Sequence record: FR725450.1
Reading direction: 5' to 3' (one strand)
DNA length: 23,750 nt
Shown here: piece after piece, positions 1 through 23,750 of the stretch
Layout of the letters: the number at the start of each line of letters is the position of its first letter
Numbering within the stretch: the first letter of the stretch is position 1
Program-made: the position numbers and the translations under genes
Notes under the pieces: generated by a model
Told to the model about the DNA's origin: nothing
What the model saw: only the letters and a program-made list of their open reading frames with translations
Database searches by the model: none

Positions 1-8
1 GATCTTGT

Positions 9-824
9 TTAAATGAAATCCGTTATCCTGGACGGCTTCCTGCGGGACTTGCGTTCAATTCTTGTCCTGGCTTTTTGCTGCATTTCGCTCAACTCGCCTC
101 TCATGGCCAGGAACTGGAGCGCGTTGCGCGGCGCGCCGGCGTTGTAGTGGTTGTTAAAGTAGGCATACGTCACAGGGACCTGCGCCTCCACCTCTTTCAG
201 CTTGTCAACCCATGGCAGCAGTTCTTCTTCCGAATAGGTGTACTCGTACCAGACGGGCTTGCCCCTTCCGTGCCACCTTATGTACGCATGAGTTGATGAG
301 GTCACGACGATCTTTGACAGAAACTCTATCGGGGATTCGGTTATCGTGTTTGCGACATTGTGTTTCTTTAGCAGATCCCACATCTCCTTTCTGTCCCACG
401 ACTCGTGCCGGAACTCGACTGCAAAGTGTATGTGAGAAGGCAACAGTCCCAGAAAGGATTCCAGCCTGCCTATCTCGTCATAGGAAAAGCTGGGCGCAAG
501 CTGCACAAGCAGGCAGCCGAGCTTGCCTGCGTCCTCCAGCGGCTTGATGACGTCCAGGAACTTTGCCAGGTCGTCCTCCGCGCCGCCTGCAAGGCGCCTG
601 TCATGCGTTATCGTCTTTGGGAGTTTCAGCGAGAACTTGAACGACAGTCCTGTCGCCTTTTCCCATCCCTTCACCATCGACTTGGTCGGCATGCGGTAGA
701 ACGACGAATCGACTTCGACCGTGTCAAACACCTTGGCGTAAAACGGGAGCTTGGCAACCCTGTTGTTTGGGTAGAAAAGCCCTACCCATTCCTGGTAACT
801 CCACCCGCTGGTGCCAAGGAGCAA
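9..824 (-). CDS. DUF72 (YecE-like) family protein, host gene
   Basis: Family motifs GTSGWSY..W...FYP, TVEVDSSFY, FSLKLPKTITH, LLVQLAPSF, AVEFRHESW, YIRWHGR, YFNNH. The TTG start has a TATA-like ATAAATAT 24-31 nt upstream (855..848, minus strand). Confidence 0.93.
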   Translation of the reverse strand: MLLGTSGWSYQEWVGLFYPNNRVAKLPFYAKVFDTVEVDSSFYRMPTKSMVKGWEKATGLSFKFSLKLPKTITHDRRLAGGAEDDLAKFLDVIKPLEDAGKLGCLLVQLAPSFSYDEIGRLESFLGLLPSHIHFAVEFRHESWDRKEMWDLLKKHNVANTITESPIEFLSKIVVTSSTHAYIRWHGRGKPVWYEYTYSEEELLPWVDKLKEVEAQVPVTYAYFNNHYNAGAPRNALQFLAMRGELSEMQQKARTRIERKSRRKPSRITDFI

Positions 825-871
825 CAGCTTTACTTCATGGCGCTGGGATATTTATCTGCCTACTGCTATTA

Positions 872-1240
872 CTACTGCTGTTGCCTTGGCTTTTTCAGGA
901 ACATCTTGGCCACTTCGGGCAGCGCAAAGGCATAGTGTATGTGGCTGCAGTCCTTGGACTCGCACAGCCCGCAGTAGAGCGTCCTGTCCTTCAAATAGAC
1001 TTCCGCTGTCTTGCCTGCCTTTGAGTCGCGGATGAACAGTATGTTGTCCTGGTACCCTATCTTTGAGAGGTAGGGCGCGTAGCTCTGCAGGAACCTGTCG
1101 CGCTCTATGGCTTCAACGAGCACAGAGTTGATGTATTCCTTGGTATTCCAGTGCATTTTTTCTGCAGCTGACTTCATGACCTCGTACGTCTGCTTGAAGA
1201 TCTCGACCGTTATCACTTCCTTGCCGCCGCGCTTGACCAT
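872..1240 (-). CDS. Putative transcriptional repressor: N-terminal ribbon-helix-helix-like region plus C-terminal Zn finger
   Basis: Beta-strand/helix/helix pattern (KEVITVEIFKQTYEVMKSAAEKMHWNTKEYINSVLVEAIE) and YCGLCESKDCSHIH (CxxC-x4-CxH). Divergent from the viral operon. ATG 1240 is preferred over 1252 from TATA spacing. Confidence 0.6.
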   Translation of the reverse strand: MVKRGGKEVITVEIFKQTYEVMKSAAEKMHWNTKEYINSVLVEAIERDRFLQSYAPYLSKIGYQDNILFIRDSKAGKTAEVYLKDRTLYCGLCESKDCSHIHYAFALPEVAKMFLKKPRQQQ

Positions 1241-1246
1241 GTACAG

Positions 1247-1319
1247 TAACATGTTGCGACATGCTTACTTATATAATTTCTGTATGTGGTAACGTGCTAT
1301 AACATGTTACAACATATTC
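1247..1319. promoter_or_regulatory. Operator-like array of phased AACATGTT-type palindromic boxes
   Basis: TAACATGTTG 1247-1256, CGACATGCTT 1257-1266, TAACGTGCTA 1290-1299, TAACATGTTA 1300-1309 (perfect palindrome), CAACATATTC 1310-1319. Boxes are 10 bp apart within each cluster. Confidence 0.7.
1269..1282 (-). promoter_or_regulatory. Archaeal BRE-TATA promoter for the leftward repressor gene
   Basis: Minus strand reads CAGAAA-TTATATAA, which puts the TSS near 1246, just upstream of ATG 1240. Confidence 0.7.
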
Positions 1320-1320
1320 C

Positions 1321-1328
1321 TTTTAATA
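1321..1328 (+). promoter_or_regulatory. TATA box for the rightward gene
   Basis: TTTTAATA ends 25 nt before TTG 1353, consistent with a leaderless transcript. Confidence 0.55.
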
Positions 1329-1352
1329 CCAGAATGCGACCTGACGGTAGTA

Positions 1353-2245
1353 TTGTCGGCTGAAAGGATGGCTCTTGAAGAGTATGAATATGCCCTGCAG
1401 CAGGCGCGCCTTGCACACGGTGAAGTGAAAAAGTGGATAATCTATGCAGGCGAGCAGCTGGAAATAGCCGGCGTCCAGAAGGAGAAAATATCCACAAAAT
1501 TGCGAAATGACCTGCCGGGCGTCTCGGCCGATTACATAAGCCAGATCTGTAGCCAGATGGGGTGGACGGACAGGCGTTTTCCCCCGGGGTTGAGAAAACT
1601 AAGCCTGAAAATAGTTCCACTCCTTCTGCTTCTTCAGAGCAGCCGCAACAAGTCCACAATGATGATAATAACAAGGCAGCAGCGGAGGAGGAGCCTGACA
1701 AGGCAAGGTGCAGCAAGGAAAACCAGCCCTATATCGACCACCTGCAGAGAAAGATCGAGTTTCTGCAGGACGTGCAAAAGAAGCTCCGCGACAGGCCATT
1801 TCTGTCCCTGCTTGAGAAAAAGCAGTACGACGAGTACATCATGCTTGCAGACAGGGCGGAAAAGCTTGCGCGGGAGGCCTGGGATGCAAGGCAGACCATA
1901 CCTGTTGCCACGCAGTTTTACCTTGCGCAGATAGTGGCGACCTGTACAATCAAGCACGGCGCAAGCGAGTACGTTTCAAAGGTCAAGGACCTTTTTGGGC
2001 TGACGAGCAAGCAGGTCACCAAGACGCTCAAGGGAGTAGTCCGCGACGTGCACTGCCTCTACGAGCCGACAAACAGGGCAGAGGCCCTGATGGACGGCTT
2101 TTACGGCAGGCCATGCGAAAAGTGCGGCAACTGGCGGGTGAAATGGGAAAACGGCATGTGCCATTGCTTCCACTGCGACAGCGACTACCGCGCAAAAGCC
2201 GAGAGGCTGCCGCTGGCAAGGGAACAGGGCGAGTGGTCCAACTAG
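1353..2245 (+). pseudogene. Frameshift-split ~297 aa viral protein with C-terminal Zn ribbon (candidate regulator): pseudogene, sequencing error or recoded gene
   Basis: The N-terminal part (1353-~1580, MSAERMALEEYEY...GWTDRRF) looks protein-like and then becomes compositionally odd. The -1 frame (1562..2245) carries on with a natural-looking sequence ending CEKCGNWRVKWENGMCHCFHC. The junction is TTTTCCCCCGGGG (1577-1589). Confidence 0.7.
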
Positions 2246-2262
2246 CTCTTTTGGTTTGCAAA

Positions 2263-3633
2263 ATGCCATCAAAATCTGAGGTACAGGATGATAATTCTAA
2301 AATACAGGCCCTGAAGGGCAAGCCATTCTGGATCTGGAGCAAGAAAAAGCATGCAAAAAAATCCAAAGACTGCTGTTGCTTTAACCACATTGTCGGCCTG
2401 CCCGTCAAAAACGGCAGGGCCATGCCTATGTTTGACTATGAGAAAAAGATCCACGACCTGCTTGCAAAAAAGGGAAGAAAAGAGAAACAGAAGGACAAGC
2501 ACCTGTGGGTGAAAAAAGCCACAGGGCTTGGGGTGACTGAACTCCTGCTGAGGTACATGGCCTGGCTGTGCTACCGTGACGATTCGTGCAGGGGCGCGCA
2601 GATGTGCATCGTCACCGGCCCGAACAAGGAGCTTGCCAAGGGGCTCATAACCCGGCTAAAGGAGATCTGCAAGGACGTTGAAAAGCTGGAGTCAAAAGAG
2701 ACGGTGGTCGTCCTGAACGGCTGCAGGATAGAGGCTTTTCCGTCGCACCACCTCGACGCGATGCGCGCCCTTGCCAGGCCGGCGTTCATACTCCTTGACG
2801 AGGCCGACTTTTTCCCGCCAAAAGAGCAGAAAAACGCCCGCGACGTCGCAGAGCGCTACATAGCCAAGAGCGACCCGTACATAGTATTGGTGAGCACGCC
2901 CAACATGCCCGGCGGCCTGTACGAGAGCATAGAAAAGGAGGCAGAAGCGCAGTGCATCTACCACAGGCTCCACCTTGATTACAAGGCCGGGCTGAACAAG
3001 ATCTACACAAGAGCCGAGATTGAAAAGGCGCGCAAGTCGCCAAGCTTTGAAAGAGAGTATAACTTGAAGTACGGCTACGGCACAGGCAACATTTTTCCCT
3101 ACCAGCTTGTGGACGCCTGCGTCATGGAATATGACCCTGCGCTGCAAAAGGGCGCATCGGACAGGGTGCTTGCCGTGGACCCTGCCTACGGTTCCAGCAA
3201 GTTTGCCTTGGTAGGCATTGAGCGGCTGGACGAAATGCTGTACGTCAAGGAGGCAAGGCAGTACGAGCGCCCGTCTCCTGCCGCCATGCTCGAGGTGGTT
3301 GCCGAGTTTGCCCGCCAGTACCCGACTGTGCTCGTAGACTCGGCGCATCCGGGGCTAATCAGGGACTTGCAGGAAAAAGGGGTGGACGCACAGCCGGTAA
3401 ACTTTGCAAAAAATCTTGCCGACATGACAAGTGCGGCGGCGCGGGTCGTAACGGAAAAGAAGGTAAGGATACACCCTGCCTTTACGGATCTGCAGTACCA
3501 GCTAAAGGCGGCAGTGTACAATGATAAAGGCCACCCGGACAAGCGCAAACTGTCGTTTGACCTTGGCGATTGTATGTTGATGCTTGCCTATTATTGCCTC
3601 CGCCAAGATGGATTATTCATGGCCGAGATCTGA
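2263..3633 (+). CDS. terL: Terminase large subunit
   Basis: Walker A-like KKATGLGVTE, Walker B ILLDEADF, coupling motif VSTP, RNase H-fold VLAVDPAYG and distal DLGD. Start set at ATG 2263, just after the upstream stop (456 aa). Confidence 0.92.
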   Translation: MPSKSEVQDDNSKIQALKGKPFWIWSKKKHAKKSKDCCCFNHIVGLPVKNGRAMPMFDYEKKIHDLLAKKGRKEKQKDKHLWVKKATGLGVTELLLRYMAWLCYRDDSCRGAQMCIVTGPNKELAKGLITRLKEICKDVEKLESKETVVVLNGCRIEAFPSHHLDAMRALARPAFILLDEADFFPPKEQKNARDVAERYIAKSDPYIVLVSTPNMPGGLYESIEKEAEAQCIYHRLHLDYKAGLNKIYTRAEIEKARKSPSFEREYNLKYGYGTGNIFPYQLVDACVMEYDPALQKGASDRVLAVDPAYGSSKFALVGIERLDEMLYVKEARQYERPSPAAMLEVVAEFARQYPTVLVDSAHPGLIRDLQEKGVDAQPVNFAKNLADMTSAAARVVTEKKVRIHPAFTDLQYQLKAAVYNDKGHPDKRKLSFDLGDCMLMLAYYCLRQDGLFMAEI

Positions 3634-3663
3634 CCCGTTTTCTTGCATATCATGCAGGATCAA

Positions 3664-3674
3664 TAGTTCTCTTT
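3664..3674 (+). promoter_or_regulatory. Putative late-promoter motif copy
   Basis: TAGTTCTCTTT, 38 nt before ATG 3702. Confidence 0.7.
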
Positions 3675-3701
3675 CAGGACAGCCTTCTAATCCTCTCCAG
3701 C

Positions 3702-3920
3702 ATGGAAATCACGATTGAACAGCCAATATCTGTACAGCATGAAGCAGACTTGAAGGCAGCGATCCAGGACAAGCTCAAGGAGTGGGACCTGCGCGAGCCG
3801 GCCGTGTCCATCAAGGTGCGCAGCGCGCTTACGGAACAGGAAAAGACTGCGCTGCTTGTATTGATAAGGAACTTTTACGTGTCGCACGGGTATCCTAACC
3901 CTACAATGGGCACAAGCTAG
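3702..3920 (+). CDS. Hypothetical viral protein (72 aa)
   Basis: ORF MEITIEQPISV...; start chosen from motif spacing; no family recognised. Confidence 0.7.
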   Translation: MEITIEQPISVQHEADLKAAIQDKLKEWDLREPAVSIKVRSALTEQEKTALLVLIRNFYVSHGYPNPTMGTS

Positions 3921-4025
3921 CAGCGTGACAAGCATCCGTACGCCACAATAATAATAACAACCGGACGGGCCAGGGCGCTGCATCATGCACCCGATTAATC
4001 CTTAAGCGCTTGGCCGAGACCTGAT

Positions 4026-4039
4026 CAGTTCTCTTTTTT
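4026..4039 (+). promoter_or_regulatory. Putative late-promoter motif copy
   Basis: CAGTTCTCTTTTTT, 35 nt before ATG 4061. Confidence 0.75.
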
Positions 4040-4060
4040 CCGCCTGCACAACCTCAATCC

Positions 4061-4396
4061 ATGCTCAAGCTAGTGCTTACGCAAGGGTACACATTTGCCG
4101 CAAACGACTATGGCCGCCCGTACGCCTTCAGGATATACAACGAGGACGACACGCCGTTTGACGCGACCACGTACGGCCTGCCAACAATCAAGGTCTTTGG
4201 CATTTCTGGCAACGCGGCCATACAACCGCTGGCAGGCAGCTGGACCGCACAGAACCAGGGAGCAGGCGCGTTTTCCTTTGCGCAGTCAAACTGCCTGACT
4301 GCATCCGGCCCGCACTACATTGAAGTCCAGCTGGAAAAGCCCGGCGTGGCGACAAGCACCGGGCGGCGCAGGATAACAGTCACGCCAAGCCCATAG
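4061..4396 (+). CDS. Small beta-rich virion protein, BppU N-terminal (DUF2479)-like Ig fold
   Basis: Pattern LTQG...YAFRIYNEDDTPFDAT...GAFSF...GPHYIEVQL resembles BppU-type domains (recognised by eye). Confidence 0.5.
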   Translation: MLKLVLTQGYTFAANDYGRPYAFRIYNEDDTPFDATTYGLPTIKVFGISGNAAIQPLAGSWTAQNQGAGAFSFAQSNCLTASGPHYIEVQLEKPGVATSTGRRRITVTPSP

Positions 4397-4405
4397 TTCT
4401 CTTTT
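4394..4405 (+). promoter_or_regulatory. Putative late-promoter motif copy
   Basis: TAGTTCTCTTTT overlapping the upstream stop, 35 nt before GTG 4429. Confidence 0.78.
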
Positions 4406-4428
4406 CTTTTTGCCTGCATTGAAGATGC

Positions 4429-5841
4429 GTGAACCTGCGTTTCTGGCGGCCAAAGCAAGAGGTCTATGGCGTCACGCTTTCAGAGCCGAGTACTAACTCG
4501 TCGTCCCAGGTCTCTGACTATTCGCAGTACCAGCTGTACGTCAGGCCCGAGGTCGACTTTCAGACGTGCTACGAATACTACCGCACAATAGGCAAGGTGC
4601 AGAACGCCGTCGAGTCGTACGTCGCCGAGATCCTGTCGCGGGACTGGTACTTTGAGGGCGCGCAGGAAGGCGTGCAGGCGTGCGAAGAGTGGGAGGACCG
4701 GTTCAACCTCTCGCGCATCATCGAATACATTGTCCGCGACTGGCTCGTATGCGGAAATTCCATCATCGGCATCTCTGACTGGCAGCCCGTGCAAATATCG
4801 TCGATAGCAGGCGTAAGGCGCAGCCCGTACGGGATTGCAGAGCAGTTCGTGCAGGTAGTCAACGGCCGGGAGGTGCCTCTTGACGCGTCGCGCTTTATCC
4901 ACACGCAGTACATCGAGGTAAACCGCGAGGCGTGGGGCATCGGCATGTTCCACTCGCTCCTGACAACGTTTGACTATGGCAGCAGGAAAAGGTCGCTTCC
5001 GCACCTGGAGATCTACCGGCGGCAGATACAGCTTTTCTACAAGATACTGGAAAGGTACGGCTCGCCGGTGACCGTGTGGTTCTTTGAGAACGTGGCCAAG
5101 GCCGAGTTTGACCGGCAGGTCGAGGAGCTGCGGGCGCTGGAGCCGGGCGACAGGCGCATACTTTCAAAAAAGGTCGAGATAGCGACAGAGACTGTCGACG
5201 CGCGGGGCAACCTCATCAACGCGACGTCGCCGGTGATAAACCAGGAAATCGAGGCAGGGTTGCAGACGTCTGCGAACCGGCTGATAACGCAGCCGAGCGC
5301 GATGGCAGATGCCAGAATAGGATCAGAGTACGATGACTCGAAAACTACTGCGATCATGGAAAAGATCAGGCGCGTAATGAATGTCTTGATAATTCCAAAG
5401 ATAACGTTAGCAAGAGTGGAGTTCAAGTGGGGCAAAAAAGACAACTTTGAATTTGATTTCAATCAGTTATTGCAGGCCAAGAGCGCCGGATTTGTTTCTT
5501 CAGAAGAAGGCAGGGCGATCCTGCAGTCTGTTGGCTGGAAACTGGATGACAATCTTTTCAACGCACAGCAGCAATTACAAAAGCAGGAAGACTTTCGTTT
5601 TTTAAATGAAAGAGTGCGGCATATAATTTGCAGCACTCTTCAGGAATTCAATCCATACCACGATGAACGCGGCCGTTTTGCTAGTGCTACAGGCGCCACT
5701 AATTTCTCTGTCGTAGCAACAAAAAGACCAAGAAATTCAAAAGTCAACATAAATGAGCCCATTATACAATCTGAAACACCTACTGAGCAACACAGAATTA
5801 GAGCAAGAAAAAGTGATACAAAACTTTCCCAACAAGATTAG
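4429..5841 (+). CDS. Portal protein with a low-GC C-terminal extension containing an NPYHDERGRF motif
   Basis: Located between TerL and protease/MCP. Portal-like segments (VQNAVESYVAEIL, IVRDWLVCGNS, WGIGMFHSLL, EFKWG). The core ends near 5550, and codon usage turns AT-rich from ~5310. Confidence 0.88.
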   Translation: MNLRFWRPKQEVYGVTLSEPSTNSSSQVSDYSQYQLYVRPEVDFQTCYEYYRTIGKVQNAVESYVAEILSRDWYFEGAQEGVQACEEWEDRFNLSRIIEYIVRDWLVCGNSIIGISDWQPVQISSIAGVRRSPYGIAEQFVQVVNGREVPLDASRFIHTQYIEVNREAWGIGMFHSLLTTFDYGSRKRSLPHLEIYRRQIQLFYKILERYGSPVTVWFFENVAKAEFDRQVEELRALEPGDRRILSKKVEIATETVDARGNLINATSPVINQEIEAGLQTSANRLITQPSAMADARIGSEYDDSKTTAIMEKIRRVMNVLIIPKITLARVEFKWGKKDNFEFDFNQLLQAKSAGFVSSEEGRAILQSVGWKLDDNLFNAQQQLQKQEDFRFLNERVRHIICSTLQEFNPYHDERGRFASATGATNFSVVATKRPRNSKVNINEPIIQSETPTEQHRIRARKSDTKLSQQD

Positions 5842-6445
5842 TGAAGAAACTGCTACAGAGCAGATCTACAAAGCAGAAAAGATAAGAGAGCAGTTTGTAA
5901 ATTTAGCCGACAGGCAAATTGATGATATTTCCGCAGCATATCCTGATGCAGAGGTGACTGCTAGAATAAAAGATAGTTCGAGTATGGTTGAAAAAGTTTT
6001 GCGCAAGCCGAATCAATACAACGATGTATCGCAATTACAAGATACACTAGGTGTTAGAGTAGTTACTAAAGATCTGGATGAACTTGAAACGATCACATCA
6101 GATCTAACAACTAGATACGAAGTTGTATCTGAGGTTAGTTATGTTGATGTACCAAAGCTAGATGGCTATAGAGGCTATCATCTAAATGTAAAAGACAAAT
6201 ACACAGGTCTTGTGAATGAGATACAGATAAGAACAAAGAATCAAGACAAGTGGGCGGATCTTATGCACAATAGAGTTTACAAACCGTCAAAGGAATTAGA
6301 AGAGAGAGTCAGAATGAATCAAGATTCAATATACAAATATGCAAATGAACTTTCAGACTATTATTACAGACTTGATTCAGGCGAGAAAAAAGTTAAAAAA
6401 CCTGAAATATCTAAAATAATTAGAGACATACTAGGAGATGACTAA
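5753..6445 (+). CDS. RelA/SpoT-family small alarmone synthetase domain (putative toxin)
   Basis: All synthetase motifs present: RIKDSSSMVEKVLRK, LQDTLGVRVV, GYRGYH, EIQIRT..QDKWADLMHNRVYK. No hydrolase or regulatory domains. Overlaps the portal 3' end by 89 nt in the +1 frame. Confidence 0.92.
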   Translation: MSPLYNLKHLLSNTELEQEKVIQNFPNKISEETATEQIYKAEKIREQFVNLADRQIDDISAAYPDAEVTARIKDSSSMVEKVLRKPNQYNDVSQLQDTLGVRVVTKDLDELETITSDLTTRYEVVSEVSYVDVPKLDGYRGYHLNVKDKYTGLVNEIQIRTKNQDKWADLMHNRVYKPSKELEERVRMNQDSIYKYANELSDYYYRLDSGEKKVKKPEISKIIRDILGDD

Positions 6446-6656
6446 CACGGATAATTTCATCACAAAGATGTTAGATGATGTTGACAGGCATACACCCAAA
6501 ACAGGCTATAATCTTGTTGTGATAGATGATTTCGAGCCTTTTGGTGAGCAGCTCTATACCTTAGGACACTACGAGACCTATGAAGCAGCTCTTGCAGCCC
6601 AAGAACAACTTAGTGGCAACACTGTAATTTATCCACACAAGCGCGAAAAAGAATGA
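6438..6656 (+). CDS. Putative immunity/antitoxin protein (72 aa, acidic)
   Basis: Start overlaps the synthetase stop (ATGACTAA), same low-GC island. Role inferred from position only. Confidence 0.55.
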   Translation: MTNTDNFITKMLDDVDRHTPKTGYNLVVIDDFEPFGEQLYTLGHYETYEAALAAQEQLSGNTVIYPHKREKE

Positions 6657-6865
6657 TTGAAAAGCATCCTAGAAATATTATCTATGCTAATAAGCCTGAC
6701 TGCCCTGAAATAGTACGTAAAACGATCGGATGTATGGAGGAAGACTGACACATGGTTGAAGAAACTTGGCTTGACAAGAAGGGCATTTCGACACGTATGA
6801 TGAAGCTTTAGAGGCTCAGAAAAAAATACAAAGGCAATTCGGTAATTTATGGACCTGATGATTGA
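6653..6865 (+). pseudogene. Decayed paralog of the upstream immunity-like gene
   Basis: Reconstructed C-terminus GHFDTYDEALEAQKKYKGNSVIYGPDD matches GHYETYEAALAAQEQLSGNTVIYPHK of 6438..6656. It has an in-frame TGA (6746-6748), a missing base near 6780 and an extra A in the A7 tract (6820-6826). Its ATG overlaps the previous stop (ATGA). Confidence 0.7.
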
Positions 6866-6894
6866 ATAACCTTTGGCCCGTAGAACTCGTACAG

Positions 6895-6908
6895 TAGTTC
6901 TCTTTTTT
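6895..6908 (+). promoter_or_regulatory. Putative late-promoter motif copy
   Basis: TAGTTCTCTTTTTT, 34 nt before GTG 6929. Confidence 0.78.
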
Positions 6909-6928
6909 CTAGCCTCATAATCTCATGC

Positions 6929-8659
6929 GTGAAACCTCAAGTCAAGATCGAGTTTGTCACATCTGCCAAGGAAAAGAAAAGGATTGCCGGCATACTTGCA
7001 ATCCCACGCATTTCAAGAAACGGCAATCTGTACCTGCCCGAAGAACTGGAAAAAGCGCACGGCAGAACGGTCCCCGTACTATGGAACCACGAGGGCAGCC
7101 CAAAGAGCGCCAGCGAGCCTGTACGCCAGTCCGACGTCATTGGCGCAATGCGCCTTTTCTGGGACTCTGACCTGATGCAATTAAAGTACGAGGCCGAGGT
7201 GGACCGCGACCTGCCGGAAATCCCACTGCATACCTCGCTGGGCGCGTTTTTCGAGCGCGAGGACCATGTCTGCGGAAACACGCGCTGCTACTCTGTTCCC
7301 CGCGGCCTGCGCTTTGTGGAAGCGTCGCTAACCCCTACGCCAGGCATCCCGGAAACAACAGTCAAGATCCTAGAGAATTTTGCGTGCAGGCAATGCCGGC
7401 TTAGTTCTCTTACAAGCGAAGCATCCAACCGGGGTATCATGTCTTCTTCAAACAACGATTCAGGTGGCGGACAGGATACGTCGTGCATCACAAGCAAGCA
7501 GTTCCAGGACGGCATCAAGAGCCTGATAGACGCAATGGGCAGGCGCTTTGCAGACAAGCAGCAGCTGCAAACAGAGGCAGCGGCAAGGGCGCCTTCGAGC
7601 ATGGTCGACGACTCGAACACGCGCGCAAGGCAGGAGTCGTACAACCGCGTGGTAGAGTTTTTCCAGCGCGTCAAGGAAAACCCAAAGGATGTCTCGTTCC
7701 CGGCAGTCTCGTGGAACATTGACAAGAACGAGTACCTTGGAAGGTGGGGCTACAACATCAGCCCGCGCGCCAAGAAAGAGGCAGTGACGATAACCGCCGG
7801 CGACATGGGGCAGGTCTTTTCAAAGCAGATCCTAGTCGTCCCGGGCGGCAGGATGAAGATTCCTGTGAGGCAGTACTGCAACTTTACTGAAATCCCTGCA
7901 GGAAACGACAGGGCACATTTCTACACGATAGGCGCATTTGACTTTGGCACGATAACCGAGGGGACAGAGCCCACAAACGTGTCGCAGACCGTGAGCAAAA
8001 AGACGGCCACGCCTTCAATACGCGGGGCGGTCCAGCGCGTCGGCTACTCGCAGGTAGAGAACGCGCCTTTCGGCCTCGTGGATGCGATAAACGAGGCGAT
8101 GGTCCTTGCCTCGATAGATGATGAAGCTTCCGACCTGCTGTCGACAACGTACGACGCCATAACGCCCACCAACTGGGTCCGCGCAGACACCGGAGCTGCG
8201 ATAACCTTGGACGATGTTGCAAGCCTGACGTTCAAGCGCGAGGGGTTGCTTGCGGCAAAGCGCCTGATAGCGCAGCAGGGCCACGACGTGAGCCCCGGCA
8301 ACCTCGTGCTTTTCATGCACCCAAAGGCGTACCAGGAGCTCCTGCTTGACACCAACCTGAACAACTTTTACCAGTACGCCCGGCCGGAGATAACTGCGAC
8401 CGGCATACTTGAGCAGATATATGGAGTCGACATCGTGATCGCCGATCAGGTAAAGGCACAGGACAACACCACAAACGACACGTACCGCAACGTTCTTGCG
8501 GTCAAGGGCGTGGCCTTTGGCATGGCCTCTGCAAGGAACGTGACTATGGAGGCCCAGCGCAGGAACGAGACCCAGCAGGTGGTGCTGTCAGGGACGCACA
8601 GGGTAAAATCGGTAGTCATTGACGAGACTGCAAGCTGCCGCATATCGTCGGCTCAGTAA
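6929..8659 (+). CDS. Prohead protease-scaffold-major capsid protein (HK97 fold) polyprotein
   Basis: N-terminal protease motifs (SRNGNLY, PVLWNHEG, TSLG, RFVEASLTPTPGIPET), a low-complexity/coiled linker, then an MCP-like region (GTITEGTE, LVLFMHPKAYQELL, IYGVDIVIADQV). Confidence 0.88.
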   Translation: MKPQVKIEFVTSAKEKKRIAGILAIPRISRNGNLYLPEELEKAHGRTVPVLWNHEGSPKSASEPVRQSDVIGAMRLFWDSDLMQLKYEAEVDRDLPEIPLHTSLGAFFEREDHVCGNTRCYSVPRGLRFVEASLTPTPGIPETTVKILENFACRQCRLSSLTSEASNRGIMSSSNNDSGGGQDTSCITSKQFQDGIKSLIDAMGRRFADKQQLQTEAAARAPSSMVDDSNTRARQESYNRVVEFFQRVKENPKDVSFPAVSWNIDKNEYLGRWGYNISPRAKKEAVTITAGDMGQVFSKQILVVPGGRMKIPVRQYCNFTEIPAGNDRAHFYTIGAFDFGTITEGTEPTNVSQTVSKKTATPSIRGAVQRVGYSQVENAPFGLVDAINEAMVLASIDDEASDLLSTTYDAITPTNWVRADTGAAITLDDVASLTFKREGLLAAKRLIAQQGHDVSPGNLVLFMHPKAYQELLLDTNLNNFYQYARPEITATGILEQIYGVDIVIADQVKAQDNTTNDTYRNVLAVKGVAFGMASARNVTMEAQRRNETQQVVLSGTHRVKSVVIDETASCRISSAQ

Positions 8660-8675
8660 TAGGTGAGAGACCACT

Positions 8676-8801
8676 GTGGCCGACCTCAAGTCCATCTTTG
8701 ACAAATACATCCGCGAGGGCGAGTCCGGGAGGAGCAACACCAACGAGCTCCTCAAGGCCATCGTCGACGAGATCGAGGCGCTCAAGTCAAAAAGGCGCTA
8801 A
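8676..8801 (+). CDS. Small hypothetical protein (41 aa, MADLKSIFDKYIREG...SKRR), not in the ORF track
   Basis: GTG start with SD-like GGTGA at 8662-8666. It fills the gap after MCP, and its stop begins the next motif copy. Confidence 0.7.
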   Translation: MADLKSIFDKYIREGESGRSNTNELLKAIVDEIEALKSKRR

Positions 8802-8811
8802 TTCTCTTTTT
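8799..8811 (+). promoter_or_regulatory. Putative late-promoter motif copy
   Basis: TAATTCTCTTTTT, 37 nt before ATG 8836. Confidence 0.7.
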
Positions 8812-8835
8812 CATTTTTTGTGCAAGGTTTTTTCC

Positions 8836-9195
8836 ATGACCTACTATGAAATCATGCGACTTCGAGAGATAACGCTTGGATCGCCTTCGGACACGTCGCA
8901 GGACATGCTGCTAAACGCCAAGGGCGCGCAAGCAGATTCTCAGATAGATGACGAGCTGTACATCGTCGCAAACAGGTATTCAAAGTTGCAGAGCCTGCCG
9001 GCGCTTCCGCTTGCCGGCACGATGCTGACGCAGTCGATAAGGGACGCGGCTACAGACAGGGCTGCTTCGCTCTTTTTCCTGGTGCAGCGCCAGCCCGCGA
9101 TGGCAGACAAGTACGCGCAGAGCAGCGAGAGGGCGGTGCAGGCGTACGAGATGCGGCTTGACAGCGAGGGCGAGATCTACAGCGACAGCACCTAG
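8836..9195 (+). CDS. Putative head-tail adaptor (gp15/gp6-like)
   Basis: 119 aa helical protein right after MCP (DAATDRAASLFF..., AVQAYEMRL). Assignment based on synteny and size. Confidence 0.55.
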   Translation: MTYYEIMRLREITLGSPSDTSQDMLLNAKGAQADSQIDDELYIVANRYSKLQSLPALPLAGTMLTQSIRDAATDRAASLFFLVQRQPAMADKYAQSSERAVQAYEMRLDSEGEIYSDST

Positions 9196-9201
9196 TTCTA
9201 T

Positions 9202-9501
9202 ATGTGTAAAAAAGATGGTGAGTATTTGGGAGCATTGGACCACATCAACAGAGAAGAGTTCCAGAATTTCCGCCAGGATGCCGGCGAGCACTTCAAGATG
9301 CTGCACGAGTGCGACAGGCGCATAGAGCGCAAGATAGACGAGCTTGCCGCCCTGCTGGAGCCCGTGCTTGACGAGCACGCCCAGAGCATGGAAAGCAGGC
9401 GCGGCAGGCGTGAGGTCAAGATGCTTGCGATAGGCGCCGCCCTTGGCGCGTTCTTTAGCGCAGTGACAGCCGCGATGCTGCTTCTTTTCCAGCTGGGCTA
9501 G
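9202..9501 (+). CDS. Coiled-coil protein with a C-terminal transmembrane helix (holin/lysis-like candidate)
   Basis: Charged coiled region followed by MLAIGAALGAFFSAVTAAMLLLF. Start uncertain (TTG 9226 possible). Confidence 0.6.
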   Translation: MCKKDGEYLGALDHINREEFQNFRQDAGEHFKMLHECDRRIERKIDELAALLEPVLDEHAQSMESRRGRREVKMLAIGAALGAFFSAVTAAMLLLFQLG

Positions 9502-9509
9502 TTCTTTTT
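9499..9509 (+). promoter_or_regulatory. Putative late-promoter motif copy
   Basis: TAGTTCTTTTT, 35 nt before ATG 9534. Confidence 0.7.
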
Positions 9510-9533
9510 GCCCTTTTTCTGCAAGAGACTTTC

Positions 9534-9743
9534 ATGAGCGATCCATCCGTAGAAAAAGTGAGCCTGAACGCCAAGGAGATAATCCTTGCAATAGTGGTGT
9601 CTGCCGGGGCAGTCACGGCCCTGGTCTCTGCCGGCGCGCTCTGGACCGGACACGCAGAGATAGCGGAAAAGGCGGGCCTTGCGTTTGTGAGCGGCATCGT
9701 GGGCTTTGGCGCGGGCATCGTGACTGCGCTGTGGGGCCGCTAG
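9534..9743 (+). CDS. Small two-TM membrane protein (holin-like candidate)
   Basis: Two hydrophobic helices (IILAIVVSAGAVTALVSAGALW; LAFVSGIVGFGAGIVTALW) in 69 aa. Confidence 0.6.
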   Translation: MSDPSVEKVSLNAKEIILAIVVSAGAVTALVSAGALWTGHAEIAEKAGLAFVSGIVGFGAGIVTALWGR

Positions 9744-9750
9744 TTCTTTT
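9741..9750 (+). promoter_or_regulatory. Putative late-promoter motif copy
   Basis: TAGTTCTTTT, 36 nt before in-frame GTG 9777. Confidence 0.55.
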
Positions 9751-9776
9751 CTGGTTTTCTTTCATTTTTGTTGTTT

Positions 9777-10256
9777 GTGGGAGCAGCAGTAGAACATCTG
9801 TGCTTTACATTCGATGTCTGCGTAGTTGGTTTTGGACATTCTTCCTTAAGATGCATTGAATGTGGTCTTGTACTTGAAACTGAAAACTGTAAATGGGTTG
9901 CAATTGACGGCAGGCCAATATGCATAAAACATCATCATGATATCACATACACAGACGTTGAGAAAAACTATTCCAAGTTTATTGCAGGTACAACCAAACG
10001 TAATTTTACATTTGATCCGGAAACTGGAAAGGCATACGATGCAACTGATCCTGAATGCGCAAAGAAATTTTACGAAATATATGGAGACCGTAAAAACAAC
10101 GTCGCCTTAATTGCCATAACTAATAATAGATCTAATAGTCTGAATGATACTACAAAAAGAGCATTTCATAAACTGCAAAAAGAACAAAAAGATCGTTCGT
10201 TGGGAGGTGGATATCTGATGGAAACAAAACATACACCGATATATCCTTCGCTGTAG
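9777..10256 (+). CDS. Low-GC accessory protein with a Cys/His Zn-binding cluster
   Basis: RCIECG...C...PICIKHHH. AT-rich codons unlike the neighbours. Start is 9768 (TTG) or 9777 (GTG). Confidence 0.65.
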   Translation: MGAAVEHLCFTFDVCVVGFGHSSLRCIECGLVLETENCKWVAIDGRPICIKHHHDITYTDVEKNYSKFIAGTTKRNFTFDPETGKAYDATDPECAKKFYEIYGDRKNNVALIAITNNRSNSLNDTTKRAFHKLQKEQKDRSLGGGYLMETKHTPIYPSL

Positions 10257-10352
10257 CAGGACAAAACGACAGCGAGCTTGGAATGCTGTTAAAGCGCTAT
10301 AAGCAAGAAGCAATATTGATTATCGGCAAGAACGGAAAAATAAGGTGGTTAT

Positions 10353-10544
10353 ATGAAGAGTGAACAAAAAAGACTGGGCGGGCTTAAGTTCAAGAACCCT
10401 TGGCCAACAAGAGTTGAAGGAGATGTGCTTCCTATAGCTGTCATCTATCGTCTAATGTTCTTGGGATTCTCTGACAGAGATCTTTCACCTGAAGCTAGAG
10501 AAGCTCTTTACGCATATACTGCTACATTTAGCGACACACAATAG
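10353..10544 (+). CDS. Low-GC hypothetical protein (63 aa)
   Basis: SD-like AAGGTGG ~8 nt upstream of ATG; no family recognised. Confidence 0.55.
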   Translation: MKSEQKRLGGLKFKNPWPTRVEGDVLPIAVIYRLMFLGFSDRDLSPEAREALYAYTATFSDTQ

Positions 10545-10587
10545 AAAAAGGAATAATGACGACTGGTAACAACAACGACGTGTATAT

Positions 10588-10600
10588 TAGTTCTCAATTT
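10588..10600 (+). promoter_or_regulatory. Putative late-promoter motif copy
   Basis: TAGTTCTCAATTT, 35 nt before ATG 10623. Confidence 0.72.
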
Positions 10601-10622
10601 CTCCACCTTGTAACTTTATTGC

Positions 10623-10805
10623 ATGTCGTCATCATCACCGCCCGTCTGTCCTTGGGACAACGAAAAACTGCAAGCACTTGAAGGCCGGTTCCAGTTCGTC
10701 TGCGAAAAGCACGGCGAAAGGGGCCGGTTCTTCTGGGACGTCGTGCTAAACGGCGCAGGCACGCTGGGCTCGTTCCGCTGGACAGACTACCCGCCTTCGG
10801 ACTAG
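10623..10805 (+). CDS. Hypothetical viral protein (60 aa)
   Basis: ORF with the motif at canonical spacing; has Cys/His residues; no family recognised. Confidence 0.6.
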   Translation: MSSSSPPVCPWDNEKLQALEGRFQFVCEKHGERGRFFWDVVLNGAGTLGSFRWTDYPPSD

Positions 10806-10811
10806 TAGTGT

Positions 10812-10823
10812 TAGTTCTCTTTT
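10812..10823 (+). promoter_or_regulatory. Putative late-promoter motif copy
   Basis: TAGTTCTCTTTT, 35 nt before ATG 10847. Confidence 0.78.
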
Positions 10824-10846
10824 CCCTTTTCTTTCTTTTTGGTTTC

Positions 10847-11326
10847 ATGTCTGAAACCTGGAAGGTCGCCGGCCAGTCTTCCGACCTCACAAAAACTGTC
10901 GAGATGCTCGTGAAGGAAAAGCTGGAATCGCAGTGGACAGAGACTGACCCGCCTGCTGCAAGCATTGACTTTGGAACCGGCTGGGGCGCCGGGATGACGA
11001 AAAACTATGCTGTGCACTGCCTTCATGCCTCTACCACCTCGGCTCCTGTAGTGAACGGCTGGTCAAAGTACATGTACGAGACGCTTGTTGACGTGCACGT
11101 GTTTGCGCTGCGCACCACGCTTTTTGAGCCGGACCAGCTGCGAAAGATGCGACAGCACATTGACAAGATAATCGCACAGAACAAGGCGTCGCTTGGCCAG
11201 GGAATATCGTCGATGAGGCTCGTAAGGTGGACAGCCGCGCACGACCCAAAGGACATCACTGACACGCCGTACTGGCACCTTGTCGGCCACCACAAAATAA
11301 CATACTACAAGGTCAACACCGCTTAG
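10847..11326 (+). CDS. Putative tail terminator / tail completion protein
   Basis: 159 aa alpha/beta protein directly before the tail tube gene (VDVHVF...LRKMRQHIDKII...WHLVGHHKITY). Start moved to ATG 10847. Confidence 0.6.
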   Translation: MSETWKVAGQSSDLTKTVEMLVKEKLESQWTETDPPAASIDFGTGWGAGMTKNYAVHCLHASTTSAPVVNGWSKYMYETLVDVHVFALRTTLFEPDQLRKMRQHIDKIIAQNKASLGQGISSMRLVRWTAAHDPKDITDTPYWHLVGHHKITYYKVNTA

Positions 11327-11335
11327 TTCTCTTTA
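11324..11335 (+). promoter_or_regulatory. Putative late-promoter motif copy
   Basis: TAGTTCTCTTTA overlapping the upstream stop, 35 nt before ATG 11359. Confidence 0.78.
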
Positions 11336-11358
11336 TTTTTCATGCCAAATCCTAATGC

Positions 11359-12237
11359 ATGTCGTATACCCCGACAGGCAGTTTTAACATACTGAAACGC
11401 CTCCAATTTGTTGAAGAAAGTACTTTTGGCCAAGCCCCTGCCTCTCCGTCGTTTGTGCTTGCAGGCCACAACGTCTCGCTGCGCGAGACCACCGAGGTCT
11501 CGGCGCAAAAGTACCGGGACCTCGGGAGCAGGGACCTGTACAAGATGCTAAAGACGGGCGAGATGTACTCCTTTGAGCTGCGCTACCAGCCGATAAACAC
11601 CGCCCTTCTCAGGTACGGGACAGAGCTTCCAAACGGCGCTGGCACGATAGAAAAGTCGCTTGCGTTTGTCTACACGCAGCTCGTCAACGGGACGGAGACG
11701 TGGCACAGGTTCCTCGGCGCAAGGACAGACCAGGTGGAAATCGAGGTGACAGAGGCGTCCGTGCAGGTGTCGCACCGCTTTTTGTGCAAGGACATACCCG
11801 CCACCGTCACCGCAGACCCGTTCACCACGCCCACGTACGCCGGCGCCGACACGTCGGCCCCGTACACGGGTGTCTCTTCCGGCTCCAACCCGCTTACCAT
11901 AAACTCGGAGACGTACGACACGCCGCGCTTCAAGGTGTCGGTCAACTGGAACCTGGACGTCGTCAAGCCAAACGGCGAGGTGCAGGCCAAGTTCATCCTG
12001 CCCACAAACCGCGACATCACAGTCGAGTTTGACACGTGGGTCAAGGACGACGTGCTTCGCGCAGACACCAAGTCGCTTGCGGCAAGGTCTGCCAGCTACA
12101 CCATTGCGCCCGGCAAGTCGCTCACGTTCACGGACCTGTACCTTGCAAAGCAGAGCAAGAACAACGACGCAAACGACGCCAAGGTCCTTATCGAGACGCT
12201 GACCGGGACTGCCAGGTCGATGTCGGTGAGCCCGTGA
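11359..12237 (+). CDS. Major tail tube protein
   Basis: N-terminal LQFVEESTFGQAP typical of siphovirus tube proteins; beta-rich, Thr/Ser-rich, 292 aa; precedes the chaperones and TMP. Confidence 0.8.
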   Translation: MSYTPTGSFNILKRLQFVEESTFGQAPASPSFVLAGHNVSLRETTEVSAQKYRDLGSRDLYKMLKTGEMYSFELRYQPINTALLRYGTELPNGAGTIEKSLAFVYTQLVNGTETWHRFLGARTDQVEIEVTEASVQVSHRFLCKDIPATVTADPFTTPTYAGADTSAPYTGVSSGSNPLTINSETYDTPRFKVSVNWNLDVVKPNGEVQAKFILPTNRDITVEFDTWVKDDVLRADTKSLAARSASYTIAPGKSLTFTDLYLAKQSKNNDANDAKVLIETLTGTARSMSVSP

Positions 12238-12602
12238 TGGCTGCTATCGAGTCAAGCCTCGAGGCTTTCTATGCCTCGCTTATCGAGGAGAACGAAAAGC
12301 GCATAATGGAGCACATGAAGCAGGATTCTTTTGACCTTTGCGGCAAAACTTTTCGCTACCGCAAGATAACCACCGCGCAGCACTTGGAGCTTGACAGGAT
12401 GCAGGCGGGTATAGAGGACCTCGTGCTCGCCAAGGGCGCTACCAAGCTAGAGATAACCGCCAAGCTTGCAGAGATTTACCAGAAAAGGGCGCAGTACCAC
12501 CTCGGCATGGACGCAGACACGTTCTATTCCCTTCCGTGGGAGGACGTAAAGCCGGTCCTCGACGCGTGCGTGAGGAGGACGCGCCGGGGCCACCCTTTGT
12601 GA
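12237..12602 (+). CDS. Tail assembly chaperone (gpG-like)
   Basis: TGATG overlap with the tube gene and SD-like GGTGAG; 121 aa; ends in a slippery heptamer. Confidence 0.75.
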   Translation: MAAIESSLEAFYASLIEENEKRIMEHMKQDSFDLCGKTFRYRKITTAQHLELDRMQAGIEDLVLAKGATKLEITAKLAEIYQKRAQYHLGMDADTFYSLPWEDVKPVLDACVRRTRRGHPL

Positions 12603-12826
12603 GGCGTGACCTGGAAGTCTTGTACACGACAGGGGCGGTGCAGTGGTCCTGCCGCGAAAGCAAGGAGGTTTACGACATGGTGACTCTTGTCGAGATGGGC
12701 GTCTCGCTCAGGGACATTGCAGGCGACACGTACAGGGAAGACCTCAACTACCTGCTCTTTGTGCGGGACTTGAAGGCGCAGGCGTCGCGCAGCGGCCTGC
12801 TGGAAGGATTTCGGAGGGTGGGCTAG
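12536..12826 (+). CDS. gpT-like ORF, probably made as a gpGT fusion via -1 frameshift
   Basis: Overlaps the end of gpG in the -1 frame and continues PPFVRRDLEVLY... Confidence 0.7.
   Translation: MGGRKAGPRRVREEDAPGPPFVRRDLEVLYTTGAVQWSCRESKEVYDMVTLVEMGVSLRDIAGDTYREDLNYLLFVRDLKAQASRSGLLEGFRRVG
12593..12599 (+). other. -1 programmed ribosomal frameshift site C CCT TTG
   Basis: Fits X XXY YYZ in the gpG frame immediately before its TGA, at the conserved G/GT position upstream of the tape measure gene. Confidence 0.75.
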
Positions 12827-12830
12827 TCTG

Positions 12831-13208
12831 GTGCTTTCGGTCAAGGGGGTAAGCGAGGCAATGCGCATACTGGACGAAGTGTCGCGCGAGCTTGCCGGAG
12901 GAGACATTGCCGGCGCAAGCCTTGAGGCGGTAGGCAAAGCAGCGCTGGATCTTGCCAACGCCCAGACTCCTGTCGACACGGGGCTGCTTGTCTCAAACAA
13001 CAAGATGGAGATGAAAAGCAAGGCCGAGCTGGTGCTGTATAACGACACACCCTATGCAGGCCACGTCCACTATGGCACGTCAAGGATGCATCCAAGGCCG
13101 TTCTTCTACCCTGCCCTGCGCTTTCTCGAAGAGCGCTTTCCGCGGCTGTACGCGCAGGAAGTGGGCGCCTTTGTGCACAAGACGGTGTCGCTGAATTCTG
13201 CCAGGTAA
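12831..13208 (+). CDS. HK97 gp10-like tail completion/neck protein
   Basis: Signature TPVDTGLL...YAGHVHYGTSRMHPRPFFYPAL. Start is GTG 12831 or ATG 12861. Confidence 0.82.
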   Translation: MLSVKGVSEAMRILDEVSRELAGGDIAGASLEAVGKAALDLANAQTPVDTGLLVSNNKMEMKSKAELVLYNDTPYAGHVHYGTSRMHPRPFFYPALRFLEERFPRLYAQEVGAFVHKTVSLNSAR

Positions 13209-13215
13209 TTCTCTT
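13206..13215 (+). promoter_or_regulatory. Putative late-promoter motif copy
   Basis: TAATTCTCTT, 38 nt before TTG 13244. Confidence 0.55.
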
Positions 13216-13243
13216 GGCTTGCTGCGGAGCATGAACAGCAACA

Positions 13244-15028
13244 TTGAGCACATCATTTACTGCTATCCCTCTTGAATTTCTGATTAAACTCCAGGGCGAG
13301 GCGGAGGCACGGGCGCAGATACAGAGCCTCGGCGGCGCGTTTCAGAACTTTGGCAACGACGCGGCAACAGCCGCGTCAAAGGCAGACGGCGCGGCTGAAA
13401 GCAACGAAAAGGTAAAGGTGTCGTTCAAGGATACAATCCAGGCATTCAACGACGTGGCAAGCTCGGCCACGACATTGTATAATGCCTACGATGACCTGGC
13501 TGACAAGCAGCTACGGATCGAAAAGGCAGAGGCCGCTGTCACTTCGGCCGAGAACAGCCTGACCTCTGCGCGCAACAAGCTGAACGAAATGACGGCCAAG
13601 GGGATCGCGTCGGGCCCAGAGTACGAGAAGCAGCTCTCCAAAGTCGAGGGCGCGGAAGAAAGGCTGACTCTGGCCACAAAAAATGTCGAAAAGGCGCAGG
13701 GCGACATGCAGGAGGCACAGATCAAGTTCGCCCTTGACGTAGTGCCGACCGTCATATCGATGGCGTCAAGCCTGCAGATCGGCCTCCGCGGCCTCAGCGC
13801 GGCCAACTTTGGCGTGGCAACCAGCGCGCCGGCGGCCGGCGCGGGTATGCGCGGGGTTGGTACGGCCATGCGCGCCACGCTTGCGGCCATGGGGCCTGTT
13901 GGCTGGGTGCTCCTGGGCATTTCCGCTGCAATGACTATTGTCGCCACCAACGCCTTTGGCGTGCGCGACGCGATAAACGAAATGGGCAAGAGGATAGGCG
14001 ACGCAGTGCCCATACTAAAGCCATTGCTCGAAGGCTTGAACCAGCTTGCGGCAACGATATTTCCGGAATCTGCTTCCAGGGCCGAGGAGATGAACGCCCG
14101 GATGGACGCAAGTATGAAAGAAACTGCAAGTTCTACAGCCAGCTCCATCACCGAGCAGTCAAGCAGCCTGTCGGACATGAACACTGCATATGCGCAGGCG
14201 CAGGAAAGCGTCACCAAGTCGATGCAGACAATGCAGGACAGCATTACGTCGTCTTCAACCGCGATAATCAAGCAGATCGATGAGCTTGAAGCCCGCATGA
14301 GCAGCATCGGCATCTCTGGCGGAATGATGGCAAAGAGCGCCGCAGACAGCCTCGCAGGACAGATGCAGAATCCCGGGACGCAAACGCCTCCTGCCGCCAG
14401 CTCTGCTGCAACGGATCTTGCAAAACAAGAGCAGGACAAACAAGCGGCTGACCGCCTTGCAGTGCTCGACAAGCAAATATCCGACATGCGATCACAGATT
14501 GCGGCACTCGGTGGCGGCCTTGGTATTGAAAGGCTGCGCGAGCTTGGCTTTGACAGGGGAGCCGGGGGCGCGACTATGGGTAACCAGATAACCCAGTTGT
14601 TTGCACAGCTGGCACCCTTGGAGGACGAAAAAAAGGCAATTCTTGACGCGCAAGACAAGGCGGAAAAGGATGCCATTGCAGCAAAGTATGCAGAGTACGC
14701 TGACAAACTGAGGCTCCCGAAAAGCAAGATAACGAGTATGGAGCAGGGCTTGGCGGAGGGTTCAAGGCGCCAGACCGTGCTTGCGTACATGAATGCGCTT
14801 GCCGCACAGGCTGACCAACATGAGTCCAAAAATATCACACTGCAGCTGAAAGAAAACTTGAACCTGTCAACCCAAGTCCTGCCAATGACTAAAGAAGAGG
14901 CGATCCGGGGCAGGTCTGACGCTGCGATGCACCCTTGGATGTATCCTGAAACAATGATAGTCGAGATAGGGGGCGAGCCGTTTGAAGCGTATGTCAAGAG
15001 GATACCTGTGAAGGATATGCCGACATAG
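13244..15028 (+). CDS. Tape measure protein
   Basis: 594 aa Ala/Ser/Gln-rich helical protein with coiled coils and a central hydrophobic segment (MGPVGWVLLGISAAMTIV); follows the chaperones. Confidence 0.85.
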   Translation: MSTSFTAIPLEFLIKLQGEAEARAQIQSLGGAFQNFGNDAATAASKADGAAESNEKVKVSFKDTIQAFNDVASSATTLYNAYDDLADKQLRIEKAEAAVTSAENSLTSARNKLNEMTAKGIASGPEYEKQLSKVEGAEERLTLATKNVEKAQGDMQEAQIKFALDVVPTVISMASSLQIGLRGLSAANFGVATSAPAAGAGMRGVGTAMRATLAAMGPVGWVLLGISAAMTIVATNAFGVRDAINEMGKRIGDAVPILKPLLEGLNQLAATIFPESASRAEEMNARMDASMKETASSTASSITEQSSSLSDMNTAYAQAQESVTKSMQTMQDSITSSSTAIIKQIDELEARMSSIGISGGMMAKSAADSLAGQMQNPGTQTPPAASSAATDLAKQEQDKQAADRLAVLDKQISDMRSQIAALGGGLGIERLRELGFDRGAGGATMGNQITQLFAQLAPLEDEKKAILDAQDKAEKDAIAAKYAEYADKLRLPKSKITSMEQGLAEGSRRQTVLAYMNALAAQADQHESKNITLQLKENLNLSTQVLPMTKEEAIRGRSDAAMHPWMYPETMIVEIGGEPFEAYVKRIPVKDMPT

Positions 15029-15072
15029 AATCAGAATAGCTGAAATACTACCGGCAAAATAATAGAAAACCA

Positions 15073-15669
15073 GTGACTCTTCCAAAGGGGTACAGGCCGG
15101 AAAGGGTTCTCTGGCAGGACGACATCACCCAGGGCCTTTTCAGGCAAAGCGTGGTCGAGCACCGGGAAATAACCACGCTCCGGGTCATCAAGAACGAGGT
15201 CGGCATCAGGCTTGCAGACATTGACGAGATATTGGTAGTAAACACAGAGATAGAGTATGATTCGGTGTATCACGACAGGAGAAAAAACCGCGCGCTTGGC
15301 CCGGAGGGCAGATTCAACGCCAAGACACGGGTCATCGGCGACATCCAGTTTTTCCAGAACGGCAACCTTGTGCTTGTCCTCAACGATGTCTATGATCCAG
15401 AGGAAGTGGCAGGCATCGTGCGGTCTGCAAGGGCTGGAGCCGCCGAAGAACAGGCGCTGCGCAGGGTCAAAGAGGTCCTGGCCGGGCAAGCTCCTGTATC
15501 GGGCAGCAGGACTCCTGTGTCCTGCCCCTCATGTGCAGGCGAAAACCCTCCTGGATCTAATTTCTGCAACAAGTGCGGCGCCGCGCTTCCCCCTGGATGC
15601 CCAAAGTGCGGCAGCAGCAACCTGACCGGGTCTTCGTTCTGCAGCATGTGCGGCAGCCCTCTCAGCTAG
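15073..15669 (+). CDS. PH-like domain plus double zinc ribbon protein (accessory)
   Basis: C-terminal CPSC..NPPGSNFCNKCG / CPKCG...SFCSMCG (DZR); the N-terminus has a bacterial-PH-like pattern; lacks the late motif. Confidence 0.7.
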   Translation: MTLPKGYRPERVLWQDDITQGLFRQSVVEHREITTLRVIKNEVGIRLADIDEILVVNTEIEYDSVYHDRRKNRALGPEGRFNAKTRVIGDIQFFQNGNLVLVLNDVYDPEEVAGIVRSARAGAAEEQALRRVKEVLAGQAPVSGSRTPVSCPSCAGENPPGSNFCNKCGAALPPGCPKCGSSNLTGSSFCSMCGSPLS

Positions 15670-15679
15670 TTCTCATTTT
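15667..15679 (+). promoter_or_regulatory. Putative late-promoter motif copy
   Basis: TAGTTCTCATTTT, 38 nt before in-frame GTG 15705 (ATG 15684 is only 17 nt away). Confidence 0.6.
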
Positions 15680-15704
15680 CCGGATGCGCATAACGGCAGG
15701 CAGT

Positions 15705-17321
15705 GTGACCCTGCCAGATTTATTGCGTCCCCGTATCAAGATTACAAAACATAATGATCCTATCAGCGTATATTTTGATTATAATGCTTTTTCGCCTCCA
15801 AGCTCGGGGCCGCGCGTAATTGCCGTCTCGGTGGAGGACAAGGAACTCGTGCCGGCGCCCTTTACGATAGTGATAGAGGACAGCGATGGCGCGCTTGATG
15901 CAAATGTCGGAAACGGCAACAAAGTCACCATTGCCATCGGCAGCACGCAGGAGAGCCTTGCAAACTTTGTCACCGGCTACGTGCGGCAGGTGCAGGTCCA
16001 GAGGCGCGACACCGGGATAAAGGAGATAACCCTCAATGGCTTTAGCTCGGTAATCCGCCTTGACGAGCGGATCGGCAACTTTTACAGGATAGCCGCAAGG
16101 CAGGCAAACGGCGTCGATCCTGACCCTGACGACCCGAACATGAAGTGCGGCGAGATATTCCGGGACATCTTTGAAGATACAGACCACCTGCCTCTTGGCC
16201 AGCCCCTCGAGTCTTTTTCCACGGGCGGGATAAACGACATCGGCGAGCACCTTGCCTCGATAAAAGAGCCTTTCGTGGAATGGAAGCAGATAGCTGACAG
16301 AATAATGGAAGCTTCTGGCACGGTGTACGGCATCGACGCAGACGATGTCGCCTTTCTCCGCTACCCTACCCTTGCGCACAGCGGGATAACCATCCGCAGC
16401 ATGCCGACCGCTGCCGACCCTGATGAGACAACAGGCTACTTTGTCGGCTCGTGGGGCTACACCGACTCTATAAAAAAGAGCGACGGCTTTTCAAACCGCC
16501 TGTACGGGCGGGGCGGCACCCAGCTCCTGCTTGACGTCGACAGGTTTGCAGACAATGCGTCCGTCGAGTGCCATTCAAAGGACCGCGCTGTACAGTTCAC
16601 TGCGTCCGCGCCGCGCCTTGACAGCGTGTCCCTCGTCCTTTCAAAAACGGGCACGCTTGCGACAGACATCGCCGGCGAGATCCGTCTGGACGACGGAAAC
16701 AACACGCCAGGCGGCGAGGCCGTGGGGACGTTCTCGGTGTTCCGCAACCTCATAGGCGCGTCTGCCGCGGCTGTAAACCGCGTCAACATCTCTATGCACA
16801 GCAACCTGCTGCAGGTGGACAAGAAATACTGGATAGTGATCAAAAAGTCTGGCGACGCGTCAAACCATGTCAGGTGGCACCACGACAACGGCACGTCCGG
16901 CGTCAACGCCGAAAGGGCTTCGTCGACCTGGACCGTCAACACTTCAAGCTACGTTCTGGCGCACCGCACGTATTTTAGCCGGAGGGTGCTTGCCGAGGCG
17001 TCGGACCAGAAATCCATCGACAGGTATGGCCTTGTCGAGTCAGTGGTGGACGCGCCGTGGATAATCGAGGGGCAGACGATGGACGCGTACCTGACTGCGA
17101 TGCTGCAGTATTCTGCCCTGCAGCACCGCGTCTACGACGTGAAGAAGATCTACGCGCCTGCGACCCTGATAAACGCAGGCAAGCTTGCGCGGCTTGTGGA
17201 CGAGACCTCCGGCATAGACTCTGACGCGGAGATAGTGATGTCGCGCTACCGCTTCCGGGCTGACGAAAGCGGCCTTGGCACCCGCTATGCCGAGGTCCAG
17301 CTGCAAGGGTACGTGCGCTAG
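15705..17321 (+). CDS. Baseplate hub / Tal-like tail tip protein with an inserted beta-sandwich domain
   Basis: After TMP; hub-like segments (YVRQVQVQRR..ITLNG, WKQIADRIMEASG, FSNRLYGRGG, SIDRYGLVESVV). Start is 15684 or 15705. Confidence 0.65.
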   Translation: MTLPDLLRPRIKITKHNDPISVYFDYNAFSPPSSGPRVIAVSVEDKELVPAPFTIVIEDSDGALDANVGNGNKVTIAIGSTQESLANFVTGYVRQVQVQRRDTGIKEITLNGFSSVIRLDERIGNFYRIAARQANGVDPDPDDPNMKCGEIFRDIFEDTDHLPLGQPLESFSTGGINDIGEHLASIKEPFVEWKQIADRIMEASGTVYGIDADDVAFLRYPTLAHSGITIRSMPTAADPDETTGYFVGSWGYTDSIKKSDGFSNRLYGRGGTQLLLDVDRFADNASVECHSKDRAVQFTASAPRLDSVSLVLSKTGTLATDIAGEIRLDDGNNTPGGEAVGTFSVFRNLIGASAAAVNRVNISMHSNLLQVDKKYWIVIKKSGDASNHVRWHHDNGTSGVNAERASSTWTVNTSSYVLAHRTYFSRRVLAEASDQKSIDRYGLVESVVDAPWIIEGQTMDAYLTAMLQYSALQHRVYDVKKIYAPATLINAGKLARLVDETSGIDSDAEIVMSRYRFRADESGLGTRYAEVQLQGYVR

Positions 17322-17326
17322 TTAGT

Positions 17327-17338
17327 TAGTTCTCTATT
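17327..17338 (+). promoter_or_regulatory. Putative late-promoter motif copy
   Basis: TAGTTCTCTATT, 35 nt before GTG 17362. Confidence 0.75.
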
Positions 17339-17361
17339 GTCTGCCGTGCAGTACATGCGGC

Positions 17362-17925
17362 GTGTCGCACACACTTGATTACCTTGACGTAAACAGGGCC
17401 GCGCTCTTTTCCAAGTCTGATGCCAAATACGTCAGGCGCCAGCTTTTTGCGGACAGGATTGACGCGTTTAACGAGCGTCTGGAACGCGTGCTTGCCGACC
17501 AGACCGCTTATGACGACCTTGTGCACCGGCATCTTGAGCCGCTGCAGGTAAGAAGGAAGGTAGACCTTGTGGTCAACTCTGGCCTGCAGCGCCTCGCCAA
17601 GCTGGCCACGGGCAAGACCACGAGCTCGTTTACACACGTTGCCTGCGGGACAGGCACCAACGCTGAAAACGCAGGCGACACCGCGCTGCAGGCAGAGGTC
17701 CGGCGCATAGCGTGCACGGACCGCTTTGACTCGGGAACGTCAATGAAGTTCTCCGGCTTTTTCGATTCAACAACGGCGACTGGCAGCTACACGGAATTCG
17801 GGCTGTTTGACGCCTCTTCCGGGGGCAACATGTTCTCGCGCACCGTGTTCTCGCCTGCCATCAATCACGCGCAGAACTCGACCGTCTTTGTACTGACCCA
17901 GGTGGTGAGCCAGGCAGCGTCATGA
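17362..17925 (+). CDS. Tail fibre-associated / baseplate-attachment protein
   Basis: HVACGTGT...DTALQAEV.R...EFGLFDASSGGNMFSR pattern, common in tail-fibre N-terminal modules. Confidence 0.65.
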   Translation: MSHTLDYLDVNRAALFSKSDAKYVRRQLFADRIDAFNERLERVLADQTAYDDLVHRHLEPLQVRRKVDLVVNSGLQRLAKLATGKTTSSFTHVACGTGTNAENAGDTALQAEVRRIACTDRFDSGTSMKFSGFFDSTTATGSYTEFGLFDASSGGNMFSRTVFSPAINHAQNSTVFVLTQVVSQAAS

Positions 17926-18314
17926 GCTTCCGGCAATTGCGCAAGATTCCCGGCCTTGACAACATCGTCAAGGACCTTGCCGAAAAGCAGAACAGGGCGC
18001 AGGCCGAGGATGGCATAGAGGACCTCACGCTTTTCCGGCAGAACAGGGTCGACACCGACGCAATCACGTACGCGGACACTGAAAGCCACGCGGCAAACGG
18101 CGACAGGACGGATGCCGACGGCATTTCACTTGCTGACGTGGAAACAGCGCTGGCGCAAAACAGACAGCAATTTGACGCAGATGGAGATTTCTTTTGCGGG
18201 AGCGGGGCTGTCATCAACGAAACCGACAAGCCTTCTGGAGCATTTGCAGGCGGCATTGGAAACTTCAACGAGCCGGACCAACCAGCCGTCGCGGACTTCT
18301 CCGATGCAGGGTAG
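17922..18314 (+). CDS. Acidic hypothetical tail-region protein (130 aa)
   Basis: ATGA overlap with the previous gene; Asp/Ala-rich. Confidence 0.65.
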   Translation: MSFRQLRKIPGLDNIVKDLAEKQNRAQAEDGIEDLTLFRQNRVDTDAITYADTESHAANGDRTDADGISLADVETALAQNRQQFDADGDFFCGSGAVINETDKPSGAFAGGIGNFNEPDQPAVADFSDAG

Positions 18315-18329
18315 AGTGATGATGGGTAG

Positions 18330-19811
18330 ATGGCGCTAAAAAAGCTCAATGTACCAGGCGTCAATCCCGGCAGCGTGGACAAGCTGTACGGCGAGGACTG
18401 GAACCGGCTCGTCGACGCGCTGACCGGCAACGTTGCAGAAAACATAACCCTCACCGGCTTGTTCAAGGTCAGCCGTCCCAATGCTGATCTTGCTGAATTT
18501 GTGGATACGAGTGTCGGCGTCAAGCTGAAGGTGAGGCCAATAACCTCGGGCACGCGCTGGATGAGCTTTGACATTGATGTTGATGGCGGCGGCTATGTCA
18601 CGGATGTGTTGCAGCTACGAGAGCAAGAAGTCAGAATAAACCAGCAATGCAATATTTTGGCTAACGTTGAAAGTGTCTTCTCTGCCAAAAGAACGAGCAC
18701 TGGCGCCGTAGGCTATGAGTTGGGCAGCAATGATGCCACTGGCGGCAACGTCTACATCGACTTGCATACAGACAGCGGCGACGGAGACTATAGGTCAAGA
18801 ATTATCAGGAACAACGGCGCAAACGGCACTTTCGATCTTCAGCAGACCGGCACGGGCGCCATTCGGCTCATTGGCGCCAACGTCAATGTTGATAGCGGAA
18901 AACAACTCTTTCTTGATGGCGGCGGCGATACTTACCTGAGCGAAGTAGCAGCTAACCAGCTGCGTGCAACGGCAGGCGGCGCCGAGGTATGGACGGCTGT
19001 GCAAACGGCCCTTAATGTAGTGCAGGATCTCAAACTCGCCGCGGCAAAGAGGCTATACCTTGACGGTGGTGGAGACACGTACATCTATGAAAGCAGTGCA
19101 AACGTACTTGATTTTCTGGCTGGTAATATTTTGGCAATGCGTCTAACTAATGTCAGCGCGTCTTTTGGCCAAGCCCTGACAATTCAAAATGATCAGGCTG
19201 ACCTAATAAGGGCATACAGGCCAAATAACACGCCGACAACAGGCAGTGGAATTCGGTTTGACCTTAACGATTCGGCAGGGAACCAAGAAGCGTATGCATT
19301 GATATACGGTATAATTGTCACCAACACAAACGGCGCCGAGGATGGCAAACTCTCGTTTAGGACAAAGAAAGCAGGCACTATGAAGAACTGGATGGAATTG
19401 CTGCAAGATGGAACATTCAGGATCTACGAAGATGCAGGCATTAAAAGCGTCTCTTTGAGACATGACGGCAATAATGCCATTCTTGCGGTATCGTCTGGAG
19501 ATCTAGTCCTCCAACCGGGAGCTAACGTTTCAATACCTTCAACAAAGAAACTTTATCTCGACGGCGGCGGTGACACGTTCATCCATGAAGCCAGCGCCAA
19601 TATGCTAGATATTGTAAGCGGTGGGAGCGTAGGCATTTCGCTTCGTGGAACCGGCCAGGTATGGCTGAGGGCAGGAAGCGGCGCAGCCGACCCGACTGCA
19701 AGCGATATCAACGCTGGCTATGGGATGTGGTGGAAAAACACTACGGCAAACGAAGTCAGGCTGTGGTACAACGATGGCGGAACGATGAAGAAAAGCGCAG
19801 CCCTTGCCTGA
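18330..19811 (+). CDS. Tail fibre / receptor-binding protein
   Basis: 493 aa, Gly/Asn/Thr-rich beta repeats, three internal LDGGGDT repeats, at the end of the tail module. Confidence 0.78.
   Translation: MALKKLNVPGVNPGSVDKLYGEDWNRLVDALTGNVAENITLTGLFKVSRPNADLAEFVDTSVGVKLKVRPITSGTRWMSFDIDVDGGGYVTDVLQLREQEVRINQQCNILANVESVFSAKRTSTGAVGYELGSNDATGGNVYIDLHTDSGDGDYRSRIIRNNGANGTFDLQQTGTGAIRLIGANVNVDSGKQLFLDGGGDTYLSEVAANQLRATAGGAEVWTAVQTALNVVQDLKLAAAKRLYLDGGGDTYIYESSANVLDFLAGNILAMRLTNVSASFGQALTIQNDQADLIRAYRPNNTPTTGSGIRFDLNDSAGNQEAYALIYGIIVTNTNGAEDGKLSFRTKKAGTMKNWMELLQDGTFRIYEDAGIKSVSLRHDGNNAILAVSSGDLVLQPGANVSIPSTKKLYLDGGGDTFIHEASANMLDIVSGGSVGISLRGTGQVWLRAGSGAADPTASDINAGYGMWWKNTTANEVRLWYNDGGTMKKSAALA
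18899..19624 (+). repeat. Three copies of a ~27 aa protein repeat K.L.LDGGGDT(Y/F)..E..AN.L....GG
   Basis: LDGGGDT codons start at 18912, 19059 and 19557 (spacing 49 and 166 aa); synonymous sites have diverged. Confidence 0.85.
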
Positions 19812-19812
19812 A

Positions 19813-19822
19813 TAATTCTCTA
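19813..19822 (+). promoter_or_regulatory. Putative late-promoter motif copy
   Basis: TAATTCTCTA, 35 nt before ATG 19848. Confidence 0.7.
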
Positions 19823-19847
19823 CTATCTCCTTTTTTCATTATCTGCC

Positions 19848-20117
19848 ATGCCAGAATTATTAACATTTCAACAAAAAGTCGACGCCTTTGTCAATGCTGC
19901 ACGCAAGGTCGCAGACAGGGCAGAGGACTATGACCGCAAGATCCTGCGCGACGGCAATGGCAATGCAGCCAACCTTGCAGACCCTATTTTCGGCCTGTCA
20001 GAAACAGAAATCACGACCAAGCTCAAGATGCGCATAAAGCCAGAATGGGATAATTTCAGGCAGGCAGAAGCGACGATGCTCGCAGAGCTGCAAGGGATTG
20101 ACGGCGCCATAGAGTGA
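19848..20117 (+). CDS. Hypothetical helical protein (89 aa)
   Basis: ORF after the fibre gene with the motif at canonical spacing. Confidence 0.7.
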   Translation: MPELLTFQQKVDAFVNAARKVADRAEDYDRKILRDGNGNAANLADPIFGLSETEITTKLKMRIKPEWDNFRQAEATMLAELQGIDGAIE

Positions 20118-20386
20118 GGCAGATGAGCATGGAAAACCAGACAGCAAGCAACGAAAAAAACGGCGTCTCTTACAAGGACCTCTTTGAGGCCGAGCAGAAA
20201 AAGCGCCAGGAAGCAGAGAAGGACCGCGACGAGCTCTTGGAAAAATACAATTCTGTGGTGCAAGACAGGGAAAAGGTCATCGCGTCGATACAGATGGTGT
20301 CTGTCAAGGCGGTTGCGGGCATGCTGTCTGACCTGCAAAGCATCGCAAGGCAGGCGCCGCGCTTTGAGGCGATGGAGCGCGGCTAA
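20114..20386 (+). CDS. Coiled-coil hypothetical protein, last gene of the cluster
   Basis: GTGA overlap with the previous gene; heptad-like LFEAEQKKRQEAEKDRDELLEKY. Confidence 0.65.
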   Translation: MRQMSMENQTASNEKNGVSYKDLFEAEQKKRQEAEKDRDELLEKYNSVVQDREKVIASIQMVSVKAVAGMLSDLQSIARQAPRFEAMERG

Positions 20387-20466
20387 GCCTTGCCGGCACA
20401 TCTCTTTTATCAATTAGCACTTTGCATGTAATTAGAAAGCATTATTTTGTTGGTATGGGGGAGCTG

Positions 20467-20754
20467 TCAGCAGTCGTTAATGACGCCACTTCTGGCAAGC
20501 AGGTCGAGTCTCTTTTTCATGTCTTTAAGGATTAGGGCTCTTCCTTCTCCAAGGATGGGCAAAAGCATCATCTCAGCTTCACTTATCGATATGCAGTCCT
20601 TGGACAGGCTCTCGCGATAGCTTATCTGGATATGTCCAATAATGAAGTCTCTGGCAGAGCTCCCCAAGATGTTTAGGGACTCGCTCAGAACTTCAAGAAG
20701 CACTTGCGTCTTGAGGTTGTCATAAGAAGAATAGTGTGGCGTTTTTTCGGCCAA
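20467..20754 (-). CDS. Host small helical protein, DUF3227/NitrOD5-like
   Basis: Pattern LSESLNILGSSARDFIIGHI...LLPILGEGRALILKDM resembles this Nitrososphaera-expanded family (by eye). Confidence 0.5.
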   Translation of the reverse strand: MAEKTPHYSSYDNLKTQVLLEVLSESLNILGSSARDFIIGHIQISYRESLSKDCISISEAEMMLLPILGEGRALILKDMKKRLDLLARSGVINDC

Positions 20755-20774
20755 TTGTTATATATCCACCACTT

Positions 20775-21176
20775 CTACCTCGGATTTAAAAGATCGTCAT
20801 TTCCCTCATAGGGAGCGTGCTTTTTAAGGTAGTCTAGCACTTTTGCAACCAATTCATTGTGGTTATACGGCGGCGAGACCTTGAACGCAAGAATCGTCTT
20901 TTCGCCAATCTGGTTTTCCAACGGGAACGCAAGCACATCAGAGCCCTCAAAATGTGCCGTAAAAAAGAGCAGCGGCCCGTAAAAGTCTTGGTTTGACCTG
21001 TGGATCGCCGCGATTATCTCTGTCTGGAAGAAGATGGCCTTGAGGCGTTCCTCGTTTGGAAGTGGCGTGACCGGCTTTGAAAACCCGGCAATGGCCACGC
21101 CTTGCTGAAGGACCGCTGCACCCATTATGTTTTCATGGAGAGCACAAACGCCCTCACAGAGCTCAAAGTTATTCAT
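20775..21176 (-). CDS. Host hypothetical protein, roadblock/profilin-like fold candidate
   Basis: 133 aa with alternating helix/strand pattern (IMGAAVL..., YGPLLFFTAHF, VLAFPL, ILAFKV). Confidence 0.55.
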   Translation of the reverse strand: MNNFELCEGVCALHENIMGAAVLQQGVAIAGFSKPVTPLPNEERLKAIFFQTEIIAAIHRSNQDFYGPLLFFTAHFEGSDVLAFPLENQIGEKTILAFKVSPPYNHNELVAKVLDYLKKHAPYEGNDDLLNPR

Positions 21177-21371
21177 TGAGTTTCTTTTCTATGTATGCAC
21201 GTGTTAGCATGTATGTTATTTAACAATTCTCCATTTTCAATATCGTGATGGAACCGTAAAATTCTGTTGCCACGTTTCGCAGCATTTCGCAATTGCGGCG
21301 CTGTCTTGGTTTCCGCCAGGGGTGCAGGAAAGAACCTGTTAGATCAGAAAGTCGCTCATGCTCAAGTTAGG

Positions 21372-22169
21372 TCAGTGTGCTTCTTTTACCAGCTGGTACT
21401 TTGACGTGTAGCCTCGCGGGTTTATCATCATGCCCTTGTAGTTGTAGGTCGACGAGTTGCCCACGATGACCGTCGTTATCATGCCAAGCATGTCCTGGTG
21501 CTCGAGCATCTTGTCAATAGTTGTCATGACCACCTGCTGGGTCTCCCTGTACGCGCCCTTGATTATTGCAACCGGGGTTTCCGGCTTTCTGTATCGTAGA
21601 AAAATGTCGCGGGTGTCGCGCAGCTGGTGCACGCGCTTTTTGCTTGCAGGATTGTAGATGACGGTGACATAGTCGCCAAGCGCGGCCGCTTCGACCCTCT
21701 TGACTATCATGTCCCACGGGACCAGAAGGTCGCTCATGCTGACGACTGCAAAGTCTGTCATCAGAGGAGACCCGACAAGGGCTGCGCAAGAATTGAGAGA
21801 CGAGACTCCTGGCACGCACTCGACATAGATGCCAGAATCCTTGTCCCAGCCTTTTTCCGCAAGAATTTCGTAGATGAGCCCGACCATGCCGTAGATGCCC
21901 GGGTCGCCGGATGAAACAAGCGAAACGATCCTTCCCTTTTCTGCAAACTCGATTGCCTGGTTTGCCCTGTCCACTTCTTGCGTCATGGCATAGCGGTACA
22001 CTTCCTTGCCCTGTATGAGGTCCTCTACCAGGCCGACGTACGTTTCATAGCCGACTATTACCTCGCTTTCCTGAATGACCTGCTTTGCCCTGTACGTCAT
22101 GTGGTCGTGGTGGCCGGGGCCTACGCCTACCACGTACAGCTTGCCTTTCTTTGCAGGTTCACCTGTCAT
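21372..22169 (-). CDS. cbiH: Precorrin-3B C17-methyltransferase (cobalamin biosynthesis)
   Basis: LYVVGVGPG, VIVGYETYV, LVSSGDPGIYGM, VPGVSS, DFAVVSMSDLLVPW, IYNPASKKR, VIVGNS, NPRGY. Confidence 0.95.
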   Translation of the reverse strand: MTGEPAKKGKLYVVGVGPGHHDHMTYRAKQVIQESEVIVGYETYVGLVEDLIQGKEVYRYAMTQEVDRANQAIEFAEKGRIVSLVSSGDPGIYGMVGLIYEILAEKGWDKDSGIYVECVPGVSSLNSCAALVGSPLMTDFAVVSMSDLLVPWDMIVKRVEAAALGDYVTVIYNPASKKRVHQLRDTRDIFLRYRKPETPVAIIKGAYRETQQVVMTTIDKMLEHQDMLGMITTVIVGNSSTYNYKGMMINPRGYTSKYQLVKEAH

Positions 22170-22304
22170 TTGGCAGCTGAGGTGCCAAAATACAATTTAT
22201 CTCTTTCTTGTTAAAGCATGTTTTTGTGGTAAAGTCGGGAAAGAATAAAACTCTGATTAGCGCCAGTATTTTTTCCGCCTGAATAACAACTCTTGATCGA
22301 TACT

Positions 22305-22712
22305 TTACGTGGTGGGTGCTTCTACAACCAATGCCGCAAACCTCGTGCCGTCTGATGTTGTCACGCCTACTTCGTACGGTTGGCCGCCTAACCAGTTAAA
22401 CGGTATCACAAGTTTGGCTTCTTCTAGACTTTTGATATCCTTTGAAGGCTCAATCGCCGCCGGTACTATCCTGTCGTTAATGTCTGCCTGAGCTATCTTA
22501 ACTATTTCAAGGCCATTATTGCGCACATGCGCGGTAATCACTCCGTCTCCGAATTCAACTCGGTCTATTGTCACGCTTGGGGGAGGAATGTCTGCATTTG
22601 CAGCTGGGTCTCCCTGCCATAGGATAAATGCCATCATAATGAGACCCGTCAAGACGGCCGGTACTGCAGTAATTATGACAAGCTTTTTGTTTGTGATATT
22701 GGCGGTAGCCAT
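22305..22712 (-). CDS. Membrane-anchored Ig-like domain protein, resembling the N-terminal part of thaumarchaeal ZIP-type transporters; possibly truncated
   Basis: N-terminal TM helix, then VTIDRVEF..ITAHVRNNG..IAQADINDR..PAAIEP..IPFNW..QPYEVGVTTSDGTRF. Confidence 0.55.
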   Translation of the reverse strand: MATANITNKKLVIITAVPAVLTGLIMMAFILWQGDPAANADIPPPSVTIDRVEFGDGVITAHVRNNGLEIVKIAQADINDRIVPAAIEPSKDIKSLEEAKLVIPFNWLGGQPYEVGVTTSDGTRFAALVVEAPTT

Positions 22713-22721
22713 CTCTCTTTA

Positions 22722-23744
22722 TCATTCCCTTACCAGAAAGGCTCCAGTCCAGCCCTTCTCCGCAAACTCTGTCTTGTGGGCGTGGAACATGTACTGTCCA
22801 GGGTACTTGTACGTGAATTCCAGTATTGCACGCTCGCCCTGGCTCATAGTCACCATGTCCGCGTACTCGTCAGGAGTAAGGCTTGTGCCAGTGCGGTACA
22901 GGTGGAACAGGTTTCCGTGCAGGTGGAAATTGTTTATCTGGTCAAATTCGAGTATGTTTACCAGATACACGCGTACCGATTGATTCTTTTCAATCTGTAT
23001 TGGGTGATGCATGTAGTAGAACGGGATGCCGTTTACCGTGTAGAAATTATTTTCAGTGTCAAAATCAGTGTCGTACCCATTCATCATCATCACCATTTCA
23101 TCGGCTGGCGGGCGCGGCCCCTTCGGGTCGACGATGTATGCGCCATAAAGACCGTGGGCAATATGTTCTTCAAGGGGCTGTACATGGCAATGGTATAGGT
23201 GTAAGCCAAAGGGCTCCGCCGTAAACTCGTAGATAAATCGGCCTCCCGGCGCGACTTGATCAAATGCACCATCCATTTCAGCGGCATGGATACTGTGAAA
23301 GTGCATCGTGTGTGGAAGAGTGCCATTATTGACAAAGTGGATGCGCACAAGGTCGCCTTCAGTTGCGCGGATCGTAGGACCGGGGACGGTGCCATTGAAC
23401 GTCCACACATTGTAGGAAACGCCTGGCGACACTTCCATCACTCGCTTGTCGTCTGCCACTATCGTAAACTCTCGAAGAGTTGTCCCGTCAGGCAGCTTTG
23501 ACACGTGCCCGTAGTTGAACTCGCGCAGATATTTGTCAGGATCTACAACTGCATTGCTCAGTTGCCTGCTATCATGCTCTGGGTCAAGCACGTCGCCTGT
23601 CGTCCTGTAGATGCCTGTACTGTGGCCTGCGACCATCTTGTCTTCATTTTGCGCCCCTGCCTGCATTTTAACCGACGAAAAAGCCATCACGCTTCCTGCA
23701 ACAGCTACAGCCATAACCGCCACCAGCAACATATTGCCGGACAA
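22722..23744 (-). CDS. Secreted two-domain multicopper oxidase (T1 site in domain 1); 5' end may extend beyond the window
   Basis: Signal peptide; domain 1 HTMHFH and YHCHVQPLEEHIAHGL; domain 2 FHLHG and FHAH (no T1 Cys). The frame is open to the window edge. Confidence 0.9.
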   Translation of the reverse strand: MSGNMLLVAVMAVAVAGSVMAFSSVKMQAGAQNEDKMVAGHSTGIYRTTGDVLDPEHDSRQLSNAVVDPDKYLREFNYGHVSKLPDGTTLREFTIVADDKRVMEVSPGVSYNVWTFNGTVPGPTIRATEGDLVRIHFVNNGTLPHTMHFHSIHAAEMDGAFDQVAPGGRFIYEFTAEPFGLHLYHCHVQPLEEHIAHGLYGAYIVDPKGPRPPADEMVMMMNGYDTDFDTENNFYTVNGIPFYYMHHPIQIEKNQSVRVYLVNILEFDQINNFHLHGNLFHLYRTGTSLTPDEYADMVTMSQGERAILEFTYKYPGQYMFHAHKTEFAEKGWTGAFLVRE

Positions 23745-23750
23745 ACGAAC

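Follow-up and report, generated by a model that had tools for sequence, protein, structure and literature searches.

Nvie-Pro1 of Nitrososphaera viennensis, a siphovirus late-gene cluster under purifying selection and plausibly a domesticated DNA-packaging particle

The stretch of DNA analyzed here (23,750 nucleotides, hereafter the window) corresponds to record FR725450.1 (Krupovic et al., 2011), which bears the annotation 'Nitrososphaera phage Pro-Nvie1'. Its sequence matches the genome of N. viennensis EN76 without a single gap (CP007536.1, about 2,240,865-2,264,614; 100% identity), and the same gapless 100% identity holds for five further independent assemblies, including CP103305.1 and ENA and Logan assemblies. 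N. viennensis is a soil ammonia-oxidising archaeon. The window is thus the published Nvie-Pro1, a complete complement of genes for a tailed-virus particle, fixed within the chromosome, and the record's own annotation gives the same gene list as our scans:

9-824, minus strand: DUF72-family gene, host flank (Pfam PF01904, 4.4e-64)
872-1252, minus: g126 (126 aa), left-end gene, divergent from the late genes
1353-2245, plus: gpX, first late gene, frame disrupted near 1575, where 1 nt is deleted
2263-3633, plus: large terminase, TerL (phrog_2, 1.4e-22; phrog_38, 1.4e-21)
3702-3920 and 4061-4396, plus: two small conserved head-module genes (L001 orthologues 85% and 86% identical)
4429-5841, plus: Mu-type portal, 470 aa (Portal_Mu, 8.5e-8)
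5753/5813-6445, plus: RelA_SpoT (small alarmone synthetase-like) ORF (Pfam PF04607, 3.8e-20)
6438-6656, plus: ORF of 72 aa, immediately downstream of RelA_SpoT
6929-8659, plus: HK97-type prohead protease-MCP fusion (phrog_267, 6.7e-8; protease/major capsid protein in the record)
8676-9743, plus: four small head-completion/connector-region genes (41, 119, 88/99 and 69 aa)
9745-10810, plus: second low-GC cargo island (GC profile), with a broken g162-like gene and 63-aa and 60-aa ORFs
10847-12237, plus: 159-aa gene and major tail (tube) protein (tube 11359-12237; Phage_tube_2, 4.4e-24)
within 12237-13208, plus: two genes in tail-chaperone position (121 and 75 aa; gene calls, position)
12831-13208, plus: gp10/Neck1-like tail-completion protein (phrog_5, 2e-15; HK97 gp10-like/Mu gpG-like in the record)
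13244-15028, plus: tape measure, 594 aa (position, length, helical low-complexity sequence, record annotation)
15073-15669, plus: double zinc-ribbon protein (DZR/Zn_Ribbon_1, 1e-11)
about 15705-17321, plus: baseplate or hub protein (23 relatives, 40-79% identity)
17362-17925, plus: fibre-like 187-aa protein (phrog_5417, 6.4e-39)
within 17362-19811, plus: 130-aa protein of the fibre-like group
18330-19811, plus: fibre-like 493-aa protein with repeated 'LYLDGGGDT' units
19848-21176: four small right-end genes within the insert, plus (89 and 90 aa) and minus (95 and 133 aa)
21372-22169, minus: cbiH-like tetrapyrrole methylase, host flank (TP_methylase, PF00590, 6.2e-35)

An earlier note, made from the letters of the window, had placed both host flanks within it. 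The DUF72 and cbiH-like genes are indeed neighbors in three Nitrososphaera genomes with an empty site (L016, L020, and L025; gap of about 75 bp), and they are therefore the true flanks of an insert of about 825-21371. The insert is slightly wider than the limits given in that note, 860-20400, and adds the 126-aa gene (872-1252, minus strand) and two minus-strand genes (20467-21176). The cbiH-like flank is 87-95% identical in five other Nitrososphaera loci; a multicopper oxidase gene comes after it. Late genes fill nearly the whole 20.5-kb insert, and the siphovirus assembly set read from the letters was confirmed (TerL, portal, protease-MCP, tube, tape measure, baseplate, and fibres). Equally in agreement with the note, Pfam, PHROGs, and PADLOC scans of the called ORFs and long antisense ORFs returned no recombinase, helicase, primase, polymerase, or recognised TerS, and no att-like direct repeat between the two boundary zones rose above shuffled controls. 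No tRNA was found in the window.

The absence of an integrase extends to the left ends of L001, L003, L017, and L070 and to the right ends of L079, L086, and L087, as well as to both ends of the window. As the contigs of the same-locus relatives stop within the cluster, this absence covers visible ends only, and an integrase could be present at the right ends of those relatives. The late gene order of the window recurs in contig L089, the portal of which is named by NCBI for Nitrososphaeria virus YSH_1032793, and there about 10 kb of small plus-strand genes, some of them HTH-like, lie upstream of the portal; an early region of that kind is therefore what the window has lost. Of a siphovirus with a head module of the Mu type, Nvie-Pro1 retains the late (morphogenesis) half, immobilised between cbiH and DUF72; the early, replication, and integration region is missing.

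At the left end, g126 is annotated as host sequence in FR725450.1, yet it accompanies the cluster: the empty sites (L016, L020, and L025) lack it, and a homologue (66% identity) is found next to the related L070 cluster, which occupies another locus. In L011, g126 alone remains at the locus. Its tree is congruent with the DUF72 tree, its dN/dS is 0.09-0.16, and its AF2 model (pLDDT 87) gave no significant PDB match. The adjacent gpX encodes an N-terminal helical domain (1353-1574) and, in another frame, the remainder with a C-terminal Zn ribbon (1562-2245). The gene is intact in L001 (289 aa) and L003 (284 aa), both of which the window matches in two frames, and the missing base is visible in the DNA alignment (A3); CP007536.1, CP103305.1, and three further assemblies all show the identical break. 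The gpX family (161 representatives) has no Pfam match; gpX is a candidate small terminase or late-gene activator.

In the head module, the TerL motifs are readable (Walker A-like KKATGLGVT, Walker B ILLDEAD, and a VSTP coupling motif). TerL is 79% identical to that of L001 and only 56% to that of L003 (dS 2.65), which points to allele replacement. For the protease-MCP, 67 relatives were found, the top one 83% identical, and the four genes at 8676-9743, without a match in the family scans, are 63-88% identical to their L003 and L078 orthologues. A promoter-like motif, TAGTTCTCTTT, occurs in 11 copies between 3664 and 17337, all on the plus strand and each some 35 nt ahead of the start codon of a late gene (at most one mismatch; 0.34 copies expected; 0/100 shuffles reach 11). 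It precedes most of the late genes, including each of the two small head-module genes, and its place before portal and MCP is conserved in L001, L003, and L017. Within the protease-MCP ORF the motif is found at 7402-7412, at an identical offset in L017 and L078, and is followed by an in-frame ATG at the domain junction (7439), so that a nested MCP-only product is possible.

The portal, 372 to 671 aa long in relatives, carries a conserved C-terminal adaptor motif, 'EFNPxHDxxGRFA' (5644-5682), beyond which its reading frame is broken (between 5796 and 5813). The RelA_SpoT ORF lies inside a 37% GC island (GC profile) and matches YjbM/RelQ (1.5e-13) and FaRel2 (4e-3) in the PDB and PDC-S33 in PADLOC (1.2e-21). 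It overlaps the portal 3' end in a different frame, adjacent and unfused, and the split into 470-aa and 210-aa genes is also called in independent assemblies covering this region. In L001, a portal ORF of 556 aa extends, without a change of frame, across the first half of RelA_SpoT, where the domain is cut mid-way, so that a portal-toxin fusion did once exist; the RelA_SpoT ORF of the window is likely a cargo or toxin domain that formerly made up the portal C-terminus. The 'portal-linked toxin' of the earlier note does not hold for the present locus: with RelA_SpoT out of frame in EN76 and broken elsewhere in L001, a toxin-delivery role is unsupported. The 72-aa ORF, without a family match in Pfam, PHROGs, or PADLOC, has homologues kept in L001 and L003 (54-56% identity) and is, by position only, a candidate immunity protein or antitoxin. 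In the second of these variable low-GC cargo islands, the g162-like gene has a frame shift near 10176-10196; the region is matched in two frames by an L001 protein of 109 aa, the C-terminus of the L003 portal (aa 430-559), and an L003 protein of 208 aa, and L003 has a Fic/DOC gene in the corresponding region. EN76 thus has three genuine frame breaks (gpX, the portal-RelA_SpoT junction, and the g162-like gene), which affect accessory or cargo genes and spare the capsid, portal core, TerL, and tail.

The tail tube is 77% identical to that of L003 and 76% to that of L078, but only 26% to that of L001, while the L001 head genes are 79-86% identical, which indicates a module swap. Such mosaicism is a typical phage trait. 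The tape measure is 27-34% identical to its relatives, and the zinc-ribbon and baseplate genes (15073-17321) have a dN/dS of 0.13-0.27. Compared to L078, the 187-aa fibre-like protein is 79% identical and the 493-aa protein just 27-29%, which marks the distal end as variable. The four right-end genes gave no match in Pfam, PHROGs, or PADLOC, and none of them lies between cbiH and DUF72 at the empty sites (L016, L020, and L025).

Synteny across genomes, which the earlier note had proposed as a check, finds the cluster next to DUF72 in L001, L015, and L017, three further Nitrososphaera genomes (L015 and L003 are the same contig), and L023 retains a remnant between cbiH and DUF72 (a partial TerL and a frame-shifted gpX). 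Related clusters occur at other loci (L070; L079 and L086). On the DUF72 tree, presence is maximally patchy, with four changes needed for four positives, and the nearest kin of carriers can lack the cluster (L008 versus L015, L009 versus L017). The dN/dS values, also proposed as a check, are 0.08-0.29 over 12 cluster genes (dS about 0.5-1.3; 1.0-1.9 for the host flank), which shows purifying selection on head, tail, and baseplate genes. The about 15 core structural genes are all intact in EN76 and in at least three other species. This selection and the clusters at the same locus in three other genomes speak mostly for a maintained element and against the strain-specific wreck considered in the earlier note. 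Core-gene GC3 tracks the host flank in three species. MCP and portal identities follow the order of the host tree (L001 > L015 > L017 > L070), but co-divergence with the host is undemonstrated because dS is near saturation.

These data bear on several explanations. An ordinary cryptic provirus seems less likely to us. In this reading, one or more insertions of a temperate Nitrososphaera siphovirus at this hotspot were followed by deletion of the early and integration region and by slow decay, with no function for the host. In its favor are a graded series from full clusters through the L023 remnant and the solitary g126 of L011 to empty sites, the three EN76 frame breaks, the maximal patchiness, and the mosaic modules. 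Also in its favor, TerL was found in only five thaumarchaeal genomes (Krupovic 2019), so that no cluster of this sort is present in N. gargensis or N. evergladensis. The purifying selection would then stem mostly from past viral life. Against this, about 15 core genes are intact across species at dS of about 0.5-1.3 (dN/dS 0.1-0.2), whereas unselected genes would be expected to close over such distances; moreover, the left end without an early region recurs in every copy, and the frame breaks are confined to accessory and cargo genes. A still-mobile or helper-dependent temperate virus, relying on unrecognised small proteins (g126, gpX, or right-end genes), host enzymes, or a co-resident element, would account for repeated use of the site without a visible integrase. 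The scattered lineages occupied at the same site, the related clusters at two other conserved loci, the many ORFs without assignable function, the recombination among close relatives, and a second lineage, L088, whose portal is preceded by at least 10 kb of extra plus-strand genes (one of them for a ParB_N protein), speak for such a virus. We nevertheless consider it improbable, given that no att-like repeat was found, that the insert consists nearly entirely of late genes, that the between-species dS of the cluster roughly matches the host's in depth and is not shallower, and that the IMG/VR viral contigs yielded no MCP relative above 58% identity.

The idea of a 'killer particle' (Abby 2018), injecting the portal-attached RelA_SpoT-type toxin or a Fic/DOC-like cargo into competitors with the downstream ORF as self-immunity, draws on the in-frame L001 portal, the conserved adaptor motif followed by variable C-terminal domains in portals of such different length, the small ORF after the toxin ORF, the Fic/DOC gene of L003, and an analogy with bacterial MuF polymorphic toxins. 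Yet the EN76 toxin ORF is reproducibly out of frame in independent assemblies, the L001 domain is truncated, the portals of L078 and L070 have no extension, none of the 10 extended portals scanned has a C-terminal extension with a Pfam domain, and the 671-aa portal has no similarity to the RelA_SpoT ORF. A retained TerL, furthermore, argues for DNA packaging rather than protein delivery alone. We regard delivery of a toxin as very improbable.

The explanation we tentatively favor, at somewhat less than even confidence, is a grounded provirus lineage kept by some Nitrososphaera for a particle function, most likely DNA packaging. The host-maintained particle factory of the earlier note is partly supported, by same-locus retention, selection, and integrase-free visible ends; patchiness, mosaicism, and the EN76 frame breaks count against it. 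In this domesticated particle, g126 and gpX would regulate late expression and packaging or participate in them, and the common promoter-like motif would switch on the late genes jointly. Proheads would assemble on the portal from the protease-MCP, possibly with a nested MCP-only product, and be filled by TerL; the non-contractile tail would consist of tube, tape measure, baseplate, and fibres. The portal C-terminus past the NPxHDxxGRFA motif may be a swappable slot for cargo domains, from which the frame shift in EN76 would have severed RelA_SpoT; if the latter survives at all, it might form, together with the 72-aa ORF, a stand-alone pair of toxin-antitoxin-like type. Because gpX is broken too, the EN76 copy may be silent or package without specificity. 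Simple vertical inheritance is disfavored by the maximal patchiness, the mosaic modules, and the related clusters at other loci; the patchy presence would also be compatible with recurrent site-specific insertion and later decay.

Readings of Nvie-Pro1 as a GTA and as a killer particle have been in print since 2018 and 2019 (PMC6563490, PMC5797428). What we add are the empty sites, the same-locus relatives, the dN/dS values, the integrase-free family ends, the patchiness and mosaicism, and the three EN76 frame breaks. Same-site retention under selection strengthens, without proving, the published idea of a tamed particle-maker. In bacterial MuF polymorphic toxins, self-immunity by a small ORF has been proposed, but the MuF domain was not found in the window (Pfam). 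Overall, Nvie-Pro1 is an immobilised, provirus-derived cluster that plausibly encodes a domesticated DNA-packaging particle of the GTA/PBSX kind.

The 111-aa protein encoded at 4061-4396 was matched exactly on FR725450.1, on the EN76 records CP007536.1 and CP103305.1, and on ENA and Logan assemblies. Over every overlapping base the window was 100% identical to all these records and assemblies, with 0 gaps, and FR725450.1 has the length of the window (23,750 bp). This record is titled 'Nitrososphaera phage Pro-Nvie1, complete genome' in the phage collection, with Candidatus Nitrososphaera sp. EN76 as host, and is annotated with 30 CDS (nvie-Pro1-1 to -30), including the protease-MCP fusion and a Rel_Spo-like ORF. 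It labels 1-1240 and 21126-23750 as 'archaeal host sequence', leaving 1241-21125 as the element. The sequence identity makes our finding a rediscovery of the provirus Nvie-Pro1, reportedly described by Krupovic and colleagues in 2011. The element was later rediscussed as being without att site and replication genes and possibly GTA-like (Krupovic et al., 2019; PMC6563490), to which 'or killer particles' was added (Abby et al., 2018; PMC5797428). Both Nvie-Pro1 and its GTA-like reading are already known. The locus is not mentioned in the N. viennensis transcriptome papers and their supplements, and the literature searched held no expression or particle data on it. Compared to the publications of 2011-2019, the present analysis adds copies at one shared locus in several species, where they are under purifying selection, empty sites from which the insert could be delimited, a series of decay stages at this locus, a remnant, a late-promoter-like motif, variable cargo slots, three frame breaks and selection estimates, as well as a RelA_SpoT domain that appears to have once been fused to the portal and to have been disabled independently twice.

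The cluster lies between a DUF72 gene and a cbiH-like gene, with the following features.

Main features of Nvie-Pro1 and its host flanks (window coordinates; strand and best match where assigned)
9-824, - strand: DUF72 gene, host flank
1353-2245, + strand: gpX, first late gene
2263-3633: TerL (phrog_2, 1e-22)
4429-5841: Mu-type portal (Portal_Mu, 8.5e-8)
5753/5813-6445: RelA_SpoT ORF (Pfam, 3.8e-20)
6929-8659: protease-MCP (phrog_267, 6.7e-8; precomputed Phage_capsid_4 matches, marked faint)
11359-12237: tail tube
12831-13208: gp10/Neck1-like protein
13244-15028: tape measure
about 15705-17321: baseplate
17362-19811: fibre-like proteins
21372-22169, - strand: cbiH-like methylase, host flank

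TerL, portal and an HK97-type MCP are encoded together, and Nvie-Pro1 is a Caudoviricetes-derived element of the HK97-fold lineage. The earlier note had described a virion-only set in which it could recognise no recombinase, helicase, primase, polymerase or small terminase, with no direct repeat at its boundaries. Both observations held: searches of all called ORFs and long antisense ORFs against Pfam, PHROGs and PADLOC recovered no recombinase, helicase, primase, polymerase or recognised small terminase, a direct-repeat search for att sites over the whole window gave no match above chance, and a local alignment of 825-1600 with 20387-21371 did not exceed its shuffled controls. A seeming likeness between the regions upstream of g126, the left-end gene, and g133, a 133-aa gene at the right end (- strand), was not significant. 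The published account agrees that Nvie-Pro1 has no integrase or att site (PMC6563490). An integrated temperate provirus is expected to carry an integrase or recombinase and att repeats, often at a tRNA gene; none of these was found, the window contains no tRNA, and no early region for replication or lysogeny control was recognised in 825-21371. Tailocins of the R or F type consist of tail genes only, and Nvie-Pro1 encodes an intact TerL, portal core and MCP. Its virion-only content, situated between genes that are adjacent elsewhere, corresponds to a GTA in the sense of a chromosomal head-tail cluster unable to replicate or move itself.

A 63-aa ORF in the second low-GC island (10353-10544) is given in the record as a histone-like (CBF/NF-Y) DNA-binding protein; it had no Pfam, PHROGs or PADLOC match at E <= 0.01. 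In the right host flank (22305-23744, - strand), a small membrane protein and a two-domain multicopper oxidase adjoin cbiH. Multicopper oxidases often ride on thaumarchaeal mobile elements (Krupovic et al., 2019; PMC6563490); this one lies outside the insert as the empty sites define it.

Those empty sites come from a DUF72 scan over species-representative genomes, which yielded 31 loci. In three Nitrososphaera genomes (L016, L020 and L025) about 75 bp separate cbiH from DUF72, and this adjacency places the EN76 insert at about 825-21371, compared with 1241-21125 in the record. The left-end gene g126 (126 aa; 872-1252, - strand), labeled as host in the record, falls inside the insert. A homologue, 66% identical, stands beside a related cluster at another chromosomal locus in L070, flanked by genes for IleRS, a pyrophosphatase, TrmB and DUF192, so that g126 seems to be part of the element. 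In many Nitrososphaera genomes g126 is found alone beside DUF72, with other genes beyond it; there it is under purifying selection, and its tree yields the groups seen with DUF72. If g126 belongs to the element, the presence of the left end at this locus would date back to the divergence of these species, with the virion genes lost afterwards in most lineages. The AF2 model of g126 (pLDDT 87) had no structural match in the PDB, and our first guess of a ribbon-helix-helix fold was unsupported.

Full clusters adjoin DUF72 in three other cases: the Logan loci L001/L002, the L003 contig of Nitrososphaera sp. L.E.AR.1 (the same contig as L015) and L017 (RVF170221_bin_112). Between cbiH and g126, L023 retains no more than part of TerL and a gpX with a shifted frame, and L011 only g126. 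The synteny that the earlier note proposed to look for is present beside DUF72, as a cluster in L001, L015 and L017 and as a remnant in L023. Among all relatives, none of the visible ends had an integrase flagged; for the relatives at the same locus the right ends are out of view because their contigs stop inside the cluster. Metagenome and MAG contigs with relatives (L001, L003, L070, L071 and L078) repeatedly end within the cluster, which hints at strain variation or at several related copies on which assemblies break. Two genomes (L079/L088 and L086) carry a second, more distant lineage of the family, situated at a TFIIB-Gar1-SRP19 locus. Upstream of its portal this lineage has a further 10 kb or more of + strand genes, one of them for a ParB_N protein, and on account of these it could be a provirus in a more complete state.

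For twelve cluster genes, dN/dS was 0.08-0.29 in comparisons with L001, L003, L078 and L070. The check for purifying selection suggested in the earlier note thus has a positive outcome, and Nvie-Pro1 combines two features expected of a GTA, the same locus in related species and purifying selection on structural genes. Cluster dS was about 0.5-0.8 to L001 and about 0.7-1.3 to L003, and that of the flanking DUF72 and cbiH genes 1.0-1.9. Judged by these values, all close to saturation, recent transfer among these species is excluded and co-divergence is left unproven; as a clock, dS is too near saturation to tell vertical from horizontal descent. GC3 of the core genes is close to that of the host flank in the window (0.69 vs 0.64), in L015 (0.70 vs 0.67) and in L017 (0.77 vs 0.77).

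The congruence with the host tree that the earlier note had asked about is partial. The g126 tree follows the host, and MCP and portal identities have the same rank order as the host tree. TerL is discordant, and presence is scattered: the four virion-gene loci sit in separate places of the DUF72 tree, so that four positives need four changes, and L008 and L009, sister to L015 and L017 respectively, have no cluster. The L003 TerL is only 56% identical (dS 2.65), and the L001 tail tube only 26% identical although the head genes of L001 are 79-86% identical. Such divergence is phage-type module exchange and counts against simple vertical descent.

The EN76 copy contains three frame breaks, each identical across independent assemblies, and sequencing error was ruled out as their source by six identical independent assemblies. 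The pieces on either side of each break were searched separately, without read-through. The first break affects gpX, which is intact as a single ORF in L001 (289 aa) and L003 (284 aa); in EN76 one base is missing near 1575, cutting the N-terminal helical domain (1353-1574) from a 227-aa remainder. The helical domain was confidently modelled and the remainder ends in a zinc ribbon, but the gpX family (161 representatives) had no Pfam match in 54 members, and the AF2 model (pLDDT 77) had no significant Foldseek match in PDB or BFVD. From its position and architecture gpX could be a small terminase or a late-gene activator; for the former, Pfam and fold searches gave no support, and the assignment is positional. 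The second break concerns the portal. In L001, a 556-aa portal ORF runs in frame into the first half of the RelA_SpoT domain before a frame shift; in EN76 the shift lies earlier, between 5796 and 5813, and a complete stand-alone RelA_SpoT ORF remains. The in-frame run in L001 and the different break point in EN76 indicate that a portal-toxin fusion existed and was broken independently in two species. The third break splits a second cargo gene, g162-like, near 10176-10196 in the second low-GC island (9745-10810). The EN76 copy is damaged in accessory genes.

The portal core ends in a conserved block and the motif 'EFNPxHDxxGRFA' (5644-5682), followed by variable sequence.

Sequence after the portal motif
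EN76 and L001: RelA_SpoT
L003 and L079: g162-like domain
L078 and L070: nothing
671-aa relative: 200-aa extension without assigned domain

In L003 this motif also stands at the start of a separate protein of 208 aa. The EN76 cassette (about 5700-6890) is low in GC (37%; GC3 0.30, compared with 0.69 in the core genes) and is closed, at the position of an immunity gene, by a 72-aa ORF that had no family match in Pfam, PHROGs or PADLOC. The RelA_SpoT ORF is similar to small alarmone synthetases (YjbM/RelQ, 1.5e-13; FaRel2, 4e-3) and to the PADLOC candidate PDC-S33 (1.2e-21); its alignment to YjbM/RelQ covers residues 64-202 and includes conserved GYRxYH and EIQIRT motifs. With a synthetase domain and catalytic motifs, it would qualify by sequence as a toxSAS. 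The 'portal-linked toxin' of the earlier note does not hold as stated: in EN76 the toxin ORF and the portal are read in different frames, and in L001 the domain is split in the middle. An intact portal-RelA_SpoT fusion was also sought elsewhere, but the 671-aa portal carries a different extension and no toxin domain was present in the ten extended portals scanned. The g162-like domain was considered as a MuF domain and rejected, since neither BLASTP similarity to the MuF-like gene of L071 nor a Pfam match was found. Toxin-type cargo of another kind, a Fic/DOC-family gene (Pfam 1.4e-6, above the curated cut-off), lies in L003 at 13295-13777, in the corresponding variable region between the head-completion genes and the tail tube, and recurs in L004 and L005. 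In L017 a RelA_SpoT-like fragment (798-1037, - strand; 52% identical over 80 aa) follows the MCP gene and not the portal, so that the slot occupied by the toxin cassette differs between copies.

The late genes also share an 11-nt motif, TAGTTCTCTTT, of which 11 copies at <= 1 mismatch were found vs 0.34 expected. All are on the + strand between 3664 and 17337 (e.g., at 4394, 6895, 10812 and 11324), and at least 10 late-gene start codons have a copy about 35 nt upstream; the host flanks of the window contain none. In related clusters the motif is conserved ahead of portal and MCP genes, and additional genes are preceded by looser versions. Probably, the late genes share it as a promoter element. 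The copy at 7402 is internal to the protease-MCP ORF and precedes by 26 nt an in-frame ATG (7439, Met171) where the two domains meet, and this internal position is also occupied in L017 and L078. The internal motif and ATG suggest that a nested MCP-only product may be made beside the fusion.

Comparative evidence leads us to favour, with a confidence somewhat short of an even chance, an anciently immobilised particle-gene cluster that would be selectively maintained: the fixed locus and the low dN/dS point in this direction, and the module exchange and scattered presence point away from it. A functionless relic would account for the three frame breaks and for the L023 remnant, and fits poorly with purifying selection across twelve genes; we regard it as possible but doubtful. 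That Nvie-Pro1 is a still-mobile virus is unlikely; recombination among close relatives speaks for it, and the absence of an att-like repeat in the searches speaks against it. The least probable reading is a toxin-delivery device, to which we give very little credence; the former portal-toxin fusion and the variable cargo speak for it, and the broken frames of the toxin fusion in both carriers speak against it.

Beyond the maintained cluster, a joint reading, offered tentatively, would make Nvie-Pro1-type clusters a domesticated DNA-packaging particle family of soil ammonia-oxidising archaea, inherited at fixed loci since before the Nitrososphaera species diverged, with a shared late promoter of their own and the portal C-terminus as a swappable toxin slot. 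If true, this would be the first thaumarchaeal GTA- or PBSX-like system, and a portal-borne archaeal counterpart of the bacterial MuF polymorphic toxins. To our knowledge, no gene transfer agent or killer particle is known from the Nitrososphaerota, to which much of soil nitrification is due. The comparative evidence turns earlier speculation about Nvie-Pro1 into a testable question, directly so because EN76 is a cultured model strain, although with its first late gene broken EN76 is perhaps not the best copy to test.

In MuF polymorphic toxins, a head-module protein of temperate phages bears a swappable C-terminal toxin domain, frequently RelA-like, with a small ORF behind it (Jamet et al., 2017, PMC5576092; Apk-domain study, PMC12226406); the former paper does not mention archaea. 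Nvie-Pro1 shares the carrier next to or at the portal, the swappable C-terminal domain and the small ORF, in a cassette of foreign base composition. In contrast, its carrier is the portal itself, after the NPxHDxxGRFA motif, and no window ORF matched a MuF domain (PF04233, PF06152 or related; Phage_Mu_F). MuF toxins are in frame with their carrier and have a small immunity ORF, whereas in EN76 and L001, the two genomes with the fusion, its reading frame is interrupted.

Among archaeal elements, NCAV2-Pro1 (Nitrosocaldus) and CalSub-Pro (Caldiarchaeum) are likewise virion-only, without att sites or replication genes, and NCAV2-Pro1 also has a protease-MCP fusion (PMC6563490). Neither was among the relatives retrieved; both have been described as highly divergent and derived from distinct viruses (PMC6563490). 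Uncultivated Nitrososphaeria viruses (e.g., YSH_1032793, and IMG/VR contigs of 33-37 kb, found by alignment query only, as single-protein scans gave none) share the late order of TerL, portal, protease-MCP, tube and tape measure, with a portal 42% identical (that of YSH_1032793, on L089) and MCPs 30-58% identical (IMG/VR). L089, a viral-type contig carrying the portal that NCBI names for YSH_1032793, has the same late order. Its portal is preceded by about 10 kb of small genes on the + strand, some HTH-like, and it has a separate MuF gene at the cargo position; these show what Nvie-Pro1 lacks.

Like the RcGTA-type GTAs of Alphaproteobacteria, Nvie-Pro1 is a chromosomal head-tail cluster that lacks genes for integration and replication, shares its locus among several related species and is under purifying selection. 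RcGTA clusters occur throughout a large clade, are syntenic and show little mosaicism, whereas Nvie-Pro1 is patchy and mosaic, and there is no sequence relationship between the two beyond shared Caudoviricetes folds. GTAs are defined functionally, by random packaging of host DNA in pieces shorter than the gene cluster, small head capacity and host regulation, all of them putative for Nvie-Pro1. The PBSX-type defective prophages of Bacillus are immobile as well, with late genes only, terminase and portal kept, a fixed locus and restriction to a species group. For PBSX, particle production, packaging of host DNA and killing have all been demonstrated; for Nvie-Pro1 they are putative. PBSX keeps its own repressor and late sigma-like regulator; g126 and gpX as their counterparts are guesses only. 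The likeness to PBSX extends to a possible killing role, which would fit the toxin-like cargo of Nvie-Pro1.

Follow-up and report, generated by a model that had tools for sequence, protein, structure and literature searches.

Archaeal transcription is thought to start almost always at a TATA box bound by TBP, with the BRE in a helping role, and the box normally occupies positions of about -30 to -23. The late promoters of phage T4 (TATAAATA) are read by gp55/gp33, and the stoperators of cluster A mycobacteriophages are bacterial repressor sites without a fixed distance to the next start. The late promoters of beta- and gammaherpesviruses carry a non-canonical TATT box that is read by a viral TBP-like protein (PMC6541308). 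Archaeal viruses are not known to encode an RNA polymerase of their own. All 11 analysed genomes of Thaumarchaeota were assigned to the leaderless-dominated class, and their promoter box is located about 26 nt from the starts (PMC6028130).

The stretch of DNA investigated here (23,750 nt of FR725450.1; the window) represents the tailed provirus Nvie-Pro1 of the ammonia-oxidising archaeon Nitrososphaera viennensis. Our analysis suggests, with a probability of roughly two thirds, that the sequence TARTTCTCWT is a lineage-specific, TATA-less core promoter of leaderless late transcripts, whose T-tract may also terminate transcription. It shares with the BRE/TATA core promoters of leaderless archaeal genes the position relative to the start codon, the directionality and, at most of the linked starts, a pyrimidine at -1 and a purine at +1, and its 5' half ARTTC resembles the sequence abutting the TATA box in some host promoters, but it lacks both the A/T-alternating TATA box (CTCTTTTT or TCTTAC is present instead) and a purine-rich BRE. 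As in the early-gene promoters of Sulfolobales viruses (PMC11065993), a shared sequence marks a temporal class of virus genes; however, the class motifs described for archaeal viruses keep the canonical TTTAWATA box and the BRE, which are replaced by the motif in the provirus. The late promoters of T4 and other phages likewise represent a short conserved element that replaces the host consensus before morphogenetic genes only, and such a replacement implies a switch of the recognition factor. In T4 this factor is known and belongs to a bacterial sigma system, whereas the provirus would depend on the archaeal TBP/TFB/RNAP machinery. In the herpesviruses, as in the provirus, a box at the TATA position of late structural genes is modified within a TBP-type system, but a viral TBP mimic and a six-protein complex are known from the herpesviruses, whereas no TBP- or TFB-like gene was found in the element.

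Distribution of the motif and its relation to start codons

The sequence TARTTCTCW is present in 15 copies on the plus strand of the window (3664-19821) and in one on the minus strand, and annotated start codons lie 34-38 nt downstream of 14 copies. Scanning of the window with the degenerate 9-mer [TCA]A[GA]TTCT[CT][TA] retrieved 15 matches on the plus and one on the minus strand, compared to about 2.2 expected per strand (Poisson P = 1e-8). When nine related loci were included, the numbers rose to 81 and 23, respectively. An ORF of at least 40 aa begins 32-41 nt after 69 of the plus-strand matches and one of the minus-strand matches, a linkage far above the random-position rate of 0.156 (binomial P = 2e-43), and the distance has its mode at 35 nt (range 33-40 nt; 69 to 86 instances). 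The 10-mer TARTTCTCWT describes the motif better, because position 10 is occupied by T in 58 of 69 instances. The copies in the window and the elements associated with them are as follows.

3664..3673, plus strand: motif copy TAGTTCTCTT, 38 nt before ATG 3702 (72-aa gene)
4026..4035, plus strand: motif copy CAGTTCTCTT, 35 nt before ATG 4061 (111-aa gene, conserved in all relatives)
4394..4403, plus strand: motif copy that supplies the TAG stop codon of gene 4061-4396, 35 nt before GTG 4429 (portal)
6882-6887: inverted half-site AGAACT just upstream of the following copy
6895..6904, plus strand: motif copy, 34 nt before GTG 6929 (protease-capsid fusion)
7402..7411, plus strand: perfect internal copy of the motif within the protease-capsid gene (6929-8659), with the in-frame ATG 7439 located 37 nt downstream
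7439..8659, plus strand: predicted nested product of 406 aa, comprising a linker/scaffold-like region and the HK97-type capsid protein without the protease domain
8799..8808, plus strand: motif copy TAATTCTCTT that supplies the TAA stop codon of 8676-8801, 37 nt before ATG 8836
9193..9201, plus strand: off-geometry variant TAGTTCTAT whose TAG is the stop of 8836-9195, 9 nt to ATG 9202 and 42 nt to TTG 9235, the latter with a GGTGA Shine-Dalgarno (SD) sequence
9499..9508, plus strand: motif copy TAGTTCTTTT, containing the upstream gene's stop, 35 nt before ATG 9534
9741..9750, plus strand: motif copy TAGTTCTTTT, containing the upstream gene's stop, 36 nt before GTG 9777
10588..10597, plus strand: motif copy TAGTTCTCAA, 35 nt before ATG 10623
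10812..10821, plus strand: motif copy, 35 nt before ATG 10847
11324..11333, plus strand: motif copy, containing the upstream gene's stop, 35 nt before ATG 11359 (tail tube protein)
13206..13215, plus strand: motif copy TAATTCTCTT, containing the upstream gene's stop, 38 nt before TTG 13244 (tape-measure-like protein, 594 aa)
15667..15676, plus strand: motif copy TAGTTCTCAT whose TAG/TAA is the stop of 15073-15669, 38 nt before GTG 15705
17327..17336, plus strand: motif copy, 35 nt before GTG 17362
19813..19822, plus strand: motif copy TAATTCTCTA, 35 nt before ATG 19848

The 14 copies listed in a first-pass annotation of this DNA, together with their distances to the start codons, were all correct; two further copies, the perfect one at 7402 and the variant at 9193, had been missed. 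Its assertion that the motif precedes almost every structural gene was overstated, as this applies to 14 of the 26 genes from 3702 onward. The remaining genes are coupled or SD-led members of motif units or reside in a low-GC insert. A division of transcription into many short units is probable.

The nucleotide at -1 of the 14 motif genes in the window is C in 11 cases and T in two, with the A of the TTG-started tape-measure gene as the one exception, exactly as the first reading had it. SD sequences (a match of at least 5 nt to GGAGGTGATC) are absent from all 14 motif genes but present in 7 of 14 motif-less genes (Fisher P = 0.006), in line with the earlier description of several of the latter as coupled or SD-bearing. 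Considering the window and its relatives together, C or T is found at -1 in 64 and A or G at +1 in 74 of 86 motif-linked starts, and 32 of the 86 (37%) are GTG or TTG. Leaderless translation has been reported to be ATG-dependent in haloarchaea (PMC6161675); either thaumarchaea differ from haloarchaea in this respect, or the transcription start site (TSS) of these genes lies a few bases upstream.

Host promoters and the early region of the element

Clear host promoters in the flanks exhibit a TTTAWAWA box that starts between -32 and -27 from the start codon. The host TATA box (start at about -30) thus has the same position relative to the start codon as the motif, which substantiates the former placement of the motif at the BRE/TATA site before SD-less starts. 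The fixed position typical of an archaeal core promoter is represented by the fixed distance between motif and start codon, but no A/T-rich TATA box (TTTAWATA-like, about 26-27 nt before the putative TSS) was found at the motif-linked starts. Positions -30 to -23 read CTCTTTTY in the intergenic copies and CTCTTACA in the internal copy, and A accounts for 0-13% of the bases at the majority of positions between -32 and -14. Unlike described BREs, TARTT is not purine-rich. The motif's 5' half ARTTC adjoins canonical TATA boxes in three host promoters, and ATTC(C) does so in the early promoter of the element itself; because of this likeness the motif may be recognised by a host TFB, a simpler alternative that had not been raised in the first-pass annotation. 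A scan of 33.9 kb of flanking host and non-module DNA, which is a part of the genome, found the motif at chance level (8 matches versus 6.2 expected), as would be anticipated for an element-specific signal.

The region upstream of the motif-bearing genes is organized differently.

872..1252, minus strand: conserved 126-aa gene and candidate regulator, transcribed divergently from the control region
1245..1367: divergent control region with canonical TATA boxes, conserved in five elements
within 1245..1367: TATA box TTATATAA, serving the minus-strand gene
1247-1262 and 1300-1315: two AACATGTT-type boxes in the divergent control region
1318-1325: TATA box TTTTAATA, serving the plus-strand operon and preceded by ATTCC
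1368..2245, plus strand: gene before TerL, frameshifted near 1559-1598, without motif
2263-3633: TerL, without motif

The early operon, which comprises a TerS-like gene and TerL, has a conserved canonical TTTTAATA box, and the element therefore appears to contain two promoter classes. Sequence and comparative evidence support the earlier proposal that the motif marks a distinct promoter class for morphogenetic genes. The product encoded before TerL, which the first-pass annotation had considered as the putative initiation factor, had been delimited as 1353..2245, but its real start is ATG 1368, and the gene is frameshifted in comparison with intact orthologues of 274-294 aa, which exhibit a helical N-domain and a C-terminal CxxC..CxxC zinc ribbon. 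Family and fold searches retrieved no family match and no usable fold match for this product. It is either a small terminase subunit, which also fits because of its location directly before TerL, or a regulator. The 872..1252 product had no family match either, and the AACATGTT boxes are more likely than the motif to be the sites of this candidate regulator.

Conservation in related elements and the copy within the capsid gene

The comparison with related proviruses, which had been suggested at the outset, revealed ten related elements in which the motif occurs again with the same spacing (mode 35 nt) and with the internal copy. Their capsid identities range from 83% down to about 37% and their GC contents from 37 to 58%; the spacers diverge while the motif is kept. 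At the junctions of the portal, the 111-aa gene and the capsid, the motif is present in almost every relative that holds the gene, with the portal of L020 as the sole exception, and the junction orthologous to the 4026 copy contains it in all eight relatives with the 111-aa gene. Among the relatives compared, the motif was never found before TerL or the orthologues of 8676, 12237, 12599, 17922 and 18330, and the genes before TerL also lack it in L020, a free-virus-like contig.

The internal copy is present in all 11 elements, each time with an ATG 37-40 nt downstream. In the window it is read as (C)TT AGT TCT CTT, corresponding to L S S L. The preceding codon always ends in T, whereas its amino acid varies between L, V, S, H, N, D and G, the Ser codon is TCT throughout the 11 elements, and S/N and L/H replacements track the R and W degeneracy of the motif. 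Synonymous as well as non-conservative codon choices hence follow the DNA motif, which shows that selection acts on the DNA. A nested capsid gene is the predicted consequence of the internal copy. Internal leaderless transcripts that yield protein isoforms are documented in Halobacterium (PMC6161675), and a nested scaffold ORF has been documented for an archaeal tailed virus (bioRxiv 10.64898/2026.09.13.751334). The internal ORF of HFTV1 gp17 and the internal transcripts of Halobacterium (PMC6161675) have in common with the nested product predicted for the provirus that a shorter in-frame product arises within a protease or capsid-assembly gene; in HFTV1 there is evidence for internal translation, whereas in the provirus a promoter copy of its own is predicted within the coding sequence.

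Recognition of the motif and alternative explanations

The data are best reconciled by a model in which TARTTCTCWT and the following pyrimidine- or T-rich tract constitute the core promoter of the late (virion) genes in tailed viruses, proviruses or GTA-like elements of Nitrososphaeria. The motif lies at -35 to -26 from the start codon, a stretch in which leaderless host genes have their BRE and the 5' portion of the TATA box. Host RNA polymerase would start at the start codon or within a few bases of it, as suggested by the C at -1 and the purine at +1. In about 14 short units the first gene would thereby obtain a leaderless mRNA, and the downstream genes of a unit would be translated via SD sequences or start/stop overlaps. 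By serving as an internal promoter, the copy within the protease-capsid gene would yield a leaderless mRNA that encodes the 406-aa capsid protein lacking the protease. Termination of the upstream transcript is probably a second function of the T-runs behind the intergenic copies, and each junction of 32-36 nt would therefore combine a terminator and a promoter.

The motif may be read by a host TFB, with the ARTTC half serving as its BRE, or by a dedicated activator. No transcription factor was identified among the genes of the element. Compared to known archaeal promoters, CTCTTTTT offers TBP a poor site, and ammonia-oxidising archaea (AOA) have been reported to possess one TBP (PMC12448741), so initiation putatively needs a compensating mechanism. 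A more radical version, in which the TBP-TATA contact is absent altogether and TARTTCTCWT is the site where a dedicated factor nucleates the pre-initiation complex, is conceivable but rather doubtful. A particular host TFB paralogue to which TBP contributes little or nothing could be such a factor, as could a virus protein that has escaped recognition, for example the HTH/zinc-ribbon protein encoded before TerL.

Instead of a promoter, the 9-10-mer could represent an operator that is bound by a repressor or activator at each junction, with a weak T-rich tract or a single upstream promoter as the real start of transcription. The motif copies resemble stoperators in that many asymmetric sites are found in one orientation in short intergenic regions and often over stop codons. 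The conserved divergent gene 872-1252 provides a candidate regulator, and inverted AGAACT half-sites just upstream of the capsid promoter (window, L008, L020) and the tail-tube promoter (L020), 5 at 88 sites compared to 0.8 expected, hint at a sequence-specific and possibly dimeric protein. However, stoperators have no fixed relation to start codons, whereas the constant 34-38 nt to SD-less starts is predicted by a core promoter; the junctions of 32-36 nt contain no other promoter-like element, and the control region beside 872-1252 has the different AACATGTT boxes. We thus regard operators as an unlikely explanation, which is partly compatible with the core promoter if an activator site overlaps it. 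A function at the RNA level, with UARUUCUCWU as a translation enhancer for SD-less internal starts or as a processing site within one or a few long polycistronic RNAs, is very unlikely. It would agree with the long late operons usual in tailed phages, the sense-strand location at a fixed distance to start codons, the internal one included, and long assembled contigs (library type unspecified) that cross several junctions, and the many GTG and TTG starts would be easier to explain with a leader. Nevertheless, 35 nt exceed the mRNA stretch held by an initiating ribosome, and we know of no archaeal RNA signal of this kind. The folding of eight junctions revealed neither a common fold nor a conserved RNA structure at the motif, with z-scores mostly near zero (range -2.2 to +1.3; -0.7 to +1.3 in seven junctions and -2.15 in one). 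A constant spacing to the start codon would be unnecessary for a processing site, the motif coincides with the host TATA/BRE position and has ARTTC in common with it, and the C at -1 followed by a purine fits an initiator.

The observation that many copies double as the stop codon of the upstream gene holds for 8 of 16, in which the motif's own TAG or TAA is used, and the U-tract described along with it follows most intergenic copies (9 of 14) but is missing from five of them and from the internal copy. All 12 intergenic plus-strand runs of at least 5 T in the module are located within 35 nt after a motif copy, which would also be expected if motif and T-tract did nothing but end the upstream transcript and the spacing merely reflected tight packing. 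This explanation is hardly tenable. The internal capsid copy would be harmful as a terminator and yet is kept with its downstream ATG in every element, the copies at 3664, 4026, 6895 and 10588 precede first genes after long gaps where there is nothing to terminate, and oligo-T termination in Archaea requires no specific 9-mer.

A whole thaumarchaeal lineage of tailed viruses or GTA-like elements maintains a precise signal without a TATA box where the core promoters of its virion genes are expected. The motif provides a concrete in vitro template for RNAP, TBP and the several TFB paralogues of thaumarchaea, with which the allocation of tasks among these paralogues could be addressed. Reading without TBP, if true, would establish a TATA-independent promoter class in Archaea and imply that a whole lineage of AOA viruses uses the motif as its early-to-late switch. 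The frameshifted gene before TerL, if needed, is a possible reason why particles of Nvie-Pro1 have not been seen. Ammonia-oxidising archaea are important for nitrogen cycling worldwide, and cultures exist for very few of their viruses; in uncultivated AOA viruses the motif may provide a sequence tag for late genes and their true start codons.

Position and conservation of the motif

The motif lies upstream of most virion genes of Nvie-Pro1, the Nitrososphaera viennensis EN76 provirus of the window (FR725450.1). Its scanned form, the 9-mer [TCA]A[GA]TTCT[CT][TA], has 15 matches on the + strand of the window (3664-19821) versus one on the - strand, against an expectation of ~2.2 per strand (P = 1e-8). 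Annotated start codons are located 34-38 nt 3' of 14 copies, and every copy and distance listed in the first-pass annotation proved correct. Overlooked there was the 15th copy, a perfect TAGTTCTCT at 7402; a 16th copy at 9193 is degenerate (TAGTTCTAT) and off-geometry. The 9-mer is directly followed by a T in 58 of 69 instances, and the motif is therefore better given as TARTTCTCWT. No conservation was found 5' of it. At eight of the 16 copies the TAG or TAA within the motif also ends the gene before it, resulting in junctions of 32-36 nt. The annotated genes of the element and its host flanks are:

9-824, host DUF72 gene, left flank
2263-3633, + strand, TerL
4429-5841, + strand, Mu-type portal
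5753-6656, low-GC RelA/SpoT insert between the portal and capsid genes (Pfam E = 4e-20)
6929-8659, + strand, protease-capsid fusion
11359-12237, + strand, tail tube
13244-15028, + strand, tape-measure-like protein of 594 aa
as far as 20386, distal tail genes
21372-22169, host cbiH-type methylase, right side (a multicopper oxidase is also among the flanking host genes)

This annotation is consistent with the published account, in which Nvie-Pro1 is a head-tailed provirus that has its protease and capsid fused (PMC6563490). The window agrees to 99.99-100% with contigs obtained from N. viennensis cultures.

With the protease-capsid protein as query, 66 relatives were retrieved; a metagenome scan with the capsid alignment found none. 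We compared DNA from ten further elements (L007-L011, L013, L014, L016, L020 and L027), five of which are Nitrososphaera MAGs or contigs with a capsid identity of 83-65%, the rest having 47% and ~37%; two are low-GC contigs (37-40% GC). TARTTCT-type motifs are found in all ten, on the coding strand and 33-40 nt (mode 35) from the start codons that follow. Ten loci, comprising the window and nine relatives, contain 81 matches on the + strand versus 23 on the - strand, and a qualifying start (an ORF of at least 40 aa beginning 32-41 nt after the motif) follows 69 of the former versus one of the latter (P = 2e-43, random-position rate 0.156). At orthologous junctions the spacers diverge, while the motif and its distance are kept, as is the pattern of which junctions carry it. 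Chance or a composition artefact as the source of the motif is ruled out by the enrichment in the window (P = 1e-8) together with these positioning statistics.

Early control region, accessory genes and flanks

The motif is absent before the pre-TerL gene (1368-2245, + strand) and TerL in every relative. In the free-virus-like contig L020 a dozen small genes upstream of TerL lack it, and ten genes from TerL onward have it. This absence from the early genes and presence further on make the motif specific to the morphogenetic module. A degenerate sequence resembling the motif, TAGCTCTTT in the window (2243-2251) and TAGTTCCTT in L011 (~3404-3412), overlaps the pre-TerL stop, with the TerL ATG just 20-24 nt after it; it is either a decayed or non-functional copy or a coincidence.

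A conserved 126-aa gene (872-1252, - strand) is separated from the pre-TerL gene (ATG 1368) by a control region with two boxes of the AACATGTT type and two canonical TATA boxes. The TTTTAATA located at 1318-1325 does not vary among five elements. Two copies of TAACATGTTnnnACAT, the AACATGTT palindrome, are located at 1245-1325, each adjoining a canonical TATA box, and are kept in L007, L009, L011 and L013. From its layout this divergent region looks like a genetic switch.

The pre-TerL gene had been proposed at 1353..2245 as a candidate initiation factor, but these coordinates need correction: the start is the ATG at 1368, and the gene is split by a frameshift in N. viennensis. The frame changes near 1559-1598, at a CCCCCGGGG run, so that different frames encode aa 1-77 and aa 65-289; more than 25 contigs carry an intact orthologue of 274-294 aa. 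The frameshift is probably real, because Illumina-era contigs show it as well, and it might explain an inactive provirus. In L013, a contig at 3x coverage, the gene is also split, but elsewhere. In the protein model a helical N-domain is predicted with confidence and a zinc ribbon is present at the C-terminus, but overall the model is poor (AlphaFold pLDDT 62.8, pTM 0.30); a Foldseek search of PDB with this model (pLDDT 62.8) gave nothing below E = 0.6. The position of the gene suits a small terminase subunit as well as a regulator.

The insert at 5753-6656 has a GC content of ~37% versus ~56% in its surroundings. Its RelA/SpoT-domain protein also matches the PADLOC candidate defence family PDC-S33 (E = 1e-21), and a 72-aa ORF overlaps 3' of the RelA/SpoT gene; both genes are without the motif. 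The content of the insert resembles that of a small alarmone-synthetase toxin-antitoxin or defence 'moron'. A double zinc-ribbon protein (DZR, Zn_Ribbon_1) is the product of 15073-15669, which lies after the tape-measure-like gene and before the next tail gene; this gene has neither motif nor Shine-Dalgarno (SD) sequence and an A-rich upstream region, and tblastn of its product against the other loci found no orthologue.

Nvie-Pro1 has no recognisable att sites or replication genes and is maybe domesticated and GTA-like (PMC6563490). The same host DUF72 gene adjoins the element in N. viennensis (9-824) and in L011 (1-168), a related Nitrososphaera contig with a capsid identity of 83%, where two additional genes (310-585, 885-1643) separate it from the element. 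This common neighbour, which indicates either the same insertion site or vertical inheritance, bears on the GTA-like hypothesis. Left of the window, a cluster in N. viennensis DNA (L017, 12713-20816) with a 777-aa protein, a T6SS_HCP-family (Hcp/tube-like) protein, small ORFs and a >1158-aa protein may represent another tail-like or secretion-related system; it contains no motif copies.

Promoter, terminator, operator or RNA signal

For the host background we used the host flanks of related loci and 20 kb of DNA from N. viennensis outside the window (L017, L018). As previously supposed, host genes use TATA: in clear host promoters a box of the TTTATATA, TTTAAAAT or GATAAATA type has its first base at -32 to -27 relative to the start codon. 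The motif (-35 to -26) with its T-tract therefore coincides exactly with the BRE/TATA position. An equal frequency before ordinary host genes, which the first-pass annotation had named as counting against a dedicated promoter, was not found: 33.9 kb of host/non-module DNA contain eight matches on both strands versus 6.2 expected. Two of them are correctly spaced ahead of sizeable genes (236 and 253 aa), and both are ordinary promoters composed of AATTC and TTTAAAAT or TTTAATTA. The chance-level count in this ~34 kb and the ordinary form of both well-placed matches rule out a general host promoter. In three host promoters a canonical TATA box has ARTTC immediately next to it, as the TATA box in the early promoter of the element has ATTC(C). 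A BRE type used by this host may make up the 5' half of the motif, with the TATA half alone replaced.

Two classes of gene starts can be distinguished in the window, as had been claimed. A match of at least 5 nt to the anti-SD complement GGAGGTGATC occurs in 0 of 14 motif genes versus 7 of 14 motif-less + strand genes (Fisher P = 0.006). The pyrimidine reported at -1 is a C in 11 of 14 motif genes versus just one of 14 motif-less genes (Fisher P = 0.0003), and translational coupling is borne out by the motif-less genes at 12237, 12599, 17922 and 20114, all overlapping the stop of the preceding gene. Such starts would be expected of an archaeon with leaderless first genes of operons and SD-led internal genes; GeneMarkS-2 placed all 11 Thaumarchaeota analysed in the leaderless-first-gene class, their promoter box lying ~26 nt from the start (PMC6028130). 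A weakness of reading the motif as a TATA-less core promoter of leaderless late transcripts is the 37% of GTG or TTG among motif-linked starts, which in haloarchaea would be unfavourable for leaderless translation (PMC6161675).

All 12 intergenic + strand runs of at least five T in the module lie within 35 nt after the motif, at nine of the 14 intergenic copies. Oligo-T is the archaeal intrinsic terminator, which makes combined terminator-promoter junctions plausible. The T-run is absent at the copy at 7402 and at five intergenic copies, and termination therefore cannot be the primary role of the motif; a pure terminator is less well supported than a promoter. The same holds for an RNA-level signal, as no RNA structure was found at the motif. 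Two independently assembled public contigs matching the window, L021 and L004, begin in the T-tract just after the motif, at 6903 (26 nt before the capsid start codon) and 8829 (7 nt before the one at 8836); other contigs begin elsewhere or span the junctions.

AOA are reported to possess one TBP and several TFBs, five of the latter in N. viennensis (PMC12448741, PMC4084955). No TBP-, TFB- or other transcription-factor-like protein was detected among the products of the element, and Pfam, PHROGs and PDB sequence searches with its small proteins and the 289-aa pre-TerL protein gave no match pointing to a factor. An inverted half-site AGAACT, present at five of 88 sites versus 0.8 expected, hints at a sequence-specific protein. 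Three diverged elements have it 0-8 nt upstream of the motif at their capsid promoter, and one has it at a tail-tube promoter:

window 6882-6901
L008 1017-1036
L020 9953-9972 and 14052-14072

In L008 and L020 the half-site gives rise to near-perfect palindromes (AGAACTAGTTCT; GAGAACTAATAGTTCTC); it could be a dimer site or a divergent promoter. Reading all motif copies as an operator array is less well supported, and we prefer a virus late-gene core promoter as the most suitable interpretation of the sequence comparisons. That it represents TATA-independent initiation in Archaea we regard as unlikely. TARTTCTCWT differs from the class-specific promoter motifs described for archaeal viruses, which retain a canonical BRE and TTTAWATA (PMC11065993). 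We found no mention of the motif in a literature search that covered sources other than the original 2011 description of Nvie-Pro1, where a prior mention is possible.

The internal copy and a predicted nested capsid product

The copy at 7402 lies within the protease-capsid gene, 37 nt before an in-frame ATG at 7439. Aligned at the protein level, the protease-capsid linker is variable save for 'SSLT', 'NSHT' or 'NSLS' and a Met 12-13 residues on. The underlying xxT-ART-TCT-CWT is present in the same frame in 11 of 11 elements, with TCT as last codon in one and GAA in another, and its distance to the ATG is 37-40 nt. The preceding codon ends in T throughout, whichever of L, V, S, H, N, D and G it specifies; TCT is used for the second serine in all; and the S/N and L/H replacements correspond exactly to the R and W degeneracies of the intergenic copies. 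A protein-level cause such as a protease site 'SSLT' is ruled out, since wobble bases and non-conservative replacements track the DNA motif. Selection at the internal copy thus acts on the DNA (or RNA) sequence and not on the peptide, and it links the motif with the start that follows, not with a stop upstream of it.

The predicted product of 7439-8659, 406 aa in length, would be a capsid protein with an N-terminal linker and without the protease. Two precedents exist for such a nested product, namely, the isoforms from leaderless internal transcripts of Halobacterium (PMC6161675) and the nested scaffold ORF within the protease gene of the archaeal tailed virus HFTV1 (bioRxiv 10.64898/2026.09.13.751334). 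It would offer the virus a sensible route to many capsid subunits and few protease-bearing ones.

Follow-up and report, generated by a model that had tools for sequence, protein, structure and literature searches.

A probable exchangeable effector-immunity cassette on the portal C-terminus of a Nitrososphaera-type provirus, with a RelA/SpoT domain parted from the portal by one nucleotide

How an open reading frame (ORF) for a small RelA/SpoT-type synthetase came to lie across the end of a viral portal gene, in another reading frame and with a small overlapping gene behind it, is the question raised by this locus. The window analyzed is the whole stretch of 23,750 nucleotides taken from sequence record FR725450.1, and all positions are counted from its first letter. 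The provirus is a tailed element of a soil ammonia-oxidizing Nitrososphaera-type archaeon, very probably the one published as Nvie-Pro1; the protease-major capsid protein fusion of the locus agrees with the published description (PMC6563490). The arrangement is probably a polymorphic effector-immunity cassette on the C-terminus of the provirus portal, in which the RelA/SpoT domain was separated by a recent 1-nt insertion in an A-run. The products of the cassette would be toxic, protective, and delivered by the virion. The features of the locus are listed in Table 1.

Table 1. Positions of the portal, cassette, and neighboring features in the window.
Feature	Position	Strand	Basis and remarks
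TerL (large terminase)	2113–3633		PHROG 1.4e-22; upstream of portal in head module
Portal gene	4429–5841	+	470 aa; Pfam Portal_Mu at aa 48–345; stop TAG 5839–5841
AT-rich variable region	5329–6894	+	Composition and blastn borders; between conserved portal core and conserved right flank
Junction motif LQEFNPYHDERGRFAS	5638–5685	+	Putative carrier/cassette boundary; alignment and blastn borders
RelA/SpoT-type small alarmone synthetase-like domain, putative toxin	5753–6445	+	Pfam, PDB alignment, AlphaFold, Foldseek
A5 run, portal/synthetase frame joint	5808–5812	+	DNA alignment: +1 nt relative to three related cassettes
72-aa putative immunity (neutralizing) protein	6438–6656	+	Homologs directly behind synthetase genes
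Remnant of displaced older cassette	6684–6873	+	Blastn, alignment and translation against L003
Protease-major capsid protein fusion	6929–8659	+	PHROG major head protein matches; right neighbor of variable site
Second cassette, same system	9768–10544	+	Second AT-rich island; translations and alignments

The portal gene was classed as Mu-like by its match to Portal_Mu (PF06074; 8.5e-08, 32.3 bits against a curated cut-off of 23.9) and by its place after the large terminase gene in the head module, with the capsid gene next. Its conserved core extends to approximately position 5550 (...SVGWKLDD). Past a helix-linker and the junction motif, a tail of 60 aa ends at the TAG codon because of the frame break. 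Beyond the core, the protein reads into EFNPYHDERGRFAS and on to LQEFNPYHDERGRFAS, in which F407 lies at 5647 and the codon of S419 ends at 5685. Both an extension of the portal into a motif at 5647–5685 and an AT-rich turn within the gene had been noticed in the original prediction, and they agree with the translation and the composition, respectively. The portal gene has a G+C content of 0.55–0.61 across its first 900 nt; the value is 0.39 from approximately 5329 and 0.33–0.43 up to approximately 6890, after which it is again 0.57–0.59.

The borders of the variable site were located using blastn. In comparisons with five related loci, homology on the left stops at 5551–5664, and in all four loci spanning the site (L003, L005, L006, and L007) the right homology begins at 6894/6895; the conserved right flank begins 35 nt upstream of the protease-capsid gene, which is kept in all related loci. 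These mosaic borders are common to the related loci that span the site. The alignment of L008 to the window was limited to 5644–6009. Portal homology to L003 stops at 5664 and cassette homology to L007 and L008 begins at 5643, giving an overlap at 5643–5664. Extended portals keep the motif, as do the Zn-ribbon carriers of L007 and L008. As judged from these alignments, it marks where the carrier gives way to the cassette; it is also a probable recombination joint and may be a processing site as well. The portal, the synthetase, and those other ORFs that were scanned gave no MuF model match with Pfam (E ≤ 0.1 and E ≤ 0.01) or PHROGs. Membership of the MuF family was rejected since no MuF domain was found, in line with what had been stated earlier.

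The portal survey comprised approximately 20 portal clusters of one genus-level group and yielded 87 homologs of 372–671 aa, the closest of which are named Nitrososphaera portal proteins. It rests on the protein-cluster search and contig look-ups, since the contig scans were nearly empty: the portal had no relative among the viral contigs and recovered L007 only among the genome contigs, and the metagenome contigs gave nothing with either the portal alignment or a degenerate DNA pattern for ERYGSPVTxWFF. Tipped portals, 70–79% identical, have in-frame C-terminal fusions after the motif xEFNxxHDxxxGxF and a G/S-rich linker. The tip is a RelA/SpoT domain in P0002, an HExxH domain in P0003, and a domain of approximately 130 aa (domain X) in P0004, P0005, P0007, P0009, and P0022; eleven other portals have no tip and end just past the core sequence SVGWKLDD. 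Any of the three tips, or none, is found on portals at 65–81% identity, and small ORFs lie downstream of each tip type. The site is empty in L009, where the capsid gene begins 120 nt past a 372-aa portal. The proposal that the portal itself is the toxin carrier is supported by these exchangeable in-frame domains beyond the same motif: the C-termini are variable rather than invariant, and an in-frame RelA/SpoT homolog exists. The HExxH tip, domain X, and the small partner ORFs had no match in Pfam, and Foldseek found no PDB neighbor for domain X (best E 0.028). Since domain X and the HExxH tip have no recognized toxin fold or family, "toxin" is a putative label for all three tip families. A literature search on portal-borne toxins in archaeal viruses returned nothing relevant.

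The synthetase ORF lies in the +1 frame relative to the portal and overlaps it by 89 nt, as first described; the coordinates of the portal stop and the ORF start agree with this. It was assigned to RelA_SpoT (PF04607; 3.8e-20, 72.7 bits against a cut-off of 27), and its alignment to RelQ/YjbM structures (1.5e-13) spans the RxK...S, DxxGxR, GYRxYH, and EIQIRT motifs. In a 50-sequence alignment, all ten clade-invariant residues (R71, K73, K81, D97, Y139, H143, E156, Q158, H172, and Y176) are present, so the earlier observation that the synthetase motifs are all intact is upheld. Judged by its sequence, the cassette encodes a RelA/SpoT-type pyrophosphokinase with all catalytic residues present. 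These motifs do not tell the substrate; motif swaps are reported to have left specificity unchanged (PMC12226406).

The AlphaFold (AF2) model of the ORF has a mean pLDDT of 93.8, with low confidence at residues 1–13. Foldseek placed RelP, RelQ, and CapRel (TM 0.61 for the last) at the top of its PDB matches, with a probability of 1.00 for these three and for Rel. The first 19 or so codons are out-of-frame overlap with the portal tail only, and the conserved, confidently folded part begins at approximately 5810–5813. By sequence, the domain is nearer to the housekeeping RelQ/RelP enzymes (1.5e-13) than to FaRel2 (4e-3), and it scored 57.5 bits with the YjbM equivalog NF053588 (NCBIfam), for which the cut-off is 320. 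It matched the PADLOC candidate-defense family PDC-S33 (1.2e-21). A word-based homolog search with the synthetase recovered itself and one weak match only, and a literature search on small alarmone synthetases in Nitrososphaera gave nothing relevant.

In the nearest synthetase relatives, the domain is at the extreme C-terminus of longer proteins; a motif of the junction type lies upstream of it in many of them, and minor-head (MuF-like) N-domains are present in some. HPRDxxGxF-type versions of the motif occur in 35 of the 150 nearest relatives, with up to four copies per protein. Widespread between the domains of these proteins, this motif is a candidate processing or packaging signal; a literature search on it found nothing relevant. 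No portal was detected among the same 150 relatives with a portal HMM, and the portal-synthetase fusion therefore seems limited to this virus group.

The 72-aa ORF overlaps the synthetase stop by 8 nt (ATGACTAA), in agreement with the gene placed there originally. Its homologs, 58–82% identical, lie directly behind the synthetase in L003 (68 aa) and L008 (87 aa). The family is also found without a synthetase, as the orphan P0239 on the P0003 contig and as a fragment in L005, both loci having another toxin type. The role of immunity gene proposed for this ORF fits such a pattern, which resembles that of a cognate immunity gene. No match to the ORF was found in Pfam, PHROG, PADLOC, or NCBIfam, and the word-based search returned three proteins only. 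Tips and partners co-vary, the 72-aa family going with the synthetase and a 61–63-aa family with domain X; partners of the latter are the tandem 61/62-aa ORFs of L005, the overlapping 63-aa ORF of P0007, and the L010 array.

Displaced or orphan cassette pieces were found at 6684–6873 and as P0239, the L005 fragment, and the L010 array. In the window, the remnant consists of the final 19 codons of a synthetase of the L003 type (stop 6746–6748) and of its immunity gene from ATG 6752, which has an internal deletion of approximately 94 nt and a changed A-run length. In blastn, it is 93.8% and 92.2% identical to L003, against 76–84% for the flanking core genes. In the second cassette, the ORF at 9768–10256, which lost its C-terminal end through a frame change, is a Zn-ribbon carrier fused to the approximately 130-aa domain X, and a 63-aa immunity-like ORF lies behind it at 10353–10544. 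In alignments, the parts of this cassette correspond to portal C-terminal domains and to small ORFs from L005 and L010, and the island at 9772–10813 is missing from L005 (blastn).

The frame break was localized by DNA alignment, in which L008, L007, and L003 have a 1-nt gap opposite the A5 run; the P0167/L008 and P0002 proteins are in frame across its position. Homology in the synthetase frame begins at residue 21 of the ORF (GTG 5813), so the frames join in the A-run. The original prediction had offered two explanations, a slip site CTT TCC C at 5824–5830 and a 1-nt indel. The slip site was rejected since it lies downstream of the start of synthetase-frame homology, and the indel is seen in the alignment as one extra nucleotide relative to the three related cassettes. 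All four synthetase cassettes of the virus group are broken, each at another place: L003 by one extra base in an A7 run in mid-domain, L007 by several frame changes, and L008 by deletion of the catalytic core. The suggestion that a minority of portal subunits bears the toxin by frameshifting does not agree with relatives that are in frame at the A-run, so that all their portal subunits would bear the domain, or with the other three cassettes being broken elsewhere. Taken together, the portal carrier, the immunity-like gene, and the indel option were retained, and the slip site and minority-subunit frameshifting were not.

L001 and L002, which are independent SRA-run assemblies, are 100% identical to the window across 5600–6700, and the exact 470-aa portal is present on 18 contigs; the frame break is therefore not a one-off assembly error. 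An in-frame version of this element was not found among 5.8 billion proteins. The shift site and the frame arrangement are not conserved among homologs. The break is read here as a recent mutational split of a portal-toxin fusion, not as conserved recoding.

The synthetase ORF remains open across 230 codons of AT-rich sequence, with the same allele in every assembly examined. This fits continued use as well as very recent mutation, and continued use could be as a free protein or via rare frameshifting.

The mechanism proposed for the split fusion is as follows. Portals of this group consist of the core alone or of the core extended by the junction motif (EFNxxHDxxxGxF), then a Gly/Ser-rich linker, and finally a C-terminal domain drawn from several unrelated types, each of which has its own small gene downstream. 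New cassettes seem to recombine in at the motif, while older ones are pushed downstream and decay. In the intact state, the portal C-terminus would face the capsid interior, so the domain would be built into the head. It would probably be cleaved near the motif and exit with the DNA into the next cell, where its pyrophosphorylation targets could be adenine or guanine nucleotides or the 3′ ends of tRNAs; lysogens and producer cells would be shielded by the small protein. In the present provirus, the one-nucleotide insertion in the A-run has parted the domain from the portal, which stops 10 codons on, and has left the synthetase only as a +1 ORF. The free domain would be at most a low-level product from ATG 5753 or GTG 5813, giving a toxin-antitoxin-like pair.

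Three other readings and a technical one were weighed against the split fusion. According to the first, which we consider unlikely, the locus is a stand-alone toxin-antitoxin or abortive-infection module like the bacterial toxSAS, with its own expression from ATG 5753 or GTG 5813 and with the virion link gone. The ORF is complete and offers possible starts; GTG 5813 (210 aa), the choice of the gene caller, is exactly where the conserved domain begins. The 8-nt overlap with the partner gene and the PDC-S33 match also suit such a module, and prophage-borne toxSAS defense modules are known in bacteria, with CapRel among the fold matches. However, both candidate starts are inside the portal ORF and have no recognizable ribosome-binding sequence, residues 1–13 of the ORF are unstructured overlap, and all cassette relatives are fused to a carrier (portal or Zn-ribbon protein). 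A stand-alone module accounts for the present state only, and not for the architecture or the polymorphism.

There is a small chance that the locus belongs to a working virion-delivered polymorphic toxin system in tailed viruses of ammonia-oxidizing archaea, in which the breaks in the A5 run and in the A7 run of L003 are reversible or recoded switches setting the share of portal subunits that bear the RelA/SpoT toxin. The portal C-terminus and the small Zn-ribbon head protein would then be the carriers of exchangeable toxin-immunity cassettes. In both cases the break is a single surplus base within an A-run, which could be a hint of switching instead of decay.

Programmed +1 recoding, by which a fraction of ribosomes (or RNA polymerases) would slip at the A-run with AAA re-pairing on AAA in the P site and a minority of portal subunits would carry the synthetase, is very improbable. 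The shift needed is indeed +1, re-pairing at 5809–5812 would be perfect, the synthetase domain is wholly intact, and the same allele recurs on the 18 contigs; the extra base of L003 would require the same +1 correction. Yet P0002, P0167/L008, and L007 are in frame through the site with different nucleotides, and the breaks of L003, L007, and L008 lie elsewhere, the catalytic-core deletion among them. The next 0-frame codon after the A-run is AGT, and the site has neither an in-frame stop nor a known slow codon, and RNA folding downstream of it gave no structure beyond that of shuffled sequences (z = −0.83). A run of five A is short for transcriptional slippage. CTT TCC C, which lies past the start of synthetase-frame homology, is likewise without a stop codon.

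A homopolymer sequencing or assembly error hiding a true in-frame fusion of approximately 670 aa was rejected as having a negligible probability: homopolymer runs are a classic error site on some platforms, but the independent assemblies are identical across the break, the exact product recurs on 18 contigs, and the 5.8-billion-protein collection holds no near-identical in-frame protein.

The split portal-toxin fusion was compared with known systems, beginning with polymorphic toxins in general. Of the features by which these are recognized (Zhang et al. 2012), four were found here: a constant carrier with unrelated tips, a co-varying small gene, a junction motif, and displaced cassettes. Among polymorphic toxins, CdiA-CT/CdiI and Rhs systems similarly have a conserved junction motif at which the variable tip starts (cf. 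VENN, PxxxxDPxGL), an immunity gene immediately downstream, and, past the active cassette, orphan remnants of tips and immunity genes that have been displaced (PMC3482391). They differ in that the vehicle here would be the virion instead of a secretion system, the motif is another one, and the host is archaeal. A junction motif, replaced cassettes, orphaned immunity genes, and toxins in decay make up a full arms-race signature, which points to virus-virus or virus-host conflict among ammonia-oxidizing archaea; Nitrososphaera are soil nitrifiers with almost no known virus biology.

[quoted passage not shown] Shared with them are a head-associated carrier in the packaging module of a temperate element, a RelA/SpoT-like domain at the C-terminus, an immunity gene just behind it, and predicted capsid loading and delivery with DNA; the minor-head (MuF-like) N-domains of several of the nearest relatives of this synthetase add to the likeness. 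In contrast, the carrier here is the portal itself, without a MuF domain in the scanned ORFs, the host is archaeal, no known immunity family is matched by the 72-aa partner, a hydrolase-type immunity is absent, and the fusion is broken.

Portals fused to enzymatic domains, predicted to be packaged and injected, have been described in bacteriophages (Iyer et al. 2017, 2022; PMC5512222, PMC9503650). The HPRDxxGxF punctuation between domains of the long synthetase-bearing proteins found here is similar to what these accounts present. As far as the two accounts describe them, the domains on bacterial-phage portals are 2H, PBECR, InPase, Nudix, and ART, and there is no mention of cognate immunity genes, of turnover of cassettes, or of arrays of orphans, whereas the tips studied here are polymorphic between close relatives and have small partner genes. 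MuF-family head-delivered toxins and portal-effector fusions are known from bacteriophages only; the present system is archaeal, portal-borne, and polymorphic.

With regard to the frame arrangement, +1 frameshifts of the prfB and Ty1 type resemble the locus in the downstream ORF being in +1 and in a re-pairing codon at the junction. They differ from it in that no conserved shift site, in-frame stop, known hungry codon, or stimulator was found here, and the relatives are in frame.

With the toxSAS enzymes (CapRel, FaRel2, and PhRel2) and the T6SS effector Tas1/Apk1, which are growth-arresting weapons, the cassette shares a small RelA/SpoT-fold enzyme and an adjacent, here putative, neutralizing gene. 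Use of the stringent response is not known from archaea, and a RelA/SpoT-type toxin could act in them via ATP depletion, (p)ppApp, or tRNA 3′-end modification rather than alarmone signaling. Unlike toxSAS, this synthetase has no fused antitoxin domain, and its ancestry would be that of a fused virion-protein tip. The split observed here may show the origin of a stand-alone toxSAS pair from a virion-borne toxin.

The window contains a head-tail provirus lying between host genes (see the table below). Homologs of its portal carry the annotation Nitrososphaera portal protein. A fusion of protease and capsid protein has been published as the hallmark of Nvie-Pro1, a provirus of Nitrososphaera viennensis (PMC6563490); we infer from this, rather than from a direct match, that the window provirus is Nvie-Pro1. 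The related provirus locus L006 also has a DUF72 host gene at its left edge (1-232, minus strand), which suggests a common integration neighbourhood in different Nitrososphaera genomes.

Features of the provirus and its host flanks in the window
Feature	Coordinates	Strand	Remark
DUF72	9-824	-	host flank, left
Large terminase	2113-3633		PHROG 1.4e-22
Mu-type portal	4429-5841		Pfam Portal_Mu, aa 48-345
Synthetase ORF	5753-6445		first cassette
72-aa ORF	6438-6656		first cassette, putative immunity gene
Cassette remnant	6684-6873		L003-type
Protease-major-capsid fusion	6929-8659		
Two small ORFs	9202-9743		99 and 69 aa
Zn-ribbon-domain X ORF	9768-10256		predicted second cassette
63-aa ORF	10353-10544		predicted second cassette, partner-like
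Tail tube	11359-12237		
Tetrapyrrole methylase	21372-22169		host flank
Multicopper oxidase	22722-23744		host flank

The portal search returned 87 homologs (372-671 aa), the closest of which (65-81% identity) fall into two forms, one ending after the core and the other extended. Eleven portals stop a few to ~30 residues past the conserved ...SVGWKLDD; in locus L009, where the portal has 372 aa, the capsid gene starts just 120 nt further on, and this is an empty site. In the extended portals, the core is followed by a short helix, then the motif xEFNxxHDxxxGxF(S/T)SGG, a linker rich in Gly/Ser, and one of several C-terminal domains that are unrelated to each other. These are a RelA/SpoT domain, in frame over the junction, in P0002 (portal 79% identical), an HExxH-motif domain of ~260 aa in P0003 (671 aa), and a ~130-aa domain, named domain X here, in P0004, P0005, P0007, P0009, and P0022. 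The P0008 and L007 portals end ~33 residues past the motif, i.e., as stubs. Thus, the survey of portal homologs proposed in the original prediction did reveal variable domains past the motif. Domain X has a confident predicted fold (pLDDT 84.5), with no match in the Pfam scan and no PDB neighbour in the fold comparison.

In the window, the GC content falls from 0.55-0.61 to 0.39 at ~5329, about 900 nt inside the portal gene, and stays at 0.33-0.43 until ~6890. The portal extends past its core into LQEFNPYHDERGRFAS (5638-5685), with its stop at 5839-5841, and is overlapped by 89 nt, in the +1 frame, by an ORF encoding a RelA/SpoT synthetase domain (Pfam 3.8e-20; every motif aligned with RelQ/YjbM structures, 1.5e-13). 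All ten residues invariant in the clade (50-sequence alignment) are kept; the AlphaFold model (mean pLDDT 93.8) has RelP, RelQ, and CapRel as top fold matches. The 72-aa ORF begins before the synthetase stop, giving an 8-nt overlap. All descriptive points originally made on 5310-6656 (GC, motif, overlap, synthetase, and small ORF) were upheld. A conserved two-cysteine tail, KPxCPxxxxxxxGC(L/M), ends most synthetase relatives and the remnant copy of the window (6689-6745); both cysteines are missing from the intact synthetase (…KKPEISKIIRDILGDD).

In P0002 and in P0167, the Zn-ribbon carrier of locus L008 (60% identical), a single open frame runs through the stretch where the window shifts. In the window, portal-frame homology lasts until about 5808, and synthetase-frame homology begins at residue 21 (GTG 5813); the first ~19 codons of the synthetase ORF are overlap only, with low AlphaFold confidence for residues 1-13. 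In the DNA alignment, L008, L007, and L003 share one gap of 1 nt where the window has its A-rich stretch, so the A5 run 5808-5812 contains an additional nucleotide in the window. This agrees with the 1-nt indel offered as one explanation of the fusion; the other, a slip at CTT TCC C (5824-5830), is wrongly placed, being downstream of the frame junction.

The frame break is probably a mutational split of a portal-synthetase fusion, and the portal-tip cassette of the window is a broken example. After such a split, free synthetase may start at ATG 5753 or GTG 5813, possibly coupled to termination of the portal 26 nt farther on; that the free domain and its 72-aa partner now function as a toxin-antitoxin-like pair is rather doubtful. 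Conserved or functional recoding at the A-run is quite improbable: +1 re-pairing of AAA on AAA is possible, the synthetase domain is intact, and both the window and L003 have one extra A, but the site is not conserved, the three remaining synthetase cassettes (L003, L007, and L008) are broken at other places, no RNA structure was found downstream of the A-run (z = -0.83), and no in-frame version of the window element occurred among the proteins searched. An assembly artefact is scarcely credible; the break is real DNA, because over 5600-6700 the window is matched at 100% identity by two independent assemblies of SRA runs and the exact 470-aa portal is present on 18 contigs. In L003, the in-frame fusion P0002 is broken mid-domain by one extra base (+1) at an A7 run (7653-7659), a lesion like that of the window but located elsewhere. 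The L007 cassette has several frame changes, and that of L008 has lost the catalytic core; their immunity genes are mostly intact.

The 72-aa ORF, originally proposed as an immunity gene, appears by its distribution to be a cognate partner, with homologs behind synthetases and orphans elsewhere. The family shares the core HTPKTGYNLVGIDDFE..G.QLY, and its members in L003 (68 aa, 58% identity) and L008 (87 aa, 82%) stand behind the synthetase. P0239 (85 aa, 80% identity) is the second small gene after the P0003 fusion, where the synthetase is absent, and a homolog fragment follows the domain X cassette of L005. On the P0003 contig (JGI 3300071358), the 671-aa fusion is followed by four small genes of 107, 85, 61, and 63 aa, the last two of which are possible members of the domain X partner family. 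That family consists of proteins of 61-63 aa, encoded in tandem in L005 and by ORFs that overlap the stop of the portal gene in P0007 and L010. Behind the portal-domain X fusion of L010, a 248-aa ORF (2774-3520) forms an immunity-like/domain X/immunity-like chain, read here as a putative in-frame array of displaced cassettes. The window remnant comprises the last 19 synthetase codons and an immunity gene with a ~94-nt deletion, left from an older L003-type cassette; its identity to L003 (92-94%, against 76-84% for core genes) suggests recent cassette exchange between proviruses. Judged from sequence, the locus has tips that vary, partners that co-vary with them, a motif at the junction, and displaced orphans, which together define a polymorphic toxin system at the genomic level.

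Mosaic borders became evident when the window was compared with five related loci by blastn. Left homology stops at 5551-5664 and right homology resumes at 6894/6895, 35 nt before the capsid gene, in the four site-spanning loci (L003, L005, L006, and L007); L008, a 1,952-bp contig, matches only at 5644-6009. The portal flank is shared with L003 up to 5664, and the synthetase cassettes on the other carrier (L007 and L008) match from 5643. Because these flank and cassette homologies overlap exactly on the codons for EFNPYHD, the motif is the carrier-cassette joint, the role of VENN and PxxxxDPxGL in CdiA and Rhs toxins (PMC3482391). Of the 150 nearest relatives of the synthetase, 35 have HPRDxxGxF-type versions of the motif, with up to four copies in proteins of 1,000-1,800 aa; this recurrence would fit a signal of general use in processing or packaging. 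In the multidomain relatives P0095, P0113, P0115, P0139, and P0160 (1,200-1,800 aa), HPRDxxG(K/Q/R)F is repeated two to four times, ~140-500 residues apart, like punctuation between domains; no family model and no paper describing this motif was found.

A second AT-rich island (9772-10813) is missing from L005 (blastn). It includes a Zn-ribbon (CxxC) protein fused to domain X, whose C-terminal end was lost through a frame change, and a 63-aa ORF that is a distant relative of the small ORFs following domain X in L005 and L010; 9768-10544 is thus a predicted second effector-immunity cassette. The same kind of Zn-ribbon carrier bears the motif, linker, and synthetase in L007 and L008. Since domain X and synthetase tips occur on both portal and Zn-ribbon proteins, cassettes move between these two carriers. 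The 99-aa and 69-aa ORFs between the head genes and this cassette have hydrophobic Gly/Ala-rich stretches and could be membrane proteins.

In solved portal structures, the C-terminus points into the capsid interior; therefore, head assembly would incorporate in-frame tips at the portal vertex. Because the portal itself remains on the capsid, a tip would have to be cleaved off for delivery. An invariant aromatic residue closes the motif, the flexible G/S linker comes next, and the capsid protein of the window carries a fused chymotrypsin-like protease (PMC6563490); it is a reasonable guess that the chain is cut after the aromatic residue. Once in a recipient cell, the synthetase would pyrophosphorylate ATP/ADP, GTP/GDP, or tRNA 3' ends, the substrate not being readable from sequence (PMC12226406). 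If the recipient is an archaeon, alarmone signalling seems a less plausible mode of action than ATP depletion or tRNA inactivation. The 72-aa protein would shield lysogens and producers.

In the nearest relatives of the synthetase (37-45% identity), this domain forms the C-terminal tip of a longer protein, and several of these proteins have minor-head (MuF-like) N-domains. The literature search found no report of a portal as a polymorphic toxin carrier with immunity cassettes in an archaeal provirus. In bacteria, MuF polymorphic toxins with RelA-like tips and immunities are established (PMC5576092, PMC12226406), and bacteriophages are described in which the portal is fused to effector domains (PMC5512222, PMC9503650). 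In contrast to both, the system described here belongs to an archaeal provirus, no MuF domain was detected in the portal, the synthetase, or the other window ORFs scanned, the portal itself is the polymorphic carrier, and immunity cassettes and orphan arrays accompany it.
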